The position numbers and the translations under genes were made by a program. A stretch of DNA of 64,000 bases from IMG/VR virus record IMGVR_UViG_3300045256_000094; one strand, written 5' to 3'. Each line of letters starts with the position of its first letter. The first letter of the stretch is position 1. The notes under the pieces are model-generated. The model saw nothing but the letters and a program-made list of their open reading frames with translations. It had not been told where the DNA came from and searched no databases. This document shows positions 1 through 64,000 of the stretch, one piece after another. The stretch comes from a virus.

Positions 1-444
1 CCGGTCCTGCTCCTTGAAGTCCTGAATGAAGTTCCTTTCGGTAAGAAACTCAGGGTTGAAGCAAATCAGCAGGTGGCGGTAGGTGTTGTTTAACCTCTCG
101 ACCGTGCCGGGGATGACGGTGGACTTCAGGACGATGACCGGCCGGATGCCCAGGTACTCCGCACTCTCGTTCAGGTGCGTCATCACGTCGTCCACGCACA
201 CCACATCGCACTGCCCCTGGTTATTCATCGGCGTCGGAACGCAAACAAACACCGGGCCGTCCACGGACTTCAGGATGTGGGTATAGGGACTCACGGCCGG
301 GGGCGGAACAGGAACCTCCTTACCCCCGCAGACGGCAGCCCAACCCTTGATCTTGTCGTAGGACAAAATGTCGAAACAATGCTTCATCCCCTCGAACACG
401 GCCGAGCCGACGAAGCCCCGACCCACGATCCCGATAGTCTTCAT
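1..444 (-). CDS. UDP-glucose/GDP-mannose 6-dehydrogenase, N-terminal NAD-binding part (gene continues past window edge)
   Basis: Minus-strand translation starting at ATG 442-444 gives MKTIGIVGRGFVGSAV...VFVCVPTP...VVLKSTVIPGT...NPEFLTE. These are the Rossmann GxGxxG and UDPGDH-family motifs. The ORF runs off the 5' edge of the window. Confidence 0.7.
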   Translation of the reverse strand, partial: MKTIGIVGRGFVGSAVFEGMKHCFDILSYDKIKGWAAVCGGKEVPVPPPAVSPYTHILKSVDGPVFVCVPTPMNNQGQCDVVCVDDVMTHLNESAEYLGIRPVIVLKSTVIPGTVERLNNTYRHLLICFNPEFLTERNFIQDFKEQDR

Positions 445-450
445 ATTACC

Positions 451-1341
451 TCACAATTGGTTGCAACACGCCAAGAAGGTGTTCTTCATCAACATGGCAA
501 CCGTGACCGGACCCACCCCTCCGGGCACAGGGGTGTAAGCCTGAACGATCCCGTAGATGCCGGGATGGCAGTCCCCGACGACCTTGCCGTCTACTCGGTT
601 AATGCCCACGTCAATGACAACACTGTCCTTATGTACCATCTCCCTCTTCAAGAAATTCGGCTGCCCCACGGCGACCACGATGAAATCGGAAGAAAGACAG
701 CACTGCTCCAACAGTTCAGGCGGCGTCTTGTCGTGGCACATGCTCACCGTGGCGTTCCCGAACAGGTCGTCCCGGACCATCATCGAGAACAGAGGCTTGC
801 CCACCACGTCGCTGCGGTTGATGAGCGTGACCTTCTTCCCCTCCAGCTTGTAGCCGTAGTGGTGGAGGATCGCCTGTACCGCCGCCGGGGTGCAGGGCTG
901 GTAGCGGGGTCTGCCTTGCGTTAGTAAACCCACGTTGGTCGGGCTGAACACGTCCACGTCCTTGAGCGGGTTCAGGGCGTCGAACACGTTACTCTTGTAG
1001 ATGCCAGTCGGCAGCGGGAGTTGAACAAGGAGGCCGTGGATGGCCTTGTCCTTGTTCAACCAGTCGATCATGCCGAGCAGGTGGGACTCCGGGTCGGAGA
1101 ACTTCTCCACGCCGTTCTCGAACGGCTGGTACAGGACGCTGTTGATCCCGACCTTCTCGCACGCCTCTCGCTTCTTGTTGACGTAGATGCGACTGGCCGG
1201 GTCGTTGGTGGTCAGGATAACGGCAAGGGCGGGACGGATTAGGAACCCTTGTTGGTTCTTCATCCTGATCCCGTCCTTGACTTCCTTCAGAATCGCCTCT
1301 GCTACAACATCACCCTTGAGCAACACGTTTCTGACTCCCAT
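451..1341 (-). CDS. folD: bifunctional methylenetetrahydrofolate dehydrogenase/cyclohydrolase FolD
   Basis: 296 aa; LLVQLPLP, VTLINRSDVVGKP and PGGVGPVTVAMLMKNT motifs are typical of FolD. Confidence 0.88.
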   Translation of the reverse strand: MGVRNVLLKGDVVAEAILKEVKDGIRMKNQQGFLIRPALAVILTTNDPASRIYVNKKREACEKVGINSVLYQPFENGVEKFSDPESHLLGMIDWLNKDKAIHGLLVQLPLPTGIYKSNVFDALNPLKDVDVFSPTNVGLLTQGRPRYQPCTPAAVQAILHHYGYKLEGKKVTLINRSDVVGKPLFSMMVRDDLFGNATVSMCHDKTPPELLEQCCLSSDFIVVAVGQPNFLKREMVHKDSVVIDVGINRVDGKVVGDCHPGIYGIVQAYTPVPGGVGPVTVAMLMKNTFLACCNQL

Positions 1342-1846
1342 AGTTGAAGTCCACCACGAACCCGCTCTGGATGTCGCCCCAGGTCAGGTGGTGGATCGAG
1401 TTGAAGCCTTCCTCGAACGTCGGGTACTTCCACTGGCTGTTGTGGTGTTTCGCCACCATCAGCCAGTAATCATAGTCATGTCCACGGGCATCGGCACCGG
1501 CCCGACGTGCGGCGTGAACCTCCGGCCCTTCGTTGGTGAAGACGATGGCCTCGCACTGAACGTCGAAGCTCTTTGCCAGGGCGATCCACCGCTGGCGTCC
1601 CTGGACGCTACAGTTGAGGCCACGGTCCACCAACACCTTTCGACCCATAAGTAGGGCCGAGGCGATGACGTGGTTTTCGACGCTCTTGTACAGGGTCTTC
1701 AACCCGGTATCATAGAGGGTGTAGTCGTCGGCGTGCAGCATGTTGACGATGGCGTCGTCGTTCATGCAGATGATGCCCTTTTGGGCTGCGTTGCGGGCGT
1801 AGGTGGATTTACCCGATGCGATCATCCCTACTAAGACTGGGATCAT
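1310..1846 (-). CDS. P-loop kinase (polynucleotide-kinase-like kinase domain)
   Basis: Walker A motif GMIASGKST near the N-terminus; roughly 180-aa kinase-only protein. The 5' end overlaps the FolD start, so the real start is probably the internal Met (M10 or M17). Confidence 0.55.
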   Translation of the reverse strand: MIPVLVGMIASGKSTYARNAAQKGIICMNDDAIVNMLHADDYTLYDTGLKTLYKSVENHVIASALLMGRKVLVDRGLNCSVQGRQRWIALAKSFDVQCEAIVFTNEGPEVHAARRAGADARGHDYDYWLMVAKHHNSQWKYPTFEEGFNSIHHLTWGDIQSGFVVDFNYGSQKRVAQG

Positions 1847-1914
1847 ACAAGCCCTCCAATGGCTCGAAAGCACGGCTTCCCTGCCGTGTTGTTAATCTAT
1901 CCGAAAGCGGCTTC

Positions 1915-2214
1915 TTAGTCAATCTTGGGAACGTAAATCTTGGACACGCCCTGCTCGTTGACCAGCTTGTAGAAGTCCTCGTAGGTGAGTTCTTCGTCAA
2001 TCTGGGCCATCACGAACGCCGCCTCGTCCTCGGTGAAGTCGCCCACCAGTTGAGAGGGGTCAACGTAGTGACGCCGCTTGGCGAGCCAGAACGCACTGAG
2101 CAATCGGTGGAACGGGCTGGAGTCGAAGCAACGCTCGCAGTGTTGACAGGTGGTGATGCCGTCTTTGAGGGGGTGATTCAGTTTATGCCCGCAGTATGCG
2201 CACATGATTAACAT
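1915..2214 (-). CDS. small zinc-ribbon protein
   Basis: MLIMCAYCGHKLNHPLKDGITTCQHCERCF carries a CxxC...CxxC zinc-ribbon motif. The ORF-track extension upstream of 2214 is the antisense of the ParB gene and was trimmed. Confidence 0.45.
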   Translation of the reverse strand: MLIMCAYCGHKLNHPLKDGITTCQHCERCFDSSPFHRLLSAFWLAKRRHYVDPSQLVGDFTEDEAAFVMAQIDEELTYEDFYKLVNEQGVSKIYVPKID

Positions 2215-2282
2215 GAATCTATGTAAACAAAAAGGCCGGGGTTTTACAACCCCGGCCCAAAGACTCTGGATTAGTCCGTCCG

Positions 2283-3593
2283 TCAGTCCGCCAGTTCCTC
2301 GTCCCCGGCCTCCACGTCGGTCAGGGGTTCCAGCGGCTTTTCCTCGTAGCCGTCGGGCAGTTCCCACTCGAAGCGGGCGACCATGATCTGCCGGGCCACA
2401 CGGCAGGGGTCGTACACGCCGTTCAGGATGGCGACGGCGGTAGCCCGCATCACTTCCAGAACGTCGTTCGGGATCAGGTTCTTCGTCACGGGGTCTTGCT
2501 TGCCCTTCTCGATCCACCCCTTGACCAGTTCCTTGTAGAACTGCTCGATCTGCCCCTTTGTGAGACAGGTCGCCTTCTTCGGGCTGACGCCCCGCTTCAG
2601 CCCGCCCGCCGTCAGGTGGCCCTGCCGGATGGTTCCGGCCTCCTTCACCACCCGGTCCTTCTTGGCCTTCGCCTTCTTGGCCCGCCCCTCGGCCGTCTCC
2701 TTCTTCTTGGCGAGCCGCTTGGCCGCAGCCTCGTCGCCCTGCTCCTCGGCGATGTTCACCATCGTCGCCGTCATGTCGGCCTCGTCCGACGCCTGTGCGA
2801 TCTCGTCGTCGAGCCGTTCGACCGCCTCAGCCCGCTCGGCCTTCTCTTGCTCAACGGCCCCCTCGTAAGCCGCCTGCCGGTCCTCCTTCTTGTAGGACAA
2901 CAGCTTGACGGCGACGTGACGGGTGAGTTGCCCACTCACCAACTTGGCGAAGGCGTCGGGCGGGAGTTCTTCCCGGAAGTTCCCGGTCTGGGACACCCAG
3001 GTCACGTTGGTGGACAGGAGCTTGACGATCTCCTGCTGGGTCAGGCCACGGAGGGTCAGCCGTTCGACCAGTTCGATCTCTTCCTTGACGGTCAACGACT
3101 GGTGTTCGTTGTTCTCAAGGAAGTTGATCCTCACCGCCTCTTCGTCGGTGATGTTGTACAGGACGTTGCAGGTGACGAACTGGTAGAGTTCCCGTGCGGG
3201 AACCTCGATCTTCCGCTTGCGGTCGAAGCACAGCGGGTTGTTCTTGTACAGCAGGTCGATTGACCGGAATCGCCGCTCACCGGCGATCAGTTGAACCCTG
3301 GTGACGGGGGACTCGTCGTCCGACGGGTTCTCAGTGAAGGCCCGGACGACGATGGGTTGGATCAGACCTTCCAGGCGGATGCTCTCGTAGAGAGCGTGCA
3401 TCTTCTCCTGGGTGAAGCTGTCCATGCTCCGGCAGTTGAAGAACAGAACGTCCTTCTCTCGCCCCGGCTCCGGCCGTTCCACGATCTCGATGGCTTGGAG
3501 TGGCACAAGCCGGAACTGGCCGTCCCCCTCGATTCGGATGCCCCCGAGCGGGTCATCCTTCGTCTTGCCGTTCTTTTTGGTTGCCGTGGTCAT
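2283..3593 (-). CDS. ParB-like nuclease-domain protein
   Basis: The ParB/Srx N-terminal motif IVVRAF...RVQLIAGERRFRS is present. The C-terminal region is rich in Lys/Ala/Glu. Confidence 0.8.
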   Translation of the reverse strand: MTTATKKNGKTKDDPLGGIRIEGDGQFRLVPLQAIEIVERPEPGREKDVLFFNCRSMDSFTQEKMHALYESIRLEGLIQPIVVRAFTENPSDDESPVTRVQLIAGERRFRSIDLLYKNNPLCFDRKRKIEVPARELYQFVTCNVLYNITDEEAVRINFLENNEHQSLTVKEEIELVERLTLRGLTQQEIVKLLSTNVTWVSQTGNFREELPPDAFAKLVSGQLTRHVAVKLLSYKKEDRQAAYEGAVEQEKAERAEAVERLDDEIAQASDEADMTATMVNIAEEQGDEAAAKRLAKKKETAEGRAKKAKAKKDRVVKEAGTIRQGHLTAGGLKRGVSPKKATCLTKGQIEQFYKELVKGWIEKGKQDPVTKNLIPNDVLEVMRATAVAILNGVYDPCRVARQIMVARFEWELPDGYEEKPLEPLTDVEAGDEELAD

Positions 3594-3713
3594 AGATTTT
3601 CCCTTTCCTTGTGACCGGCGTGCCTACGGTGATCGGGTCTGTCGGGGCATAATGATCTGGACCGCACCAGTCCAGGCTTCATCTGCCAGTTTTGCTGGTC
3701 TTCTCCTTTCTTG

Positions 3714-4328
3714 TTACAGAGCGTAAGTCGGCCCCGGTTTACGACAACGCACTTGCCATCCGACTTCGTACTCCGTGCTGCCGTAGTTGTCAAGCACGGA
3801 ATCCTTGCGCCGTAGCATCAGTCCCTCGATTGCATCGAGCTTGATGAAATCGTTGAACCGAGCCACGAAATCCGAGTCCCACGTCTCAGCCATCCACACA
3901 TGGGGGCTGACGGTCAGAGCGATTGCCGGATCGCTCTTAGACGTGGGACTACCGCACAAGTCGTTCAAAAGTTTCAGACGTGTTTCCTGTTTTGCTCCGA
4001 AAAGGTACTTGCCCGTTTGGAGTACGTCGAATAGGACAACGGTGTGGGGAAAATGTTCGTGGACTAGCTCGCAGTCCAGCCAGTAAGCCTTGCCGTCCTC
4101 GAACTTTAGGGCGGAAAGTTCACGCCGAAGCTCGGCGGACATCTTGTACCGCTCGTAGGGCTTGCCGTAGCGGGAAAAGATGGACACCTGACCATCGGGT
4201 GAACGGAAGATCACCGAACGGTCGCCATTGAACTTCCGCTGCACCAGCCACTTCCCCGTTCGCTCCAGGCGGGGGAGTTCCGATGAGGGAACTTTCCCTT
4301 GCGGGCGAGGAGGGAAGATTGGCTTCAT
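3714..4328 (-). CDS. minimal ATP-dependent polynucleotide ligase (nucleotidyltransferase domain)
   Basis: Motif I is LVQRKFNGDR (K-x-[DN]-G-x-R). The downstream EGLMLRRKDS resembles motif IV/V. The likely start is the internal MKPIFPP; the ORF is open to 4415. Confidence 0.55.
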   Translation of the reverse strand: MKPIFPPRPQGKVPSSELPRLERTGKWLVQRKFNGDRSVIFRSPDGQVSIFSRYGKPYERYKMSAELRRELSALKFEDGKAYWLDCELVHEHFPHTVVLFDVLQTGKYLFGAKQETRLKLLNDLCGSPTSKSDPAIALTVSPHVWMAETWDSDFVARFNDFIKLDAIEGLMLRRKDSVLDNYGSTEYEVGWQVRCRKPGPTYAL

Positions 4329-4451
4329 GGGCGGATTGCTCCGTGGATGGAACCAACTTACCCCAGAAACGGGAAAAGTAAAGCGCAAAGTAGGAAAAAA
4401 AGAAAGACCCGGCAAAACCGGGTCTTTCCGTAGTTTTACTTCGACCTGAAT

Positions 4452-4709
4452 TTAGAAGAGACGCTGGTTGCAAACCGTAACAGCAGCTACATACGCCTCG
4501 GAACGAGCGTTGCACTGACGGTTGATCTTCGAGCAGGATACCCGGAACAGCCGCTTCGTGGTGCAAGTGTAAACCTTGTTGCCTTCCTCGTCAACACTCT
4601 TCACGCACTTGAACCGCACGTCCGGCGTGCCGTCCTTGTGGACGCCCTTGCAGTGATTTCCCGGCAGAGGCGGAATGTGCGAAAGTACGTCTTCGATAGT
4701 CTGTGCCAT
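4452..4709 (-). CDS. small Cys-rich hypothetical protein
   Basis: 85-aa ORF with a GGAGGT ribosome-binding site 8 nt upstream of the ATG. Confidence 0.45.
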   Translation of the reverse strand: MAQTIEDVLSHIPPLPGNHCKGVHKDGTPDVRFKCVKSVDEEGNKVYTCTTKRLFRVSCSKINRQCNARSEAYVAAVTVCNQRLF

Positions 4710-4769
4710 AAAAAATACCTCCGTAAACGGAATAAGGGCTATAGCACAGGTATCTAGCAGTATTAACGA

Positions 4770-5534
4770 TTATTTCATGAGTGCCCGGATGTCCTCCAGG
4801 GCTAACTCTCGGTTCTTCTCCACCACCTTCAGATTCTTCGGGTCACGGCGGCAAACCTCCGTGATCGTGCATTCGCCCTCGTGGTAAACAAAACTGTTCC
4901 CGGCGATGGCCTGCTTGAACCCGTGCTTCCGCATCCGGTAGGCGAACTCTTCGTCCTCGTACCCGCACAGTGGATAGGACTTGATCGGCCCGCCGACGTG
5001 TTTGAACAAGTCCCGGTGGCACATGAAGCAGTACATCGACAGGTGCGTGTCGTCCAAGATGATCGGGTCAACCTTCTCCGGCTCCAGCACACCCTTCTGC
5101 CGCTCGTCGCCGCCGAGGGGGTTGTTGGTCTTCGGTGCGACCATGCGCACGCCCTTGTCCTTCAGCGTCAGGAGCGGCTGGGCCATGCTGGTCAACCAGT
5201 TCAGGTCGTCCACAACGCAGTCGGACTGAATCACAACTACCCAGGGACTCTCCGTGTTCTCCAGTCCGGCCCGAACCGCCCCGCCGAACCCCTTCTGCTC
5301 GTTACACCGCAGGCACTTCATCGTCTTAAGCGAGTTCAGGTCGTTGATGAACTGCTCGTTCGGCGAGTGGTCGTCCACCAAGCAAATCTGGTGCGGGTTG
5401 CTGTAGGTGTTGCGGAAGATGCTCTCCAGCAGGCGGCGCACCTTGTCGTACTGCCCGTGGAACGGAATGATGATGTCCACGGCAGAGAAGAAGTCCCGCC
5501 GCTTGATCGGTCTGGCTTCGTGTACCTTCGGCAT
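4770..5534 (-). CDS. family 2 glycosyltransferase (GT-A fold)
   Basis: DIIIPFHGQYDKVRRLLESI...LVDDHSPN...QKGFGGAVRAGL fits the GT2 pattern. Starting at M11 gives an ATGA overlap with the upstream gene. Confidence 0.78.
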   Translation of the reverse strand: MPKVHEARPIKRRDFFSAVDIIIPFHGQYDKVRRLLESIFRNTYSNPHQICLVDDHSPNEQFINDLNSLKTMKCLRCNEQKGFGGAVRAGLENTESPWVVVIQSDCVVDDLNWLTSMAQPLLTLKDKGVRMVAPKTNNPLGGDERQKGVLEPEKVDPIILDDTHLSMYCFMCHRDLFKHVGGPIKSYPLCGYEDEEFAYRMRKHGFKQAIAGNSFVYHEGECTITEVCRRDPKNLKVVEKNRELALEDIRALMK

Positions 5535-6070
5535 TAAATCTCCTCGGACAACTGATCGAACCAATTCTTCAACGCCACGTCCACTTCCCCTGGGTGAGAG
5601 TGCAGATAGGCCAGGGACGGGGTTTGGGCGGCGTACTCAGTCAACTTGTCCTTGTCATACTTGTTACCCACGCCCACTACCAACACTTTGCACTCCAGGC
5701 TTTCCTTCTCGTTCAGCACAACCACCTTCTTCACGCTCAGTAGGTCCGAAGGCAGGAAGCTGTCGGTGACGAGAATCAGAACCTTGTCGGTGTAGTCGTC
5801 GCCCCGAGCGGCGACGTACAAGGTTTGCTTCAGTGCAAACCCCAGGTCGAACTTGAACCCGTCCGTCTCGAAGTTGCCCAGAGCGGCCGTCTTCTCGCCC
5901 TGCGAGTACACGGCGTCAAGAAGCTGTGGGTGGTACAGGTAAAACCCGTCTTCGCTCTCCGTCTTGCAGACGAACCGGACCAGGGACTTTCGTACCTCGT
6001 CCACCACTCGCCTGCCCTCATGTTCACGGGAGGATAGGTGAAGTACGAGGCCGATGTTTTTACTTTTCAT
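5534..6070 (-). CDS. hypothetical protein (possibly vWA-like)
   Basis: 178-aa ORF; VLILVTD and VLVVGVG stretches; no confident homology. Confidence 0.45.
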   Translation of the reverse strand: MKSKNIGLVLHLSSREHEGRRVVDEVRKSLVRFVCKTESEDGFYLYHPQLLDAVYSQGEKTAALGNFETDGFKFDLGFALKQTLYVAARGDDYTDKVLILVTDSFLPSDLLSVKKVVVLNEKESLECKVLVVGVGNKYDKDKLTEYAAQTPSLAYLHSHPGEVDVALKNWFDQLSEEI

Positions 6071-6848
6071 TGCGTTCCTTTCGCTTGTTGCGATGCTTGA
6101 CCCGGATCGGGTTGTTGAAGTCTTTCAGTGGGTGGAGGATCGAGGCGTTCGGGAAGTCCTCGGCCTCCGTCAGTTCCGGCCGGAAGCGGCAGGGGAAGTA
6201 TTCGTAGCTCCCGTGCCACCGGCCCGGCGTGTAGGTGGCGAACACGCCGATGTTGCCGCCCATCTCACGGGCGAGCGTTGGGTACATGTGTTCCGACACG
6301 TCGTACCCGTCGTACCCCGGCATGAACCCCTGGGAGAACGAGTTGGTCGCATTGAGGAAACGGTCTAGGAACTTGATCTCCTTCAGCCGGTCAATGAACT
6401 TGCGGTTGAAGAACAACATGCAGCCGAGCAGGTAGTAGCCCTTCGTGATCTTCTTCCCGATGATCGCTTCGACGATGGGTATCTTCACTTCGTTCACCGC
6501 CCCGTCGTTGCCCAACATCCAGATGTTCTGCTCGTCGGCCATCTTGAGGTTGTGCTTGAATCGGTCCGACGCCACCAGGGCGTCGTAGTCCATGTAGCAG
6601 TACCAGTCGGAGTCGTACATCTCGGTCAGGTGCTTCAAGCCCAGGGCCACGTTGCGGTACGGGGCACGGGGGAAGCCGTGTTTGAAACCTTTGATGTAAG
6701 GGGCTGGCAGTTTCACGTCAACGAAGGCGTTGCTGGCTCCGTCGATGACCAAGAGGATGTCGTTGGTCATGTGGGCCTGAATCGACTCCACCGTGTCCAT
6801 GACCAATTCGGGGTTGGCGTGGATATTTAGGAATGTTGCTACTCTCAT
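6060..6848 (-). CDS. hypothetical protein, putative glycosyltransferase-like
   Basis: ORF of roughly 262 aa after trimming to the MRVATFLNIH start; lies inside the glycan cluster; no strong motif. Confidence 0.4.
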   Translation of the reverse strand: MRVATFLNIHANPELVMDTVESIQAHMTNDILLVIDGASNAFVDVKLPAPYIKGFKHGFPRAPYRNVALGLKHLTEMYDSDWYCYMDYDALVASDRFKHNLKMADEQNIWMLGNDGAVNEVKIPIVEAIIGKKITKGYYLLGCMLFFNRKFIDRLKEIKFLDRFLNATNSFSQGFMPGYDGYDVSEHMYPTLAREMGGNIGVFATYTPGRWHGSYEYFPCRFRPELTEAEDFPNASILHPLKDFNNPIRVKHRNKRKERNEK

Positions 6849-6883
6849 AGTTACGCTCAGGAAGCAGAATAATATAGCAAGGA

Positions 6884-7807
6884 GTGAAAATGGCTGACAA
6901 CGCAAAAGTCAACTTGCTCATCGATAGGTTAGTTCAGGGCTTTCAAGAACTCAAAGCCGCACTGAACGATGAGCCTGCCCCGAAGGTGACGACCCTCTCT
7001 ACCCCGGCACCGCAGGTCGAGTTGAACAGCTTCGACCGTCTGAAGCAAGCTCTCGAATCCGACCGATGGCCCGAGTCCGTCAACAAAAACCTCGTCTGTG
7101 ACCCGAATTCGGAGATCGACAAGGTGGAGCGGGGCCGGGGCGTTGTCGAACTCCTCGTCGAAGACAACCTGAACGGCTTGAAGTTCCTCGACTACGGCTG
7201 CGGAGAAGGCTACGCCGCCTTCTACGCCTCGGAGAAGAACCCCGCCGTGTCCGTTGGCTACGACATCAAGGATCAGAACTGGCAGCACTTCCAGACCAAG
7301 CCAAACCTCCTCTTCACTACGAACAAGAAGGTCGTCGCCGACAACGGGCCGTATGACGTAATCCTGCTGTTCGACGTGATCGACCACCTGGACGGGGCTA
7401 CGCCGGTGGATGTCCTCAAGGAAGTCGCCAGCCTGCTGTCGCCGACCGGCAAGATTTACATGCGGACCCACCCGTTCACGGCGAAGCACGCCACCCACCT
7501 GTACCACGATCTCAACAAGGCGTTCCTGCATCTGGTCTTCACCGAAGACGAGTTGAAGCAGATCGTGCCGGACGCCAAGTACGCCGAGAAGAACCTGGGC
7601 GTGACCACCCCGCTCCTGTCCTACGGCAACTGGATTGAGGAAGCCAAGCTGGCCGTCGTCCACAAGCGGGAGATTAGGGACAAGGTGGAAAGCTTCTTCA
7701 AGATTCCGCAGGTCGCCGAACGGATCATGAAGAACACCAAGATGACCACGTTCCCGGAGTTCCAGATGTCCATCCAGTTCGTTGACTACGTTCTCAAGAA
7801 AGCGTAA
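6884..7807 (+). CDS. class I SAM-dependent methyltransferase (paralog 1 of 3)
   Basis: FLDYGCGEGY (motif I), DVIDHL and FVDYVLKK at the C-terminus. Paralogous to the genes at 11630 and 13419. Confidence 0.78.
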   Translation: MKMADNAKVNLLIDRLVQGFQELKAALNDEPAPKVTTLSTPAPQVELNSFDRLKQALESDRWPESVNKNLVCDPNSEIDKVERGRGVVELLVEDNLNGLKFLDYGCGEGYAAFYASEKNPAVSVGYDIKDQNWQHFQTKPNLLFTTNKKVVADNGPYDVILLFDVIDHLDGATPVDVLKEVASLLSPTGKIYMRTHPFTAKHATHLYHDLNKAFLHLVFTEDELKQIVPDAKYAEKNLGVTTPLLSYGNWIEEAKLAVVHKREIRDKVESFFKIPQVAERIMKNTKMTTFPEFQMSIQFVDYVLKKA

Positions 7808-8259
7808 AAGTCGCTGGCGGAACGCTCCTCGAAGTCGCCCGTGTTCTCGAAGTATCGGACCGGGCACCTGAGCCTGGGGTAATCCACCCCACGATACCAT
7901 TTGTCAAACATCGGCCGGTGCTGATCGGGGTCACTAACCTCGACTCGGTACTGGCCGATGATCTTTTCATACGGGGCGTACAGGACGTACACCGTCGTCT
8001 CGGCCGGGAAGTACAGCCCGGTCGGGTCGCTCAGGTGCCACCCATCCAGGGTGAAGTCGGCGTTGCAGAACCAACTGACATGGGCCATCGCTTCACTGAT
8101 GGAAAGCCCGAACGTCTCGATCTGGTGCCAGGGGAACAGGGCGTCGAAGCAGACGTAGCGGTTCGGCAACAGCTTGGCGAACGTGGTCTTGCCCACACAC
8201 GACATCCCGAACACTATGATACGCTCAGGATGATTACCATTGTAACTGTTAATTTTCAT
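7786..8259 (-). CDS. P-loop NTPase/kinase-like protein
   Basis: Walker A motif IIVFGMSCVGKTT. Confidence 0.5.
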   Translation of the reverse strand: MKINSYNGNHPERIIVFGMSCVGKTTFAKLLPNRYVCFDALFPWHQIETFGLSISEAMAHVSWFCNADFTLDGWHLSDPTGLYFPAETTVYVLYAPYEKIIGQYRVEVSDPDQHRPMFDKWYRGVDYPRLRCPVRYFENTGDFEERSASDFYAFLRT

Positions 8260-8865
8260 AGCGACGACTTCCTTGCCCTGCTCCGTGAGTCCATCGACAG
8301 GTTTAGTGTAACAAGTCCCAAGCTCCTTGTCATCGACAATACCCTAGAAAACAAGGGGCACGGCGAAGCCCTGAACCTCGGTGCGGCCCAGGTCACGACA
8401 GACTACACGATGTTTGTCGATGTCGATACCCACTTTACGCTCAACGCCTGGGACGACGTGCTGCTCGACGCCATTGAGGGATACGAGGCCATCTTCGGAC
8501 GGGGCGTGCCCGTCAAGCCGGTCCGCCCGGCCTGCATGTTTATGCGAACTTCGGTCGCAAAGCTGTACGACTGGAGCGCCAGCCCAAATTACAGAGGGCA
8601 CCGGGTCACGCCGGACGGGTTCGACGTTGGGGTAAAAGCGTACAAGAACATCGTGAACGACGGGAGGCGGCACACCTTCTTCGAGACGATCCCGAACCGC
8701 TACGGCACGGCCAACGGCGAGGAGTTCTGTTGGCATGGCGTGCCGTTCATTTACCACCACTGGCACGGAACACACTTGGCAGCCCGGCAGGCGGACTTTC
8801 CTTCGGTGGACTTGCTGGCGGACAAGCAGAAACTTTTCGACTCAATTCCCTGGCGGTATCTTTGA
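8230..8865 (+). CDS. family 2 glycosyltransferase
   Basis: MITIVTVNFHSDD...VIDN...DVD. The ORF-track N-terminal extension (7918-8229) is the antisense of the kinase gene and was trimmed. Confidence 0.68.
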   Translation: MITIVTVNFHSDDFLALLRESIDRFSVTSPKLLVIDNTLENKGHGEALNLGAAQVTTDYTMFVDVDTHFTLNAWDDVLLDAIEGYEAIFGRGVPVKPVRPACMFMRTSVAKLYDWSASPNYRGHRVTPDGFDVGVKAYKNIVNDGRRHTFFETIPNRYGTANGEEFCWHGVPFIYHHWHGTHLAARQADFPSVDLLADKQKLFDSIPWRYL

Positions 8866-9658
8866 CGAACTTCCGGTTGAGGCCGCTCTGGAGGGCGTAA
8901 TACTCGGCGTAGGTTAGCGGCAGCTTCCACTTCAACAGGTAGTAGATGAAGTTGTACAACGACAGCTTGATGAGTTCCTGGTCGGACAACGCCTTGCCGC
9001 CCTCCTGCTTCTCGTGGTGGTAGTGGAACTCGTTGACCTTCGTGTCCACGAAGGTACAGCCCCCGACCTTAGCCGTCATGTGGAAGTCGGTATCGGCGAA
9101 TGCGCCGTGCCCGCAGTACCAGGGATCGACGCCCTTGAGCCTGTAGAACGTGGACTTAGTGAAGGCGGTGTTGCCCGACATCACGTTCTTACCCGGCCCC
9201 GGCGGCGGATCGACGTACCGGGATTCATAACGGAAGGCTCCCAGGGACCGCTCGTCGAGCAGGAAGTCCTCACGGGGCAATAAATCCTGTAACACCTGCA
9301 AAGACATGTCTTTAAGTACGAAATAATGCCGAGACGAAAAAATAAATACGTCTTCGGAGATCAGGTCTTTGATTAAGGACAGGTACTCCGGCGGCAGCAG
9401 CCGGTCGGAGTCCAGATACCAGACGATCTCGTGCTTGGCGGTGGCGACTCCCGCCTCCCACATGTTTGCCCAGGAGAACTGGCCGTTAATACGGGGGACG
9501 ACGATGGGGGTGAAGTCACGGGGGATCGACCGAGGCTTTCCGTCACAAACTAGGACTTTCTGACATTCCTCGTAGCCACGCATGGCTTCCAGGCAGCGGA
9601 TCGTGTAATCTAGCTGAACTTCACGGTCCTGCGAGAACATAATAAAGATTGAAACCAT
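8747..9658 (-). CDS. glycosyltransferase (GT2-like)
   Basis: MVSIFIMFSQDREVQLDYTIRCLEAM...WYLDSDRLL...GHGAFADTDF. The start was trimmed to the Met at 9658 because the upstream part overlaps the 9668 gene. Confidence 0.6.
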   Translation of the reverse strand: MVSIFIMFSQDREVQLDYTIRCLEAMRGYEECQKVLVCDGKPRSIPRDFTPIVVPRINGQFSWANMWEAGVATAKHEIVWYLDSDRLLPPEYLSLIKDLISEDVFIFSSRHYFVLKDMSLQVLQDLLPREDFLLDERSLGAFRYESRYVDPPPGPGKNVMSGNTAFTKSTFYRLKGVDPWYCGHGAFADTDFHMTAKVGGCTFVDTKVNEFHYHHEKQEGGKALSDQELIKLSLYNFIYYLLKWKLPLTYAEYYALQSGLNRKFVKDTARELSRKVSACPPASPPKESPPAGLPSVFRASGGK

Positions 9659-9667
9659 AGATAAACC

Positions 9668-10417
9668 ATGCTCACGTTCAAAGAGTTCATGATGGCCGAA
9701 AGCGGTGGGTTCGGGGGAAGCACCCGATACGGCACCGGCACGGGCCGAACTTTCTCGCTGGGTAGGGGCATGTTGCACAACCGGCAGGCCGCTTCCAGAA
9801 TGTACTCGCCGAAGCCGCCCATCGGTGTTGACTTCGATGCGTGGTTCCACCACCACCTAAGTAACATAGCAAACGTCTTGGAGTTCTTGTACCACCGTTA
9901 CGAGGCCAACGACCTTGTGGTGGTCAACAAGAAGTTGTGTTTGGCCTCCTCGGAGATCGAACACTGGCACGAGCATACCGTGAAGAAGCTCATTCAGAAC
10001 GGCGTGCTGGTGCAGATGCCGTCCCAGAACGTGATGTGCCGCTGGCTGGAGCGTGACCTGTCGGACTCGGTGCCCAGCTTTGAACACCACCAGCCGGTTG
10101 CGGCGAAAGACGGCACGACCAAAGCTAAGAGCATGTTCTTCACCACCGAGGAGACGCTGAACCGCCTCGCCCAGAACCCGGAAATGGTGGCAGAACTGCG
10201 TGAATGGATCGCACACGGGCGTATGGCAAAAGAAGCCACGCCGCTGACGGGGATTGTGTTCTACGCTGTGGACACGCAGCGGATCGTACTCCTCATGCAG
10301 CGGCAACAGGACATCGCCGGGGCCATGAACGTCGCAGGTCAGGCAACGAACCTCGCCTTCCAGCCGGGTGCCTACCAAGCAAACCCAAACTCGAACGTAA
10401 GATTTTCAGGACACTAA
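9668..10417 (+). CDS. hypothetical protein with the MxTFKEF N-terminal motif
   Basis: Starts MLTFKEFMMAE. Its stop overlaps the next start (TAATG). Confidence 0.5.
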   Translation: MLTFKEFMMAESGGFGGSTRYGTGTGRTFSLGRGMLHNRQAASRMYSPKPPIGVDFDAWFHHHLSNIANVLEFLYHRYEANDLVVVNKKLCLASSEIEHWHEHTVKKLIQNGVLVQMPSQNVMCRWLERDLSDSVPSFEHHQPVAAKDGTTKAKSMFFTTEETLNRLAQNPEMVAELREWIAHGRMAKEATPLTGIVFYAVDTQRIVLLMQRQQDIAGAMNVAGQATNLAFQPGAYQANPNSNVRFSGH

Positions 10418-10836
10418 TGACTACCTTCAGAGAATTCATTAACGAGCAAGATGAAGACCCCTATCAGGAGTTCCTGAAGATGCGTCAGGGCTTGGGCTGG
10501 GGCGATCTGAAACAAGCCCCTCGTGGCACCGCTGCGGCCGTGGAAGAGACGCCGCCGCCGACTCGGGCCGGGACACGCAACCCGCTGGAAGTGAAACTCT
10601 CCAACGAAGTCCAGACCGGGCACAAGATGGGCGGCGTGGTATCACGAGCGGTCATCGCCCGTATGACGGCGAACAACCCGGAAGCCCTCCGCTCGTTCAT
10701 CGCCCCTGACCGCCTCAAGGCCGGTCAGGCTTACCCGTTCATCCAACAGCGTCAGGCCGGTCGGGATGTCGGCGGCATCGTGTACAACCAGATGTTCCCG
10801 CTGCACAGCCTGCTCCGGCTCCTCAACCTTCACTAA
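10417..10836 (+). CDS. hypothetical protein with the MTTFREF N-terminal motif
   Basis: Starts MTTFREFINEQ; the ATG at 10417 overlaps the upstream stop codon. Confidence 0.5.
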   Translation: MTTFREFINEQDEDPYQEFLKMRQGLGWGDLKQAPRGTAAAVEETPPPTRAGTRNPLEVKLSNEVQTGHKMGGVVSRAVIARMTANNPEALRSFIAPDRLKAGQAYPFIQQRQAGRDVGGIVYNQMFPLHSLLRLLNLH

Positions 10837-11633
10837 ATGATGGCCGCTAACTCCCTGGTGCCTTGCTGATACCATCTCAGGTATTCATCAATCGCCAGGG
10901 ATTTTTTTATGCGCATCGGCCGTCGCTCTAGGGTTTTGGATTTGTCTTCCGGCGGCGACGTGATGCCGTCAACCATACCAGCAATGCAATACAGATAGTC
11001 AGGATCATCGGTACTCAGGTACTTGTACAGGAAGTAGTCGAAGTGTGCCTTCGACTTCTCGTAGATGGTGCTGCCGCCCATGAACACGCCCTGGTCCCAC
11101 TCCGAGCCGTGCTTACGCAACGTCATGTACACGTCCCGGTACTTGTGGTAGCAGAAGAACTTCCCCCTGACGACGTGTTTGCCAATCGTCGGCTTGGTCA
11201 AGTAGTTCTGGATGCAGGTGTACCCGGCAGCCGTGAGCCGGTGGAAGTGTTCCACGTCGGGCGTCGGGCTGTCCACGAACGGGTAAACCCGCATGATCTC
11301 CGTGCGCAACACTTTCAGTGCGAGGATGCGTTTCTCAGTGAGCGTATCCCAGAGCGGGAACAGGATCGAGTGCCAGTTCGGATCATGGGAGTATTTGTCA
11401 ATCGCCCGGTTGATCCGCTCGAAGGCGTCGGGTTCAAGGATCATGTCGGCGTCCAGCGGCACGAGGTACGGGGTGCTGGCCGACAGCAGCATCAGGTTGA
11501 GGGCTTTGATCTGCGGTGTGACGTTCCTCACTTCCCGGAACTCGATCTGGTCCCGAAAGGGGGCGATGGCGGCAAGGCACTCTTTTTCCGTCTCCTCGCC
11601 GCACGTCATTAAACAGAAAGTCACTCGCTTCAT
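10833..11633 (-). CDS. putative glycosyltransferase (GT-A-like, DxD motif)
   Basis: 266 aa; LVPLDADMIL is a DxD-like motif. Confidence 0.45.
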   Translation of the reverse strand: MKRVTFCLMTCGEETEKECLAAIAPFRDQIEFREVRNVTPQIKALNLMLLSASTPYLVPLDADMILEPDAFERINRAIDKYSHDPNWHSILFPLWDTLTEKRILALKVLRTEIMRVYPFVDSPTPDVEHFHRLTAAGYTCIQNYLTKPTIGKHVVRGKFFCYHKYRDVYMTLRKHGSEWDQGVFMGGSTIYEKSKAHFDYFLYKYLSTDDPDYLYCIAGMVDGITSPPEDKSKTLERRPMRIKKSLAIDEYLRWYQQGTRELAAII

Positions 11634-12598
11634 GGCGTCAAAACGTAATCTACGAACTCGATCTCCATGTCCTTAATGAAACCCTCCTGCCGGTCCGACG
11701 GAATCTGTTGCTGATCCCAGACCAACTGCTTGAAGGCGGGCACGAGGAAGAAGTCGCTGAGCGGCGTCCTCTGGAACACTTCCTTAACGATCTTGAACTG
11801 GTGGAACCAGTAGTGGTAAGCCCGGATGGGGTCGATCTCCGGCCTCGTAAACATCTGCTCGTAACCCTTCTCGGCCAACTCCTCCCAGGACAGGAACAGG
11901 TGGATGAAGGCCCGGTTGAGTCCGGTCTTAAACAAATGACTGGCGTGTTTCGCACACCAGGGGTGGCAGCGGACGTAGACCACGCCCTTCGGCTTGAGCA
12001 GGCTCTTAACGTGGTTCATCACGTCAACTGGATCGTGGACGTGATCCAAAACGTCGTAGAGGAAGATGACATCGTAGTGTCCCTTCGTCAGCGACTTCCT
12101 GTCCGTAGTGAAGACCACGTTGCTCGGGTGCTTCTTCCAGGTCGGCGATTCCACGATGTCGTAGCCGGTCGTTGACACGACGCCCCGCTTCAGCACCCCG
12201 GCCGTGATCCACCCTTCGCCACAGCCGTAGTCCAAGAAGTGTAGTCCGTCCAGAGAGCCGGAAAGGGTCATGTCCAACACCGCCGTCGCCCGGTTGACCT
12301 GATCCTGGTCGTTCGGGGCACGCATCAGGTGGTTGGGCACAGCCAGCGGCCAACAGTCGATGGAGAACAGTTCCTCGGCGTGCTTCCGTCTGGCCTCTTT
12401 GTAAAGACGCTGTTCCTCTGCGACCTTCCTGTTGTGTTCTTCAAGTTGTTTGGCGTCCGCCTCGGCCTGTTGCTCGGGGGTCAACGCCTGGGCGACCACG
12501 GCCGGTTCTGGTGTAACCGGCTTGCCGAGTTGTTCTTCAATCTTGTCGCACGCCCGGCGGATGACTTCGAGGTACTTTCTTACTGCCTGCTCGTCCAT
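11630..12598 (-). CDS. class I SAM-dependent methyltransferase (paralog 2) with N-terminal coiled coil
   Basis: FLDYGCGEGW, DVLDHV and EFVDYVLTP. The start was trimmed to MDEQAV, which gives a TAATG overlap with the upstream gene. Confidence 0.72.
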   Translation of the reverse strand: MDEQAVRKYLEVIRRACDKIEEQLGKPVTPEPAVVAQALTPEQQAEADAKQLEEHNRKVAEEQRLYKEARRKHAEELFSIDCWPLAVPNHLMRAPNDQDQVNRATAVLDMTLSGSLDGLHFLDYGCGEGWITAGVLKRGVVSTTGYDIVESPTWKKHPSNVVFTTDRKSLTKGHYDVIFLYDVLDHVHDPVDVMNHVKSLLKPKGVVYVRCHPWCAKHASHLFKTGLNRAFIHLFLSWEELAEKGYEQMFTRPEIDPIRAYHYWFHQFKIVKEVFQRTPLSDFFLVPAFKQLVWDQQQIPSDRQEGFIKDMEIEFVDYVLTP

Positions 12599-13401
12599 TA
12601 GACCCCCACGTTGTTTGCCACCACCTGCTGATACAGTCCCCACGCCCGGTGGTTGGGCAGTCGGTTGGCCTGGGTGAAGTGGATGCCGCCCTCTTTCCCC
12701 GTCGGCTTCTGCTGGAAGTCACGGGCCAGGATTTCCACGATCAGCTTCTTGTCGATCCGCACGCTCGGGCTGCGGCTCAGGGCGTACATCAAAAGCCCCT
12801 GCTCGTCGGCCTGCGAGATGTTCGTAAACTTCCCGTGATGCTCCCAGGCGTTTCGGATCGCCCGGCCGAAGTCGTACCCAGGGTAGAAGCCCATCAGCCC
12901 GCTGTTCAGGAACGGCTCCTTCTCCGGGAACAGGTGGTCGTACCGGCCGTAGAACCGGATCGGTTCTTCGAGGATCAACACCTTGTCCTTCGCCGCCAGA
13001 AACTCCTGAATCGGCTTGAGGTTTTGTAACAGCACGATGTCGTTGTCCATGACGATCTCGTGCGTCTCCATACGCATCCGGGCCGGGCACGCCTTCCACA
13101 GCGTCCCGCCGCAGCGGTTGCCGTTCCACTCGAATGAGCCGTCGTCCCGTTGCGGGCTGCGACACTCTTCCTCAATCGGACAGGTCTGCCAGTCCTGCTT
13201 GAAGAAGTGGACCGGCTTGTCCTTCACTCCTTGTTTAAGGAGTTCCAGATTTTCCGGGGAGATGTTATTATAACAGATCATCCAGTCGAACGTGTCCACG
13301 CCGAATGCCTTCTGGGTCATTCGGACTGACTCGATCAGAATGTGGACCCCTTGCGGCAGCGTAGGTCCGATTGTCCAGCGGAACAGCGGTTTTGCGGTCA
13401 T
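12598..13401 (-). CDS. putative glycosyltransferase, FRWTxG / CYNN / xDNDxLL family (paralog A of 3)
   Basis: MTAKPLFRWTIGP...ICYNNISPENLELL...VMDNDIVLL. Paralogs at 21793 and 27509. Confidence 0.5.
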   Translation of the reverse strand: MTAKPLFRWTIGPTLPQGVHILIESVRMTQKAFGVDTFDWMICYNNISPENLELLKQGVKDKPVHFFKQDWQTCPIEEECRSPQRDDGSFEWNGNRCGGTLWKACPARMRMETHEIVMDNDIVLLQNLKPIQEFLAAKDKVLILEEPIRFYGRYDHLFPEKEPFLNSGLMGFYPGYDFGRAIRNAWEHHGKFTNISQADEQGLLMYALSRSPSVRIDKKLIVEILARDFQQKPTGKEGGIHFTQANRLPNHRAWGLYQQVVANNVGV

Positions 13402-13418
13402 ATTGTAATAGAGGAAGA

Positions 13419-14420
13419 ATGCACCAAGAACAGTGGAACGAGTTAGCAAAATACGGGCAGCAGCTTGATTTCAACCTGAAGCGGCTCAACGAAACCAAAG
13501 ACGAGATCGTCAGGGTTCAAGCTATTCTGCAATCCATCATCCAATTGCAGAACAACGACCTGCGGGTAGCTGTGAACCGGCTGGCCGACAGGTTCACCCT
13601 CATGGAACAGCAACTTGCCAACCACGGGCTGCCCAAGATCGACTACTACGACCACGAATTCACGTCGATCAGGAAGCTCGCTGAAAGCCCCGACTGGCCC
13701 CTCGCCGTCGAGGAGATGGTCCGAGACGAGAACTACGAGAAGGCGAAGGCGGCGAACATCCTCGACATGATCGTGATCGAGAACGTGGCCGGAAAGCGTG
13801 TCCTTGATTTCGGTTGTGGCGAAGGCTACCTCACGTCGGCCATCGCAACCAGGGGTGCGGCACTCGCCGTCGGGTACGACCCGGCAGGCAAAGACGAGCG
13901 GTTCCAGAACAAACTCTTGACTAAGGACAAGCTCGTCGCCGCCAACAACGCCCCGTATGACTTCATCGTAGTCTATGATGTGCTGGATCACTGCGAAGAC
14001 CCGGTGGCCGCACTGAAGTTCATTGAGGACTTGGCGTCCATGCAGACGAAGGTGATCGTCCGCAACCACCCGTTCAGTTCCCGCCACGGCAAGCACCTGT
14101 TCACGACCCTCAACCGGGCATTCTTACACATGGTTCTCGACGACATCGAGCTAGTGCGGCTGTGCGGGTCGGCTGGAATGCCGACCAGACCGATCCTGCG
14201 GCCCGTGGCCGAGTACCGTGGGTGGCTCGCCAACACCAAGTTCAACATCGAATTGGAGACGCCGGTGACGACCCCGGTCGAACCGTTCTTCTTGAACCCG
14301 GACAACTACCTCGTCCGGGACAAGCTGGTCGGGAAGTACCAGGGGGAAGACCCGACCCGTTACATGCAAATCGACTTCATGGATTACGTCCTAAAGAAGC
14401 GGACGCAGGTTGTTATATGA
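13419..14420 (+). CDS. class I SAM-dependent methyltransferase (paralog 3)
   Basis: VLDFGCGEGY, DVLDHC and DFMDYVLKK. A GAGGAAG ribosome-binding site lies upstream of the MHQEQW start. Confidence 0.72.
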   Translation: MHQEQWNELAKYGQQLDFNLKRLNETKDEIVRVQAILQSIIQLQNNDLRVAVNRLADRFTLMEQQLANHGLPKIDYYDHEFTSIRKLAESPDWPLAVEEMVRDENYEKAKAANILDMIVIENVAGKRVLDFGCGEGYLTSAIATRGAALAVGYDPAGKDERFQNKLLTKDKLVAANNAPYDFIVVYDVLDHCEDPVAALKFIEDLASMQTKVIVRNHPFSSRHGKHLFTTLNRAFLHMVLDDIELVRLCGSAGMPTRPILRPVAEYRGWLANTKFNIELETPVTTPVEPFFLNPDNYLVRDKLVGKYQGEDPTRYMQIDFMDYVLKKRTQVVI

Positions 14421-15201
14421 TGACCTTCCGGCCTCGCATCCCCTCAACGATGTCACGCAGCTTGGGGATGTTGGGCCAGAACTTGTCCCTGGACGGCAGG
14501 TTGTTGAATTGCTTAACATCGGCCGGGACGGTCTTGTGAACCCTGTACTCGGCCAACAGATTATACTTCTTACAAATCTGGTTGGCCTCCTCGATGGAGG
14601 ACTCGTAGGTGAGGTTGTTACGGTAGTAGTTGTCGCCGTGGAAGCACGCCCTGGTGTGGACGGCGGGCGTCTCGTCAATAATTCCGATCTTGTCCGTCGG
14701 GTTCCCCAATACCATGTTCCACATGAACTCGATGCCCCAATGGGAGTCGTTCTCAGTGAAGGTGTGCTTGAGAGCCTGGAGGCAGACCCGTGAGTAGATC
14801 GGGCACATGATCTCCACCCAATTCGTGAACCGGACTCGGGAGAACGGGACGGCGGCACTGATGGGGATCGAGATGAAGCCGATGATGCCGGGTTGGGCCA
14901 GCATCAGGTCGAACTCCTTGAACGTCCTGAACATCTGGCAGACGCCCTCTGCACTGAGGTAAATGTCGTCGTCCGGCACCCAGATGTTCTGGTAGTGATC
15001 GAGCAAGTCCGGGTTCGCTTCCAGGGCTTGTAACAGAATCTTGTACTTCGTACCCTTGTAGGTCGAGTAGAAGTTCCCTTCCTTCTCGTACCGCCCGGCG
15101 ATCTCGCCGTAGTAGTTGATGTAAACGTCGAAGTCCGGGCAGTGGAGCCAGTGCTGGTGGAGGGAGGAGTCACCAGCGGCGACGAACACGAGATTTTTCA
15201 T
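14413..15201 (-). CDS. putative glycosyltransferase (DUF707-like)
   Basis: 262 aa; IWVPDDDIYL acidic motif. Confidence 0.45.
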   Translation of the reverse strand: MKNLVFVAAGDSSLHQHWLHCPDFDVYINYYGEIAGRYEKEGNFYSTYKGTKYKILLQALEANPDLLDHYQNIWVPDDDIYLSAEGVCQMFRTFKEFDLMLAQPGIIGFISIPISAAVPFSRVRFTNWVEIMCPIYSRVCLQALKHTFTENDSHWGIEFMWNMVLGNPTDKIGIIDETPAVHTRACFHGDNYYRNNLTYESSIEEANQICKKYNLLAEYRVHKTVPADVKQFNNLPSRDKFWPNIPKLRDIVEGMRGRKVII

Positions 15202-15932
15202 AGGCTGTAACCCAATTCCTTTGCGTAAGTCTCAAGCTCGGAACGGACGAGCCGGGACGACAGGTCGTCAGGCGAGAACTTCTTGCAGTTCTTCTTGTAA
15301 AAAGTGTTCTCGTCCTGTTGGACGGCCGGGGCGGTGCGGCCAATGAACTCGCCAAGTTTAACAGATGCGTCTTCGATCTTCAAGAATAAGTGGTTGCGAT
15401 TCTTGAGCAGGTCTTGGATCATGCCGTTCCACCGGATGTAGTACATCGCACACCGCTCGACCGGACTGAGGGCAGAATTCATCAACTCCGGGACCACGGC
15501 GTAGATGACATTTTCGTACCGACGAGTGATCTCGTTCCACGGGCAGGGCATGTGGTAGCTGAAGTAGTCCAGGTAGTGACAAAAAGACTGGATAACGGCG
15601 ACCGGGTGGCGAACCACATGAACCATCTGCGTGTCCTTCAGGCAGTCGTGGTTGAGGTACGGGGCTGCCAGATAGCTCGACTCGGCCCGCAACTGACCGG
15701 AATCGACGTAAGCCTCAAGGCGGGTGATGGTTCCGTCCGGGTGGACACGCATCTGGGACGCATCGCTCAGTGAAACCGGCTCTAAGCCGCTGAGTCGTCC
15801 GAGGGCGGCACCCAGCCCCCGGTAGTCGAAGATGGCTTCGTGCCCGCAGGGGATTCCCGCCGCCGAGAGGTATTTTGCACAATAAACTGTTCCGCACCGG
15901 CCCGTGCCTGTGATAAGATAGTCGAGCTTCAT
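15198..15932 (-). CDS. sulfotransferase-like protein
   Basis: The N-terminal MKLDYLITGTGRCGTVY resembles a 5'-PSB/P-loop motif. Shares an ATGA overlap with the downstream gene. Confidence 0.45.
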   Translation of the reverse strand: MKLDYLITGTGRCGTVYCAKYLSAAGIPCGHEAIFDYRGLGAALGRLSGLEPVSLSDASQMRVHPDGTITRLEAYVDSGQLRAESSYLAAPYLNHDCLKDTQMVHVVRHPVAVIQSFCHYLDYFSYHMPCPWNEITRRYENVIYAVVPELMNSALSPVERCAMYYIRWNGMIQDLLKNRNHLFLKIEDASVKLGEFIGRTAPAVQQDENTFYKKNCKKFSPDDLSSRLVRSELETYAKELGYSL

Positions 15933-15955
15933 GACCTAAAAGAGAAGGGGACCGC

Positions 15956-16681
15956 ATGATTCTGGACGAGCTACACAAGAAGAAACTGATCGCACCGCCG
16001 CACTTCATCCTGGCGAACACTCAGTACCTCACGATCATGGGCAGCAACGCCTACGGCGTGGCGGACACGAACGTCAAGGACAAGGTGCCGGACTTCGATG
16101 TCTACGGCTTCTGCATCCCGCCGAAGGAGTACATCTTCCCGCACCTGCGTGGGGAGATTCCGGGGTTCGGGACGGCCGGGACGAAGTTCGACCAGTGGCA
16201 GCAGCCCCACATCCTCGACCCGGACGCCAACATGGGCCGGGGCAAGGAGTGGGACTTCCAAATCTTCAACATCGTGAAGATGTTCGAACTCTGCCGCCAG
16301 GGCAACCCGAACATGCTGGACTCCCTGTTCACCCCGGAGAACTGCATCGTTCACATCACCCAGGTCGGCCGGAAGGTCCGGGACAATCGGAAGCTGTTCG
16401 TTAGCAAACTGGTCTGGGACAAGTTCCGGGGCTACGCCTTCTCCCAGATGGCAAAGCTAGAAAGCAAACAAAGCCGTGGACTTAACGCAGTGAAGAAATT
16501 CGAAGAAGACCACGAGATCAGCAATAAGACCAAAATGCAAGATATTTTGGCGGAAATTCGCAGACGTGGCTTAAAGTTCGAGCCATCTAACGTAAATAAG
16601 CGTAGTCAGCGATTAAAGGAGATACATGGCTCGACCAAAAGGGATTCCGATGTCGGAGGAACAGAAACGTCAACAGAGTGA
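15956..16681 (+). CDS. PF10127-type nucleotidyltransferase, N-terminal half (RNA-repair-associated Pol-beta superfamily); probably interrupted
   Basis: IMGSNAYGVADTNVKDKVPDFDVYGF (GS...D.D NTase motif). The 3' part of the ORF runs into a low-GC insertion that carries a homing endonuclease. Confidence 0.5.
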   Translation: MILDELHKKKLIAPPHFILANTQYLTIMGSNAYGVADTNVKDKVPDFDVYGFCIPPKEYIFPHLRGEIPGFGTAGTKFDQWQQPHILDPDANMGRGKEWDFQIFNIVKMFELCRQGNPNMLDSLFTPENCIVHITQVGRKVRDNRKLFVSKLVWDKFRGYAFSQMAKLESKQSRGLNAVKKFEEDHEISNKTKMQDILAEIRRRGLKFEPSNVNKRSQRLKEIHGSTKRDSDVGGTETSTE

Positions 16682-17225
16682 GCGATTTCGTGGAGATGGA
16701 AATCCTTTCCACGGTCGTAAGCACTCTCAGGACAGCATCGCCAAGATGTCTGGAACAAGGGGGGAGATAGCGGGTCAAAACAACCCTCTGGTTCGTGCGA
16801 TACAGAACGATCCAGAAAAGGTTAAACAACTCAGCGACCTGCGTAAGAAGATTTGGGCAGATATGTTGCCTGAAAAGAAAAATGCTATCTTTGCTAAGAA
16901 ACGAACAGGCGTAGGAGAAATCAGCGGAGAGTTCTGGGCACGGGTAAAAAGTAATGCAAAGTCCCGTGGACACGCAGTCGAGATCACCGTACAGCAAGCG
17001 TGGGACTTATTCTGTACACAAGGCAAATCTTGTGCGTTATCGGGAGAGCCGCTGAGTTTTGATAAATCCAACTGCACAGCTTCGCTGGATAGGAAAGATT
17101 CTTCCAAGAACTACACCCTGGACAATGTTCAGTGGGTACACAAAACAGTAAACAAAATGAAAAACACACTCTCAGATACAGAGCTTCGAGAGTGGTGTTT
17201 GAAAATCACGAGGAGTATAACATGA
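16440..17225 (+). mobile_element. low-GC insertion carrying an HNH homing endonuclease gene (possible intron or free-standing HEG that splits a gene)
   Basis: GC falls to roughly 40-45%, compared with about 58% in the flanks. It sits between two halves of one nucleotidyltransferase. Confidence 0.5.
16626..17225 (+). CDS. HNH homing endonuclease with NUMOD3 repeats
   Basis: The N-terminal region has NUMOD3-like GIPMSEEQKRQQSE and GRKHSQDSIAKMS repeats. The C-terminal region has the HNH motif ASLDRKDSSKNYTLDNVQWVHKTVN. Confidence 0.75.
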   Translation: MARPKGIPMSEEQKRQQSERFRGDGNPFHGRKHSQDSIAKMSGTRGEIAGQNNPLVRAIQNDPEKVKQLSDLRKKIWADMLPEKKNAIFAKKRTGVGEISGEFWARVKSNAKSRGHAVEITVQQAWDLFCTQGKSCALSGEPLSFDKSNCTASLDRKDSSKNYTLDNVQWVHKTVNKMKNTLSDTELREWCLKITRSIT

Positions 17226-17680
17226 ATAACCTTGAATCGCTTACTGATAAAGAACTGTTTGAGTATGCCCAACTCTACGACAACATGCTAGGTGAGAGCG
17301 AGCGAGCAGAGTATGTGAAGTTTCATTCTTACGACGTAAAGTTCGGCTATCATTTGTTAAGACTACTGGACGAAGCTCAGCAGCTTCTCGAAACCGGCGA
17401 GATGGACTTGCAGCGGGCGAAGGAGCCGATGAAGGCCATCCGGCGGGGCGAGTGGAAGAAGGAGGACTTGGTTAAGTGGGCGCAGGACAAGGCCGCAGAA
17501 CTTGACGTGGCGTTCACGAACACCAAGCTCCCCCAGAAGCCGGACGAAGTGCAACTCAAGAAGCTCCTGATCGAGTGCCTTGAGATGCACTACGGCTCGC
17601 TCGACAAGGCGTTCCACCTGCCCGGCAAGGAGGAACACCTGCTCCAGCAGATCGCTGCTATGGTGAGGGAATACGCCTAA
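17222..17680 (+). CDS. PF10127-type nucleotidyltransferase, C-terminal helical half
   Basis: YDVKFGYHLLRLLDEAQQLLETGEMDLQR...IRRGEWKKEDLVKWA matches the C-terminal region of that family. Its ATG overlaps the HEG stop (ATGA). Confidence 0.5.
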   Translation: MNNLESLTDKELFEYAQLYDNMLGESERAEYVKFHSYDVKFGYHLLRLLDEAQQLLETGEMDLQRAKEPMKAIRRGEWKKEDLVKWAQDKAAELDVAFTNTKLPQKPDEVQLKKLLIECLEMHYGSLDKAFHLPGKEEHLLQQIAAMVREYA

Positions 17681-17683
17681 AGA

Positions 17684-17744
17684 AACACAATCCATCAGTG
17701 TATTTTTCGCTCTCGGAAGTGAAGATACACTGATGGATTGTGTT
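17684..17744 (+). promoter_or_regulatory. perfect 20-bp inverted repeat (21-nt loop) enclosing the start codon of the next gene
   Basis: aacacaatccatcagtgtat (17684-17703) pairs with atacactgatggattgtgtt (17725-17744). The ATG at 17733 lies in the right arm and the purine-rich SD-like stretch lies in the loop. Confidence 0.4.
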
Positions 17745-18554
17745 GTGCCACTGCTGCTGTCCGCCGACTTGGGGCGGTTCGACCTGCTCTGCGACTCCAT
17801 TGCGCACTTCTACCCAAGCATCACCAACCTCTTTGCCATCGTCCGTGGCGATCCACCGAAGGCCCGCCACCCGTTCATTAAGTGGATCAAAGAGGAAGAA
17901 CTGCTCTCCCGAGATTGGCTCGCCCCCACGGTCGAAGGCTGGTATCGGCAGCAGGCATTGAAGCTGATCGCCCACAAACTCGTCACCACCGACTTTTACT
18001 GGTGCCTCGACGCTGACTGTTTCTTCGTGCGGCCCTTCGAGCCGAGGTTCATTATTGAAGACAACCGGGTCGGCATCCACGTTTACCGGAAGGGAGACAT
18101 AGACTGGTGGACGACGGACGCCGGGCAAGCCCTGGACGTGCCCCTCAAGCGGATGATCCACCACTACTACGACGTGACCCCGAACGTGTTCTCACGCCGG
18201 GCGATGATCGTCACCGAACAGTTCTTCATGATGAAGTTCGGCAGTTGGCAACGGGCGTTGTTGGAACGGCTGCCGTGGACGGAATACCAGCTTCACTATG
18301 GGCTGATGGAATACCTACGGCTGTTCACAATGTTCTACTTCTACGATCAGTTCAGCTACGGCAACAACATCATCTGGTATCGTGACGACATCAAAGACGT
18401 TAAACAACATGTGCAACGGCAGATGTACAAGAGCCACACCGGCTACATTTCGTTGATTCAGTCCAACCAAGCCACCCCGGTCCACGTCTACGCCGAGGAG
18501 GTAAGCCAACTCTGGCTTGACCCGTCAAAGCAGTACGATATTCCGGTGCTTTAA
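17733..18554 (+). CDS. hypothetical protein (glycosyltransferase-like, DxD motif)
   Basis: 273 aa; WCLDADCFF. Confidence 0.4.
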   Translation: MDCVVPLLLSADLGRFDLLCDSIAHFYPSITNLFAIVRGDPPKARHPFIKWIKEEELLSRDWLAPTVEGWYRQQALKLIAHKLVTTDFYWCLDADCFFVRPFEPRFIIEDNRVGIHVYRKGDIDWWTTDAGQALDVPLKRMIHHYYDVTPNVFSRRAMIVTEQFFMMKFGSWQRALLERLPWTEYQLHYGLMEYLRLFTMFYFYDQFSYGNNIIWYRDDIKDVKQHVQRQMYKSHTGYISLIQSNQATPVHVYAEEVSQLWLDPSKQYDIPVL

Positions 18555-19256
18555 CGTCTTGTACAACTCAACGAACTGGTCGTAGTACGGCTTAGCCCAG
18601 GATATGACCTTTGGTAACGGCGGGATGCGCAGAGACGACATCACATAGTTGTTTCTGATCGCCGATGTTGACCCGGCGTGCCAGAGGTAGACGTTGAGCG
18701 GCACGTTCGAGCTAACGTGCCGCAGCCCGAGTTCGACCGTGTAGCGGCTGGCGTACTCGTGGTGAAACAGGATGCGGGCGAGCATCTTGGGCGGGAGTTG
18801 CCGCAGCACCCCCACTCGGACTGCGTAGTTGCTGCACCACATCTTCTTGTTGTTGTCCCGCCAGTAGTGAAAGTTGCAGTGATCGGCGGTCTGGAACACC
18901 ATCACGTTCCACTCGAACATGTCGCAGTTCGGAGGGGCGGTGATCCCCTCCGAGTACCAGTCGTCGTCGTCCAGCGGGAGGATGAAGTCGTCGTCGCTGA
19001 GATTGTTATCCTTGAAGGTGGCGTTCAGGGCGTACATCGAGTTGAACTCGACGTTCAATATGTCCTCGTAGCCAATCACAGGGTAGCTGGCGAGGCTTTG
19101 CTTGCTGATCTCGGCCAGCCGTTTACGATAACTTCGCCACGAACGGCCAGCGATGTACTCCCACTGGTGTATTTTGTACGAAGTTAAACCAAACAGGTAC
19201 TCGCCGGTCGGGTTCGACCAATTTTCAAACCTTCGCCGCATCGGAATAACTCTCAT
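18525..19256 (-). CDS. hypothetical protein
   Basis: 243-aa ORF with an ILPLDDDDW acidic motif. Confidence 0.4.
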   Translation of the reverse strand: MRVIPMRRRFENWSNPTGEYLFGLTSYKIHQWEYIAGRSWRSYRKRLAEISKQSLASYPVIGYEDILNVEFNSMYALNATFKDNNLSDDDFILPLDDDDWYSEGITAPPNCDMFEWNVMVFQTADHCNFHYWRDNNKKMWCSNYAVRVGVLRQLPPKMLARILFHHEYASRYTVELGLRHVSSNVPLNVYLWHAGSTSAIRNNYVMSSLRIPPLPKVISWAKPYYDQFVELYKTLKHRNIVLL

Positions 19257-19261
19257 AGGGT

Positions 19262-20014
19262 ATGGTATGCACCTTCATCATCCCTTTCCCCTCCGCACGG
19301 ATAGATAATGTCCTGCAAACGGTCCGCTTCCTGGGGCGGAACCACCCGGAGGTTTGCAAAGAATCTGAGATCATCTTCTCATGCCAGGACCGCTGCGGCA
19401 ACATCCCCAACCCGTTCAAAAAAGACCGTCTCATCAACCTGGAAACGGACTGCATGAGGAAATCCAAGATGATGAACGAGGCGGCGAAGGTGGCGTCGTC
19501 CGACTTGCTCGTGTTCCTCGACAGCGACCGGGTGCTACCGGCCGGGTATTTCGACAAGGTGGTGCGGAACTACCAGCCCGGCACGGCCGTCTCCACGAAG
19601 AACATGTGGCGGCTCACAGAACCGGCCTCCGACGAGGACATCATCGCCGGAAAGTTCAAGTACGAGTTAGAAAACAAAGACACGACCAACAAAGCGTGGA
19701 CTCGGACCATGTTCGCCGGGAACTGTACCGTCAGTAAAGCCGACTTCTGGCGGGTCGGCGGGTGTGACGAGTCGTACCACGGGTACGGGTTCGAGGATCA
19801 CGACATGACCCGTACCCTGGAAACCGGAGGCGTCAAGTTCGTCTGGCACGAGGACATTGAACTCCATCTCTGGCACCCGAGGCTAACTTACGGCAAAGGC
19901 GACCAGAAGAAGATGTTCATCATGAACGGGTTGCGTTACTGCAAGAAGTGGAGTCTGCCCATTCCGCCGGAGCTACAGGTGGAGATGGGCACTTATACGA
20001 AGGGGATGATCTAA
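19262..20014 (+). CDS. family 2 glycosyltransferase (galactosyltransferase-like C-terminal motif)
   Basis: LVFLDSDRVL...GGCDESYHGYGFEDHDM. Confidence 0.68.
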   Translation: MVCTFIIPFPSARIDNVLQTVRFLGRNHPEVCKESEIIFSCQDRCGNIPNPFKKDRLINLETDCMRKSKMMNEAAKVASSDLLVFLDSDRVLPAGYFDKVVRNYQPGTAVSTKNMWRLTEPASDEDIIAGKFKYELENKDTTNKAWTRTMFAGNCTVSKADFWRVGGCDESYHGYGFEDHDMTRTLETGGVKFVWHEDIELHLWHPRLTYGKGDQKKMFIMNGLRYCKKWSLPIPPELQVEMGTYTKGMI

Positions 20015-20943
20015 TGGAATGCGTTGTCTACCACTGGTGGGCAGAGGACTACGATGCCCAGCCCGCAGAGAACCTGCGCACCCCGCTCATCCACTCCATC
20101 GCCAGCCTGCGTGCGGTTGACAAGACCATCCCGGTTTACGTCCTAGACGGCAGCAAGAAGCCGCTCAACTGGCACTACTGGTCGAGCAGCCTGCGGTTCA
20201 AGCTGATCCCGATCACCTTCAGTTACGAAGAGAAGTACGCCGACAAGCCCGGCTACAAGAACTTGTCCCGGATCGAGGACATCTGGAAGTGCGAGCTTCC
20301 CGAGGAGAAGATCATCTACTCGGACGCCGACGTGTTCTGGATCAAGAGTCCCAGGCCGACGACGTTCGACGGCCAGCGGTTCACCTTCAACAAATACAAC
20401 AGCGGTTTCTTTTACTACGACAAGACATCGCCGCTGGTCAAGGACTTCCACGAACTGTGGCACGCCTACATCATCACGGCGTTGAACGACGAGAACTTCC
20501 GAATCCTGAGCCGTCAGTACACAGACTACCGGGAGTGGTACTTCGTGCTGGACGAGACGGTGCTAACGTACATGGCGTACAAGCTGCCACGGTTCTTCGA
20601 CATCGTGGACACGAACGAACACTGCACCCTGGGCATGGCGGCTCAGCAGATGCCGTCGCCCGACAAGATCAAAATGTTCCACACGCACGGCGTCCTGGTC
20701 AAAGACGTGTTCACACACAGCGAACATGCCCGTGGACTGACGCCCCTGTTGATTAAGGAATGCTGGGACTCGCTCCAGGGACTCGGCGAAGAGAAGGTGA
20801 AGCAGTTGTACCGGCCGCAATACCTGGAGAAGTACCTTCCGTACCAGCGGTCCCTGTTCGACCCCGAGTTCGAGAAGGTACTTCGAGAGAGTAAAAACGA
20901 AAAGGGCTTGTGCCGGTTGACACAAGCCCTGCGGGTTACTTGA
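20014..20943 (+). CDS. hypothetical protein, nucleotide-sugar-transferase-like
   Basis: Starts MECVVYHWW with a TAATG overlap on the upstream stop; contains IYSDADVFWI. Confidence 0.4.
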   Translation: MECVVYHWWAEDYDAQPAENLRTPLIHSIASLRAVDKTIPVYVLDGSKKPLNWHYWSSSLRFKLIPITFSYEEKYADKPGYKNLSRIEDIWKCELPEEKIIYSDADVFWIKSPRPTTFDGQRFTFNKYNSGFFYYDKTSPLVKDFHELWHAYIITALNDENFRILSRQYTDYREWYFVLDETVLTYMAYKLPRFFDIVDTNEHCTLGMAAQQMPSPDKIKMFHTHGVLVKDVFTHSEHARGLTPLLIKECWDSLQGLGEEKVKQLYRPQYLEKYLPYQRSLFDPEFEKVLRESKNEKGLCRLTQALRVT

Positions 20944-21693
20944 GAAGGTCTAACTCGCCCTTCATGATCGCCTTGATGTTCGTCACCTTCTTGTTGGTCC
21001 GGTGATCGGTAACTCGACTCTCCATGAAGTTGTAGGTTCTGATCTTCTGCCCACGGCTGCCGTCGCCGAGCGTCTTGCGACGGAACTCGGAGTATTCCTT
21101 GTCGGCGGCTGCCTTCCGTTTGTCCTGAACACGGGCCGTCATGATCCTGATGGCGTCCCGCTTGTTGGAGTGCTGGTCCCGGCCGTTAATGAACACCGTG
21201 ATGCCAGTCTCCTTGTGCTTCACCCGCACGGCACTCTCGGTCTTGTTCTGGTGCTGACCACCAGGACCGTGCCCGCACTGAGTCGTCACTTCGTACTCGT
21301 CTTCCTTGATCGGCTCCCACACGTCCTCCTTGATCGGCAGGACGCCGACGGAGATCATGGAAGTTTGTTTACGGCCTTTGGATTCCGTCTCCGGGACACG
21401 CTGGCAGCAGTGACCGCCGCTCTCGCTCTTGAAGGCATCCCAGACCCCGTTGCCGGTGATCTTGGCGATGCAGTGCCCTTCGGACGTGTGAATCAGTTCA
21501 GACTTGAAGCCCTTCGTGTTGGCGTACTTGATGTACGCTGCGAAGAGTTCATCGACGAATATCTTGGAGTCCGCACCGCCCTCCCCGAACCGTAGTTCGA
21601 GGATGATTTCTTTGGCCTGCTCAAAGACTCCTCCACTTGTCCCCCATCTTCTTCATGGGGTCAAAGCGACCCCCTATTGTTGTGCTTACTCAT
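20936..21693 (-). CDS. class I release factor lacking domain 1 (RF1-like PxT = PET; PrfH-like architecture), with programmed +1 frameshift(s) in its leader
   Basis: The body aligns to RF1 domains 2-4: LELRFGEGGADS...IAKITGNGVWDAFKSESGGHCCQRVPETESKGRKQTS...GPGGQHQNKTESAVRV...RTYNFMESRVTDHR. The RF frame has no ATG/GTG/TTG upstream of M(21358) back to a TGA. The leader holds ATG(21691-21693)...AGGGGG-TCG-CTT-TGA-C followed by ATG AAG AAG ATG...GGAGGAGT-CTT-TGA-G. Confidence 0.7.
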
Positions 21694-21792
21694 CGTCGTC
21701 TCCTGTGTTGGAATGAACAGGGCGTGCCCCTGTTTCTACAATCATATAGTGTTCGAGGCCGCAAATCAAGGCGGCTTTCACTCAAATAAAAC

Positions 21793-22512
21793 ATGGTAGT
21801 CTGGCGGTACACCGTCGGCCCGGTCAGCGACCGTGGCCTAGACATTTTGCACGAGAGCGTTCGGCGGCTGAAGAAGCTGTATCCCGACTTCCGAATCGTC
21901 GTTTGCTACAACCAAATCTCGCCGGACCGCCTCAGCCGCCTCGACGTGGAGTTGATCCCGTCCGACAGGTCCGCCCTGTCCCGAGAGCCACGCCCAGGCT
22001 ACAGCGAACACTGGAAGTTCTACCCGGCCCGGATCGCACCGAACGATTACGAAATCGTCTGCGACAACGACATCCTCCTGCACCGCCCGCTGCCCAAGAT
22101 CGAGTACGCCGTGTCCCGGAACTTCTTCATAGGGTACGAAGCCCTCGGTCGTAACTACGGGAACTTCGACCACGTTGCCCCGAAGTGTTCCATCCGAATC
22201 AACTCCGGCCTGTACGGACTGCCGCCCCGGTACGACTTCGGCAAAGAGTTGAACTCGGTGATCGACAAGGGGGCGAAGCCGGGATGGGCACACCGATTCG
22301 ACGACCAGGGAATGTTGGCGATGGTGCTATTGAATAACAAGTCACTTATGTGCGTGAGCCAATCCGACCTGCCGATCATCGAGCCGGACGAAGACCTGTC
22401 CGTGCAAAACAACAACGTGATGTGTTGCGGATATCACTTCGTATTCGCCAACAGGGAAGAAGAACACCACGGATGGAACAGTTTCTTGCAAAGAGGGTGT
22501 AAGTTATGTTAA
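21793..22512 (+). CDS. putative glycosyltransferase, WRYTVG / CYNQ / CDNDILL family (paralog B)
   Basis: MVVWRYTVGP...VVCYNQISPDRLSRL...VCDNDILLH. Confidence 0.5.
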   Translation: MVVWRYTVGPVSDRGLDILHESVRRLKKLYPDFRIVVCYNQISPDRLSRLDVELIPSDRSALSREPRPGYSEHWKFYPARIAPNDYEIVCDNDILLHRPLPKIEYAVSRNFFIGYEALGRNYGNFDHVAPKCSIRINSGLYGLPPRYDFGKELNSVIDKGAKPGWAHRFDDQGMLAMVLLNNKSLMCVSQSDLPIIEPDEDLSVQNNNVMCCGYHFVFANREEEHHGWNSFLQRGCKLC

Positions 22513-22623
22513 TGAGATTGTTTAGAAAGATCAAACGTGCTATAACTTCATGGTGGGCACTTAGGAAACACAGAAAGAATAGCAGCAAAGACGATTACGT
22601 TTACCCTGTAGATTAAGGACACT

Positions 22624-23424
22624 ATGTTTGCAAACTTTGTCAGTCGCTTCCTGAATGATATCCCCATTAACCAGGGCGGCACCGATACCGACAAACGGTC
22701 GTGTACTATGAACTGGTACATGGCCGACCGGGAACAATACCACCTGGAAGCCGTCAAGTTCAACGAGCCACTGATCTCCTACCGGCACAACGCCCACGGG
22801 TATCGGGGCGACGAGTTCACGGCGACGGCCAAACACCGCATCCTGGTCTGCGGTTGTTCTTACGCCTACGGGCTTGCCGTCAATGAAGAGGACACGTTCT
22901 ACGCCGAGATGAAGCGGCACCTGGGCGACGACTGCGTGGTCTGGAACTTCGGTTCGCCGGGCAAGAGCAACGAGTACATCAACCGGATGGTGAACTTGGC
23001 GATGAACGTCCTCAAGCCGACCGTGTGTTTAATCAACTTTACCTACACCGGCAGGCGAGAGTTGTTCAATCACGAGGGCAACTACGTTCACTACCTCCGA
23101 CAGTCTAAGGACTTGTCCCGGTACAGGGATATCATAGAGATACAAGATAAGCTGAGCAACGGGTTCGCCGACCTAGCTAACTTCTACACATGCTACAAGA
23201 GCATTAAGAACTGCATGCTGGCAAACAAGACCCCGTGGTTGTTCTCTTGGAATGAGAACTCGATCCTCGAAATCCCCGAAGTGCGTGACGACCCCGCCAG
23301 GGTAGAGTTCTTCAACAAGGTGGACATCGCCCGAGACAACATGCACCCTGGCCCGAAGAGTCACAAAAAGCTGGGCCAACTATACGTTAAGAAGTACCAC
23401 GACCTATATGGAAAATATCTATAG
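22624..23424 (+). CDS. SGNH/GDSL-type hydrolase (esterase/acyl-transferase-like)
   Basis: ILVCGCSYAYG is a GDS-block variant; the C-terminal DNMHPGPKSH resembles the DxxH catalytic block. Confidence 0.55.
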   Translation: MFANFVSRFLNDIPINQGGTDTDKRSCTMNWYMADREQYHLEAVKFNEPLISYRHNAHGYRGDEFTATAKHRILVCGCSYAYGLAVNEEDTFYAEMKRHLGDDCVVWNFGSPGKSNEYINRMVNLAMNVLKPTVCLINFTYTGRRELFNHEGNYVHYLRQSKDLSRYRDIIEIQDKLSNGFADLANFYTCYKSIKNCMLANKTPWLFSWNENSILEIPEVRDDPARVEFFNKVDIARDNMHPGPKSHKKLGQLYVKKYHDLYGKYL

Positions 23425-24469
23425 CTCTAAGCCGTCCGTAGGACCGCTCGAAGCCCAGGCTGTGTCAGATGCCGTCCTCAGCGGATGGGTGGCACAGGGT
23501 CCGGTCATCGGTCAGTTCGAGCAAGCCTTCGCCGACGCCCACCGCAACCGTCACGGGGTCAGTTGCTCCTCCGGCATGAGTGCCCTGGAGCTTGCCATCC
23601 TGTCCCTCCGCTTGCCGCCGTTCACTGAGATCATCGTCCCGAACTTGACCATGATCGCCGTCCTGAACGCCGTCGAGCGGTTAGACTATCGACCCAAGTT
23701 CGCCGAAGTGTCGGGCGTGGTCGGTAACGTGACTGTAGACTCGATCAAAGAGTGTATCACCGACAGGACATCGGCCGTGATCGTCGTACACAACTACGGC
23801 GAAGTCGTAGAAGACATGGCCGAAATCCGCAACCTCTGTCACCACCACGGCCTCAAGCTGATCGAAGACTGTGCGGAAGCCCACTACGCCGATGTCGCCC
23901 GGTACGGCGACGTGAACACCTTCAGTTTCTACGCCAATAAGATCATCACCACCGGCGAAGGCGGGATGGTCTTAACCAACTACGATGTTTACCAGAAGCG
24001 GATGCAACTGTTACGGAACCACTACTTCGGGCCGCAGCGGTTCATCCACGAAGAACCTGGGCTTAGCTGCCGTATGTCGAACTTGTCCGCCGCCCTCGGT
24101 CTTTGCCAACACAACCGGCGGGACGAGTTCATTCAACGCAGAAAGGCCATCAAGGCGATGTACCTGGAGGGGTTCGCCAACCTCCCCATCGAATATCCCA
24201 CATCGCCGAATTCGGCCAACTGGCTGATGCCAATCCAGGGCGGCAACATCGACGGATTGATTCACCACCTACACGAGAAGAAGATAGAAACCAGACGCTA
24301 CTTCTACCCATTCCACAAGCAGCCGTTGACTTGGGGGAGCTATTCCGGTTATGCCTACTCCGAGAAGTTGTACGAGAACGGGCTGTGCCTGCCGATCTAC
24401 CCGAGCCTGACCGATGATGAGGTAGGGCGGGTCGTTGACGCAGTGAAGGGCTTCTATGCTAACGTTTAA
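23408..24469 (+). CDS. DegT/DnrJ/EryC1/StrS-family PLP-dependent sugar aminotransferase
   Basis: 353 aa; SSGMSALELAI, HNYGEVVEDMAEI...LIEDCAEAH and SFYANKIITTGEGGMV. Confidence 0.85.
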   Translation: MENIYSSKPSVGPLEAQAVSDAVLSGWVAQGPVIGQFEQAFADAHRNRHGVSCSSGMSALELAILSLRLPPFTEIIVPNLTMIAVLNAVERLDYRPKFAEVSGVVGNVTVDSIKECITDRTSAVIVVHNYGEVVEDMAEIRNLCHHHGLKLIEDCAEAHYADVARYGDVNTFSFYANKIITTGEGGMVLTNYDVYQKRMQLLRNHYFGPQRFIHEEPGLSCRMSNLSAALGLCQHNRRDEFIQRRKAIKAMYLEGFANLPIEYPTSPNSANWLMPIQGGNIDGLIHHLHEKKIETRRYFYPFHKQPLTWGSYSGYAYSEKLYENGLCLPIYPSLTDDEVGRVVDAVKGFYANV

Positions 24470-25265
24470 CCGCTACTCCACCCACATCAACATCTACGGC
24501 ATCGCCCGGTCGGGCATCCACGCCATCGCCGACTGGTTGTATATCAACATGCTGGGTAATACGATCTACCTGGACAACCAGAACCAGGACGACGAGGGGT
24601 ACACAGCGAGTTGGGAACCCGGCTCCCCACTATCAGAGTGGCAGCCGGGGATGCGGGACGTGCGGTTGAAGTTCAATTACGAGTGGGGGCAGAAGTTCGA
24701 CAATGCCATCACCATCTTCGAGAACCACGACCTGACGAGACTGAAGCCCAACTTCCACCGTGAGTTCGGACTGCCGTCGAAGAAGTTCGACCTACTCGTA
24801 ATCCGCAGCCTGCGAAACCACTACGCCTCGTTCATCAGGATCAAAAAAGAACACCGGGATGCCGCCTGCCGACTGAGGCGGTTCGAGTCGCCCAACCACC
24901 AGAAAGCGGGCATCTATGACCTGGACTTGTGGAGAATGTACGTCAAGGAAGTCCTCAACCCCAAAGATAAGATCACAGTTCTGTATGATCTGTGGTGTAA
25001 GAACCTGGACTATCGGCTGGCCCTGCTGGACAAGCTGGGTTTGCCACACCTGAAGAGATCGCTGAATCACGTCCCCCACTATGGCGGGGGCAGTTCGTTC
25101 GACGGCACGGCCTTCAACGGCAATGCCGGTGAGATGCAGACGTTGGACCGCTGGCGATCCCTAACCCATGAAGAAAAACTATGTCTGCTTAATCTGATGA
25201 CAGAAGATGACGTTCGTCTTGACGCCGCCATAGATTCCAGTCTACATGCTGGGCGAATGGCGTGA
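24456..25265 (+). CDS. hypothetical protein (sulfotransferase-like?)
   Basis: IYGIARSGIHAIADWL and LLVIRSLRNHYASF; the assignment is weak. Confidence 0.35.
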   Translation: MLTFNRYSTHINIYGIARSGIHAIADWLYINMLGNTIYLDNQNQDDEGYTASWEPGSPLSEWQPGMRDVRLKFNYEWGQKFDNAITIFENHDLTRLKPNFHREFGLPSKKFDLLVIRSLRNHYASFIRIKKEHRDAACRLRRFESPNHQKAGIYDLDLWRMYVKEVLNPKDKITVLYDLWCKNLDYRLALLDKLGLPHLKRSLNHVPHYGGGSSFDGTAFNGNAGEMQTLDRWRSLTHEEKLCLLNLMTEDDVRLDAAIDSSLHAGRMA

Positions 25266-26085
25266 ACGGCATGACGGACGGGTCACAGAAGATGTCCAAC
25301 GATTTGCCCACGTCGAAGAAGAAGGCGTTGGGCAGTGTCTTGGAAAGCTTGTGAATGATCCAAGCCCCGACGTAGCCGCCCTGGTAGAGATACACGACCG
25401 GGTAGTGGGCGAACTGCTTGTGGTAGCGGGTCATGTCTTCGATGAACTCATCCTTGTAGGCCGAGAGCGGCATCCGCACCCGGTAGAACTGGTAGTCGGG
25501 GAACTGCCAGAACTCGTGGGCGTTGATCTCATTCAAATGGTTCATGCCGACCACGACGACGAAATACTTCCGCATCGCATTCAGCACCTTAATCATCGAC
25601 CCGTCCACACACCACTGCTTCCAGCACATGCCGTTGTAGATCGTCTTATCGGGCGGCAGCACGGCCTTCATTGCTAACAGCGACTCCCACTTCTTCTCGA
25701 CCGGCAGCGGAGAGTTCTTCGGGTAGCCGTCGTAGAACACGCCCCACATCACGTCCGTGTCCTCCCGCATCATGTCAATCAAGTCGAGGTAGTGCCACTC
25801 GATGTCCTTCTTGTCGAACCCGTTGAATAACTCCTTCGTGCCCTCTCGGGTCTGTGGAATTTTCTCCACGAACCCCTTGTAGAAGTCCGGGTTGTCCTCG
25901 CAGATCGCCCGGAGGCCGGACCTGATCCCGTCCAGGGTAATGTCCGGCTGGTCGGTGGCGAACTTGTAGAGGCGTTCCCAATACCCGTGCAGCAACTTAC
26001 AGAACGAGAAGTATTCCTTGTTCACGAGCTTGCGGGCCACGTCGTCGGCCGTGATGGGGGCGAAACGGAAGTCTGGAAAGAGCAT
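25189..26085 (-). CDS. hypothetical protein
   Basis: 298-aa ORF sharing an ATGA overlap with the carbamoyltransferase stop. Confidence 0.45.
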   Translation of the reverse strand: MLFPDFRFAPITADDVARKLVNKEYFSFCKLLHGYWERLYKFATDQPDITLDGIRSGLRAICEDNPDFYKGFVEKIPQTREGTKELFNGFDKKDIEWHYLDLIDMMREDTDVMWGVFYDGYPKNSPLPVEKKWESLLAMKAVLPPDKTIYNGMCWKQWCVDGSMIKVLNAMRKYFVVVVGMNHLNEINAHEFWQFPDYQFYRVRMPLSAYKDEFIEDMTRYHKQFAHYPVVYLYQGGYVGAWIIHKLSKTLPNAFFFDVGKSLDIFCDPSVMPFTPFAQHVDWNLWRRQDERHLLSSD

Positions 26086-27512
26086 CAGTAAATCTCCACG
26101 TCGTATAGCTCGGTGAACTTGCGGGCGTCATCCAGGTCGTTAAGGATCGGCTGTCCCCGGATGTTCAGGCTCGTGTTCAACACCATCGGGCAGCCGGTCA
26201 ATCGGTAGAACTCTTCGAGAACAGCGTTGAACCGTGGGTTGTTCTTCTCGTTCACCGTCTGCACCCTGGACGTATTGTCATAGTGACAGATGGCGGGAAA
26301 CTCTGCCGGGTAGCGGCACTTGCCCACATACTGCATGTACGGGCTGACGGGGACCGGCATCTCGAAGTAGTCGTGGACGAAACGTTCCAGAACGGCCGGG
26401 GCGAACGGGCGGAATTGGTGGCGACGTTTGACTTGGTTCACCATCACCTTGTTCTCGATCTTTCTCGGGTCTGCCAGCAGTGAGCGGTTCCCCAACGCCC
26501 GTGGCCCGAACTCCGCTGGTCCGTTCGCAATACCCACCGCTTTGCCCTGGGCCAGCGTCCTAGCCACGGCTTCCACGTCGAGTTCCCGGTCGATACTCTT
26601 GCCCAGGTAAGGACCGTCCCATTGGACGTGCCGGTCGAGCGCACACCCGACGGCCGACCCGGCGTCCCCTGGATTGGGGAATATCCACATGTTCTCAAAC
26701 AGCGGGGCGATCTTCGCATTCAGTACACAGTTCAAAGCCACGCCGCCGACGTACACGAGGTTCGACGAGTAGCGACTGGCCTGCCGCATGACCTTCAGTA
26801 CCACCCGTTCAGTAACGGCCTGGACGCTGGCGGCGATGTCCACCGGGTCGGCTTCCGGGAGGTAGTCGCCCACGCCCCGCCACACGTCCCGCTTCAACTC
26901 AAACAGCGGCGCACTGTCCACGAAGAAGTCGTCGTAGATTTGCTCGGCGTAGATCGGCTTCCCGAAGGCAGCCATCCCCATCATGATGTACTCTTCCTCG
27001 TTCGGCTTGAGGCCGCACCGCTTCGTGAACGCCGAATAGAACAGGCCGATGGACGACGGGTAGTTGATTTGCTGCACCCGATCAAGTCGCTCCAGATATC
27101 CGCAGTGGATACCGAACGTGGCCCACTCGCCGATGGCGTCGATGGTCACGACGACTGCGTGCTGGAACGGCGATGTGTAATAACCCGTCTTGGCGTGGGA
27201 GTCGTGGTGGTCGCCATACTCCACGCCTCTGATCCCGAACCGCTTCAGATAGGTGGATGGCAACTCTTTCATCAGTGCCTTCCACTGACCGAGCCGCAAC
27301 TGACGCCCCTTTTTCTTCCAGGGGTTCTCGTAGAACACCACCCGATCCGGTTTTCCGAACGCACGGGCGTCGTCCACCAGTTCTTGACACAGGTGCTTAT
27401 CTTGCTTGATCTTGGTATACCGCTCGGAGGACGAGGCGTATACCAACTTGTTGTCCTGAACCACCGCCAGCGAGGCGTCGTGGTTCATGGCGGTGATACC
27501 CCAGGTAATCAT
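26085..27512 (-). CDS. NodU/CmcH-family carbamoyltransferase
   Basis: MITWGITAMNHDASLAVV...; roughly 475 aa. Both ends overlap neighbouring genes by ATGA. Confidence 0.82.
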   Translation of the reverse strand: MITWGITAMNHDASLAVVQDNKLVYASSSERYTKIKQDKHLCQELVDDARAFGKPDRVVFYENPWKKKGRQLRLGQWKALMKELPSTYLKRFGIRGVEYGDHHDSHAKTGYYTSPFQHAVVVTIDAIGEWATFGIHCGYLERLDRVQQINYPSSIGLFYSAFTKRCGLKPNEEEYIMMGMAAFGKPIYAEQIYDDFFVDSAPLFELKRDVWRGVGDYLPEADPVDIAASVQAVTERVVLKVMRQASRYSSNLVYVGGVALNCVLNAKIAPLFENMWIFPNPGDAGSAVGCALDRHVQWDGPYLGKSIDRELDVEAVARTLAQGKAVGIANGPAEFGPRALGNRSLLADPRKIENKVMVNQVKRRHQFRPFAPAVLERFVHDYFEMPVPVSPYMQYVGKCRYPAEFPAICHYDNTSRVQTVNEKNNPRFNAVLEEFYRLTGCPMVLNTSLNIRGQPILNDLDDARKFTELYDVEIY

Positions 27513-28231
27513 ACGCTCCTCTGCTTGTAAGCTTCCCACCCGTAATGCCTGTCGGCACGATTAACACCGATGAAGTGGATGATATCGGTGAAGCCGTCCA
27601 GGTCGGTTTTCAACTCATACATGTCCCGGACTTCCAAGACGACGTGCCGTGGGTATTTCAAAAGAGCGGCGATGACCAACGCCTGCTCCTCTCCGTAGGT
27701 GAACTTCGCCACCGGGTTGTCGTAGATGATGTCCACGATCTCCTTCTGGAAGTCGAACCCCGGCGGCATCCCGATGAGGCCACTGTTATAAGCCCCTTCA
27801 CTAATGAGATGGGCGTAGGTGCCGTAATACCGTACCCCGGTTCGGGCGAACATCGTGCAGTCGCCGTCGAGGAAGGGTTTGATCTGGTCGATGCTGTGGA
27901 TCAACACGTCATTGTCGCAGACGATCTCGTGCTTGTCCGGGGCCAACCTCGGCGGGCAAATCTTCCACAAGCTCCCGCCCGTCTTGTGCCGGTTCCTCTG
28001 GTCCGTCCCGGCGTCGAGGTAGGGCCGGAGGAGATGGGTGGGTTCCTGTCGCACCAGGGGCACATCCAACTTCTGCAATTGTTCAACTTGTAACTCAGTT
28101 AGGTTGTTGTAGCAGACGGCGTACTCCACGGGATATCCATCGAACGCCTTCTTCGCCAACTTGACTGAGCGAGCCAGTGTCTCCAGTCCGGCCACGGTCG
28201 TATTGCCACAAGTCCAACGGAAGAGAACCAT
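27509..28231 (-). CDS. putative glycosyltransferase, FRWTCG / CYNN / CDNDVLIH family (paralog C)
   Basis: MVLFRWTCGN...AVCYNNLTELQVEQL...VCDNDVLIH. Confidence 0.5.
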   Translation of the reverse strand: MVLFRWTCGNTTVAGLETLARSVKLAKKAFDGYPVEYAVCYNNLTELQVEQLQKLDVPLVRQEPTHLLRPYLDAGTDQRNRHKTGGSLWKICPPRLAPDKHEIVCDNDVLIHSIDQIKPFLDGDCTMFARTGVRYYGTYAHLISEGAYNSGLIGMPPGFDFQKEIVDIIYDNPVAKFTYGEEQALVIAALLKYPRHVVLEVRDMYELKTDLDGFTDIIHFIGVNRADRHYGWEAYKQRSV

Positions 28232-29156
28232 GATTATCCCCAAATTCAACTGCCAACAAGTGCGTGCGATGCCGTTACACAACTCCCACGGGTGGTTGGA
28301 CGCAGTGAACGCAATCCAGGCCAAACTGAACAACCCTAACGGAGTGTTGTTCTACGACATGCTGGATTTTCATTTCATAGAAAAGCGGACGCCCATCCAA
28401 ACCCAATGGACGGGCTTCTTCCACAGCGTACCAAAATACCCGGAAAACGTCCACAACATTGCCCGGCTCCACGCCGGGAGGCTGTACATGCTGTCGGCCA
28501 TTCTGGAACAAGAGTGGGTCAGAGAGAGCCTGCCATACTGCGTCGGCCTCTTCACCCTGTCGCCCGCACTCAGCCGATTCATCGTGGAGAAGACGGGCAT
28601 CCCGGTCAGCACCATCCCGTATGCCGTCAGTGAATACGACTGCCAGTTCGACATCAAAGCCTACGACGAAAACCCACGAGTCCTACACGCCGGTCAGTAC
28701 CAGAGGAACTACCAGCCGTTCTTCGACCTGAAGGTGAAGCAAAAGAAGACGTTCATTAAGATAGACTTCGACAAGGAGGCCGGTTTCTACACCAACACGG
28801 AGGGAACGGAGTTCCTAGAACTCCAGTCGGCCGAACAATTCATCAAGATGCAAAGCTCGTCGGTGGTGTTCATGAACCACTACAACGAGTTCGCCTGCAC
28901 GGTCATGTTGCAGTGCATCAAGCTCAGGACGCCGGTCATGGTCAACCCCACCGAGACGAACCGATACTATCTCGGCGAGGACTACCCCTTGTTCTACTCG
29001 TCCGTCGAAGAGGCTAACGCCAAACTGGCCGACCACGATCTCATCGTGAAGGCCCACGAGTACCTGAAAGGTCTTTCTTATACTACCGACCGAATGGTGG
29101 ACGAGATCGCCAACTCAAAAGTGTACAAGAGCATTGGCACTCGCTTCGTCTTTTAA
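28230..29156 (+). CDS. putative GT-B glycosyltransferase
   Basis: The C-terminal region SVVFMNHYNEFACTVMLQCIKLRTPVMVNPTE resembles the GT4 C-terminal part. Its start overlaps the divergent gene's start in a CATG. Confidence 0.4.
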   Translation: MIIPKFNCQQVRAMPLHNSHGWLDAVNAIQAKLNNPNGVLFYDMLDFHFIEKRTPIQTQWTGFFHSVPKYPENVHNIARLHAGRLYMLSAILEQEWVRESLPYCVGLFTLSPALSRFIVEKTGIPVSTIPYAVSEYDCQFDIKAYDENPRVLHAGQYQRNYQPFFDLKVKQKKTFIKIDFDKEAGFYTNTEGTEFLELQSAEQFIKMQSSSVVFMNHYNEFACTVMLQCIKLRTPVMVNPTETNRYYLGEDYPLFYSSVEEANAKLADHDLIVKAHEYLKGLSYTTDRMVDEIANSKVYKSIGTRFVF

Positions 29157-30086
29157 CTCCCATGACCACCGGCTGCCGTTCGTTCTGAACCAGCCGACGG
29201 TGCGCATCAACCCGTCGTGAATATCGACGGTGGGTTGCCAGCCGGTACACTGCTTCAACTTGGCGTTATCACAAACGAGTCGGTCGATCTCACTGCGGCG
29301 GAACCGTGCGGGGTCGATCTGTAGGAACGGCTCCACGTCCATGATCTCGGCGATGGTCTTGTACAGGTACTCAATGCTGTAGCTTACGCCCGAGCCGATG
29401 TTGTACGCCTCACCGGGTTTGCCGTGTTCCATCAGTGCGATGATGGCACGGGCCGTGTCGTGGACGAAGGTGAAGTCACGCTCGGCGTGGATGTTCCCCA
29501 GCTTCAGGATCGGGCCGTCCCGCAACTGCTTGATGATCTCTGCGATGACGTAAGGGGCACTCTCCCGTGGGCCGTAGGCGTTGAACAACCTAGCCACGAC
29601 GACCGGCGTACCGTGTTCCCGGTACGCACTGATGCAAAGCCCGTCCCCAGCGATCTTTGTGGTGGCGTAGGTGTTGCAGAACGACAGAGGCGAAGTCTCG
29701 GACAAGCTGACGTTCGGGTTGTTACCGTATACCTCTGCGGTGGAGATGTGGACGATCCGCTTCACGTTACGACACGCCTTCAGGACGTTGTACGCCCCGA
29801 CCACGTTGTTGTTGATGAACCGTTTCGGGACGACGTAGGAGTTGGGGATGAACGTGTCCCCGGTAAAGTTGATGACCGAATCAGGATTAACCTCATCAAC
29901 ACACTTGAGTAAGTTCCATTCGTCCAGCACGTCGAACGGGTAGACGGTGACTTCTCCCGGAAGGTTAGACCTTCGGCCGTTGGACAGGTTGTCGTAAACG
30001 TAGACAGCGTGCCCTTCCCGAAGCAGTTCAATAGCGGTGGCGGACCCGATGAAACCGGCACCGCCGCAGATTAACACTTTAGCCAT
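29115..30086 (-). CDS. NAD-dependent epimerase/dehydratase (GalE/UXS-like)
   Basis: MAKVLICGGAGFIGSA... and the YxxxK block YATTKIAGD. Confidence 0.8.
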   Translation of the reverse strand: MAKVLICGGAGFIGSATAIELLREGHAVYVYDNLSNGRRSNLPGEVTVYPFDVLDEWNLLKCVDEVNPDSVINFTGDTFIPNSYVVPKRFINNNVVGAYNVLKACRNVKRIVHISTAEVYGNNPNVSLSETSPLSFCNTYATTKIAGDGLCISAYREHGTPVVVARLFNAYGPRESAPYVIAEIIKQLRDGPILKLGNIHAERDFTFVHDTARAIIALMEHGKPGEAYNIGSGVSYSIEYLYKTIAEIMDVEPFLQIDPARFRRSEIDRLVCDNAKLKQCTGWQPTVDIHDGLMRTVGWFRTNGSRWSWELKDEASANALVHF

Positions 30087-31185
30087 TCAATAGTCTCGCA
30101 GAGTGTATTAACGCCATTTGTATTACGTCGTCCATGTCGAGGTACTTGTAAGTTCCCAGCCTCCCTCCGAACGTAACATCAGTCGTCTCCCGCATCAGTT
30201 CTTGGTACTGACCGAACATCTTTTCATTGGTCTGGTCGTTGATCGGATAGAACGGTTCGTTCTTCCCGTCGAACTCCTGGGGGTATTCATATGTAACAAT
30301 CGTGTCCGGGATTCGGTGGCCTTCGTACTGAATGTGCTTGTGTTCAATGATGCGGGTGTACGGCACGTCCTTCGACGTGTAATTCACCTGGGCCGTCCCC
30401 TGGAAGTCGCAATTCTGGTGGGTGTGGGACTCGTGCCGCAGGGAGCGGTAATCCAGGCGACCGAATCGGTAGTCGAAGAAGGCGTCCACGCAGCCCGAGT
30501 AGATCAGGTGCTTAGCGTGGTGTCGCCACCAGCCCGCCTTGTGGGCGAAGAAGTCTGCGTTCAGTTCAACGTCGATACCGTCCAGCATAACCTCGAACAG
30601 TTCAGTGTACCCTTTGAGCGGCACCCCCTGAAATTGCGACGAGCCGTGGTAGGTATCGTCCATCGTCGTCCGAATGGGAATACGCTTGGCGATGCTGGCC
30701 GGTAGCTCCCTGGGGTGACGGCCCCATTGCTTGATCGTGTAGCCCTCGTAGAAAGTCTGGTACAGTTGGAACCCCACCTGCGAGATCACGAACTGCTCGA
30801 AATTGGCCGGGTTCGGAACGTCCTTCCGAAGTTTCTTAATCAACTCCTCGGCCTCGGCCGGGGTCTTCACCCCGTACATCTGGTGCAGCGTGAGCAGGTT
30901 GATGGGGAACGAGTACAATTTGCCTTCGTAGTTCACCTTTACCCGTGGCAGGCTGGTGTAGAAGTCCACGAAGTTGTTGACGTACCGCCACACGTTCATC
31001 TTGTTCGTGTTGAAGTAGTGCGGCCCGTAGCGGTGGACGTGGATGCCGCCCACGTTCTCAGTGTAGCAGTTGCCTCCGATGTGATCCCGGCGTTCCAGAA
31101 TCTTCACCTTCTTCCCACGGGCGGCAAGCTCGTAAGCCATGACCGTCCCGTAGAGGCCGCTCCCAACAATCAGATAATCTAGCAT
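30079..31185 (-). CDS. glf: UDP-galactopyranose mutase
   Basis: MLDYLIVGSGLYGTVMAYELAARGKKVKILERRDHIGGNCYTE; 368 aa. Confidence 0.88.
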   Translation of the reverse strand: MLDYLIVGSGLYGTVMAYELAARGKKVKILERRDHIGGNCYTENVGGIHVHRYGPHYFNTNKMNVWRYVNNFVDFYTSLPRVKVNYEGKLYSFPINLLTLHQMYGVKTPAEAEELIKKLRKDVPNPANFEQFVISQVGFQLYQTFYEGYTIKQWGRHPRELPASIAKRIPIRTTMDDTYHGSSQFQGVPLKGYTELFEVMLDGIDVELNADFFAHKAGWWRHHAKHLIYSGCVDAFFDYRFGRLDYRSLRHESHTHQNCDFQGTAQVNYTSKDVPYTRIIEHKHIQYEGHRIPDTIVTYEYPQEFDGKNEPFYPINDQTNEKMFGQYQELMRETTDVTFGGRLGTYKYLDMDDVIQMALIHSARLLNG

Positions 31186-32153
31186 TACGCCTTTTCTTCA
31201 CTGAGAATCCACGCCAGTGTTTCCTCAAGTGTGTATTGATGCCGCCAACCGGCGGCGGACAGCTTGCTGCCGTCCAACATGTACCGCCGGTCGTACCCTT
31301 TGCGGGCCGACTCCGACGGGATCAACTTGTAGTTCAACTCTCTGCCGAGCAGCTTGGCGATGGCCTGTGCCATTTGCAAGTTGTCAATCTCCGTCTTGCC
31401 GCACACGTTGAAGCGGTTCGGCCGGGGTGCCACCCCGTCGGCAGCCTGGACCGGCAGCCCGGAGACGAAGTGGATCGCACTCGCAACGTCTCGGGCGTCA
31501 ACGTAACATCTCGACCCGATCCGCCCGGCCTCGCCGTAGATGGGCATCTCCTTCCCGGACCGGACGTAGTTGATGATCTTCGGCACGAACTTCTCCGGGT
31601 CTTGCCTCGGCCCGATGATGTTCATGGCGTTCAGGATGACCAGCGGCATGCCGTAACTTCGCCAATAAGCGATAGCCATCGCCTCCTGGCACGCCTTGCT
31701 GGCGGCGTAAGGGTTGCTGGGCACGATGGACGACCACTCGGCGTGGCCGGACGTGGTGGCCTCCCCGTACACTTCGTCCGTGCTGAATTGTAAGAACAAC
31801 TTCGGCGGGTGCTTCCGGGCGAACTCCAGCATGTTGAGGCCGACTTCGAAGTTGTTCCTCAATGCGGCCACAGGGTCGGAGATGGACCGCTCCACCGCCG
31901 AGTCGGAGGCCAGATGGATGATGAAGTCGATCTCCCCGCCCTTTAATAACTTGTCCTGGGTCATCGGGCAGATCGGGACGGACAGGTCGTGGAAAACTAA
32001 GTCGATGTCCTGCCGGACACGGGCTAAACTGCCCCGGTGACGGAAGGAGTCGAGGCCAATAATTGACCAATCGGTCTTTTCCTTAAGATAATCGAGGACT
32101 AGACCGCCTAAGAAACCGCCCACGCCCGTCAGCAAAACCCTGTTCATTTTCAC
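31185..32153 (-). CDS. dTDP-glucose 4,6-dehydratase-like (RmlB family)
   Basis: MNRVLLTGVGGFLGG...YAASKACQEAMAIAYWRSYG. Shares a TAATG overlap with glf. Confidence 0.82.
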   Translation of the reverse strand: MKMNRVLLTGVGGFLGGLVLDYLKEKTDWSIIGLDSFRHRGSLARVRQDIDLVFHDLSVPICPMTQDKLLKGGEIDFIIHLASDSAVERSISDPVAALRNNFEVGLNMLEFARKHPPKLFLQFSTDEVYGEATTSGHAEWSSIVPSNPYAASKACQEAMAIAYWRSYGMPLVILNAMNIIGPRQDPEKFVPKIINYVRSGKEMPIYGEAGRIGSRCYVDARDVASAIHFVSGLPVQAADGVAPRPNRFNVCGKTEIDNLQMAQAIAKLLGRELNYKLIPSESARKGYDRRYMLDGSKLSAAGWRHQYTLEETLAWILSEEKA

Positions 32154-32200
32154 CGCCTGGAAAACTGCCTGAGCTATAATAGTATTTCCTGAGTTGTGCT
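32150..32200 (+). promoter_or_regulatory. candidate sigma70-like -10 element (TATAAT) upstream of the 32234 gene
   Basis: gagcTATAATagt at about 32175-32180, with GGAGA 8 nt before the ATG; the -35 is weak. Confidence 0.25.
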
Positions 32201-32233
32201 AAATACTGTGTACTTCGACTTGGAGATAGAATA

Positions 32234-33706
32234 ATGCAGTCATTCTTCGAAATGTCCGAATTGCTGGAGAACTTCGAGTATCTTCAGGAATCGGCAGCGG
32301 GCCTCGCCAGGATTATTGATCGGATTGCCGGGGATGCAGACGAGGCTATCAAGCCTTACATCGCACAGGTAATCCAAAAGGGTTACAAGGGTGGCGTTCA
32401 CAGCCTCGCCGACCTGGAGAAAGGGGCGGCGGACAAGAAGAAGCTGCACGCAGCCCTCCACTACCTCGCCGAGAAGGACATCGTTGACTTCGGTGAAAAC
32501 GGCACGTTCAAGGTGGCCGATATTAACGCACACGCTGGTACTGGCGGTAGTGCCCTGAAGGGTGCTAAGGCTGGCGTCCTGTCCCGGAAGATGCTGGGTC
32601 ACGGCGACGGCCAGAAGACGCACGGCGAGTACGGCTCCAAGTTGGATCAAGTCAAGGCGAAGTACCCGAAGCACGCCCGGACCTTTGACATGATCTTTGC
32701 CAGCCCGAACTGGAAGCAGATGATGGCCGGTAAGCCTTACCGGGCCGAGGACATCGCTCCTGGTGTTGATCCTGGTCAACTCATGGGTGCCCTGGACGTT
32801 CTGCGGCACGAAGAGATCGTCGGCTTCGCCGGTGAGCCGAAGCCGGATACCATTGTTAAGGCACGAAAGTACGCCGACGCCGTGGAGAATGACCTGGACC
32901 GGGCAGCCAAGCAGTTCCCTCAGTACGCTCAGGTGTTCCAGGCCATTATGAAGACCGGGGCATGGCGGCGTCTGCAAGGTGGCAGCCCGATCCTGGCGGC
33001 TAACCTGTTGGGCGTCGGGGCGAGCGGCGGCGATTTCAATGCCAACGTCGAGCTACAACTGAAGGCTCTGATGGCACTGAAACACATGGGCATTATCCAC
33101 TTCGAGGGAGACAAGCCGACCCTGAAGACGCCGGTCACGAAGGGTGCCGGTGAAGTGGACGCAGCCAACGCCTACAAGGGTCCGAACCGGGCTTCTGACG
33201 CAGCACAGGCGATGGCAGGTGCGGAATCCAAGCCGGGCACCCGGTTGGCGGACAAGCAGACGGTGGTTAGCGGACAGAACAAGATGCACGGCGGCTCCGC
33301 TCAAGAGAAGATGGCACCGGGCAAGGTTGCGGCAGCGGCGGGCATGTACCAAGACGACCCGACGCAGGCGATCTCTCGTGAGTGGTGGCACGGCTGGACG
33401 ACGGCAATGCAGGCCGTCGAACGTGACCCGACGCTTTGGAATAACGAGAAGTGGCTGGGTCAACTCCAACAGCACACCGTCACGACTTTGCAGAACATCG
33501 CCGGTCAGATCAAGCGAGCCATCGACGGCGGTGCCCCTCGGGAGCAGGTGAAACCGATGTTGACGAACTTCTTCATGATCGCTTCGCCGAACAACTCGGA
33601 ACACAAGCCAATCGAGATGTTCCCAGGCATTGCCGGAATGGCGAACAAGTTGAAAGCCCTGTACGACGGGGCGTACAAGCGGACGGCAACCGTCCCTGGG
33701 TACTAA
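32234..33706 (+). CDS. large hypothetical protein (Ala/Gly/Gln/Lys-rich; possible virion or internal protein) with N-terminal MQSFFEM
   Basis: 490-aa ORF followed by an intrinsic terminator. Confidence 0.5.
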   Translation: MQSFFEMSELLENFEYLQESAAGLARIIDRIAGDADEAIKPYIAQVIQKGYKGGVHSLADLEKGAADKKKLHAALHYLAEKDIVDFGENGTFKVADINAHAGTGGSALKGAKAGVLSRKMLGHGDGQKTHGEYGSKLDQVKAKYPKHARTFDMIFASPNWKQMMAGKPYRAEDIAPGVDPGQLMGALDVLRHEEIVGFAGEPKPDTIVKARKYADAVENDLDRAAKQFPQYAQVFQAIMKTGAWRRLQGGSPILAANLLGVGASGGDFNANVELQLKALMALKHMGIIHFEGDKPTLKTPVTKGAGEVDAANAYKGPNRASDAAQAMAGAESKPGTRLADKQTVVSGQNKMHGGSAQEKMAPGKVAAAAGMYQDDPTQAISREWWHGWTTAMQAVERDPTLWNNEKWLGQLQQHTVTTLQNIAGQIKRAIDGGAPREQVKPMLTNFFMIASPNNSEHKPIEMFPGIAGMANKLKALYDGAYKRTATVPGY

Positions 33707-33712
33707 AGAAAC

Positions 33713-33738
33713 AAGCCCGGCTTTCGCCGGGCTTTTTC
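33713..33738. terminator. bidirectional rho-independent terminator
   Basis: aagcccggc-tttc-gccgggctt followed by a T-run, sitting between convergent genes. Confidence 0.6.
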
Positions 33739-33739
33739 A

Positions 33740-34240
33740 TTACTTCTTTTTCTTCAGGTAGAAGCACTCCCCTGCGTAAACCCGCATGAAGTCGTCTATC
33801 TTCCAGGTCTGATCTTCGAGGGCTTTCGGCCCGCCGTTGTCGATCACCGTCATCGTCCCGGCCTTCCGGTCAACGCCGCTGACGACGAGGCAGTGGCGAG
33901 AACGTGGCCCGGTGATGATGCAGACAGCGACCGGCGAGCCTTCCTTAACGGCCGACTCGATTGACTCAAACACCGGCCCCTGTACAGCAACAAAGTCCAC
34001 CCCTCCCACACGGCACATCTCGTTGAGTGCGTCGTGGAGGAAGGCTGGACCCTTCTTCGTTTCAGTGACCTTGTAGAGTTGCGTGTAGCCGTGGTGGCGA
34101 GCAAGGGTTTCCATGCTCGACCACATGCACTGAACGCCGGTCTGGTTCTTGACCCTGTTCTCAGTTTTTACTTCAATGTTCTGCCCAAATGCCCAAACCG
34201 GAGCAACGGCCAGAAATAATACAGCGAGTAACTTACGCAT
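33740..34240 (-). CDS. secreted papain-like cysteine peptidase (C39-like) with signal peptide
   Basis: Signal peptide MRKLLAVLFLAVAPVWAFG, Cys block GVQCMWSSMETLARHHG and His block SRHCLVVSG. Confidence 0.5.
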   Translation of the reverse strand: MRKLLAVLFLAVAPVWAFGQNIEVKTENRVKNQTGVQCMWSSMETLARHHGYTQLYKVTETKKGPAFLHDALNEMCRVGGVDFVAVQGPVFESIESAVKEGSPVAVCIITGPRSRHCLVVSGVDRKAGTMTVIDNGGPKALEDQTWKIDDFMRVYAGECFYLKKKK

Positions 34241-34272
34241 AGGTTAATACCCTCCGCAGGGTATATTAACCT

Positions 34273-35151
34273 CTACATCAATTTCTCGCCAGTCCTCCAC
34301 ACACCCTTCGCCGCTTTGTACTTCCTGTCCAAAGACTCCAACTTCGCCATATCCATGTTGGCCTGATTGCTCTTAAGCTTCCCGCCGTTGAAAAACAACT
34401 CGATCATCCGCTCACGGGGCAGGTGGTTGGCACTCTTGTCGTCCACTTTCGGTGCCCAACCGAGCCGGGCGAGGAACTGCAACATGGCGTCGGGATCGTA
34501 CCCGGCGTTCTTATAGTGAAGCATCGACGTGCTGCCCTCACTCTTGCTGAGCAGCTTGCCGCCCTGGGAGATCAATCCGACGTGGGCGAACTTCGGGATG
34601 GGTGCCCCGAGCAGGTGGAACAGCACGACCTGCTTGCTGGTGTTGGTGATGTGGTCGGTGCCCCGGAGGATGTAGTTGATCCCCATATCCATGTCGTCCA
34701 CCACGGACGACCAGTTGTAGGTCGGGGTGCCGTCGCTCTTAATCAACACCATCTCGTGCATGCGGTTGAGATCGTCGTCGGTGATCTTCACGTCACCCAC
34801 AACCTCGTCGTGCCATGTCCTCGGGACTTCCTTGAAGTCCAGGTGGCTGACGTAAAGGGTCAACGCACCGTCCCGGTCGGAAACGTTGGGCAGCAGGTCG
34901 ATGGCCTCCCGGTGACGCTTGAACCGCTCGCTCTGGCGGAACGTCCGGTCGTGGTTGAGGCCGAGCCAGTCCATGATGTCGTGGATGACCTTCACTGAGT
35001 CTTCGTTGTTACGCTTCTGGTCCGTGTCGTCAATGCGGAGGGTGAAGGTGCCGCCGCTCGCTTTAGCGGCGAGCCAGTTGAAGTACGCCGTCCGGGCCGT
35101 GCCGATGTGAAGATCGCCGGTCGGGGACGGGGCAATTCGGGTGTGAAACAT
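34273..35151 (-). CDS. glutamyl-Q tRNA(Asp) synthetase-like protein (GluRS catalytic domain without anticodon-binding domain)
   Basis: RIAPSPTGDLHIGTAR (HIGH), DGTPTYNWSSVVDDMDMGINYILRGTDHITNT and KLLSKSEG (KMSKS-like); 292 aa. Confidence 0.72.
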   Translation of the reverse strand: MFHTRIAPSPTGDLHIGTARTAYFNWLAAKASGGTFTLRIDDTDQKRNNEDSVKVIHDIMDWLGLNHDRTFRQSERFKRHREAIDLLPNVSDRDGALTLYVSHLDFKEVPRTWHDEVVGDVKITDDDLNRMHEMVLIKSDGTPTYNWSSVVDDMDMGINYILRGTDHITNTSKQVVLFHLLGAPIPKFAHVGLISQGGKLLSKSEGSTSMLHYKNAGYDPDAMLQFLARLGWAPKVDDKSANHLPRERMIELFFNGGKLKSNQANMDMAKLESLDRKYKAAKGVWRTGEKLM

Positions 35152-35227
35152 GGGTTCCTTTCATGAAAAAAGCCCGGCGTACTGAGTGTACGCCGGGCTA
35201 CAGGTAGGAGGGTTACTCTACCTTCGT

Positions 35228-35860
35228 CTACTCTTCGTCGCTCATGTCGTTCTCAAGCTCGACGTTCCAGTAGGCCGTGCCGAGGAATTGCTCCCACGAC
35301 TTGATCGGCTTTACCATGTCGGCCTTGAAGACGTTCATCTTCGGCTTCTGCGGCTTCGTCAGCAGCTTCATGCCTGCCTGCTTCGGGGTCCGGTTGGCCT
35401 TCTTGGCGTTGCAGCTTACGCACGCCAGGGCACAGTTCTCCCACGACGTTACCCCGCCCTGGGCACGAGGCAGAACGTGGTCGATGGTCAGTTCCTCACT
35501 GCCGAACCGCTTGTAGCAGTATTGGCAGGTGTAGTTGTCTCGCTTGTACAGCGTCCGACGGCTGAAGTGAATCTTCGGCCGGGGCAGCTTCTCGTACTTC
35601 GAGAGCAGGATTACTTCGGGAATCCGAACCTCAAGGTTCGCCGTGCGGATGACTTCATCGTCGGCGGACGCCTTCAGCTTCGACCAGTCGGCCCAGGTCA
35701 TCTGCTGATAGCTCTCCGGCTCGATGATCTTTGCCTTCGGCGTGCCGTCAGCGTACTCGCTGAACAGCATGACGATGGCCCGCTGGAGACTGACCGTCCC
35801 CACGGCTGTCCAGTTCTTGTTTAGAACTAGAACTCGGTTCTGTGTGAGTGTCGCACTCAT
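35228..35860 (-). CDS. HNH endonuclease
   Basis: CQYCYKRFGSEELTIDHVLPRAQGGVTSWENCALACVSCNAKK. Confidence 0.8.
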   Translation of the reverse strand: MSATLTQNRVLVLNKNWTAVGTVSLQRAIVMLFSEYADGTPKAKIIEPESYQQMTWADWSKLKASADDEVIRTANLEVRIPEVILLSKYEKLPRPKIHFSRRTLYKRDNYTCQYCYKRFGSEELTIDHVLPRAQGGVTSWENCALACVSCNAKKANRTPKQAGMKLLTKPQKPKMNVFKADMVKPIKSWEQFLGTAYWNVELENDMSDEE

Positions 35861-35948
35861 GGATTCCCTCCTGTAATCTAAAGCATGTTTAACCCTCCGG
35901 CTGGCATTGCTGGGGGCGTTGTGGCCCTATCCATATCTATTATTCTAC

Positions 35949-36149
35949 TCAAAATCCCTCATTCTGCCAATCCACCTTTTCTCGTTTGGCCGGTTTCACC
36001 GGGGTGTACCAGCCGCCGATCAGGTAGATGTCCGGGAAGTAGGGCCGGGGCCGGACCGTCGCCTTCATCCGCTCCCGGTACACTGAGTCAAGGTACGTTG
36101 CGGCGACGAAGTAGAACGCCATGCTGCCGAGGATAGCCATTTCCAGCAT
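35949..36149 (-). CDS. small hydrophobic protein ending ...REKVDWQNEGF
   Basis: 66 aa; member of the C-terminal WxxEGF group. Confidence 0.5.
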   Translation of the reverse strand: MLEMAILGSMAFYFVAATYLDSVYRERMKATVRPRPYFPDIYLIGGWYTPVKPAKREKVDWQNEGF

Positions 36150-36196
36150 CTCTTCCCCTCATAGACCACCCACGGCAGCAGGTGGTTCACGCTTTT

Positions 36197-37000
36197 TTAC
36201 TCTTTCGTCTTGGCGTACAACCGGAGGATTTCCAGGTACAGCCACACCAGTCCGAGCATCAGACCGAACCCGGCGTACCATTCGTACCACTTCGGTGCCT
36301 TGTCCTCAGCCGCCAACCGGATGTCCTCGAAGTCCACGATCAGTGAGAGTGCTGCCACACCCACCACGAAGATCGAGAACACGACGCCCCAGGTGCCGCC
36401 CTCGTGAACCACCGGGACGTAGCTGCCGAAGCTGAGCATCACCAAGTCCACGGTATACAACACGATGATCCCGAGCATCGCCGCCAGCAGCCCGATCAGG
36501 AACTTCTGGGTCGGCCGCAGGATGCCCGTCCCGTACAGGAACAACATACCCGCCGCCACTCCGAAGGTTGAGGCCAACGCCTCCAACACGATCCCAGGGT
36601 ACTTCGCCTCGAACCCCGCCGAGATCGCACCCAGGGCTAACCCCTCCAGGGCGGCGTAGACCGGGCCGGTGAACGGTGCGGCTCGCTGCACGAAGATCGT
36701 GAACATTGCCACAGCGAAGGCACCGAGGCACCCCCAAATGGCGAGGCTGTAGACGTTGCCGGGAATGTCGATCTGGGTCTTCGCCGCCCCGTCCGTCACC
36801 GCCGAGAACGCATCCTTGTACCCGACCGTGGTGAGGTTCCAGGTGTAGAAGAACGTCGCCGCCATGATCGCCAGCATGATCCCCGTCTTGAGGGCCACGC
36901 CAGCCACACTGAACTTCGCTTCTTGGGGGCCGACTTCTGACTCGTCGAAGCTGCCCTGACGTACCGCCGGATTCTTTAACCAGTCCGCCATCTTACACAC
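36197..37000 (-). CDS. multi-pass membrane protein, BAX-inhibitor-1/YccA-like
   Basis: About 7 predicted TM segments. The C-terminus GLMLGLVWLYLEILRLY resembles the BI-1 family tail. Confidence 0.45.
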   Translation of the reverse strand: MCKMADWLKNPAVRQGSFDESEVGPQEAKFSVAGVALKTGIMLAIMAATFFYTWNLTTVGYKDAFSAVTDGAAKTQIDIPGNVYSLAIWGCLGAFAVAMFTIFVQRAAPFTGPVYAALEGLALGAISAGFEAKYPGIVLEALASTFGVAAGMLFLYGTGILRPTQKFLIGLLAAMLGIIVLYTVDLVMLSFGSYVPVVHEGGTWGVVFSIFVVGVAALSLIVDFEDIRLAAEDKAPKWYEWYAGFGLMLGLVWLYLEILRLYAKTKE

Positions 37001-37049
37001 TCCTTGTGTTAGAAACTGGTGTTAAGCTATCACATCGGCGAACCCGAGT

Positions 37050-37292
37050 CTAGTGCGTTAGCAAATTTCGGAGCAGGGTGTTTTCGGCGTCGATTCGCTC
37101 CAACTCTTTGCGATGGCGGGTTCGCCGCTTAGCCTTCTCGTTCTCTTCGAGAAGTTTCTTTAGAGTCGTCTCGCCGACTTGACCTTTGGGGGCGTTGGTG
37201 AGTTCGCCCAGAATGAACTGAAGTGACTGTCGTTTTTCAGAGCCGAATGGGGTAGCAGAGAGTTCCGACCTGACCTTCGCTAGAACGTCCAT
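37050..37292 (-). CDS. hypothetical protein
   Basis: 80-aa ORF starting 1 nt after the stop of the 37294 ORF. Confidence 0.4.
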   Translation of the reverse strand: MDVLAKVRSELSATPFGSEKRQSLQFILGELTNAPKGQVGETTLKKLLEENEKAKRRTRHRKELERIDAENTLLRNLLTH

Positions 37293-37293
37293 A

Positions 37294-37560
37294 TCAAAAT
37301 CCTTCCTGCGTCCATTCAGGATGTCCGCAGTCTAAACCATATTCCCATTCAAAATCAAGTGCAGCGTGCGCTCCGTCAAGCCACTTCGGACGGTCCGCTG
37401 GACTCGACGAACTGGAAGACGATGTTCTGGTCCGGGTTGAACTCGCCGCAGAGGATGTCTCTGCTTTGACCGCCGGTAAGGTCTTTCCGCAGAATGACCC
37501 GAAATACTTGTTCTGCATCGTCCACCGTAATCCCCTGATCCGAGAACAAATCCTTAACAT
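37294..37560 (-). CDS. questionable ORF ending ...PEWTQEGF (overlaps the 37376-37627 gene in another frame)
   Basis: The C-terminal 24 aa carry the WxxEGF motif. The N-terminal part is a low-complexity alternate frame. Confidence 0.3.
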   Translation of the reverse strand: MLRICSRIRGLRWTMQNKYFGSFCGKTLPAVKAETSSAASSTRTRTSSSSSSSPADRPKWLDGAHAALDFEWEYGLDCGHPEWTQEGF

Positions 37561-37627
37561 CCTGGTAGGTGAGGACGAGTTCTTTGGTCTGAAAGGTCAG
37601 TTGCGTCTCGCTGCCCGTGATAGTCAT
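37376..37627 (-). CDS. hypothetical protein
   Basis: MTITGSETQLTFQTKELVLTYQDVKDLF...; trimmed from the ORF-track extension. Confidence 0.4.
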   Translation of the reverse strand: MTITGSETQLTFQTKELVLTYQDVKDLFSDQGITVDDAEQVFRVILRKDLTGGQSRDILCGEFNPDQNIVFQFVESSGPSEVA

Positions 37628-37701
37628 ACCATATGTAAGTGTCAAAACAAAAAAATCCCCGGCCATCGGGCCGGGGACTTGGCGTTGAGCCTCTGGCGGT
37701 T

Positions 37702-38469
37702 CTAGCTGGACAGACGCTTGCGGACGAGGAACAGGCCGAACGCCGCCGGGATGCCCGAAGCCATCAGTGCGATGCTGCTCGGCTCGGGCGTGGTGATGGT
37801 CGGCGGGCCGTGCGGGTTCGGGTGATCGTTGCAATCCTTGTCATCATGACAGTGGCCCTTCGTGGGGCAGTGGATGGTGCAGATCGGCGGGCAAAAACGA
37901 TTGCACCAGTCGTGGTCTTCAGGGTAGGTGGTCGTCCAGTTGTTGATGATGGTCGGACCGTAGTTGATGAACGTGTCGCCGTTGATGATGGTCGGACCGT
38001 AGTTGATGATCGTCGAGGGCGGCGAGGCGAAGACGGTCGGCGGGCCGTACCGGAAGCCGCCCCCAAACCCCCAGCCTAAACCCCACCCGAGGCCACCGAA
38101 GAACGGGGACGGCGGCGTGTAGAAGAACCTGTTGATCGGCCCGCCCCCGGTCATCGGACCGAACCAGGAGTCGTGGCCGGTGGGCGGCAGACCCGAGTCG
38201 TAGTAGCCGTACAGCGGGACGCTGCCGCCGCTGTACTCTTCTTCACTAAGGACAACCTGCTTGTCGTCGGGGATGGGGATCGGACCGAGCGGGACGGTCG
38301 GGCAGAGGGGGATGGGCGGGCAGGGCAGGCACTCGAAGTAGAAGAACTGCGGCGGCGGGCAGTGGTAGAACCGGATGGGCGGCTCGCACCGGGGTCGGCC
38401 GAGCAGGAACCCGGCCTGGGTTTGGGCCACCATCAGCAGTGGCAGGACGGCGGACAGGAGCAGTCGCAT
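37702..38469 (-). CDS. secreted Cys/Pro/Gly-rich protein with PEP-CTERM sorting signal
   Basis: Signal peptide MRLLLSAVLPLLMVAQTQAG; internal repeats (I)INYGPTIIN; C-terminus TTPEPSSIALMASGIPAAFGLFLVRKRLSS. Confidence 0.62.
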   Translation of the reverse strand: MRLLLSAVLPLLMVAQTQAGFLLGRPRCEPPIRFYHCPPPQFFYFECLPCPPIPLCPTVPLGPIPIPDDKQVVLSEEEYSGGSVPLYGYYDSGLPPTGHDSWFGPMTGGGPINRFFYTPPSPFFGGLGWGLGWGFGGGFRYGPPTVFASPPSTIINYGPTIINGDTFINYGPTIINNWTTTYPEDHDWCNRFCPPICTIHCPTKGHCHDDKDCNDHPNPHGPPTITTPEPSSIALMASGIPAAFGLFLVRKRLSS

Positions 38470-38594
38470 GATGAACCTCCGACAACGAAGCGGGCGAAGA
38501 CCGAACCAGTATACCGTAAACTTTGGATGTGAAAAGGAGAGGGGCGGAATTTCTCCCGCCCCTCTCCCTGCTATAGCTCCCGTCGTTGGGAGTA

Positions 38595-39515
38595 TCACTT
38601 CAACCAGATGCCGTCGAAGTGTTTGTTGAGGAAATCCCTCATTTCTTTGGCGTCAGGTGAGTTCCTAAGTGCATCAAGATACTTCTCTTGCTTGTCATAC
38701 TTGAACTCCTTCAGGTCTTTGCCGGACATGAACACGTCGTAGCTCCGCTTCAGGTGCCAGTGAACAAATCTCTTGAACTGAACATTGGTCTTCCAGTATT
38801 CAGGGTCGTGCTTCTCGGCAGCCATCGCCACCGCAGTTCCGTAGACAGAGAACTCCAGCGGACCCGAAACAGCATCGGACCACTGCCCATTGTGTTTCCC
38901 GATCTTGGTGTCCTCGACGTTGACGCTGGCCCCGTTCACATAGGCAACCCACTCATCAAAGATGTACAGTGGGCGGTCGTCCCACGCCTGCTGTCCCGTG
39001 ACGTAGGTCGGATAGCGGAAGCCGTGGAGGGACTTCGGCACGAAGGGAATGATCGCACTCTTCTTAAACTTCGGCTCGTAGATCACGACGCCTTTGCCGT
39101 GCATGACGTAGAAGCCGTTGACCTTCGTGGAGTCCGGGTGGCCGTTGCGGATGTCGGCGTTGATGCCGTGGGTCGATTCGTGAGCGTTCGTGTCACGGTC
39201 GGCACGGGTGAACGGGCGGCGTGCCCGGTTCATGATGTCGGCGTACAGCGAATCTTCTCGATAGGCTTGCGTCACCGTCTTGACTTCAATGAACTCCGGC
39301 TCAGGAATCTTAGGGGCTGCCGGTGGCGTCCCCTCCTCTGGCCGGGCGTTGATCGGGCTGCTGAACTCTTCAAACGGCTCGACCGGCATTGTTGGCGGGG
39401 CGTTCTCCGTGAGCGACGGTGTACGACTCCCATACAGTTTGTAAATGGCGAGGTTGATGTTGACTGCAAAAGAGAGCAAGACAACCATCAACAGATTGCT
39501 CTTGATAGACATCAA
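38595..39515 (-). CDS. membrane-anchored/secreted hypothetical protein
   Basis: N-terminal hydrophobic segment MMSIKSNLLMVVLLSFAVNINLAIY; 306 aa. Confidence 0.5.
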   Translation of the reverse strand: MMSIKSNLLMVVLLSFAVNINLAIYKLYGSRTPSLTENAPPTMPVEPFEEFSSPINARPEEGTPPAAPKIPEPEFIEVKTVTQAYREDSLYADIMNRARRPFTRADRDTNAHESTHGINADIRNGHPDSTKVNGFYVMHGKGVVIYEPKFKKSAIIPFVPKSLHGFRYPTYVTGQQAWDDRPLYIFDEWVAYVNGASVNVEDTKIGKHNGQWSDAVSGPLEFSVYGTAVAMAAEKHDPEYWKTNVQFKRFVHWHLKRSYDVFMSGKDLKEFKYDKQEKYLDALRNSPDAKEMRDFLNKHFDGIWLK

Positions 39516-39701
39516 GAGTTATCTATAGTTTAACAACCACCATCTCGACCGAGTTCCAGGCAGTTTCTTCCAGGGTCACTCTGTAACCCATTTCGAGGAG
39601 CTTGGTGTGAAGTGCGCCGTCGTAAGGAATGCAGACCCGGATGTCCGGGCTAAGTCCTGCGTCCATAAGGGCTTTGATGAACAGGACAGTATCTTGAAAA
39701 G

Positions 39702-40295
39702 TCAAAATCCCTCTTCTTTCCAGTTCACCTTCTCTCTCGGCTCACTGACTTTCTTGAATGTGTTTACTTCGTCGTCCACGGCGATGCGGACGAATTGAGG
39801 CGGCATGACGACCGGGGCAGAGTTAACGAACCCGAACCGAGACAGGCGGCTGCGGCGGTTCTCGTACCGATCCATCTCCCGCTGGTACTCTCGCTCGTTA
39901 CTGGTGCGAACCGGCCTCTCGTTCATGACTTCCCGGAAGAAGGTATTAGAGTTATGCGCCCATTCGCCCATCATCTCTCGGCGGAACCGCTCGGACTGCT
40001 CCCGGAAATTCCGCTGGGATTCAGTCTCGTTGCTCCGAAGGTTCTGTAAGACGGCCTTGATCGAGGCCAACAGGCTCGCACCGCTTTCATCCTGCCGAGT
40101 CAGCGTGCGGTCCTGGTAGGCAACAATCCGGTCGGAGACGGCTTCCCTCAATCGGAAGTCCCGTCTCCCGCCGTACTCGTTAGATAGGATTGATAAGGCT
40201 TGGTTCTGGTCGCCGGACGTGCCGACTTCCCGCCACTCGCCGTTGAACATCACTTCCATGCGATACCTGTACCAAATGTCGTCGTTGTAGCTCAT
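39702..40295 (-). CDS. hypothetical protein (Arg/Glu-rich) ending ...REKVNWKEEGF
   Basis: 197 aa; member of the WxxEGF group. Confidence 0.5.
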   Translation of the reverse strand: MSYNDDIWYRYRMEVMFNGEWREVGTSGDQNQALSILSNEYGGRRDFRLREAVSDRIVAYQDRTLTRQDESGASLLASIKAVLQNLRSNETESQRNFREQSERFRREMMGEWAHNSNTFFREVMNERPVRTSNEREYQREMDRYENRRSRLSRFGFVNSAPVVMPPQFVRIAVDDEVNTFKKVSEPREKVNWKEEGF

Positions 40296-41086
40296 GCCAA
40301 GTAGGTATGCACCTGCTCCAATACCGACTCGACCCTGGCGATGTCGAACTTGTCGGCCTCGTCCCGGACCTTCGTCTCCATGTCAATCCAGAACGGCGTC
40401 TCGCCTACAACGTCGCCGATCTTCTTCAGAATCTCGACCACGTTGTCAGGCCCGATCCCGCCTGCGTACCCGCACTGCACGCCCTCTGCCGGAGGGTGCC
40501 ACGTCTTCGGCTGCTTACCCTTCCCGCCGCTCACGTCGTAGAGCATGTGGAACTGAAACAACTCCTCCGGCCCGGCCGGACCCGGCTTGTCGTCGTCGAA
40601 GCGGTAGTGCTTCAGGTACTCGTCCCGCAAGTTCTTGTTGATGAGGGCCAACCACTCATGCCGCTGGAAGGCACGCTTGGTCTGGAGGATGATCGAGGGG
40701 CAGAAGTCCAACTCGATGCCCTGACCGGCCCGGTAGGTGTCGAGCAACTTCTGGAAGTCCAACGCCATGAACGTGTCGTCAGTCATGTTGACCTGGAGAC
40801 GCCCGTAGCTGTCGAACTCCTCTTCACCGAAGGTGAACTTCCCCTTAACGAACTCGGTCGTCCACTGGCCGCAGATGTGCGCAGCCAGCGGCAGGTCGTC
40901 CCGCTCGTCCCAATAGGCTTGCAGGTTGCTCGTCCACTCAGGGCCGGGGTAGCGTCCGCTGCCCTGCTTGTTCTTGGAAAAGAGGATGGCCCACTCGACA
41001 AGCGGGTACTTGTCGGTGAGGGCACCGAGTTGTTCCGGGGTAACGGCCTCGTCAGCCCCGGTAATCGTAACACGCTTGAGCTTCAT
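40292..41086 (-). CDS. TIM-barrel protein, phosphoribosylanthranilate-isomerase-like
   Basis: VTITGADE...AHICG...MLYDVSGGKGKQPKTW...GYAGGIGPDNVVEILKKI resembles the TrpF fold motifs. Confidence 0.4.
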   Translation of the reverse strand: MKLKRVTITGADEAVTPEQLGALTDKYPLVEWAILFSKNKQGSGRYPGPEWTSNLQAYWDERDDLPLAAHICGQWTTEFVKGKFTFGEEEFDSYGRLQVNMTDDTFMALDFQKLLDTYRAGQGIELDFCPSIILQTKRAFQRHEWLALINKNLRDEYLKHYRFDDDKPGPAGPEELFQFHMLYDVSGGKGKQPKTWHPPAEGVQCGYAGGIGPDNVVEILKKIGDVVGETPFWIDMETKVRDEADKFDIARVESVLEQVHTYLA

Positions 41087-41113
41087 GTCGCATCCTCCAG
41101 ATGCCACAATCTA

Positions 41114-41389
41114 TCACAACAGGTTGGCGGTGTCCACAGTAACACGACGGCCGTGAACGATAGACGGCGACGGCAGGTCAATCGTTGCACGGTTGCCCTG
41201 GGAGCCGTACTCCTTGACCTTCAAGAACCCCTCGGCGGGGAGTTTCTTGTTACTGCTCTTGAAGACGACGTTATCAAACGGGGTTTTGATTTCGAAAGGA
41301 GTTCCGTCAACCAGGGTGGACTTCACCAAATAATGCTTCTCGGTTTCGGACTCGTGGATGGTGCAGCTTAGTCTGCGATCTTTAGTCAT
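41114..41389 (-). CDS. hypothetical protein
   Basis: 91-aa ORF. Confidence 0.4.
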   Translation of the reverse strand: MTKDRRLSCTIHESETEKHYLVKSTLVDGTPFEIKTPFDNVVFKSSNKKLPAEGFLKVKEYGSQGNRATIDLPSPSIVHGRRVTVDTANLL

Positions 41390-41556
41390 AAAAATACCTC
41401 ACTGCCCATAGAGTAGTGACCTAAAGAAGAAACCCAGGCTAGTGCCTGGGTTTCTGGGCCTGGGATACGATCCCAGGCGGGGTAGTGGAGACGGTCGGAC
41501 TCGCACCGACATTTCCGAGCGGCCCGTGGGCTTTGACTCGGCGGATTACTTTATGC

Positions 41557-41997
41557 CTACGTCCCCTCTGGTCTGCCCGCCTTCCCCTTGCTCCGGTTCT
41601 GGAGGTTCAAGTAGAAAGCAAAGGTCTGGCGGTTCGGAACCGACTTGTTGCCGTCGATGCCCCTGAACACCAGCTTTAGTTTAGTGTTGTCGTTCTCATA
41701 TGGCAAGATGTCTTTCAACCGGGAAAGCACGCTCGCAATGAACGGCCATGTGCCGGTGATCCGAATCCCGTCCTCACCATACGACGACTTGCTCGGCCCG
41801 CCTTCGTTGCCATCCTTCATCGGCTGGATGTAAACGGGCAGGTCCGGGCGTAGTTTCTTCCAGATGTCGAGAATTTCCGCCTTCTTGGCAGACCAACTCT
41901 GGTGCGAGACGCCTTGAACGCCCGCACCAGAGTCGAATGCCTGTTGAGCGAACTCGACGAACTCCTGTTGCTCGAAGAACTCCTTGAAACTACCCAT
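41557..41997 (-). CDS. hypothetical protein with N-terminal MGSFKEFFEQQEF
   Basis: 146 aa; member of the N-terminal FKEF group. Confidence 0.5.
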   Translation of the reverse strand: MGSFKEFFEQQEFVEFAQQAFDSGAGVQGVSHQSWSAKKAEILDIWKKLRPDLPVYIQPMKDGNEGGPSKSSYGEDGIRITGTWPFIASVLSRLKDILPYENDNTKLKLVFRGIDGNKSVPNRQTFAFYLNLQNRSKGKAGRPEGT

Positions 41998-42005
41998 GCC
42001 AGTAT

Positions 42006-42452
42006 TTAGCTGGCACGGATTTGTTTCACGGCTGCCCCGACGGTATTTCCGTCAACGGCGAGGTTCTTCCCCTTCAGGAGCTTCATCGCCACGCCCGTCG
42101 CCTGCCCGTCGGACTTCGCCGCCTTGATGTCGCCCTGGACGGAAGCGAGTTCCGCCAGGACTTGATCGAGGGACAGCATCACCGGCAGGTAGCCCGTCAG
42201 GATCACGTTCTCCTGCGTCAGCTTGGCGTGCCGGGGGTCGGTCGTCGGCAGGTGCCCCAGCGACTCCGTGTTGCCCTCGATGGCCTTACGGATGACGCCG
42301 AACACCATCTCGTCGGTCGCCGTCTTGCTCTGGCGGATCGCCAGTGACTCGGTTTCGGCGACCACGACCTTCAGCGTGTCCCGGCGCACCGTGTCGCCGA
42401 ACTTCATTGCGGCCGTGATCTCAGCCCGCATCTGCTCGATCAACTTGCTCAT
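42006..42452 (-). CDS. GatB/YqeY-domain protein
   Basis: MSKLIEQMRAEITAAMKFGDTVRRDTLKVVVAE. Shares an ATGA overlap with the upstream CCA-enzyme stop. Confidence 0.62.
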   Translation of the reverse strand: MSKLIEQMRAEITAAMKFGDTVRRDTLKVVVAETESLAIRQSKTATDEMVFGVIRKAIEGNTESLGHLPTTDPRHAKLTQENVILTGYLPVMLSLDQVLAELASVQGDIKAAKSDGQATGVAMKLLKGKNLAVDGNTVGAAVKQIRAS

Positions 42453-43696
42453 GTCATCAGCCTCCGATCTTCGAGGTAGTGGTTCACCTGGAGTTCCCTG
42501 ATCTTCTTCCCCATCTCCGGCCCAGGGGCAATCCCGTACTTCTCCTGCACTTCCGCCCCGGTGATCTCCGGGAGTTCGTACACGCACAGGTGTTCGAGCC
42601 GTTCCGGGCAGAACGGGACGATCTTCGAGAACTCCGTCAAGCTCTCCCGGAACCCCGGCCTGTTACGCAAGGCCAGGGACGCCTTCACCATGTCGTCCAT
42701 CTTCGGCTCGGACGCACGGCAGGCGTTGTTCGTTTCCACCAAGAAGGCCACCAGATCGAACACATCGGCGGGCCACTTGGCTTCGAGGAGCTTGGCCTTC
42801 ACCAAATTCCCCTTCGGCACGTCGCTCAGAATCACCCCTAACACGACGCTCGGGTTCTTACAGTTCCCGACCTGTGCAGCGTGTGCCCGGCTGTGGTTCA
42901 GTTCGGGCAGCACTTCGTCCATCAGGCCCAGCCCGTACAGGTTGAGCAAGTACGAACGAGTCCTGACCGACTGCTTCAGCCCGGCAAGGAACTCCTGCTG
43001 GATACGCTCCTTGCTGATCGGCTGGAGGGTGCGCTGCCCCAGGTGGTGCGGGCAGGGCTGGTTCAGACGCCGGTAGTAGTCCAGAGCCGAGTAGGTCTGG
43101 TCAGTCAACTGGCCGTCGCCCTCTTGCAGCACCGTGTCGTTGAACCGGGAGAAGAACCGAACCAACCGCAAGATGCGGAGCCGGTCTTCACCGAGTCGCC
43201 TCCACGGATCGCCGATGGTGCGGACGTGCTTGAACATCACGTCGTTGATCCCGCACGAGTAGTCGAGGACTTCCCCGCTCCCGATGTCGTAGAACAACCC
43301 GTTGATGGTCAGGTCACGCCGGTAGTGATCGGCCTCTAGGTCACGGGTGTAAGTCACCTTGTCCGGGTGACGCCCGTCCCCGTCGGCCCCGTCGCTCCGC
43401 ATGGTGGCGATCTCGAAGTCCTCGCCGTCCAGGTGCGCCACCATGACCCCGAACGCCTCGCCCTTCTCGAAGCAGCGGATGTTGGCTTTCTTCAGTACAT
43501 CCGCTACCTCGAACGGCACGGCGTCAGTCACCACGTCCACGTCCTTCGACTTGAAAGGAAGGCCGTGAAAGCGAGCCAGGAGGAAGTCCCGGACGTAGCC
43601 GCCGACAGCGTAGAACCCGAACCCGGCGTCCTTGAAGACCTTGTGGAGCTTCTGGACGGGCTTGGGGACCGGGATGTCGAACTTGTGTCGTTGCAT
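42449..43696 (-). CDS. tRNA nucleotidyltransferase (CCA-adding enzyme)/poly(A) polymerase family with HD domain
   Basis: FYAVGGYVRDFLL...DVDVVT...GRHPD...RRDLTINGLFYD. Confidence 0.85.
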   Translation of the reverse strand: MQRHKFDIPVPKPVQKLHKVFKDAGFGFYAVGGYVRDFLLARFHGLPFKSKDVDVVTDAVPFEVADVLKKANIRCFEKGEAFGVMVAHLDGEDFEIATMRSDGADGDGRHPDKVTYTRDLEADHYRRDLTINGLFYDIGSGEVLDYSCGINDVMFKHVRTIGDPWRRLGEDRLRILRLVRFFSRFNDTVLQEGDGQLTDQTYSALDYYRRLNQPCPHHLGQRTLQPISKERIQQEFLAGLKQSVRTRSYLLNLYGLGLMDEVLPELNHSRAHAAQVGNCKNPSVVLGVILSDVPKGNLVKAKLLEAKWPADVFDLVAFLVETNNACRASEPKMDDMVKASLALRNRPGFRESLTEFSKIVPFCPERLEHLCVYELPEITGAEVQEKYGIAPGPEMGKKIRELQVNHYLEDRRLMT

Positions 43697-43744
43697 GGCT
43701 ACCTCCTCGCATTACAGACATTGTAACAGATGCGGGGTTCGCTG

Positions 43745-43780
43745 TAAAAGAAGAACACCGCCCGGTTTCCCAGGCGGTGT
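43745..43780 (-). terminator. rho-independent terminator (minus strand)
   Basis: acaccgcc / ggcggtgt stem followed on the minus strand by TCTTCTTTT. Confidence 0.4.
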
Positions 43781-44051
43781 CACGGAGTTTGTTCCCGGAG
43801 GGCACAACTGAGTTGCCAGTGAGGCTTTCGCCTCAAAGTGCCAACAGTTTGAAAGAATAAGGTTTGAAGCTTACAGTTTGACCCTTGACCACTTTAACGG
43901 TGCGGTAGGCTGTTGACGTTCGGCCTTTGAAGTAAAGGACCGCATGACCGTTTGCCGCTGTCTTGGGGTTCGGGTGTTAGCCCACGATTATTGTAGCTCA
44001 AACCCGTCAGCCGCCCTCCGGGACTCCTAACGCCGGTCGCCCGGCGTGTTC

Positions 44052-44513
44052 TCACTCAACGTCGGTGACGTTGATCTTTGTGTTGGCGTTGTGGGCATCG
44101 ACCTTGCCCTGGAGTTCGTCGATCTGGGCCGTCAGGTCGGCCACCTGCTTGTCCCGGTCCGCCTTGCGGATTTCGGCGACGTACTTCACCACCTGCCCCG
44201 TCCCGTAGCGGTCGGTCACGTTCCCGTGGACGACGCTCAGCCGGTTGAGGAAGGCGATCTTGCCCTTCAACTCGCTCAGCCGCAGGATGGTCGGCATGAC
44301 CGGGAGCGTGGCCTTCTGGATCGCCAGCTTCAGTTCGATCAGGTGATCGACCAGCTTCTCACGCCGGGCGATGTTGTCGGCGATGCTGCCGACAAGCTCC
44401 CGCTCCGAACCCTCGACCACCGAGTTGTACGCAGCGATGTCGTTCTCGACCTTGCTGATCTTTTCCTTCACCCGCTTGATGTAGCGGAGGCCACGAGCCA
44501 GTGTCATTTCCAT
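44052..44513 (-). CDS. hypothetical protein
   Basis: 153-aa ORF. Confidence 0.45.
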   Translation of the reverse strand: MEMTLARGLRYIKRVKEKISKVENDIAAYNSVVEGSERELVGSIADNIARREKLVDHLIELKLAIQKATLPVMPTILRLSELKGKIAFLNRLSVVHGNVTDRYGTGQVVKYVAEIRKADRDKQVADLTAQIDELQGKVDAHNANTKINVTDVE

Positions 44514-44534
44514 TCTGTTCTCCTTGTGTTTCCC

Positions 44535-45011
44535 TTACCGATGTTTCGCTTCGAGGATATCAGCGGGGCTGCTGACATGCAACTCGAAATGATGACGGGT
44601 CGCCCCGTCCCGCTTGTGATACTGCTTGGCCCACATCGGGGCACCCTTCTCCACGTCGCAGATCACGATCTCGTCTGCGGTGGAGGTAGCGGTTAGCTGA
44701 TACCGCTGCATCTTCTTGTTGGCTTGGTCGTAGGTGTAGACGCTGTAGCTGTACGTCGTCTTCTCGATCCCTACGATGTTCTTGATCTCGATCTCGTCCG
44801 GCCGCTGGATGATCGAGACGTTCTCGACTTCCGCTTTGACCTTCGGAGTGGGGCTTCCACAGCCCGAGGCGCACACCGCTCCGATGAACATGCCACCGAT
44901 TCCTGCGATCAGTACAGCGGCACGCACCGAAATCTCCCGCATCAACATCGGATGCTCGTGGATAGTGTGCGACTTAGTGAAATTTCGGGAAGACCAGTTT
45001 CGGAGAGACAA
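44535..45011 (-). CDS. putative lipoprotein/secreted protein
   Basis: Hydrophobic signal AAVLIAGIGGMFIGAVCASGCGSP with a lipobox-like ASGC. Confidence 0.45.
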   Translation of the reverse strand: MSLRNWSSRNFTKSHTIHEHPMLMREISVRAAVLIAGIGGMFIGAVCASGCGSPTPKVKAEVENVSIIQRPDEIEIKNIVGIEKTTYSYSVYTYDQANKKMQRYQLTATSTADEIVICDVEKGAPMWAKQYHKRDGATRHHFELHVSSPADILEAKHR

Positions 45012-45285
45012 CCCAGCCTACACGGCCTCCACCTTACGGCTTCAGCCTCGGCCAGATGTGAGTTCCACGGTACGGTCCCAGGTATTGCTACCTGGGGTGC
45101 CGTCGTTCGGCACGCTTGTCGCACACCCTTGCGGGGTACAGTACCCTAGCTATTACGCTTTGGGATCAAGCTCGCTATCACCCTTACGGTGTTCGCAACC
45201 TTAGACTCGTCAAGATGTAATCCCTCTACCTGTACCTGATTCATCACCAAGTACAAGCATCCTTGCGGACAGCATTCTTCCCGAG

Positions 45286-45356
45286 TAGCCCCTACAGGAG
45301 TCGAACCTGTTCGACCTCTTTAGGAAAGAGGCACGCTTCCGTCACATCCAGGGGCC
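45286..45356 (-). tRNA. tRNA-Arg (anticodon CCU)
   Basis: Hand-folded 71-nt cloverleaf: acceptor GGCCCCU/AGGGGCU, anticodon arm CCUCU-UUCCUAA-AGAGG, T-arm ACAGG-UUCGACU-CCUGU. The D-stem has two G·U pairs. Confidence 0.55.
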
Positions 45357-45462
45357 ATGCACTAAACCCTGTTTTGCCTCCCTGGGGGATGTGCAGTGCC
45401 GTGATACGGCTCCCCCAGGGAGGCTCAAGGGGAAGGAAACCCTCCCTTGATCCTTAACAGAG

Positions 45463-45792
45463 TTAAGTCTTGACGCAGAATCCGGTTCTCGGCCCGGTCG
45501 GCGTCTCTACCACTCGCCTCGGACATCCATACTGGATGAGCGCCCGAACGGCGATGGCAGCAACCTTACGCAACTGATCGAGTGCCGGTTCGTCGCCCGC
45601 ACTCAGGGTCCAGGCGTCTTCCGCCTTGCGGACGTAAGTCGCCAGAGTCACCAGTTGCCCTTCGACGCCGTGGTCCCGTGCGTCGGCTCGGCCGCTGCCC
45701 TTGAGGGTTGACTGGTAAGCCAACTCCTCATTGATCGCTTCAATCACTTCCGGGGTCATCGTGACCAGCGGAAGTCCTGTCGTGTTTCCCAT
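45463..45792 (-). CDS. hypothetical protein
   Basis: ORF trimmed to the Met (MGNTTGLPL) at 45792. Confidence 0.4.
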   Translation of the reverse strand: MGNTTGLPLVTMTPEVIEAINEELAYQSTLKGSGRADARDHGVEGQLVTLATYVRKAEDAWTLSAGDEPALDQLRKVAAIAVRALIQYGCPRRVVETPTGPRTGFCVKT

Positions 45793-45814
45793 ACTACATC
45801 CTTGTAGCTCGTTT

Positions 45815-45900
45815 GTAAAGAGTCGCCGGGTGGAGTCGAACCACTTAGCAGTGGTTTTGCAGACCACCGGCCCACCCCGAGCCTTTCGCTTCCGACGACC
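45815..45900 (-). ncRNA. tRNA-like element (T-arm GUGG-UUCGACU-CCAC, anticodon-like arm GUGGU-CUGCAAA-ACCAC); does not fold as a canonical tRNA
   Basis: An intergenic GGAGTCGAACC signature lies on the plus strand; the D region is too long for a standard cloverleaf. Confidence 0.25.
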
Positions 45901-46106
45901 TACTCTGTTCTTGGCTTAACCACCAGTGCTACCAGCTTGTCGCCGCACCACGCCGGTGCCCGAAGCATAGTCCACTGGTCGTGCGGATAGTGAGTGTTCA
46001 GTTTCGAGTACAAATCCGGCTCACTATCCGCCACCACGAACTCGGTGTCAATCCGTCGGCCTAGTCCTTGCAACTCTTCCAGGGTGATCGGCTGCCAGGA
46101 CATCAC
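45900..46106 (-). CDS. hypothetical protein
   Basis: MSWQPITLEELQGLGRRIDTEF...; the Met at 46106 overlaps the stop of the DUF2934 gene by ATGA. Confidence 0.35.
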   Translation of the reverse strand: MMSWQPITLEELQGLGRRIDTEFVVADSEPDLYSKLNTHYPHDQWTMLRAPAWCGDKLVALVVKPRTE

Positions 46107-46327
46107 TTCGCCGCTACACGGACACAGCCGTTGCTCGTAGGTTCGCCGAATTCCTCCACGGCCTCGTCGAGCGTGGCGTCCAGGGCGTCGGAGAACTCCT
46201 CGTCGAACTCGGACTCGGCCTGAAGCCAGAAGTCCACCCCGTCGCCCGGCGGGCTGCCAGCCTCTTCCCAGAGTTGGTAGGCCCGGACCCGGATCACATC
46301 TTCCCGACTCGTAACGACCTGCGACAT
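46103..46327 (-). CDS. DUF2934-family small protein
   Basis: VIRVRAYQLWEEAGSPPGDGVDFWLQAESEF. Confidence 0.5.
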   Translation of the reverse strand: MSQVVTSREDVIRVRAYQLWEEAGSPPGDGVDFWLQAESEFDEEFSDALDATLDEAVEEFGEPTSNGCVRVAAK

Positions 46328-46523
46328 GATTTGTTCTCCAAGACCCGATGGTTTTCCCGACATCGGTGAGGAGTTTATACCCGAAATCCAAGTCTGCGGC
46401 AAGAGTATTTACCGACGAGTGCAACTTTTTCGTCCGAAACCCGCCCCTCCGAAAAAACGAGAAACAGGCATAAAAAAATTCCGGGCAGCTTTCCTAACTA
46501 ATAGCAGCATTAGTGAGGTAAAA

Positions 46524-47402
46524 AACATGTACAGTTCGTTCCAAGAGTTCGTTCAAATTCGTGAAGCCAGAACTTGCGAGTCTTACTTAAACGCAGCCGC
46601 CTGGGCCATTAAAGAACAAGCCGAGGAAGTGGGCTTTGAGCTTGTCTTCGACAGCTTCGCAGAGTCCGTCGCACTCGTTTCCCCGGAAACCACCGAGAAG
46701 CAACTTCTTCAAGAGTTCTTGAGCAACCTGCTCAAGAAGGCCGGGAACATGGTCGGCCTGGGTGGACGGCCTCAACAGCCTGCCGCTCCTGCTAAGCCAG
46801 CCGGTCCGCAACTGAACCAAGACCAGATCATGAAGTTCAAGGGTGCCGCTCAGACCGTGAGCCAAGCCATCCAGAACGCCATGATGGCCGTCAACCAGAA
46901 GATCGCTCAGAACAAGGACAAGTACAGCTACGCTGTCATGCACGCCGTCCAGAACTCGATCCAGAAACTACTCCAGAAAGTCCAAACCGATCCGCAGTCC
47001 CTCGTGAAGCAAGCCGGTCAGGACTTCACCAACGGTATGAACACCGCCTTCGCTGGTGCCAACCCGCAGGCACAGGCTTCGACGGGCGACCGTTACAACT
47101 CCCTCAGCGAGCCGATGAAGCAACGCTACGCTCAGATGATCGCAAAGCAGATCGGTGCCACCGGCCAGGAAGCCGCAGTCGCCAACCTGCTGAACGCTGG
47201 TTTCACCAAGCCGGAGCAGATCAAGCAGCAGTTGATGAACGCTGGCAAGTTGCAGAACCCGCTGGGTGCAAACGCCAACGGCGCAACACAAGACATGGAC
47301 CCGGCATACAAGGCCAAGCTCGCAAGCATGGCAGGTCAGCCGACCCCGGCACGACCCGTGGCACGCCCAGGAGCAACAGCCACCCCGACCGCAGCAGTCT
47401 AA
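46524..47402 (+). CDS. Gln/Ala-rich hypothetical protein with N-terminal MYSSFQEF (possible scaffold or internal virion protein)
   Basis: A GTGAGGT ribosome-binding site sits upstream of the MYSSFQEF Met; the ORF is open from 46326. Confidence 0.5.
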   Translation, partial: NMYSSFQEFVQIREARTCESYLNAAAWAIKEQAEEVGFELVFDSFAESVALVSPETTEKQLLQEFLSNLLKKAGNMVGLGGRPQQPAAPAKPAGPQLNQDQIMKFKGAAQTVSQAIQNAMMAVNQKIAQNKDKYSYAVMHAVQNSIQKLLQKVQTDPQSLVKQAGQDFTNGMNTAFAGANPQAQASTGDRYNSLSEPMKQRYAQMIAKQIGATGQEAAVANLLNAGFTKPEQIKQQLMNAGKLQNPLGANANGATQDMDPAYKAKLASMAGQPTPARPVARPGATATPTAAV

Positions 47403-47456
47403 GTAACATCCCCACACTAATGCAGAAGACCCAGGCAAACGCCTGGGTCTTTCTTT

Positions 47457-47984
47457 TTACGGCTCGTCGATACACTCGCAGTGAAGATGGGCGTTCGGGT
47501 CCGGCTCGTCCTGCCCCGTCTCGAAAAGTTCCCGTGCTGCCGTCAGCACTTGACCGAGCCAGTTCTTCCCTCGCCACGTCGCCCGGTCCTGGGCCTTCGG
47601 GTCGTCTTCCTTCAACCCGATCCCCCAAATCTTATCGTAGGGGCTGGCCTCCACCAGCGTAGTGCCCTTCGTCGCCAGCAGTTTTTCCAACAAGTCCGGG
47701 TTCTGTTTGAACTTGGCGAGGTTGCCCCGCAGCACCACGTCACGGGCCACGCCCTCCCACTTGCCCTGGTCGAACGGCGTGACCTGACGACCGAGTGCCT
47801 TCTGGGCCTTCGGGCTGGTCGTTTCCAGAATCTTCTTGGCGGTTTCCTTGTCACCGAAGAAGAGAGCCTTCTGGTGCATCATGTATTGCTCGGCGCAGTT
47901 GTACTCCACGCCATCGACCGTGAACTTGCAACGGTGCCACTGCGAAAACGGCCCGCTCCAAAAGAACGTGAACTTCTCAGACAT
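47457..47984 (-). CDS. NADAR-family protein (YbiA-like N-glycosidase / ADP-ribose processing)
   Basis: FFWSGPFSQWHRCKFTVDGVEYNCAEQYMMHQKALFFGD. Confidence 0.78.
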   Translation of the reverse strand: MSEKFTFFWSGPFSQWHRCKFTVDGVEYNCAEQYMMHQKALFFGDKETAKKILETTSPKAQKALGRQVTPFDQGKWEGVARDVVLRGNLAKFKQNPDLLEKLLATKGTTLVEASPYDKIWGIGLKEDDPKAQDRATWRGKNWLGQVLTAARELFETGQDEPDPNAHLHCECIDEP

Positions 47985-48840
47985 CGAGTCTCCCTCCTAT
48001 CATGTGTTTATCCATCTGCCGTGTGAACACGGCCCGGAACTCCGGCGTCTGACACTGTGCATACGAGAACGCTATCTGCGGCTCGAAGCCAGGGAACACG
48101 TCTCGCACGACGCCGTGGTTAATCTCTTCCATCATCAGAGCATACAGCACCCGATTCGCCCGAATGGGCTGGGGCATACACCCTTGCAGCAAGTGAAGGT
48201 TCGTCTGACCCCTTACATCCGAGTGAATCATACCGTTGTGAGAAAATGGTTCTAACGGAATGCCCAGGTCGCCCATGTGCAACAGGTAGCAGATCATCGA
48301 CTCGTCGTTGTAGTAGTCGAGAGTCGTCACCCGCTTGACCGTCTCTTCCATCCCAGGGCGGTCGGCCATGAGACAGGCGGCTGCAACCTGCGACAACATA
48401 CTGAACGAGCGGTAGCCGCCGTCGAAGGTGAAGCACCCGTTGTTCACGAAGCAGCCCGTTCGGGCCATCCGCAACACAGAGAAGTCCCAATCCTCGGGCA
48501 CGCAACCCATCCAGAACAAGTCCGTGTCCATGTGGACGTACTTGCCCGGATGCAAGGCGGCGGACCGGAACAGGGTGATGATCCGAGAGAACACCAGTCG
48601 AGTGAGAGGCGGCAGGCTGTGATGGAAGTTGTACATCACAGCCGGGACAACCTGGAAGTCCAGCATCTTCGGATAGGACTTCCAATCACACCCGTTGAAG
48701 TCGTACACCACTACCGGAGCGTCGGTGTAGTTCCTCAGTGAAGCGATGGTCAGGATCGGGTTGCAATACGGATCGCTGACCGGGCAGGAACCCGGCACCG
48801 GCGAATAGTAGCTCGTCAGGTAGGTTATTGTTGACGGCAT
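47977..48840 (-). CDS. hypothetical protein
   Basis: 287-aa ORF. Confidence 0.5.
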   Translation of the reverse strand: MPSTITYLTSYYSPVPGSCPVSDPYCNPILTIASLRNYTDAPVVVYDFNGCDWKSYPKMLDFQVVPAVMYNFHHSLPPLTRLVFSRIITLFRSAALHPGKYVHMDTDLFWMGCVPEDWDFSVLRMARTGCFVNNGCFTFDGGYRSFSMLSQVAAACLMADRPGMEETVKRVTTLDYYNDESMICYLLHMGDLGIPLEPFSHNGMIHSDVRGQTNLHLLQGCMPQPIRANRVLYALMMEEINHGVVRDVFPGFEPQIAFSYAQCQTPEFRAVFTRQMDKHMIGGRLDV

Positions 48841-49058
48841 GCTTCTTCGTACTGCGGGTCAAGCTCTGCGTGCAGGGCGGCGATCTCTTCCTTCGTGAAC
48901 GGCGGCTTCCCGGCCTTCACACGGAAGTGGTTCATCCACTGAATCTGAACCCACGGGACGACCGGCATTGGTTTGGTCATACCGAGTTCGCCGCAGGGGT
49001 TGAGGGTTTGTTGTTCCATAATTCGCCGGGGCAGGATTCGAACCTGCATTTGCTCCAT
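48825..49058 (-). CDS. hypothetical protein
   Basis: 77-aa ORF. Confidence 0.35.
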   Translation of the reverse strand: MEQMQVRILPRRIMEQQTLNPCGELGMTKPMPVVPWVQIQWMNHFRVKAGKPPFTKEEIAALHAELDPQYEEACRQQ

Positions 49059-49100
49059 GTCTAAGAGCGTGCTGCACCTTTACACCATGACGCTCCACGA
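49024..49100 (-). ncRNA. tRNA-like element with canonical T-arm (GCAGG-UUCGAAU-CCUGC); the full cloverleaf could not be resolved by hand
   Basis: GGATTCGAACC signature on the plus strand. A second T-arm-like and D-arm-like motif lies at 49130-49200. Confidence 0.3.
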
Positions 49101-49207
49101 AACAACCGGGCTGCTATCCGGTTATCCCGCTTGCGTTGCCAGAATCGAACCAGCGTCTTCTCTCGGGAGCCTAGTGCTACCGTTGCACAACCCGGCTCTT
49201 GGAGTAT

Positions 49208-49248
49208 AACAAAAAAGACAGGGGAGGCAATCGCCTCCCCTGTCTTTT
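49208..49248. terminator. strong rho-independent terminator (12-bp GC-rich stem, T-runs on both strands)
   Basis: gacaggggaggc-aatc-gcctcccctgtc flanked by a6 and t4. Confidence 0.6.
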
Positions 49249-49262
49249 CAGCCCTTTGGGGT

Positions 49263-50105
49263 TTAGTCCAAAAAGGCGACGTGTCGCATTGCTGCGGCTT
49301 GGTTCTCGGTGTTCATCAGCACCCGGCACCACGTCGGCAGGACGATGGTGGCGTGGTCGGCGTGGCTGATCCGGCCCTTAGCGTAGACGTTGGCGTCACG
49401 GACCATGACCCGCCAGCCCGGAGCCTTCCGCTCCTTCTCGGACAACTTGTGGTAAGCCTTCGCCGAGATGCCAGTGGGGTGCTGGCCGTTGACGTAGACC
49501 GTCTCGCCGCCCGCCCGGTAGCAGAACTCCATCGTGTGCGGCTTGCTGCCACGGCCACGGGTCAGGGGTTCGTTCTTGAGGATCAGGGCTTCGTCCGGCT
49601 TCAGGTCCGGGGCGGGGACGAAGAACCACTCGCCCTGGCGTTGGTAGACTTCGTTCTTCCGCTTCAGAGCCTTCTCGGGCTTGAGGCCGCTCTTGGCGAG
49701 GAGTTCCTGAACAGCCTTCGGCTGGAGGGCTTCCTTCGCCCGGCGAACGTCGCCGACGCCGGTAGCCTTCTCCGGGATGGCTGCGACGAACCAGTGGCGT
49801 TCGTCGTGCCCGCACAGGAACTTGCTCTTGTTGACCTGCCCCCGCTCGTCCTCGGTCTTCACCAAGAGAAGCAGGTGACGGTCGTCAGGCTTGATGTCTA
49901 CGACATCGACCTGAGCGGGTTCGGTGTTGGCTGGGAACTGGATGTCGAAGTATTCCCCGTTCTTGTCGCTGCGCACATCGAGGCGGGGGACGCCGAACTG
50001 CTGCGGTTGGGTCGTGGTGAAACGACGGAACCGTGGTGGCGGGGCGGTGGTGATCTTCACCCGTGCGCCCATTTCCTCGAAGCGCTTGATGAGTACGTTA
50101 CTCAT
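49263..50105 (-). CDS. hypothetical protein
   Basis: 280-aa ORF. Confidence 0.5.
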   Translation of the reverse strand: MSNVLIKRFEEMGARVKITTAPPPRFRRFTTTQPQQFGVPRLDVRSDKNGEYFDIQFPANTEPAQVDVVDIKPDDRHLLLLVKTEDERGQVNKSKFLCGHDERHWFVAAIPEKATGVGDVRRAKEALQPKAVQELLAKSGLKPEKALKRKNEVYQRQGEWFFVPAPDLKPDEALILKNEPLTRGRGSKPHTMEFCYRAGGETVYVNGQHPTGISAKAYHKLSEKERKAPGWRVMVRDANVYAKGRISHADHATIVLPTWCRVLMNTENQAAAMRHVAFLD

Positions 50106-50279
50106 GTGGCACTTCCTTAACTTTTGTTAGACACTCTCTTCCACGCTGGGGTCGCTACTCCCGTTGTGGATTATTATCTATACACCACTCCCCGAAGTTT
50201 ATCAAGAGGGAAAATAGAAAAGCCCGCCGATTTCTCGGCGGGCTTCCTCCGTTAGTGAATGTGGGGTTGGCCGATCAGG

Positions 50280-50801
50280 TTACTTGTAGATCGGCACCAG
50301 TTGCCCGTTGATGAGGGCGTACCCCTGGAAGGTGAGGGTCTGGCCCTGCTGTTGCTGTTGCGGCATCGGCTGGCCCTGCTGGATCGCCGGTGCCGCCCCG
50401 GTCGCCGGGATCGCCGACGACTGGCCGGGCGTCGTGCTGGACGACGGCGGCAGGGTGATGGTGGGCTGAGCGGCCGGGAACTGGATCGGCTGCTGCCAGT
50501 TCGGCTGCCAGCCAGCGATGGCGGGCTGCTGGAAGGACTGCGGGAACTGCTGGAAGGCGAACCCCGCCTGCTGGCACTCGGCACAGTTGCTCGCCGGGCT
50601 GGTGCTGATGAACCCGGTGGAGGCGTAGCCGCCACTGCACCCGCTGTTACACCCGGCGGAAGCGTAGCTCCCGCTGCACCCGGAGGAGGCGACGGCGTGC
50701 CCGCCACCGCACCCGCCCTTGCGACGACCCCCGAAGGCCGAAGCGTCCGCCGCCAGAACACCCGCCAGCCCCAGGGCCAGCATCAGTCGGAACTGCATCA
50801 C
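50280..50801 (-). CDS. secreted Gly/Cys/Ser- and Gln/Pro-rich protein
   Basis: Signal peptide MMQFRLMLALGLAGVLAADASA followed by low-complexity repeats. Confidence 0.5.
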   Translation of the reverse strand: MMQFRLMLALGLAGVLAADASAFGGRRKGGCGGGHAVASSGCSGSYASAGCNSGCSGGYASTGFISTSPASNCAECQQAGFAFQQFPQSFQQPAIAGWQPNWQQPIQFPAAQPTITLPPSSSTTPGQSSAIPATGAAPAIQQGQPMPQQQQQGQTLTFQGYALINGQLVPIYK

Positions 50802-50907
50802 GAACCCTCCTGAGATTCACGGCCAGCCGCCTGCTTGACGACCGGGACCACACTGAAGTGGACAGGGAGAGTAATACCGACGCCCTGGCGGGGTGTCAAC
50901 CTTTTTT

Positions 50908-51114
50908 TCAGATTGCGGGTGAATCGGGGATTAGCTCGGCGTACAGCGTCTCGAAGAACTCAGCGTCCATCGCCTTCGGCAGCGGAGGTTGGCTTTGTAG
51001 CTCCTGGGACATCTCCCGAAAACAATTGTCGCACATCCCGTGCGTCACCGCCGTGTTCTCAAGCGGTTCCTTCTGTCCCTGGTGGCTGTTGCACCACGCA
51101 CACATCACGATCAT
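50908..51114 (-). CDS. small zinc-ribbon protein
   Basis: MIVMCAWCNSH...THGMCDNCF; the ORF-track upstream part is a low-complexity alternate frame. Confidence 0.35.
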   Translation of the reverse strand: MIVMCAWCNSHQGQKEPLENTAVTHGMCDNCFREMSQELQSQPPLPKAMDAEFFETLYAELIPDSPAI

Positions 51115-51424
51115 TGGGCGTACCCTCCTGCCGATGCACCCAATAGTGGGCGCACCGTGCTGCGAATGCCTCGAAGTAAGCTTGGGGATCAGTCCCGAAC
51201 TCGGGGAAGCGGCCTGCCTCCAAACAACTTCTAGCATACAATCCGCAGTTGTGGAAAAATTCCACGGAATTCGGGAGGGCTTTCTTCGACTGGTCGCCTT
51301 CCGGCAGCGTCGAGTACAACTCGTGGTCATCGACCCAGCAGCGGCCGTGGCCCTCTTCGAGCATGTGTAAACGAATCCGACCCCGGAGGCGTCTGGCCTC
51401 ATCAGCCAGTTGCTCCGGGGTCAT
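51059..51424 (-). CDS. hypothetical protein
   Basis: MTPEQLADEARRLRGRIRLHMLEEGHGRCW... Confidence 0.4.
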   Translation of the reverse strand: MTPEQLADEARRLRGRIRLHMLEEGHGRCWVDDHELYSTLPEGDQSKKALPNSVEFFHNCGLYARSCLEAGRFPEFGTDPQAYFEAFAARCAHYWVHRQEGTPNDRDVCVVQQPPGTEGTA

Positions 51425-51447
51425 CGTGTCCAGATCGGTGTCCTGGT

Positions 51448-51957
51448 TCACTTTTTGTCCTTCTCTTCTTCGGATGTGAACGAGCGTTTGAGGCCACGCC
51501 ACAAGCCCTGGCCGAGATCGCCCCCGGCCTCGCCGATGCCTTCACCCGCCTTCTTCCAGTCGAGCTTGACGTGGCGGGTTGCGGTGATGTCGTCCTTCGT
51601 GTTGGGCTTGCCGTCCGGCCCACACGAGATGATGGTCATCGACTTCATGAAGCCGTCGTTGTACTTGACCATCAGGTCGTTGCCCCACGGGTCGGCCCGG
51701 TGGAGGGCTTCCGCCAGCCCCTCCTCGGGACAACTCCTGCACTCCTCGACCATCTCCTTCGCCTGCTTGACCTTCTCCTTCTCCAGCCTGATCTGTTCCT
51801 GCCGCTCGTTGTACTCCCGGTTCAGGGCACAGCCACCGTAACCGATCAGACCGGCGACAACCAACATGATGACGAAGATCACAAAAGGCCCGGCGGGGTC
51901 GTTACGTCGCATGTCATCCTCCTTATCGGTCACGGTCGTCGTAGTCGTATCGCTCAT
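51448..51957 (-). CDS. membrane-anchored hypothetical protein
   Basis: TM segment PFVIFVIMLVVAGLIGYGG. Confidence 0.45.
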   Translation of the reverse strand: MSDTTTTTVTDKEDDMRRNDPAGPFVIFVIMLVVAGLIGYGGCALNREYNERQEQIRLEKEKVKQAKEMVEECRSCPEEGLAEALHRADPWGNDLMVKYNDGFMKSMTIISCGPDGKPNTKDDITATRHVKLDWKKAGEGIGEAGGDLGQGLWRGLKRSFTSEEEKDKK

Positions 51958-52123
51958 TGTACCCGTCGTCGTCGCCGGTGTAATGTCGGCTCGGGACGTA
52001 GTTGGGGCGGTAGGTCTGTAGGTCAGTTACCTGACGGCGAAGCGACGTGTTCTCGCTACGCAGCTTCGTGTTTTCGGCACGGAGTTCAGCGTTTTCCTTC
52101 TGCAATTGTTCCAGTTCGGTCAT
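51923..52123 (-). CDS. small coiled-coil protein
   Basis: MTELEQLQKENAELRAENTKLRSENTSLRRQVTDLQ. Confidence 0.4.
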   Translation of the reverse strand: MTELEQLQKENAELRAENTKLRSENTSLRRQVTDLQTYRPNYVPSRHYTGDDDGYNERYDYDDRDR

Positions 52124-52189
52124 GTTATCCCCTTAATGCGGATAGATAAGACATCTATGATCTAAATCAATACTCCCAGGAGGCCCGCT

Positions 52190-52612
52190 ATGGTGAAGAG
52201 ACTTCTCCGGTTCTGTGAATCGTTCGCCAAGAAAACAACTCATTGGGCCGGGAGTAGTCTAGCGTTCCTGCTGGCGATTCTGGTCATCTTACTCTGGATC
52301 GTCACTGGCCCACTCTTCGGATTCTCAGACACATGGCAACTGGTGATTAACACCGGCACCACCATCGTGACCTTCCTGATGGTATTCCTTATTCAACGCA
52401 CGCAGAACAAAGACTCCATCGCCCTCCAGCTAAAGCTTAACGAATTGCTGGCCGCTCATCAAGGGGCGAGCAACCGATTGCTGAACATCGAAGAGTTGTC
52501 GGAAGAGGAGATTATGGCGTTGCAGAAGAAGTATCACAAGCTGGCAGACAAGATCAAGGCCGATGACAATCCGCACCGGGCCTTCACTGTTGACGAAGTG
52601 GACGACGACTGA
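52190..52612 (+). CDS. low-affinity iron permease (Fet4-like) family membrane protein
   Basis: FSDTWQLVINTGTTIVTFLMVFLIQRTQNKDS. Confidence 0.58.
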   Translation: MVKRLLRFCESFAKKTTHWAGSSLAFLLAILVILLWIVTGPLFGFSDTWQLVINTGTTIVTFLMVFLIQRTQNKDSIALQLKLNELLAAHQGASNRLLNIEELSEEEIMALQKKYHKLADKIKADDNPHRAFTVDEVDDD

Positions 52613-52747
52613 ACCGCTTCTTCCACAACCGATCCAGTAGTTTGATCCAGAGGCGGGCACACCGCTGGCTACAGAGAGGTTTCAACGTCCCGTCTGTGTC
52701 GTAAAACCCCCAGACGGGACGGTTTCGTTTACACCAACTGCATCTCA

Positions 52748-53119
52748 TCATAGGAGCTTCAAGCTCCCCGTGATCTTGTCGATCTTCCCCGCCGGAGCCG
52801 GACCGATGGCGAGGCAGGTCTTGGTGGGCACTCCGTTGAACTCAGTACGCCCGCTGTCCGTAATCATGTGGACGGTGAGCATGGCGTCCTTCGCCTTCTG
52901 GAAGATGTCGAGCAGTTCTTCCTCGGAGTCGCAGCGGACGCAAATCTTGGCGTAGCCCGATTCGGTCCACTCGACTTCTTCCTTCGTGAGCTTCTGCCCG
53001 TTGAGGAGTTTCTGCATCAAAAACGCACCGGAGGCGTGCGAACCCTGGGCGACCATCTTGCCCTTGCGCATGTTCAGGTCGTTACGCATCACGATGACTT
53101 GCTTCACGTCGTCCATCAC
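52748..53119 (-). CDS. peptidyl-tRNA hydrolase, PTH2 family
   Basis: KMVAQGSHASGAF...KICVRCDSEEELL...DSGRTEF...TCLAIGPAPAGKIDKITGSLKLL. Confidence 0.8.
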   Translation of the reverse strand: MMDDVKQVIVMRNDLNMRKGKMVAQGSHASGAFLMQKLLNGQKLTKEEVEWTESGYAKICVRCDSEEELLDIFQKAKDAMLTVHMITDSGRTEFNGVPTKTCLAIGPAPAGKIDKITGSLKLL

Positions 53120-53412
53120 TTCTCCACTTTCGTGACTTTACCGAAGATAGTCTTCGTCCAGCCGTTGACGTGCCCCTTGTTGTTGCTGATCTGCCACCGC
53201 TGGCCGTCTTTGGCGGTAATCAGATGGAGGTAGTAGGTGCCGTGGACTTTGCACAGCACCACGTCGCCTACCTCTAGCGTCTCGGGAGCGACGGGCTGGA
53301 CAGTTACCAGATCACCGTCGTCCACTTTCCCTGTCATCGAGTTGCCTCTAGGCCGAAACTGGACGGTTTCGCCTTTCTGCAACTTCTCAACATGCGGCTT
53401 TGCCCAACTCAC
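53116..53412 (-). CDS. S24-like peptidase-domain protein (LexA/UmuD-type fold)
   Basis: FRPRGNSMTGKVDDGDLVTV. Confidence 0.45.
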   Translation of the reverse strand: MSWAKPHVEKLQKGETVQFRPRGNSMTGKVDDGDLVTVQPVAPETLEVGDVVLCKVHGTYYLHLITAKDGQRWQISNNKGHVNGWTKTIFGKVTKVEK

Positions 53413-53617
53413 ACTTCACCGCCATGAACGGGTTAACGATCTGCATGCCCTCGGCCTGCTTCTCTGCCTTCTCTTCGCCCGCCCGCTCGATCTCCCTCCG
53501 GGAGTGGAACGGACAGCAGTGCAACGACCAGTCGAGGCAGACGCCGTAGAACACGCCTTCCCCTGATACTACCTTGACGGCTTTGCAATTACAACCGGGA
53601 ATTTCGCAGCTTGGCAT
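53387..53617 (-). CDS. Cys-rich small protein
   Basis: 76-aa ORF. Confidence 0.4.
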   Translation of the reverse strand: MPSCEIPGCNCKAVKVVSGEGVFYGVCLDWSLHCCPFHSRREIERAGEEKAEKQAEGMQIVNPFMAVKCELGKAAC

Positions 53618-53985
53618 TAGAAACCCTCCTGTCTCCAGTTAACGCCCGTTTCCCCACGAATCAGGCGACAAGAGTATGTACGTTGATGCTGTGCGTCTTC
53701 GAGGAAAGGATAGAGCTTCCGGCAGTGAATCCACAACATGACGGGAGTGCCGAACAGGTAGAGGACAGGAATTGCAATACCGGCCAGGATCGTCTCGAAG
53801 ATATCCCCGGCGTCGGCCTTCCTCATGCAGAAATCAAAGGTGCGAACGAAGACGTGTTTCCTGATCGCCAGGACGCACTTGTCGATGAAGTTGGGTTTCA
53901 TGGTTGTCCCCCACGCCGGGCGGGTCGGGCAACCCCTGTCCGACCCCATAAGGACAATGCCTGCAACCATTGCGGCAGCAGGCAT
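53617..53985 (-). CDS. hypothetical protein ending ...ETGVNWRQEGF
   Basis: Member of the WxxEGF group; the likely start is the internal MKPNFIDK. Confidence 0.45.
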   Translation of the reverse strand: MPAAAMVAGIVLMGSDRGCPTRPAWGTTMKPNFIDKCVLAIRKHVFVRTFDFCMRKADAGDIFETILAGIAIPVLYLFGTPVMLWIHCRKLYPFLEDAQHQRTYSCRLIRGETGVNWRQEGF

Positions 53986-54064
53986 TGCGGTTTCTCAAGA
54001 ACAACGTGGTTAGGACGAACCGGCCGTTCTCTTGGTAATAATCTCGTCCCTCTTGTAACATGAG

Positions 54065-54155
54065 TCGGGGTGTCGGGATTCGAACCCGATCCGGTGGGTT
54101 AATCGGACCCTATACCGATTATAAGTCGGCCCGTTCTGCCAGTAACTCCACCCCG
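54065..54155 (-). tRNA. class II-like tRNA (91 nt, long variable region); anticodon loop CUUAUAA, so the anticodon is possibly UAU and the identity is uncertain
   Basis: Acceptor CGGGGUG/CACCCCG (7/7 pairs), 3-bp D-stem GUU/AAC, T-arm UCGGG-UUCGAAU-CCCGA. Confidence 0.5.
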
Positions 54156-54354
54156 CCTTTCACCAACGGCAAGCGACGACCCACTTGCCGCCCTGTACCG
54201 CTATCGGGTCTTCCACCCACTTGAACAAGATGTACCGCTCGTTTGGCGGCTGCGTGACTGCGGACACATACTTGTCGTTGTAGTTGAGCAGGTGGTATCC
54301 CGCAGCAACGATCTCGTCAACTCGGTGGTACATGAGCTATCTATGCTGCTCGTT

Positions 54355-54534
54355 TTATTCCCACGGCCAGTTGAACTTCACCGGGGAGTCCTTCGGAGGC
54401 CAGCCACGCAGCCAGACGGTCGCATAGAACACCGTCTGCTGGAACAACACGAACAGCCCGGCCAGGACGATGAGGAAGAAAAGTCCCTGACCGAAGTGGT
54501 CCCACTTTGCTGCGATGCTCCAGAACTCTTGCAT
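54355..54534 (-). CDS. small membrane protein (not in the ORF track; 59 aa)
   Basis: GGAGG ribosome-binding site 6 nt before the ATG; MQEFWSIAAKWDHFGQGLFFLIVLAGLFVLF. Confidence 0.4.
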   Translation of the reverse strand: MQEFWSIAAKWDHFGQGLFFLIVLAGLFVLFQQTVFYATVWLRGWPPKDSPVKFNWPWE

Positions 54535-54557
54535 GATTGGCCTCCGAGGGTTGTGTT

Positions 54558-54691
54558 ACTTCTTCTTGGCCGGGGCTGCCTTCTTGGCCGGAGCCTTCTT
54601 TGCAGGAGCAGCCTTCTTGGCCGGGGTTGCCTTTTTGGGAGCGGCCTTCTTAGCCGGTGCGGCCTTAGCCGGAGCTTTCTTAGTTGCCATG
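54558..54691 (-). CDS. small basic Lys/Ala/Pro-repeat protein (histone H1-like or AlgP-like KKAAPA repeats; 44 aa, not in the ORF track)
   Basis: MATKKAPAKAAPAKKAAPKKATPAKKAAPAKKAPAKKAAPAKKK, with an AAGGA ribosome-binding site upstream. Confidence 0.45.
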
Positions 54692-54759
54692 ATACAAATC
54701 CTTTCTTTTAGAAACAAGCACCATACTTGTTGATAAAGAAAAGATAGTAACTCCTGTGG

Positions 54760-55134
54760 TCATTTTCTACTAACTGTCAGTTTTCCTTCACGAATATCGA
54801 GCAACATCTGCGCTTCCTGCTCGGTGATTCGGTATTCGAGCAGGTAGTGGTTGAAGTCGAGAACCTTCTTCGCCCCACGCTTGATGTCGCTCAACAGCTT
54901 CTCGTCCTCTGCCGAGATCACCGTGCCGCCCTGCGTCACCGTGGGCGGCTTCGGCTGCTCCTCGTAGAAGGAGATGTCATCCTCTCGGATGTAGCTGTGG
55001 TTGAGGACTCGTGCCCCGCTGATGAGACTGTGGACGGCTTCCTGGCGGGACTTCTCCCTCCACCGCTCCGTGCCGTCTTGGATACGGCACTCGACGAGCC
55101 ATTCGCCGTTCTGCAACTTGGTGATGCTGTACAT
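54760..55134 (-). CDS. hypothetical protein
   Basis: 124-aa ORF. Confidence 0.45.
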   Translation of the reverse strand: MYSITKLQNGEWLVECRIQDGTERWREKSRQEAVHSLISGARVLNHSYIREDDISFYEEQPKPPTVTQGGTVISAEDEKLLSDIKRGAKKVLDFNHYLLEYRITEQEAQMLLDIREGKLTVSRK

Positions 55135-55152
55135 TCCTGTCCTCCTTGACAG

Positions 55153-55467
55153 TCATGCTGTGTACTTGAGGCCGACAACTCCGCTGAGGATCATGGTCAG
55201 GAACAACACCCGGCCCACGGTGAACGGCTCGGCGAACAAGATGATGCCGAGCAGTGCGGTCCCGACGGCCCCGATCCCCGTCCACACGACGTACCCCGTT
55301 CCAACGGGGATCGTCTTGATTGCCATCGCCAGGAAGGTGAAGCTGATGCCCATCCCGACGAGCGTGGCGATGCTCCACTTGAGTTTAGTGAAGCCGTCCG
55401 AGTGCTTCAGACAGATCGCCCAGATGATTTCAAATGCGGCTGCGATAAACAAATAGACCCAGGCCAT
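55153..55467 (-). CDS. SMR-family transporter (SugE/Gdx-like)
   Basis: Four TM segments; GYVVWTGIGAVGTALLGIILFAEP. Confidence 0.75.
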   Translation of the reverse strand: MAWVYLFIAAAFEIIWAICLKHSDGFTKLKWSIATLVGMGISFTFLAMAIKTIPVGTGYVVWTGIGAVGTALLGIILFAEPFTVGRVLFLTMILSGVVGLKYTA

Positions 55468-55543
55468 TTCGCCCTCCGGTGTACCTATTACCGGGTCGTC
55501 CCGGTTAGAGATATACCGACGGGTCGTCCCAGCCGGTTATTCG

Positions 55544-56095
55544 TCAGACTTGCACGACAACGTATGTGTCGGCGACTTCCAAGCCCATCCTCTCGTCGAA
55601 CCCGTCAACGCTCTCCACGTCGGCAATGAGTTCAAGTTCTTGTAGTATTTCTAATGCCAGTTCGGCGTCGGTCCCAGGCTTGGGATTGTATTTACCCAAG
55701 CCGCTCGAAGTTACACTTTCAAAAGACACAGGAATGAACTGGAATTTGTTTTTTCCTGCGGCCACAGCGTCTTCGAGCAGCTTGGGCAACTTGCTGAACC
55801 ACTCGTCCAGCATCTTCTTCCGTCGTTCCGATTTCAGAGCCGCCGCCTTTTCCTGGTTGCGACGGATCGTTTCTTGCTGCCGCTCGTGGCCCTTGTCACG
55901 AGCTTCATCCAAGCTCCGCAGCATGGATGCCTTCCACGCCGAATCCTTCAGATCGTGTCCGATGCCCATGTCGTCCTCCTTGACCTTCTTTTTACGCTTG
56001 CCGTAGTTGGTGGCCTTCGCAGCCGACTGGTCGAAGGGTCCACCGATGTAGCCAGCGTGGGTCATGTACCGAAAGTATTGGTCGTCCTGACTCAT
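55544..56095 (-). CDS. hypothetical protein
   Basis: 183-aa ORF. Confidence 0.45.
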   Translation of the reverse strand: MSQDDQYFRYMTHAGYIGGPFDQSAAKATNYGKRKKKVKEDDMGIGHDLKDSAWKASMLRSLDEARDKGHERQQETIRRNQEKAAALKSERRKKMLDEWFSKLPKLLEDAVAAGKNKFQFIPVSFESVTSSGLGKYNPKPGTDAELALEILQELELIADVESVDGFDERMGLEVADTYVVVQV

Positions 56096-56097
56096 AC

Positions 56098-56604
56098 TTA
56101 GTTTTTACCGACTTTCGTCTCCAAACGCAAGATGCGTTCCTTCAGGTCGGAGTTTTCTTTCTTCAGGTCGTTGATCTCCTTCTCCAACTTCTCGATGGTC
56201 GCCTTCGTCGTCTTGGTGTTCTCCTCGCTGTAGGTCTGCCGCTCCTTCAGGCCGACTTCCAGCAGGGCGATCTTCTCCTTGTGGAGCTTCAGGAGTTCGT
56301 CGTTGGCCTTGACCAGCTTGTCCAGGTCGTTGTACCGCTCCTTGCCGGAGTCACGGGCCTGGGTCATCATGGCGAGCCGTTCACGAATCTGAACGTTCTC
56401 TTCCTTCATCTGGGTCAACGTGGTCGTGATCTCAGCACGAAACGTGGAGATGTTGTTTGTTAAGCTGTTAAGGATGACGGCCAGCAAAAGTGTGGTGAGG
56501 CCGATCAACGCACCGCCGAACAGCTTCCAGAACCACGGAGAGCCTTCGATGTGTTGCTGCGTTACTACTTGTTGTGCTTTGACTTCTTCTTCTTTGTCAG
56601 ACAT
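56098..56604 (-). CDS. N-terminal TM plus long coiled-coil protein (i-spanin-like topology)
   Basis: TM segment WFWKLFGGALIGLTTLLLAVIL followed by a heptad-rich C-terminal region. Confidence 0.4.
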   Translation of the reverse strand: MSDKEEEVKAQQVVTQQHIEGSPWFWKLFGGALIGLTTLLLAVILNSLTNNISTFRAEITTTLTQMKEENVQIRERLAMMTQARDSGKERYNDLDKLVKANDELLKLHKEKIALLEVGLKERQTYSEENTKTTKATIEKLEKEINDLKKENSDLKERILRLETKVGKN

Positions 56605-56655
56605 GTTTACCCCCTCTAGCGGTATGTATCGCTAGTAGGGGGAAACATCATGATT

Positions 56656-56898
56656 TTAGTCGTTCTTGACGGGGTGCAGCTTCGGGTGCCTCGACGGGAA
56701 CTTCAGAATGCTCCCGACCGGCTCCGGCTCGCCGCCGTCTTCAGGCATCGGCCGAGGCGGGGTGAGCTTGGCTCCCTGGCCCGTTTCATCGTCGTCCAAC
56801 CCGTCCATCACCTTCACGATCAGCTTCTTGATGTCCTGCCGGTACTTCGGGTACTCCTCGGCAAGCCTCGATAAGTCGGAAATCAACTGAAAAGACAT
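56656..56898 (-). CDS. hypothetical protein
   Basis: Trimmed to the internal Met (MSFQLISDL). Confidence 0.4.
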   Translation of the reverse strand: MSFQLISDLSRLAEEYPKYRQDIKKLIVKVMDGLDDDETGQGAKLTPPRPMPEDGGEPEPVGSILKFPSRHPKLHPVKND

Positions 56899-56924
56899 AT
56901 AACCCTCCCTGGTTGTTAATATAG

Positions 56925-57140
56925 TTACCCGTCGAGCCACTTGACGACATCTCGGTGGCTCTCCAGCACCAGGGACTCCTCCTCTGGGGCGATCACCACG
57001 TCGTCGGGAATGGGCTGGACCCACGGCCCCAGAAAGCTGTCTCGGAAGATGGTGCGTTTGGGCACGTTGACTTTCAACGTGGCCCAGACTTCACTCTCGT
57101 CGATCCGGGTGGCGTCCAGAACCCATTCCTTCAGTGTCAT
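56925..57140 (-). CDS. hypothetical protein
   Basis: 71-aa ORF. Confidence 0.4.
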   Translation of the reverse strand: MTLKEWVLDATRIDESEVWATLKVNVPKRTIFRDSFLGPWVQPIPDDVVIAPEEESLVLESHRDVVKWLDG

Positions 57141-57149
57141 GATGACCCT

Positions 57150-57647
57150 TTACTTCTTGAGTTTCGCCTGGAGATGGGCGGACAGTCCTTTCTGTCCCTT
57201 CGCCAACTCCCGCTTGACTTCGTTCGCCGTCACGCCACGTTCACTGATGGTGGCCTTCGTGTTGATCGTCACCCGGCTGCCGAAGCGGTCGGCCACGACG
57301 ACGATCTTGTTCTCGGCGTCCACCATGCCGCCCTTGTTAGCCTCGGTCATAGCTGCCTTGAACTCGCTCTTGTCCTTGTCCTCGCTCTCCTTCAGGGTGA
57401 ACTCCCAGGAGTGCCGGAGGTTGCTGATCCGCACCTTCACGCCGTCCTTGTTCCGCTCGACGACCTTCATCCCCATCGCACCCAGAACGGCGTCCGGGTT
57501 CATGCGGAGATAGTCTTCCACGACCTGCGGTGCGACCGGCAAAAGTACGACGGTTTCCGACTCTGCGGTAACAGTGGTCGGAGGAGCAGCAGCAAACGAA
57601 GCTGCCCCGAAAGCGATGGCAAGCATCGCCAACATAGCCCTAAGCAT
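57150..57647 (-). CDS. secreted hypothetical protein
   Basis: Signal peptide MLRAMLAMLAIAFGAASFAAA. Confidence 0.5.
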   Translation of the reverse strand: MLRAMLAMLAIAFGAASFAAAPPTTVTAESETVVLLPVAPQVVEDYLRMNPDAVLGAMGMKVVERNKDGVKVRISNLRHSWEFTLKESEDKDKSEFKAAMTEANKGGMVDAENKIVVVADRFGSRVTINTKATISERGVTANEVKRELAKGQKGLSAHLQAKLKK

Positions 57648-57685
57648 TAGTATACCTCACATATGGGGTGTGCGGTATTTATGCT

Positions 57686-57907
57686 TTAGAACCCGTCTTT
57701 CAACCAGTCGAACGGCGGCTCGGGGCCGAGGAAGCAGTCGGCACAACGGTCACAAAGGGCTTCGGCGTAGTGCCTGCCCTTGACGAGTAAGTGCCCACAC
57801 TTCGCTTCGTTTCCGCACCAGCAGCAGCAGGTGAAGTAGGTGTAGTCGTTTTTCTGAACGAACTCGGCCGACGGAATCGGCGAGCTTTGGTTAACACAGG
57901 CAATCAT
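57686..57907 (-). CDS. Cys-rich small protein ending ...PPFDWLKDGF
   Basis: Member of the WxxEGF group (DGF variant). Confidence 0.45.
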   Translation of the reverse strand: MIACVNQSSPIPSAEFVQKNDYTYFTCCCWCGNEAKCGHLLVKGRHYAEALCDRCADCFLGPEPPFDWLKDGF

Positions 57908-57936
57908 CGAACACTATCGGCTAAGAACCTAAACCC

Positions 57937-58125
57937 TTACTCAAACAAACTGTCGTAGACAAGCCGAATCGCATTCGACGTAATCCCGAAACCAATCGCT
58001 ACGAGCAAGCAACAGAAGGCGAGCTTCCACCCCGTACCGTTCATCAGTGAAACTGCTCCCTTGAAGCAGATCAGCGATACGGTGAAAGAGCTAGAGACTA
58101 TAACTACCCGCCTCAGTGTCTCCAT
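57937..58125 (-). CDS. small two-TM membrane protein
   Basis: 62 aa, hydrophobic. Confidence 0.4.
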   Translation of the reverse strand: METLRRVVIVSSSFTVSLICFKGAVSLMNGTGWKLAFCCLLVAIGFGITSNAIRLVYDSLFE

Positions 58126-58469
58126 TATACATCATTGCGGCGGACGGTTTCGTCGGCCACACGTTCCTTCCACTTCAGGAGCTTCTTCAGGCCGTACTCG
58201 GCCAACTCCTCGTCGGTCCCGCCACGGGCGTAGAACAACGACAGGGCGCAGATCACCACGTCAACCGCCTCGTGCTTCGAGGACTCGGTGATCTCCTTCT
58301 TCTTCAACCCCTGCTCGACCGTCAGGGCTTTGGCGAACTCGCCAATCTCCTCAACGGTGTTCTTGAACAGAAGGTTGATGTCGTGGTTCTTGTTAAGGTC
58401 GGCCAGGGTGGTTTCCCGGACTTCCTCCAAGAACATCCTCATCAGTCCGCTCATTACCACATGTCCCAT
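58125..58469 (-). CDS. MazG-like nucleotide pyrophosphohydrolase
   Basis: EEIGEFAKA...E...HEAVDVVICALSL. Confidence 0.68.
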   Translation of the reverse strand: MGHVVMSGLMRMFLEEVRETTLADLNKNHDINLLFKNTVEEIGEFAKALTVEQGLKKKEITESSKHEAVDVVICALSLFYARGGTDEELAEYGLKKLLKWKERVADETVRRNDV

Positions 58470-58681
58470 TCGGTTAGGTCTAGCTCGTCGCCAGACAGGT
58501 TGTTTTTCACCTTCACGACCATCCCGAGGGTCGTCGGGGTGAAGGTGTAGCTGAAAGCGCCGCCCGAGGCACCGTAGACGCTGAGCCGACCGCTCGCTTT
58601 GGCCTTCTCAGCGTCTTTCTTGTGCTGCTCGTCGGCCCAGGCACCCAGCTTCTCTTTCTGTTCTTCCGTCAGTGCAAACAC
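58454..58681 (-). CDS. hypothetical protein
   Basis: 75-aa ORF. Confidence 0.4.
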   Translation of the reverse strand: MFALTEEQKEKLGAWADEQHKKDAEKAKASGRLSVYGASGGAFSYTFTPTTLGMVVKVKNNLSGDELDLTEWDMW

Positions 58682-58740
58682 GGAACTACTCCTTTACGAC
58701 ATAAATAGCTTAGCAAATACGGCGGGAAAAGGGAATAGCC

Positions 58741-60255
58741 ATGATCCAAAGACCAGAAAGAATTACAGACACGGGCGGCACCTTCACCGGCGGTGCGACG
58801 ACCACCTTCACACTGGCCGTGCCCGCCAAGCGTGGCGTCATTCGCCGTGTCGCCTTTGGCATCTACGGGCTAGTGGCAGCAGACACGTCAACCCTCCGCA
58901 TTCTGGTGGAAGCCCCCAACGGGGATGCCGTTCTCCTGCTTTCCAACGTTGGATTTGGTACAGACGGGGGCACTACCGCCGTTAGCGGCTTTAACCTGAT
59001 CTTCGACCCGTTCGCCTACTACGACCGAAGCTTGAACTCCGTCTCGGGCCGTGTTTACAAAACTGCAACGGCCGACGGGGATGAGGGGCTTCAAGTCCCG
59101 GACGCCACGCCCGTACCGCCTTACACGCCCGACTTGAACTTCATCTTCGACACCGACACCCCCGAGGGGACTTGGAAGCTCTACATTTACGACAGCGGCA
59201 GTGGCGGGTCTTTCGACTATTGGGGTATTGACTTTGAGTACGACTCCGGCGAGCCTTACGATACACCGATGTCGGACTTCTACGCCACCAACTTCACGAA
59301 GGTAAACGTAAACTACGGTTTCACAGCGGATGTCTACCCGTTGGAAATCGAGGCTTCTGGTATGAACGGGCGTGTTGACTACATGGACGTGAGCTTCACG
59401 TTACAACACTCAGACCCGAGCGCCCTCACCTTCATCCTCGAAGCTCCGAACGGAGCGGCGTCCATGTTCGTCTCCGGTACGAGCCTTCAAAATCCCGGAT
59501 TGGTCGTCGTCAACTTCGTTGATAAAACTTTCGCCCCGTCTCCGTTTATGAGCATTGGCGACGGCGATTACATTCAAAACACCAACTACAACCCGACCGA
59601 GGGGAATTTCATCACTACGGCCGGGTTCGGTATCGCTCCCCAGCCGGGACCAGACGGATACTACGAACACCGCCTATACCCTACTCTCTTCGGTGATCCG
59701 AACGGAACCTGGAAGCTCTGGGTAGAAGATCACGGAGGCGGCAGTGGTTCGTTCTTGAACTTCCAGATGCACTTCTACGCCGAGGACATCAACCGCACGG
59801 GCAGTGGGGGTGTACTTGCCGCCGGGAAAAGCCCGAGTAGCAAACGTGGCATTGAGATGTTCTACGACTTGACGGGCACCCCCTACGACGGCAGCGTGGG
59901 TCCGTTCGGCAACGATATGTCCGAAGTTGTGGACAACACCGTCGAGAAGTCCGATTGGGTAGACTTGAAGTTCACCATCGACGCAACCGGCGGCGACGGC
60001 AGTGGGCCGCTCTACATCTTCCTCCTCCGCTCGCTCGACGGGGTTACGTTCGACACGGCAGATATGGACGCCTGCCTGCTCCGCAAGGTAAACCTCACCG
60101 GGTCTGGGGCGTTTACGATCTCAGTGAACCTCCGAGAGTCGTTCGGCAAGGTGTCCCGCTACTGGAGGCTGTACTTCGTCAACCAGTCGCCGCACAACGC
60201 CAACATCACCGCCTCCTTTGGCAACCAGTACATCTTCGTACAGAACAGAGGCTAA
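58741..60255 (+). CDS. tail-fibre/receptor-binding-like protein with proprotein-convertase P-domain-like repeats
   Basis: Repeated PEGTWKLYIYDSGSGGSFDYWGIDF and PNGTWKLWVEDHGGGSGSFLNFQMHF modules; 504 aa, beta-rich. Confidence 0.5.
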   Translation: MIQRPERITDTGGTFTGGATTTFTLAVPAKRGVIRRVAFGIYGLVAADTSTLRILVEAPNGDAVLLLSNVGFGTDGGTTAVSGFNLIFDPFAYYDRSLNSVSGRVYKTATADGDEGLQVPDATPVPPYTPDLNFIFDTDTPEGTWKLYIYDSGSGGSFDYWGIDFEYDSGEPYDTPMSDFYATNFTKVNVNYGFTADVYPLEIEASGMNGRVDYMDVSFTLQHSDPSALTFILEAPNGAASMFVSGTSLQNPGLVVVNFVDKTFAPSPFMSIGDGDYIQNTNYNPTEGNFITTAGFGIAPQPGPDGYYEHRLYPTLFGDPNGTWKLWVEDHGGGSGSFLNFQMHFYAEDINRTGSGGVLAAGKSPSSKRGIEMFYDLTGTPYDGSVGPFGNDMSEVVDNTVEKSDWVDLKFTIDATGGDGSGPLYIFLLRSLDGVTFDTADMDACLLRKVNLTGSGAFTISVNLRESFGKVSRYWRLYFVNQSPHNANITASFGNQYIFVQNRG

Positions 60256-60605
60256 CGGGATCGTGTGACCTTGATGTGGAGGCGGTGGAATGGTTCGGGC
60301 TTCCACTCGCTGACCGGCGTGCCGTCCTCGAACGTGAGTTTGCAGTCCCATTGTTTCTCGAACAACAGGAACAAGTCCTTGAACGTCTGGGCCGTCGCCG
60401 TGTCCTCCTCCAGCCACTCCTTGCCCATGACACCATTGCTGTACAGGGTCGTCAGCCCATGTTTGTTAACATGGGCTTCTTTGGCGGGGCTGCGTGATTG
60501 GAGGAGGTAGAAGTAGATTTCAGCTACATCGCCGCCGTAGCTGTTCTTGTCGTAGTACGCTTCGCAGAGCAGGTTCCAAACCTTGAGAATCATGTGGGGC
60601 AGCAC
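60252..60605 (-). CDS. hypothetical protein
   Basis: 117-aa ORF. Confidence 0.4.
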   Translation of the reverse strand: MLPHMILKVWNLLCEAYYDKNSYGGDVAEIYFYLLQSRSPAKEAHVNKHGLTTLYSNGVMGKEWLEEDTATAQTFKDLFLLFEKQWDCKLTFEDGTPVSEWKPEPFHRLHIKVTRSR

Positions 60606-60606
60606 G

Positions 60607-60996
60607 TCAGTCTCCCTGGAAGGTGATCCCGATCTCGTCGGTGATGTCCTGGCCTGCCACCCAGGCCGGGTTCCACGATTCGCCCTGCGAGCCGTAGAAG
60701 AGGGCGGCGGACCTTACGCCGTCCATCTCCCTCGCCTTGACCCTGTTCCCCTTCTTGCCGCCGAGCCGACCTTTACCAAGTTCATCGTTCCACAACCACA
60801 TCTCCCGCAGCAGCTTCTCCGGGACGATGCCGCCCTCTGGGACGACGAAGCCGAGTTGCCCCTGGTAGTAGTGGTCGCCGGTGACGATCTGGTAGCCGCA
60901 GCACATCCCGACCTTCAGCTTGGGGTTGGTCGGATGGTCTTGGAAGCTGATCGGCCCTACCAGAACTCTGCTCATAATCTGTCTCTCCAGTGTCAA
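60607..60996 (-). CDS. hypothetical protein
   Basis: 129-aa ORF. Confidence 0.4.
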   Translation of the reverse strand: MTLERQIMSRVLVGPISFQDHPTNPKLKVGMCCGYQIVTGDHYYQGQLGFVVPEGGIVPEKLLREMWLWNDELGKGRLGGKKGNRVKAREMDGVRSAALFYGSQGESWNPAWVAGQDITDEIGITFQGD

Positions 60997-61167
60997 GTCT
61001 CGCCCGAAGGCACTTTCTCGGTCCTAGTCAGCTACTTGCTCTACCCAGCTTTCGCAGTCTGCCGAACCCTGGACTTTCAGGGAAGTCTTCACCAACTCAC
61101 GAGGAACACACACAGGCCGACGAACATGACGATGAGGCTGACCTTCAGCAGCCAGTTGCCCCGACTC

Positions 61168-61554
61168 TTAACCCAGAAGTCGAGGAAGGCTGTTATCCAA
61201 CTCAGCACCACGATTGTCAGGGTGATGATCGCCTGCGGGGGCAGCTTCTCCATCGTTTACCTCCGGTAATGCGTTGACCAACTCGACCAGCACATCGCCG
61301 TGGCAACGTTTCGGCTTGCAGAAACAGCCGAGTGTCTTCCCTCTGAGTTCGGGCAACTTCGCCATCAACTCCGGCTGGGTGACGATCCACTCACGGTACT
61401 TCTGAATCGCTTCACTGCGGCTCGCCACCCGGAACTCGGCCAGGGTGTCGGGCTTGTGACTGTACGGGTTTCCCCAGATCGAGGGCCGAGCGATGTAAAC
61501 GTCAGCCCCCTCCTTGTTCACGTTTACGACTCTCGTCGTGCTTGCGGAGGACAT
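61168..61554 (-). CDS. DUF4326-family protein
   Basis: VNVNKEGADVYIARPSIWGNPY...LGCFCKPKRCHGDVL. Confidence 0.62.
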   Translation of the reverse strand: MSSASTTRVVNVNKEGADVYIARPSIWGNPYSHKPDTLAEFRVASRSEAIQKYREWIVTQPELMAKLPELRGKTLGCFCKPKRCHGDVLVELVNALPEVNDGEAAPAGDHHPDNRGAELDNSLPRLLG

Positions 61555-61975
61555 CCTTTTCCTCGGGGGTTAGTTCTCGAACACGTTCCATCTTGCCGTC
61601 TGCCCCTCGCTTGTAAATCCAAGACGAGATCGGGCCTTCTGCCTTCGGCCCGACGAAGCCGGTGCCGATAGTGTAAGGACCGTCGGCGTACCGGCCCAGG
61701 TTCTTCTGCCGCCACTCCTCGTCCATGTAGAAGCACGAGAAGTTCGACGTGCGGTTGATTCTCGCCCGAACCTCCGGGTTGATCTTACCGCACCCATAGC
61801 AGAACACCACCGTGCCGTTCTTCTCGCACTTGTTGGCGGTCAGGCACTCATTGCAGAACTTGACGTTGCAATGAGGACAGGCGTCGGGGTAGTTGCTGGA
61901 TGGGGCGATGATGATCCCCATGCAGAAGCCACACCCGTACTCGTCTACACGTTCCGTCTCGCCTGCCGTTTCCAT
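61502..61975 (-). CDS. Cys-rich hypothetical protein (multiple CxxC)
   Basis: 157-aa ORF. Confidence 0.4.
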   Translation of the reverse strand: METAGETERVDEYGCGFCMGIIIAPSSNYPDACPHCNVKFCNECLTANKCEKNGTVVFCYGCGKINPEVRARINRTSNFSCFYMDEEWRQKNLGRYADGPYTIGTGFVGPKAEGPISSWIYKRGADGKMERVRELTPEEKDVLRKHDESRKREQGGG

Positions 61976-62463
61976 GCGTCGAACACCTTCTTGGGATCGT
62001 CCATGTTAGCCATCAGGATAGTACCATCTATCATATCCCACGTCAACACGGTGACGACGATGGGTCGCCCGTCCGGCTCACGGCGGATGGCGAAGACGAT
62101 GGTGTTCGGCCCCTGCCGGTCGATGTAGTGTTCGGTCGGCTCGACCCGCTCCTCGGCGAACCACCGCTTGATGGCGTCGAGAAACAACGGGTCCGTGACC
62201 CGTTCGTTGTTTCGGATGGCAGCGAGTGCCCGGCCGGAGATGCTGCGATCCAGGCTGGCTCGGACGTTCCGCATGATGTCACGGAGTTCGTGAATCAATT
62301 GGATGCAAATGCCGCAGTTCCCGCCGTCGCCACAGCGGCGCAGGTGGATGTACTTTTTTGGGTCTACAACTCGTTCGAGCCACCGCTGGCGTGCGTGATG
62401 AGTGATGAGAATCGGATACCGCTTAACCGGCTCGGGTTGCGACTGTTCTGGTGGTCCGTCCAC
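61945..62463 (-). CDS. hypothetical protein
   Basis: 172-aa ORF. Confidence 0.4.
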   Translation of the reverse strand: MDGPPEQSQPEPVKRYPILITHHARQRWLERVVDPKKYIHLRRCGDGGNCGICIQLIHELRDIMRNVRASLDRSISGRALAAIRNNERVTDPLFLDAIKRWFAEERVEPTEHYIDRQGPNTIVFAIRREPDGRPIVVTVLTWDMIDGTILMANMDDPKKVFDAWKRQARRNV

Positions 62464-62519
62464 GGCTTCACCCCCTTTCGTTGCCTCATTCTACAAGGGG
62501 GTTCGCCGGTTGTAAGCCG

Positions 62520-62999
62520 TTATTTCATCAGGAAAATTAGGTAGAACGTCCCAATGAGGGCCGCTCCGTGGAGGAACTGGTCAAAGCCGATGGCGGTGAA
62601 GAAGGCTTTCTCGTCGCCCACTTCCTTGTAACGGCGGGTGAACTGGCTCGTGATGGCGTCGGTGAACAGGTGGAGTCCAGCGTTCGACCCGACGTAAGTC
62701 GCCCACACATCCCAGGTCACTTTGGACAGGAGCAGGGCCGTGCCAGCGGCGAGGATGAAGGTGTAGGCTAGGATGTGGACAATCAGGGCGATGATCTTCT
62801 TCCCCTTGTTGTTCGCCATCCACCGAGTCTGGAACACGAAGTCCCCGACGAAGTGTAAGAACAGCAAGTAGATGACGATCAAAACCAGATATTGCTCCAC
62901 GTTATCCTCGGTGAGAGAGTAGCAAGGGCAGGAATCGAACCTACCTCCGTCCGGCTCATGATACCGGCCGGTGTCCACTCTTGCTATATCTATCCGCAA
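62520..62999 (-). CDS. DUF3307-family membrane protein
   Basis: EQYLVLIVIYLLFLHFVGDFVFQTRWMANNK. Confidence 0.52.
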   Translation of the reverse strand: MRIDIARVDTGRYHEPDGGRFDSCPCYSLTEDNVEQYLVLIVIYLLFLHFVGDFVFQTRWMANNKGKKIIALIVHILAYTFILAAGTALLLSKVTWDVWATYVGSNAGLHLFTDAITSQFTRRYKEVGDEKAFFTAIGFDQFLHGAALIGTFYLIFLMK

Positions 63000-63199
63000 A
63001 AGTAGATGTTTGTGTCGTAGTCATCCCTCGGCGGCTCGGGCGGTCTGTTTCGCATCCACTCCCGGAACTCAGCCTCGTGTTGCTCGCAGTGTTGTACTTC
63101 GAGCGGGGTGTAAGTTCCCTGGTAGTATTTGCAGCCGCAGGGCCGCACATCCCACTTCTTCTCGAACAGCTTCCAGAGCCAGTTAAACACTCCACTCAC
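62990..63199 (-). CDS. hypothetical protein
   Basis: 69-aa ORF. Confidence 0.35.
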   Translation of the reverse strand: MSGVFNWLWKLFEKKWDVRPCGCKYYQGTYTPLEVQHCEQHEAEFREWMRNRPPEPPRDDYDTNIYFCG

Positions 63200-63515
63200 C
63201 CCGCCAGTAGACGGTCTTCCCCGTCACCACCTGCACTACCTCGAAATGCTCGCCGCACTCGAAGTAGGGTTGGTGCGTCTCGACGTACCGCTTGGCCTCG
63301 TCGAGCGTGCCCCAGAGCAGCACGTCCCGGTCGGAGCAGTCGCCCATGAACCACAACTGCTTTACTGCGTACAGGTCGGGACTCAGGGCTTTGCTGCCGT
63401 CGAGCTTGACGCAGTGGCGGCAGTACAACCCCGTGTGCGGCCCGTCGCAGTAAGTGGCTTCCTCGGGATGTCCGAACGGTTTGACCAGAGGCGAGCCAGC
63501 AGGTTCTTTGGTCAT
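63183..63515 (-). CDS. hypothetical protein
   Basis: Trimmed to MTKEPAGSPL. Confidence 0.42.
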   Translation of the reverse strand: MTKEPAGSPLVKPFGHPEEATYCDGPHTGLYCRHCVKLDGSKALSPDLYAVKQLWFMGDCSDRDVLLWGTLDEAKRYVETHQPYFECGEHFEVVQVVTGKTVYWRGEWSV

Positions 63516-63712
63516 TTCTTCACCGCATCCTTGACGGTTAGGTTCCGGGCCAGGATCGCCGAACCCCAGAGCAGGAAAAACACGCCCAGGCCCAGGTGCC
63601 ACGTCGGGTCCAGCGGGTTCGTCCAGACCTTCAGGTTCGGGTTGGCGAGGATGGCGATCCCCGAACCGAACATCGTGAAGCCGATCCACAGGGCGGTCCG
63701 CATGACACTCAT
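63512..63712 (-). CDS. small membrane protein
   Basis: MSVMRTALWIGFTMFGSGIAILANP... Confidence 0.4.
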   Translation of the reverse strand: MSVMRTALWIGFTMFGSGIAILANPNLKVWTNPLDPTWHLGLGVFFLLWGSAILARNLTVKDAVKK

Positions 63713-63768
63713 GTTACACCTTCTGGTAAGAAAACTGAACACGTTCTTTATACCAGAAGATCATGTCG

Positions 63769-63966
63769 TCAGTCAAGCAGCCCCAAAAGGAAGACTGCGA
63801 AGCAGGCGATGGCTAAGCCGCCATAGACCTGCCGACGCTCATACCGCTCCTGCCGCCTCATCCGGGCGATCCGTACATCCTTGCACCACATCCTTGTCTT
63901 CCTCCGTTTGGCGTTCATGTGCCGGAATCCACAGGGCGGTGTCGTCCGGGTCGTCGTCCTCGTCAT
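63769..63966 (-). CDS. hypothetical protein
   Basis: 65-aa ORF. Confidence 0.3.
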   Translation of the reverse strand: MTRTTTRTTPPCGFRHMNAKRRKTRMWCKDVRIARMRRQERYERRQVYGGLAIACFAVFLLGLLD

Positions 63967-64000
63967 CCCCGCCGAGATCGACCGTTTCGGCCTCGTCCTT

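Follow-up and report, generated by a model that had tools for sequence, protein, structure and literature searches.

The 64,000-nucleotide window analysed here, one stretch of a 169-kb contig of a large phage (IMG/VR record IMGVR_UViG_3300045256_000094), carries five small minus-strand genes, here called T1 to T5, whose products end in almost the same peptide, [V/F]-[D/N]-W-x-x-[E/D]-G-F in four of the five and HPEWTQEGF in T2. The complete ends are REKVDWQNEGF (T1), HPEWTQEGF (T2), REKVNWKEEGF (T3), ETGVNWRQEGF (T4) and PPFDWLKDGF (T5). Coordinates of the genes, of their tails and of the neighbouring features are collected in Table 1, where L003 and L004 designate two related loci used for comparison.

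Table 1. Tail-bearing genes of the window and associated features
Feature	Position	Strand	Description	Tail and its position	Stop codon	Next gene	Relatives
T1	35949..36149	-	66-aa protein with an N-terminal hydrophobic helix and a basic segment	VDWQNEGF, 35952-35975	TGA	HNH endonuclease (35228-35860), starting 88 nt downstream	Orthologues in L003 and L004 end KVDWQHEGF and KVDWQQEGF
T2 body	37376..37627	-	83-aa gene in frame A, ending ...GPSEVA		TGA		83-aa genes called at the same place in L003 and L004
Candidate +1 recoding site	37376..37389	-	CCGAAGTGGCTTGA; GCT (Ala) codon followed by the stop; the coding frame switches here		TGA		Invariant in three diverged genomes
T2 extension	37294..37377	-	27 codons in the +1 frame, DGAHAALDFEWEYGLDCGHPEWTQEGF	PEWTQEGF, 37297-37320	TGA	Starts 1 nt after the stop	Conserved in L003 and L004
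T3	39702..40295	-	197-aa Arg/Glu-rich protein; predicted small folded N-domain, then helices, then a disordered stretch of about 40 residues	VNWKEEGF, 39705-39728	TGA, overlapping a TTG		All 8 homologues plus the fragment P0014 end in EKVNWKEEGF
T4	53617..53985	-	Membrane protein of 117-122 aa with a TM helix at about residues 66-84	VNWRQEGF, 53620-53643	TAA	ATG overlaps the stop (TAATG)	Orthologues end GIDWKKEGF and GHNWRREGF
T5	57686..57907	-	73-aa Cys-rich protein with CxxC-type motifs	FDWLKDGF, 57689-57712	TAA	Starts 38 nt downstream	Orthologues end AFDWSKDGF and SFDWTKEGF

The recurrent tail reported in the initial annotation is confirmed. In the six-frame translation of the window, W-x-x-[ED]-G-F occurs exactly five times and every copy is followed at once by a stop codon, while 100 order-2 Markov simulations gave a mean of 0.01 terminal and 0.48 total occurrences. 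A position matrix of the last eight residues scores the five ends at 25-31 bits and the next best ORF end at 4 bits, so that there are exactly five clear instances and no degenerate ones. The possibility that the five ORFs form one duplicated family, set beforehand as a test, is not borne out, since BLASTP between the proteins finds only the tails; in addition, none of the five matches Pfam, PHROGs or NCBIfam. The codons differ between the five tails, as had been stated. However, two corrections are needed. The 88-aa ORF at 37294-37560 that was taken as the T2 carrier is mostly an out-of-frame overlap of a real 83-aa gene, and only its last 27 codons look translated. Moreover, the tail, which had been described as acidic, is not strongly so; position -3 is usually Lys in the wider family and the net charge is about -1 to 0.

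The T2 tail is apparently joined to the 83-aa gene by a conserved +1 frameshift at GCU-UGA. Frame A is under selection and conserved up to GCT TGA, the +1 frame is conserved after it, and downstream of the site frame A is full of stops in L003 and L004. A 9-nt indel downstream in L004 keeps the +1 frame open, and the extension has no in-frame ATG, GTG or TTG of its own. These features are those of a programmed +1 frameshift, although the event and its product are inferred from sequence alone. It recalls the +1 frameshifting of prfB and of Listeria phage PSA, where the frame also moves at a sense codon followed by UGA, but GCU cannot re-pair in the +1 frame as CUU does in prfB, and no clear upstream Shine-Dalgarno stimulator is present. 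An apparent second case, in locus L061, was rejected because its tail is cut off by in-frame stops.

The tail is retained in orthologues of all five families at 47-71% identity, where W, E/D, G and F are invariant while the neighbouring residues diverge. Beyond these families, it ends about 60 further unrelated small ORFs in some 30 IMG/VR phage contigs, often in tandem arrays. In the IMG/VR loci, 74 occurrences are terminal against 3 internal, and 16 tails that the search pattern could not have selected lie next to pattern hits. The consensus is E/P-K-V-[DN]-W-x-K-E-G-F, and the Trp lies five residues before the terminal Phe in all 57 non-redundant tails tabulated (66 DNA instances). Across these 66 non-redundant instances all synonymous codons are used, namely four for Val, GAA (33) and GAG (31) for Glu, TTC (35) and TTT (31) for Phe, and four for Gly, so that selection acts on the peptide. 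The carriers are unrelated ORFans of 43-217 aa (median 96 aa) without family matches. Their bodies include membrane anchors, zinc-ribbon-like modules, coiled coils, acidic proteins and fragments copied from the major head protein. In T3, the one carrier modelled with AF2, a folded domain is predicted to be followed by a disordered stretch of about 40 residues that ends in the tail, and the linkers preceding the tails are mildly enriched in P, E and K. In single-pass membrane carriers, the flank bearing the tail is the more positive side in most cases, which suggests that it probably faces the cytoplasm, although this topology evidence is weak for several proteins.

A pattern scan of 185,579 species genomes returned about 24 long-ORF hits, 13 of them in Planctomycetota. 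These 13 genes lie in mobile-element-like regions, beside ParB-N, Dam-type methylase, HNH, DUF1281_C, DUF262 and transposase-like genes, and isolated copies occur in chromosomal islands without phage structural genes. The host attribution rests on this single scan. Other searches added little. In a local test, a profile built on the tail alone gave E values of 10-1400 even for the true tails, which made such a search of the 5.8-billion-protein database not feasible. Searches of viral and metagenome contigs with the T3 family alignment confirmed nothing, and a T3 profile search against 1.84 billion representatives found only the same narrow family plus a spurious FN3 repeat protein. Comparison by tblastn of a neighbouring HExxH protein and of one tail protein with cultured phages found nothing, and megablast of the region hit only a GTP cyclohydrolase gene. 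The HExxH protein has no sequence relative in the PDB, and its single-sequence AF2 model was uninformative (pLDDT 41). Literature searches for the motif strings and for phage C-terminal motifs returned nothing relevant, and no family model or paper was found to describe the motif.

A nucleotide-level layer, overlooked in the initial annotation, overlaps the peptide and keeps a translation-level (cis) role alive. The E-G codons (GA[AG]-GGN) are Shine-Dalgarno-like and often double as the ribosome-binding site of the next gene, and GGA is used for the Gly in 53% of tails against 27% in the background. TGA is the stop in 46 of 66 tail ORFs (70%) against 35% of other ORFs (p=1.5e-7). Likewise, 46 of 66 tail ORFs (70%) are followed within 10 nt by a start codon, against 37% of other ORFs, with many TGATG and TAATG overlaps. 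Within orthologue sets, synonymous sites are nearly frozen, with 9 identical codons and 1 changed in the T3 tail against 13 and 44 in the body, and 7 and 1 in the T1 tail against 4 and 14. However, about 20 of the 66 tails have no start codon within 10 nt downstream, including T1 and T5 with their orthologues, and most chromosomal Planctomycetota copies have gaps of 50-550 nt or a convergent gene. The peptide is thus kept where translational coupling is impossible.

Several terminal peptides offer points of comparison. The chemoreceptor C-terminal pentapeptide (NWETF, xWxxF) that tethers CheR and CheB also lies at the extreme end of an unstructured linker, with Trp and a terminal Phe as key residues and other positions often acidic (PMC7390727), and several of the present tails even begin with N-W. 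Its spacing is W-x-x-F, whereas that of the phage tails is W-x-x-x-x-F with an invariant Gly at -1; the carriers have no MCP signal domain and are not receptors with a linker of about 30-35 residues, and no chemoreceptor carried the tail in the genome scan. The SSB C-terminal tip (…DDDIPF) and the acidic Phe-ended tails of T7 gp2.5 and gp4 combine an acidic residue, a small residue and a terminal Phe with a free carboxylate into a hub-binding tip on a disordered tail. There, one or two replisome proteins carry a tip that many partners read, while here many unrelated proteins carry the tail, which has Lys at -3, Trp at -5 and no acidic run ending in [ILP]-P-F or D-F; no SSB, helicase or polymerase in the related loci ends this way. 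Clamp-binding motifs (bacterial QL[SD]LF; the tails of T4 gp43, gp33 and gp55 that bind gp45) likewise dock several phage proteins on one ring-shaped hub, but their sequences are unrelated, no Q-L or L-x-F pattern occurs at any tail position, and the present carriers include membrane proteins and tiny ORFs, not polymerases or transcription factors. Tether peptides of AAA+ protease adaptors, such as the SspB C-terminal ClpX-binding tail, share the modular design of variable substrate-binding body, flexible linker and short docking peptide, without sequence similarity or evidence of a protease link. The E-G-F end fits the PDZ class III pattern ([DE]-x-hydrophobic-COOH). Bacterial PDZ proteases are periplasmic, while the tails appear cytoplasmic, and no receptor-like domain (PDZ, TPR, SH3) was found among about 50 window proteins.

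The best explanation, held to be about as likely as not, is that the octapeptide is a new short linear docking motif acting in trans. In this view, its free carboxylate and its Trp and Phe side chains would tether each carrier to one common cytoplasmic partner, while the variable body would supply the specific activity. As tail genes also occur in Planctomycetota chromosomes outside recognisable phages, the partner would most likely be a conserved host protein of Planctomycetota-like hosts, and in T2 the frameshift would set the fraction of molecules that receive the tail. The analysis establishes the motif, its terminal position, purifying selection on the peptide, its spread and the modular architecture of the carriers, whereas binding itself, the existence of a single partner, and its host-encoded and cytoplasmic nature are inferences. 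The interpretation given initially is therefore partly supported: peptide-level conservation, unrelated carriers and the fit to a shared C-terminal signal were correctly recognised, but no replisome protein in the related loci carries the tail, the single-pass membrane carriers argue against capsid or encapsulin-type cargo loading, and the tail does not resemble known bacterial C-degrons.

Among the alternatives, the main rival, although doubtful, is a nascent-peptide signal acting in cis, which would slow RF2-dependent release at the stop codon while the E-G codons pair with the anti-Shine-Dalgarno sequence, keeping the ribosome on the mRNA for re-initiation at the next cistron whatever the carrier. 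The stop-codon bias, the frequent coupling, the over-used GGA, the frozen synonymous sites and the tandem arrays of tiny ORFs, including gene fragments, favour this view, and arrest peptides such as TnaC depend on a conserved Trp and a UGA stop. It is weakened by the uncoupled tails and by the occurrence of TAA and TAG stops. In addition, the Trp lies only five residues from the C-terminus, far from the tunnel constriction used by TnaC and SecM, and the T2 frameshift makes more sense if the tail matters for the finished protein. A degron recognised by a cytoplasmic AAA+ protease or its adaptor, a special case of docking, is unlikely but compatible with an exposed aromatic end on a disordered linker and with carriers that look like early or accessory genes; either the proteins would be short-lived or they would deliver what their bodies bind, and head-protein fragments could be decoys bringing capsid-sensing host proteins to a protease. 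However, all tails end in E/D-G-F and do not resemble ssrA-type (…LAA) or other known bacterial C-degrons, and the strict Gly and Trp suggest a shaped pocket rather than a general non-polar-tail sensor.

Loading into the prohead, in the way of T4 internal proteins or encapsulin cargo, is very unlikely. Related contigs do encode a T4-type major head protein (phrog_138) and some carriers are fragments of the head protein, but the tail has no sequence similarity to the T4 capsid-targeting sequence or to encapsulin cargo-loading peptides, several carriers are single-pass membrane proteins, isolated copies occur without structural genes, and a separate N-terminal motif resembling the T4 capsid-targeting sequence already exists on other proteins of this phage. 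Equally improbable is a by-product of a conserved ribosome-binding site, stop and start junction or of a recombination linker at gene boundaries. Shine-Dalgarno-like content, tight coupling and synonymous conservation within lineages would fit, but a ribosome-binding site requires neither a fixed reading frame, nor a Trp five codons upstream, a V-[D/N] pair or Phe as the last residue, and uncoupled copies keep the full peptide. This reading is already largely refuted by the codon diversity between families and phages.

A more speculative and unlikely possibility, which the evidence leaves standing, is that the tail is the universal handle of an adaptor system specific to the mobilome of Planctomycetota. 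Dozens of interchangeable small heads would each bind a different host target, among them decoy fragments of the phage's own major head protein (a frequent trigger of bacterial immunity), and the tail would deliver or sequester each target at a single conserved host machine such as a protease, a chaperone or a membrane site. This would be a bacterial counterpart of viral hijacking by short linear motifs or of PROTAC-like targeting.

Short linear motifs plugging many viral proteins into one host hub are familiar in eukaryotic viruses but hardly documented in phages. Here, one octapeptide marks a whole class of otherwise unannotatable small phage and mobile-element proteins, gives a sequence handle for finding them and a peptide bait for the putative partner in a poorly studied host phylum, and may explain the function of dozens of ORFans at once. 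The head-protein fragments hint at a decoy or assembly role, and T2 adds a candidate new +1 frameshift site that would control whether the tail is added.

Other readings of the sequence were excluded. A -35/-10 promoter in GTTGAC…TAATG was rejected because the V and D codons are not fixed, and fusion of successive array ORFs by frameshifting because TTC is as common as TTT and there is no slippery heptamer. Finally, another recurrent end in the window, FVDYVLKK at 6884, 11630 and 13371, belongs to plain paralogues.

The recurrent tail is real: the five minus-strand ORFs, numbered T1 to T5 in order along the window, end exactly as given in the initial annotation. A six-frame regular-expression scan finds W..[ED]GF five times in 64 kb, and all five copies are followed at once by a stop, with no internal copies, while 100 order-2 Markov simulations gave on average 0.01 terminal and 0.48 total occurrences. 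A position matrix of the last eight residues separates the five (25-31 bits) from every other ORF end (4 bits or less). Pairwise BLASTP finds only the tails in common, and none of the five proteins matches Pfam, PHROGs or NCBIfam. Thus, neither of the two outcomes set beforehand as refuting the observation, namely a motif no more frequent than expected by chance or a single duplicated gene family, applies.

The window is part of a large phage-like genome whose source contig is 169 kb. Its 34-64 kb half is a block of densely packed small genes, mostly on the minus strand, mixed with host-like genes, namely a GluRS-like gene, HNH, BaxI_1, a PEP-CTERM protein, a CCA-adding enzyme, YqeY, NADAR, PTH2, an S24-like peptidase, SMR, an iron permease and a T2SS-G-like pseudopilin. 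Two tRNAs are also called there by ARAGORN, tRNA-Arg(CCT) and an unusually long (92 nt) tRNA-Ile(TAT), although the Rfam scan at gathering thresholds reports no tRNA or any other RNA family in the window.

One carrier was mis-delimited in the initial annotation. The 88-aa ORF of T2 mostly overlaps, out of frame, a real 83-aa gene that ends …GPSEVA-TGA. In three diverged genomes (the window and the IMG/VR contigs L003 and L004), frame A, which encodes the 83-aa protein, is conserved up to this stop, after which only the +1 frame is conserved and open, reading DGAHAALDFEWEYGLD…PEWTQEGF. The 14 nt CCGAAGTGGCTTGA are invariant, a 9-nt indel downstream keeps the +1 frame open, and the extension of 27 codons has no start codon of its own. 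The simplest reading is a programmed +1 frameshift at GCU-UGA, inferred from sequence alone, which would give a tail-less 83-aa product and a tailed 110-aa product. An embedded overlapping gene that starts far upstream cannot be excluded, but that upstream part evolves like a non-coding frame.

The tail is conserved in orthologues of all five families. For T3, eight homologues at 47-100% identity, plus one fragment, all end in EKVNWKEEGF, although the middle of the protein is barely alignable. Orthologues of T1 and T2 in the syntenic contigs L003-L005 keep W-x-x-E-G-F, those of T4 end GIDWKKEGF and GHNWRREGF, and those of T5 end AFDWSKDGF and SFDWTKEGF.

The motif is far more widespread than the window. 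Scanning IMG/VR for the back-translated pattern V[DN]WxxEGF-stop returned 42 loci from about 30 contigs with GC 0.37-0.62, in which 74 ORFs end in W..[ED]GF and only 3 copies are internal. Because this pattern, also used for the genome scan described below, fixes V, D/N, W, E, G, F and the stop, frequencies at those positions are biased, and only the orthologue sets and 16 tails that do not fit the pattern (for example HINWIKEGF, FDWRKEGF, MDWKREGF, GDWKDEGF and LSWQDDGF) are unbiased. These 16 sit next to pattern hits and so form an independent confirmation. In addition, a few single hits (loci L012, L013, L031 and L032, the last three recurring on further contigs as L045, L071 and the Desulfovibrio family) may be chance or lineage-specific coincidences. 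The genes often form tandem arrays, with five consecutive ORFs in locus L033 and three in several other loci. One 158-kb contig has at least 8 tails and one 239-kb contig at least 7. The latter is a distant relative of the window phage (33-66% identity over many genes) and has tail genes at equivalent positions, next to the HNH gene, next to the homologue of the HExxH protein and next to PTH2, but the proteins that carry the tail there are different. These phages encode a T4-type major head protein, topoisomerase II, a DnaB-like helicase and an SSB, and the searches made for a cultured phage relative found none.

The same pattern scanned over 185,579 species genomes gave mostly chance hits with ORFs under 40 aa. 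However, thirteen of the roughly 24 hits with long ORFs lie in Planctomycetota, including the complete genome of Novipirellula sp. SH528, Rhodopirellula sallentina, several Thermoguttaceae, Schlesneria and Pirellulales. The carriers there are again unrelated ORFans, one of which has a DUF1281_C domain, and they lie beside ParB-N, Dam-type methylase, small HNH, DUF262, AAA-ATPase and transposase-like genes, which is a mobile-element or defence-island context. The pseudopilin-like gene of the window also fits this picture, as does its PEP-CTERM protein, a 298-aa Pro/Gly-rich product with a PEP-CTERM-like sorting signal at its C-terminus (Pfam hit just below the cut-off), which suggests a host that has an exosortase. 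Together, this points, if indirectly, to Planctomycetota-like hosts and to a partner that is available without a large phage genome.

Across 66 non-redundant instances every synonymous codon is used: for Val GTT 17, GTG 16, GTC 10 and GTA 7, for Asp/Asn all four codons, for Glu GAA 33 and GAG 31, for Gly all four codons, and for Phe TTC 35 and TTT 31. The usage is close to the background except for Gly. This codon diversity shows selection on the peptide, as the initial annotation had claimed. A second layer exists, however. GA[AG]-GGN is Shine-Dalgarno-like, and 46 of 66 tail ORFs are followed within 10 nt by a start codon, often as TGATG or TAATG, against 37% of other ORFs. TGA is the stop in 70% against 35% of other ORFs (p=1.5e-7), and GGA is used in 53% against 27% in the background. 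Within orthologue sets (window, L003, L004 and contig L128), the last ~10 codons are almost frozen at synonymous sites, T3 having 9 identical and 1 changed in the tail against 13 and 44 in the body, and T1 having 7 and 1 against 4 and 14. Coupling cannot explain everything, since T1 (88-nt gap), T5 (38-nt gap) and about 18 other tail ORFs have no adjacent start, and most chromosomal copies likewise lie far from the next gene; for the uncoupled T1 and T5 the nucleotide-level constraint finds no explanation.

The consensus is [E/P]-[K/D/E]-V-[D/N]-W-x-K-E-G-F-COOH, and a 12-mer with the tail and its free carboxylate can be written SEPREKVNWKEEGF-COOH. The carriers are small, with a median of 96 aa. 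The AF2 model of T3 shows a confident small N-domain, then helices, and then a disordered stretch from about residue 155 to 197 that ends in the tail. Eight carriers have one strong hydrophobic helix, and in most of them the tail side is the more positively charged flank, which fits a cytoplasmic tail, although the signal is weak for some. T5 is Cys-rich and T3 is highly charged, so both are presumably cytoplasmic.

An unexpected class of carriers was found in several IMG/VR phages, in which the tail-bearing tandem mini-ORFs are fragments of the phage's own T4-type head protein. In locus L006, the three ORFs o1, o2 and o3 correspond to residues 52-111, to residues 256-283 and to 460-485 followed by 407-459, respectively, the last being a circular permutation, while L043 corresponds to 161-246 and L010_C to 272-315. 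Each fragment is followed by a short linker and the tail, and the fragments are conserved between diverged phages. In one phage group they sit between an aldehyde dehydrogenase gene and a UDP-glucose-dehydrogenase-like gene. Such fragments would fit decoys or assembly modulators tied to the tail's partner.

The best-supported reading, held at about even confidence, is a trans-acting C-terminal docking motif that tethers many variable small proteins to one cytoplasmic partner, probably host-encoded. The proposal of the initial annotation, a common docking, targeting or degradation signal, is partly supported. What the sequences themselves establish is the motif, its terminal position, its conservation and spread, and selection on the peptide, whereas binding, the partner and its location, and frameshifting are inferred, and any effect on stability or ribosome stalling is only proposed. 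A degron or protease-adaptor role would be a special case of docking and is doubtful on present evidence. The main rival, possible but less likely, is a cis-acting nascent-peptide and Shine-Dalgarno module that promotes termination-reinitiation. It would account for the TGA bias, the tight coupling and the frozen synonymous sites, but it is weakened by the many uncoupled copies and by the inferred T2 frameshift, which makes most sense if the tail matters in the finished protein. Capsid targeting is very unlikely given the membrane carriers and the isolated chromosomal copies, and a pure DNA-junction artefact, judged equally improbable, is contradicted by the codon diversity.

The closest analogue is the chemoreceptor NWETF (xWxxF) tether for CheR and CheB, which has a terminal position, an unstructured linker, Trp and a terminal Phe, and acts as a tether (PMC7390727). 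However, the spacing, the invariant Gly and the carriers all differ, so that the tail does not belong to this group. SSB-Ct and T7-type tails, clamp-binding motifs and ssrA-type degrons, some of which the initial annotation had offered as comparable cases, each fail at least one defining feature. Capsid or encapsulin targeting peptides, also offered there, show no sequence similarity to the tail, and several carriers of the tail are membrane proteins. No Pfam, PHROG or NCBIfam model and no paper in the literature searched describes the motif. It would therefore be a novel sequence among the already known hub-binding terminal short linear motifs, with a putative receptor.

Coordinates of features in the window and in IMG/VR loci (loci bear the prefix L)
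Sequence	Coordinates	Strand	Feature
Window	37294-37627	-	T2, probable programmed +1 frameshift
Window	37376-37627	-	T2, 83-aa gene
Window	37294-37560	-	T2, 88-aa ORF as first delimited
Window	37702-38598	-	298-aa protein with PEP-CTERM-like signal
Window	38595-39515	-	306-aa HExxH protein
Window	45285-45356	-	tRNA-Arg(CCT), ARAGORN call
Window	54064-54155	-	tRNA-Ile(TAT), ARAGORN call
Window	54355-54534	-	59-aa membrane protein with Trp-rich end
Window	6884-7807	+	Protein with FVDYVLKK-like C-terminus
Window	11630-12643	-	Protein with FVDYVLKK-like C-terminus
Window	13371-14420	+	Protein with FVDYVLKK-like C-terminus
Window	9668-10417	+	N-terminal M-x-x-F-[KQF]-E-[FM] peptide
Window	32234-33706	+	N-terminal M-x-x-F-[KQF]-E-[FM] peptide
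Window	41557-41997	-	N-terminal M-x-x-F-[KQF]-E-[FM] peptide
Window	46527-47402	+	N-terminal M-x-x-F-[KQF]-E-[FM] peptide
L006	~6220-7239		N-terminal M-x-x-F-[KQF]-E-[FM] peptide
L027	8445-9227	-	N-terminal M-x-x-F-[KQF]-E-[FM] peptide
L018	675-1463		N-terminal M-x-x-F-[KQF]-E-[FM] peptide
L016	9794-11098		N-terminal M-x-x-F-[KQF]-E-[FM] peptide
L006	7529-8480		Head-protein-fragment mini-ORFs
L010	12474-13305		Head-protein-fragment mini-ORFs
L014	6030-7054		Head-protein-fragment mini-ORFs
L023	3398-4266		Head-protein-fragment mini-ORFs
L033	7161-8227		Head-protein-fragment mini-ORFs
L043	3177-3557		Head-protein-fragment mini-ORFs

A second recurrent terminal peptide, this time N-terminal (MGSFKEFFE, MLTFKEFMM, MYSSFQEFV, MQSFFEMSE), occurs on otherwise different proteins and resembles the T4 capsid-targeting sequence MKTYQEFIAE. 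The HExxH protein has an N-terminal hydrophobic anchor, a Pro-rich linker and an HESTH motif, and is conserved just downstream of tail-bearing genes in the window, L003, L004 and the distant relative L020, but it has no family match and its structure model was not usable. The three proteins of about 300 aa with FVDYVLKK-like C-termini are paralogues (31-37% identity over their full length), so this is ordinary homology and not a second shared tail. Finally, the 59-aa membrane protein ends …SPVKFNWPWE, an end that is reminiscent of the tail but lacks E-G-F, and it has a 47%-identical homologue in the distant relative L047.

What the first reader, a model, noticed from the sequence alone, without database searches (positions are those of the whole stretch)
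37702..38469. PEP-CTERM (exosortase-sorted) secreted protein encoded in a phage-like region
The protein has a signal peptide. Its body is Cys/Pro/Gly-rich with (I)INYGPTIIN repeats. Its C-terminus is textbook PEP-CTERM (…TTPEPSSIALMASGIPAAFGLFLVRKRLSS). PEP-CTERM proteins need a host exosortase and are normally chromosomal. This places the host among exosortase-bearing Gram-negative lineages. It also suggests the element exports a cargo via the host EPS-associated sorting pathway.
Basis: partly seen in the sequence, partly recalled or inferred. Interest (0 to 1): 0.6.

Follow-up and report, generated by a model that had tools for sequence, protein, structure and literature searches.

The report
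PEP-CTERM surface protein on phage-like element
A large, probably viral bacterial element carries a self-contained gene for a secreted protein whose tail matches the bacterial "PEP-CTERM" surface-sorting signal, so the element may use its host's sorting enzyme to change the cell surface; this has not been shown.

Summary
Window 37702-38469 (minus strand) encodes a 255-aa protein. It has a Sec-type signal peptide, a Cys/Pro/Gly-rich body with two INYGPTIIN repeats, and a C-terminal PEP / TM helix / RKR tail. The tail passes NCBIfam TIGR02595 (19.2 bits, cutoff 16). It just misses the Pfam cutoff (18.8 vs 20.7).

Mutation controls show the score needs the PEP motif, the order of the helix residues and the basic cluster.

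The gene is an insulated cassette: terminator, sigma-70-like promoter, SD, ORF, terminator. It is conserved at one position in a small lineage of large elements. These elements use SD sites and carry tRNAs. Only 7 relatives exist among 1.84 billion representative proteins, none in the 185,579 species-representative genomes scanned.

It is the fastest-evolving gene of its syntenic block (33-39% identity; neighbours 51-94%). In more distant relatives, one of them a 239-kb IMG/VR viral contig, the same slot holds a membrane protein and a secreted trypsin-like protease.

No capsid, portal or terminase gene lies in the window, no exosortase was found, and the host is unknown. Three of seven relatives read PAP rather than PEP. 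Exosortase processing is therefore a reasonable inference, not a result.

The parts
37702..38469 (-). CDS of the 255-aa PEP-CTERM pre-protein (stop codon included)
   Evidence: Identical protein P0001 was called by JGI on a 169-kb contig. Relatives are P0002-P0007.
38413..38469 (-). Codons 1-19, a Sec-type signal peptide (MRLLLSAVLPLLMVAQTQA, cleavage predicted after TQA)
   Evidence: Sequence inspection, hydropathy scan, AF2 helix 2-23. The motif (A)E(T/S)QA(G/A)(W/F) is conserved in relatives.
38158..38187 (-). Codons 95-104, PPTGHDSWFG, the most conserved motif of the family (P95 P96 T97 G98 H99 F103 G104 invariant)
   Evidence: Alignment A2. No known domain was found.
37942..38013 (-). Two 33-nt copies (37942-37974 and 37981-38013), start-to-start spacing 39 nt, encoding INYGPTIIN twice (aa 155-163 and 168-176)
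   Evidence: 97% identical copies.
37714..37791 (-). Codons 227-252, the PEP-CTERM sorting domain (PEP motif, TM helix, RKR cluster)
   Evidence: TIGR02595 19.2 bits vs cutoff 16; mutation controls; AF2 helix 232-254.
38476..38480 (-). Shine-Dalgarno GGAGG, 7 nt upstream of the ATG
   Evidence: Window-wide SD peak at -14..-8.
38508..38535 (-). Sigma-70-like promoter TTTTCA-16 nt-TATACT. Both hexamers are invariant in five diverged relatives.
   Evidence: The pattern is unique in the window (1 match, 0.02 expected).
38534..38569 (-). 16-bp GC-rich hairpin followed by CUUUUCA, the terminator of the upstream HExxH gene, which insulates the cassette
   Evidence: z -4.9. Covariation in five relatives: 9 of 20 pairs of the two conserved hairpins carry compensatory changes.
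37643..37680 (-). Intrinsic terminator of the PEP-CTERM gene: 12-bp stem plus a U-run
   Evidence: z -4.0. Hairpin and T-run are conserved in five relatives.
38595..39515 (-). Conserved upstream neighbour: a signal-anchored protein with invariant HExxH plus E188 (putative membrane-tethered Zn peptidase of unknown fold)
   Evidence: AF2 pLDDT 93.5. No fold match. Adjacent to the PEP-CTERM gene in every locus that has one.

Best explanation
The gene is an accessory, moron-like cassette of a lineage of large, probably viral (jumbo-phage-like) bacterial elements.

Proposed path of the product:
1. It is transcribed from its own sigma-70-like promoter between two intrinsic terminators.
2. It is exported by Sec, and signal peptidase I cuts after TQA19.
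3. [quoted passage not shown]
4. The host's exosortase (EpsH/Xrt) recognises PEP, removes the anchor and hands the Cys/Pro/Gly-rich, Thr/Asn-repeat body on to the cell surface or exopolysaccharide layer.
5. There it most likely alters the envelope of the infected or carrier cell, for example by masking receptors (superinfection exclusion) or changing matrix and aggregation properties. It may act together with the roughly 28 kb of glycan-synthesis genes on the same element.

Shown: the ORF, the signals, the HMM membership, the cassette anatomy, positional conservation, rapid divergence, and bacterial-type gene expression.

Inferred: export, exosortase cleavage, surface destination, biological role, and the viral nature of the element.
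For: - TIGR02595 is passed, with specific dependence on PEP, helix residue order and the basic cluster.
- 4 of 7 family members pass the cutoff. All 7 keep P-(E/A)-P, a helix and an R/K tail at the extreme C-terminus, and every member with an intact N-terminus has a signal peptide (P0002 is N-terminally truncated).
- There is no TM segment between the two signals.
- The protein has no homology outside its own family, which is typical of PEP-CTERM cargo (PMC1569441).
- Promoter hexamers and both terminators are conserved, with covariation in the upstream hairpins.
- Synteny is fixed in L003, L004 and L010, and the HExxH-PEP gene pair is also present in L005-L006 and L008.
- It is the least conserved of 17 shared genes: 33-39% identity against 51-94% for neighbours. 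That fits an exposed interface protein.
- The same slot in distant relatives holds other envelope-directed proteins, a polytopic membrane protein and a signal-peptide-bearing Trypsin_2 peptidase.
- The element uses SD sites and stop-start overlaps, so the host is a prokaryote.
- Phage-like content: tRNAs, PHROG hits, and a 239-kb IMG/VR relative sharing 10 genes.
- A large glycan-gene cluster lies at 4.7-32 kb.
- PEP-CTERM exoproteins with both signals removed are experimentally documented (ZepA, PMC10957091).
Against: - No exosortase gene lies in the window, and the host is unknown.
- Three of seven relatives have PAP instead of the 'near-invariant' PEP and fail the HMM.
- Cys is 4-8%, against about 0.4% in typical PEP-CTERM proteins.
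- The Pfam gathering score is narrowly missed.
- The protein is 16% Pro, so a PxP next to the helix is less improbable than in an average protein.
- No virion or packaging gene was found in the window or within 10 kb of the relatives' homologous region.
- The structure model is uninformative (pLDDT 44.6).
- There are no expression or proteomic data.
Confidence: 0.55

Rival explanations
1. Exosortase-independent, C-tail-anchored envelope protein. After signal-peptide cleavage the protein stays in the inner membrane as a type I bitopic protein with a Cys/Pro/His-rich periplasmic domain. There it acts, for example, in superinfection immunity, lysis timing or metal binding. On this reading the PEP-like motif is a by-product of the Pro-rich juxtamembrane segment.
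For: PAP variants in P0003, P0004 and P0007 fail TIGR02595. Restoring E in P0004 still gives only 13.8 bits. The protein is 16% Pro, with atypically high Cys and a His/Cys/Asp-rich stretch just before the helix. No exosortase is seen. The neighbours are also membrane proteins: BaxI and the signal-anchored HExxH protein.
Against: The window protein and three relatives pass a curated cutoff. The score collapses when the helix residues are merely re-ordered, so the tail is more than a generic anchor. P-x-P sits at the same register before the helix in all 7 members. The overall architecture is the textbook one.
Confidence: 0.25
2. The element is not a virus. The window belongs to a megaplasmid, another large mobile element or a genomic island, and the gene is an ordinary PEP-CTERM cargo travelling with polysaccharide-synthesis genes, as on the Desulfovibrio vulgaris plasmid.
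For: No capsid, portal, terminase or tail gene was detected in 64 kb or near relatives. A ParB-like gene and a roughly 28-kb glycan cluster are present. There is a plasmid precedent. The lineage has no match to the CDS or its neighbour in 50,697 GenBank phage records.
Against: - No conjugation or replication-initiator genes were seen.
- Two tRNAs, including Ile(TAT).
- Translation-related auxiliary genes typical of huge phages: GluRS-like, CCA-adding enzyme, PTH2, an RF-1 domain protein, and YqeY in relatives.
- A LAGLIDADG gene present in some relatives and absent in the window.
- The syntenic core spans GC 31-57% across many environments.
- A 239-kb relative and 117 HExxH-family loci are catalogued as viral in IMG/VR.
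- The family was not found in 185,579 species-representative genomes.
Confidence: 0.15
3. Unimolecular spanin-like lysis protein: an N-terminal outer-membrane signal plus a C-terminal inner-membrane helix bridging the periplasm, as in phage T1 gp11.
For: The topology (N-terminal signal plus C-terminal TM) is the same. The gene lies among membrane and periplasmic proteins (HExxH protein, BaxI) that could in principle be lysis factors.
Against: No family member has a canonical lipobox. Cleavage-site motifs are TQA|G(W/F), of SPase I type. No endolysin or holin was identified next to it. The gene has its own promoter and terminators rather than sitting inside a lysis operon.
Confidence: 0.04

Closest known systems
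PEP-CTERM / exosortase (EpsH, XrtA) sorting substrates (TIGR02595; Haft et al. 2006, PMC1569441)
   Same: N-terminal signal peptide, no internal TM, C-terminal PEP motif plus TM helix plus basic cluster. Passes the curated HMM cutoff. Body has no homology to known proteins. Thr-rich with Asn/Thr repeats. Sits on DNA that also carries polysaccharide-synthesis genes.
   Different: Encoded as a single copy on a phage-like element with no exosortase in view, whereas cellular genomes usually carry many copies plus EpsH. Cys is 4-8% instead of about 0.4%. Three of seven relatives read PAP.
ZepA of Anabaena (PEP-CTERM zinc-handling exoprotein, PMC10957091) and PepA of Zoogloea (floc-forming PEP-CTERM protein, NF033554)
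   Same: Both are functionally studied PEP-CTERM proteins. For ZepA, export with both signals removed is documented. A His/Asp-rich unstructured stretch, as in ZepA's N-terminus, has a counterpart here (HCHDDKDCNDHPNPH).
   Different: No sequence similarity outside the sorting tail: floc_PepA scores 12.9-17.8 bits, confined to the tail, against a cutoff of 80. ZepA folds confidently, while this protein does not (pLDDT 44.6). Metal binding here is speculation.
Phage morons / lysogenic-conversion surface genes (own knowledge, e.g. lambda bor and lom)
   Same: Autonomous promoter-ORF-terminator cassette inserted between conserved backbone genes. Envelope-directed product. Slot content varies among related elements. 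Fast evolution.
   Different: Those examples do not depend on a dedicated host sortase-like enzyme. Here the element's life style (lytic or temperate) and even its viral nature are unproven.
PEP-CTERM-domain protein HOG10 of Dehalococcoides IME1 elements (bioRxiv 10.64898/2026.09.15.751708)
   Same: The only mention found, among 30 papers holding both 'PEP-CTERM' and 'phage', of a PEP-CTERM domain in a virus-like mobile element. It too sits among signal-peptide and TM proteins.
   Different: A small integrative element of a monoderm-like host. No sequence relation was tested, and the paper only notes the domain in passing.
Unimolecular spanin (phage T1 gp11; own knowledge)
   Same: N-terminal export signal plus C-terminal TM anchor on a periplasm-spanning phage protein.
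   Different: No lipobox, no adjacent lysis genes, and a specific PEP-CTERM HMM match.

Membership tests
PEP-CTERM sorting-domain proteins (TIGR02595) | Score at or above the curated HMM cutoff | tested here: met
   19.2 bits vs cutoff 16. The isolated tail scores 23.4 bits. Relatives: 17.2, 18.8 and 23.6 pass; 14.4 and two with no hit fail. Pfam PF07589 scores 18.8 vs GA 20.7, which is not met.
PEP-CTERM sorting-domain proteins (TIGR02595) | Near-invariant Pro-Glu-Pro motif at the start of the domain, located at the extreme C-terminus | tested here: met
   P228-E229-P230, 26 residues from the end. PEP->GSG abolishes the hit. Within the family, 4 members have PEP and 3 have PAP.
PEP-CTERM sorting-domain proteins (TIGR02595) | Hydrophobic TM helix followed by a basic cluster | tested here: met
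   Hydropathy peak at aa 230-251. AF2 helix 232-254. RKR at 250-252; RKR->SGS drops the score to 15.9.
PEP-CTERM sorting-domain proteins (TIGR02595) | N-terminal signal peptide and no TM segment in between | tested here: met
   MRLLLSAVLPLLMVAQTQA|G by inspection. Only two hydrophobic segments are present. No dedicated signal-peptide predictor was available.
PEP-CTERM sorting-domain proteins (TIGR02595) | Composition of the mature part: very low Cys, raised Thr/Ser/Asn (Haft 2006) | tested here: not met
   Cys is 4.3% here and 4-8% in most relatives, against 0.4% typical. Thr at 7% is raised. This is a tendency of the class, not a membership criterion of the HMM.
PEP-CTERM sorting-domain proteins (TIGR02595) | Co-occurrence with an exosortase (EpsH/Xrt) in a diderm, EPS-producing organism | not testable with these tools
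   The window has no protein with more than 5 predicted TM segments. The host is unknown. The rest of the 169-kb source contig could not be fetched.
PEP-CTERM sorting-domain proteins (TIGR02595) | Cleavage at or near PEP and release from the inner membrane | not testable with these tools
   Needs biochemistry.
Phage moron (autonomous accessory cassette) | Own promoter and terminator, inserted between backbone genes, with presence varying among relatives | tested here: met
   Promoter and two terminators are conserved. The slot downstream of the HExxH gene holds different envelope genes in L017, L019, L022, L031, L035, L046 and L095.
Tailed-phage genome | Capsid, portal, terminase or tail genes | tested here: inconclusive
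   None was found in the window's ORFs scanned against PHROGs and Pfam, nor near relatives. A syntenic 239-kb relative is an IMG/VR viral contig. 105 kb of the source contig remains unseen.
Unimolecular spanin | N-terminal lipoprotein signal (lipobox with Cys at +1) | tested here: not met
   Cleavage region is TQA|G(F/W) in the six members with an N-terminus. There is no L-x-(G/A)-C at the site.

The most novel reading that the evidence does not exclude
A lineage of jumbo phages encodes its own exosortase substrate. This orphan PEP-CTERM cargo hijacks the host's exosortase and EPS export route to plant a rapidly diversifying, possibly glycosylated or metal-binding protein on the surface of the infected cell. 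If so, it would be the first virus-encoded client of the exosortase system, and a natural probe for what exosortases do with their substrates.
Probability: 0.35. Interest if true: 0.6.

Novelty: new member of a known kind. Interest (0 to 1): 0.4.

Why it matters
Exosortase sorting is widespread in environmental diderm bacteria but poorly understood. The acceptor molecule and the final destination of the cargo are still largely hypothetical.

A mobile, probably viral, single-copy cargo gene that must rely on a host enzyme would show that viruses exploit this pathway to remodel the cell surface. It would constrain host range: the host must carry a compatible exosortase. It would also provide a compact reporter for the pathway.

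As it stands, this is a well-formed PEP-CTERM gene in an unusual, uncultivated genetic context, with no functional evidence.

Tried and rejected
1. Homology of the mature domain. Pfam and NCBIfam found only the sorting tail. PDB sequence search gave only Gly-linker artefacts. AF2 with the 7-sequence alignment gave pLDDT 44.6, so no fold search was attempted.

2. Relatives elsewhere. None in IMG/VR, in GenBank phages or in 185,579 species-representative genomes.

3. Viral hallmarks.
- PHROGs and Pfam on the window's larger ORFs and on ten large ORFs of relatives gave none.
- PDB sequence searches with the 490-aa and 504-aa unknown proteins gave none.
- Walking 5.6 kb along the 239-kb IMG/VR relative turned up, judged by eye only, more sugar-modification-like genes.

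4. Fetching the rest of the source contig failed. The 169-kb contig is not returned by look-ups, and an exact match to the window end found nothing.

5. Host identification failed. Genome scans with the PEP-CTERM family and with the HExxH neighbour found nothing. NCBI cluster members carry no organism names.

7. Eukaryotic-virus reading (a type I glycoprotein of a giant virus). Rejected because of the position-specific SD peak and the 4-nt stop-start overlaps.

8. Spanin reading. Rejected for lack of a lipobox.

9. A recurrent phage promoter motif. Rejected because TTTTCA-N16-TATACT is unique in the window.

Full report
**The observation**

Window 37702-38469 holds a minus-strand ORF of 255 codons. 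A longer GTG-initiated version (to 38598) runs through a strong hairpin. The ATG at 38469 is preceded at 7 nt by GGAGG and is the start called independently by JGI on the identical protein P0001.

- N-terminus: MRLLLSAVLPLLMVAQTQA|G has the n-h-c layout of a Sec/SPase I signal.
- Composition: Pro 16%, Gly 11%, and 11 Cys in two clusters at aa 28-56 and 189-213.
- Repeats: INYGPTIIN occurs twice, encoded by two 33-nt copies that are 97% identical.
- C-terminus: TTPEPSSIALMASGIPAAFGLFLVRKRLSS.

**Is the PEP-CTERM call more than chance?**

NCBIfam TIGR02595 scores 19.2 bits against a curated cutoff of 16 (E 0.0016) over residues 227-252. Pfam PF07589 scores 18.8 against a gathering score of 20.7. 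The authors of the domain state that the Pfam model recognises only 22% of TIGR02595 hits (PMC1569441).

The model is short and the protein is Pro-rich, so I ran controls on the isolated tail:

| Tail variant | TIGR02595 score |
|---|---|
| Wild type | 23.4 bits |
| E229A | 18.5 bits |
| PEP->GSG | no hit |
| RKR->SGS | 15.9 bits |
| Helix residues shuffled, PEP and RKR kept | no hit |

The match therefore depends on the motif, on the order of residues in the helix and on the basic cluster. It is not a generic anchor.

**The family**

A word-indexed search of 5.8 billion protein clusters found only the protein itself and one partial relative. An exhaustive HMMER search of 1.84 billion representatives found seven proteins in all.

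All share the same plan:
- a signal peptide ending (A)E(T/S)QA(G/A)(W/F), seen in the six members with an intact N-terminus;
- a Cys/Pro-rich stretch;
- an invariant PPTGH(D/E)xxFG motif;
- a Gly/aromatic-rich stretch;
- Ile/Asn/Thr repeats;
- a second Cys/Pro/His-rich stretch;
- P-(E/A)-P, a helix and an R/K tail.

One member (L008) is frameshifted but keeps a perfect tail in the other frame.

Four of the seven pass TIGR02595. The three PAP variants do not. Restoring Glu in silico rescues two of those three.

No member was found in IMG/VR, in GenBank phages or in 185,579 species-representative genomes.

AlphaFold with the seven-sequence alignment gives only the two terminal helices (pLDDT 44.6). 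The body is probably disordered or too poorly sampled to model.

**Anatomy of the locus**

The gene is insulated on both sides.

Upstream: a 16-bp GC-rich hairpin followed by CUUUUCA terminates the preceding gene. The TTTTCA doubles as a -35 box, with TATACT 16 nt downstream, then the SD and the ATG.

Downstream: a 12-bp stem plus a U-run sits 22 nt after the stop codon.

In five relatives whose flanking sequence has diverged:
- both promoter hexamers are invariant, and the upstream hairpins are maintained through compensatory changes (9 of 20 pairs);
- the downstream hairpin and T-run are also kept.

The promoter pattern is unique in the window. This is the classical moron layout.

**Context and evolution**

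In L003/L004 (JGI) and L010 (Logan) the gene sits in the same place. The order is:

CCA-adding enzyme - YqeY - four unknown proteins (two in the 146/92-aa range, two larger) - a 60-aa ORF (called in L003/L004 only) - signal-anchored HExxH protein - PEP-CTERM gene - 83-aa ORF - 80/90-aa ORF - BaxI - small TM protein - HNH - (LAGLIDADG) - GluRS-like - and, in L003/L004, C39-like peptidase.

Short contigs L005-L008 show the same HExxH-PEP pair.

Among 17 genes shared with L003/L004, neighbours are 51-94% identical, while the PEP-CTERM protein is 33-39% identical by BLASTP. It is the fastest-evolving gene of the block.

A broader set of 80 metagenomic loci carrying the HExxH gene shows a conserved core, using my numbering of the window's ORFs:
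- g53 (41557..41997), g52 (41114..41389) and g51 (40292..41107): three unknown proteins;
- g49 (38595..39515): the HExxH protein;
- g44 (35228..35860): the HNH protein;
- g29 (20936..21358): the RF-1 domain protein;
- g28 (19948..20943): an unknown protein.

This core spans GC 31-57% and marine, lake and other samples. In these distant relatives the slot after the HExxH gene does not hold a PEP-CTERM gene. It holds a ~205-230-aa polytopic membrane protein, usually followed by a signal-peptide-bearing Trypsin_2 peptidase. No other PEP-CTERM-like ORF occurs in those 634 kb.

The slot is therefore a variable site for envelope-directed accessory proteins, and the PEP-CTERM cassette is the version carried by one sub-lineage.

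**Is the element a phage?**

Evidence for:
- Two tRNAs, Arg-CCT and Ile-TAT, confirmed by Rfam at 40.5 and 36.6 bits.
- PHROG or Pfam hits to tRNA nucleotidyltransferase, a GluRS catalytic domain, an RF-1 domain protein, MazG, ParB, ATP-dependent ligase, PNK, FolD and a conserved HNH protein.
- PTH2-like and NADAR-like proteins, which matched PHROGs of unknown function and were named by eye. NADAR is annotated on the L010 ortholog.
- Most ORFs have no match.
- A LAGLIDADG gene is present in L003/L010 but absent in the window.
- A strong position-specific SD peak at -14..-8 and 4-nt stop-start overlaps show bacterial-type expression and exclude a eukaryotic virus.
- 117 homologues of the HExxH gene lie on IMG/VR viral contigs. 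One of them, a 239-kb contig (L095), shares ten genes in order with the window.

Evidence against:
- No capsid, portal, terminase or tail gene was found in the window or near relatives.
- The other 105 kb of the source contig could not be retrieved.

I rate 'jumbo-phage-like virus' at about 0.8.

**Mechanism**

The best-supported model is the standard PEP-CTERM route (PMC1569441; the experimental example is ZepA, PMC10957091), applied to a cargo supplied by the element:
1. Sec export and SPase I cleavage.
2. Transient anchoring by the C-terminal helix.
3. Recognition of PEP by a host exosortase.
4. Release to the outer layers.

The rapid divergence, the own promoter and the variable slot point to a role at the cell surface of the infected or carrier cell. 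So does the adjacent ~28-kb set of GT2 glycosyltransferases, methyltransferases, DegT aminotransferase, carbamoyltransferase, epimerase/dehydratases and UDP-galactopyranose mutase. Receptor masking or matrix remodelling are the obvious candidates.

None of these steps is shown. The window has no exosortase-like polytopic protein, the host is unknown, PAP variants exist, and the Cys content is far above that of typical PEP-CTERM cargo.

The main rival is an exosortase-independent C-tail-anchored periplasmic protein (0.25). A non-viral carrier (0.15) and a spanin-like role (0.04) are less likely.

**Comparison with what is known, and novelty**

By the HMM and all sequence-level criteria the protein is a member of the PEP-CTERM class. 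The body is a new family, which is normal for this class.

A full-text search found 30 papers mentioning both PEP-CTERM and phage. Of the two whose PEP-CTERM passages I read, and judging the rest by title and abstract, only one notes a PEP-CTERM domain on a virus-like element, in passing (Dehalococcoides IME1). None describes a virus-encoded exosortase substrate. Plasmid-borne PEP-CTERM genes are known.

I therefore file it as a new member of a known kind in an unusual carrier, of moderate interest. The more novel reading, viral hijacking of the exosortase pathway, is open at about 0.35.

Noticed in passing
window 35949-36149(-), 37294-37386(-), 39702-40295(-), 53617-53985(-); also L010, L014, L016, L017, L022, L031, L046 and others: Many unrelated small proteins of this element and its relatives end in the same C-terminal tag, (E/K)KV(N/D)W-x-x-EGF-stop. 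There are 4 in the window (0 in shuffles) and 33 in 15 of 80 related loci. Synonymous variation shows the constraint is on the peptide. The codons also supply an SD-like GAGG for the next gene. No literature hit. This may be a lineage-specific C-terminal recognition or docking signal.
   Followed up: partly
window 37294-37627(-); L003 5088-5430; L010 11809-12142: The 83-aa ORF just downstream of the PEP-CTERM gene ends in GCU-UGA. It is followed, in the +1 frame and with no nearby start codon, by a conserved 27-30-aa coding stretch ending in the W-x-x-EGF tag. Synonymous-type substitutions switch frame exactly at the invariant junction CCGAAGUGGCUUGA. This is either a programmed +1 frameshift at a stop codon or an overlapping gene started at an internal ATG (37560). 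Distant relatives have the tagged protein as a separate 80-aa gene.
   Followed up: partly
[not shown]
   Followed up: yes
window about 4770-32153: A roughly 28-kb block rich in glycan-synthesis and modification genes: GT2 glycosyltransferases, at least three SAM methyltransferase paralogues (one Pfam-confirmed, the others named by eye), DUF707, DegT aminotransferase, carbamoyltransferase, two epimerase/dehydratases and UDP-galactopyranose mutase. Relatives carry different sugar genes at the same place, for example MIOX in L003 and, by eye, 2OG-oxygenase-like and sulfotransferase-like ORFs in L172.
   Followed up: partly
window 34273-35151(-), 42449-43696(-), 52748-53119(-), 20936-21358(-), 451-1341(-): A translation and one-carbon auxiliary set typical of huge phages: a GluRS catalytic-domain-only protein, a CCA-adding enzyme, PTH2 (named by eye), an RF-1 domain (ArfB-like) protein and FolD. 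The closest phage homologue of the CCA-adding enzyme is only about 31% identical (Caulobacter phage CcrColossus); the GluRS-like protein is 37% identical to a gene on a 635-kb uncultured phage.
   Followed up: partly
window 54064-54155(-): The tRNA-Ile(TAT) is 92 nt long by ARAGORN, although Rfam aligns it end to end to the 71-position model (36.6 bits). It may carry an insertion or intron. In gathering mode, Rfam's fast filters missed the tRNA-Arg at 45285-45356, which scored 40.5 bits with laxer filters.
   Followed up: no
L003 7533-8420 and L010 14256-15134 vs window 35151-35228: A LAGLIDADG_2 homing-endonuclease gene sits between the HNH gene and the GluRS-like gene in two relatives but is absent in the window. 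The 'HNH' gene itself is a highly conserved core gene: 90-94% identical in close relatives and 57-66% in most distant relatives that keep the syntenic core. It is not a sporadic homing element.
   Followed up: no
window 50280-50801(-) and 33740-34240(-): Two further signal-peptide-bearing proteins: a 173-aa Cys/Gly/Ser/Gln-rich low-complexity protein with no family match, and a 166-aa Peptidase_C39_2-like protein. A C39 peptidase also lies next to the HExxH gene in L009.
   Followed up: no
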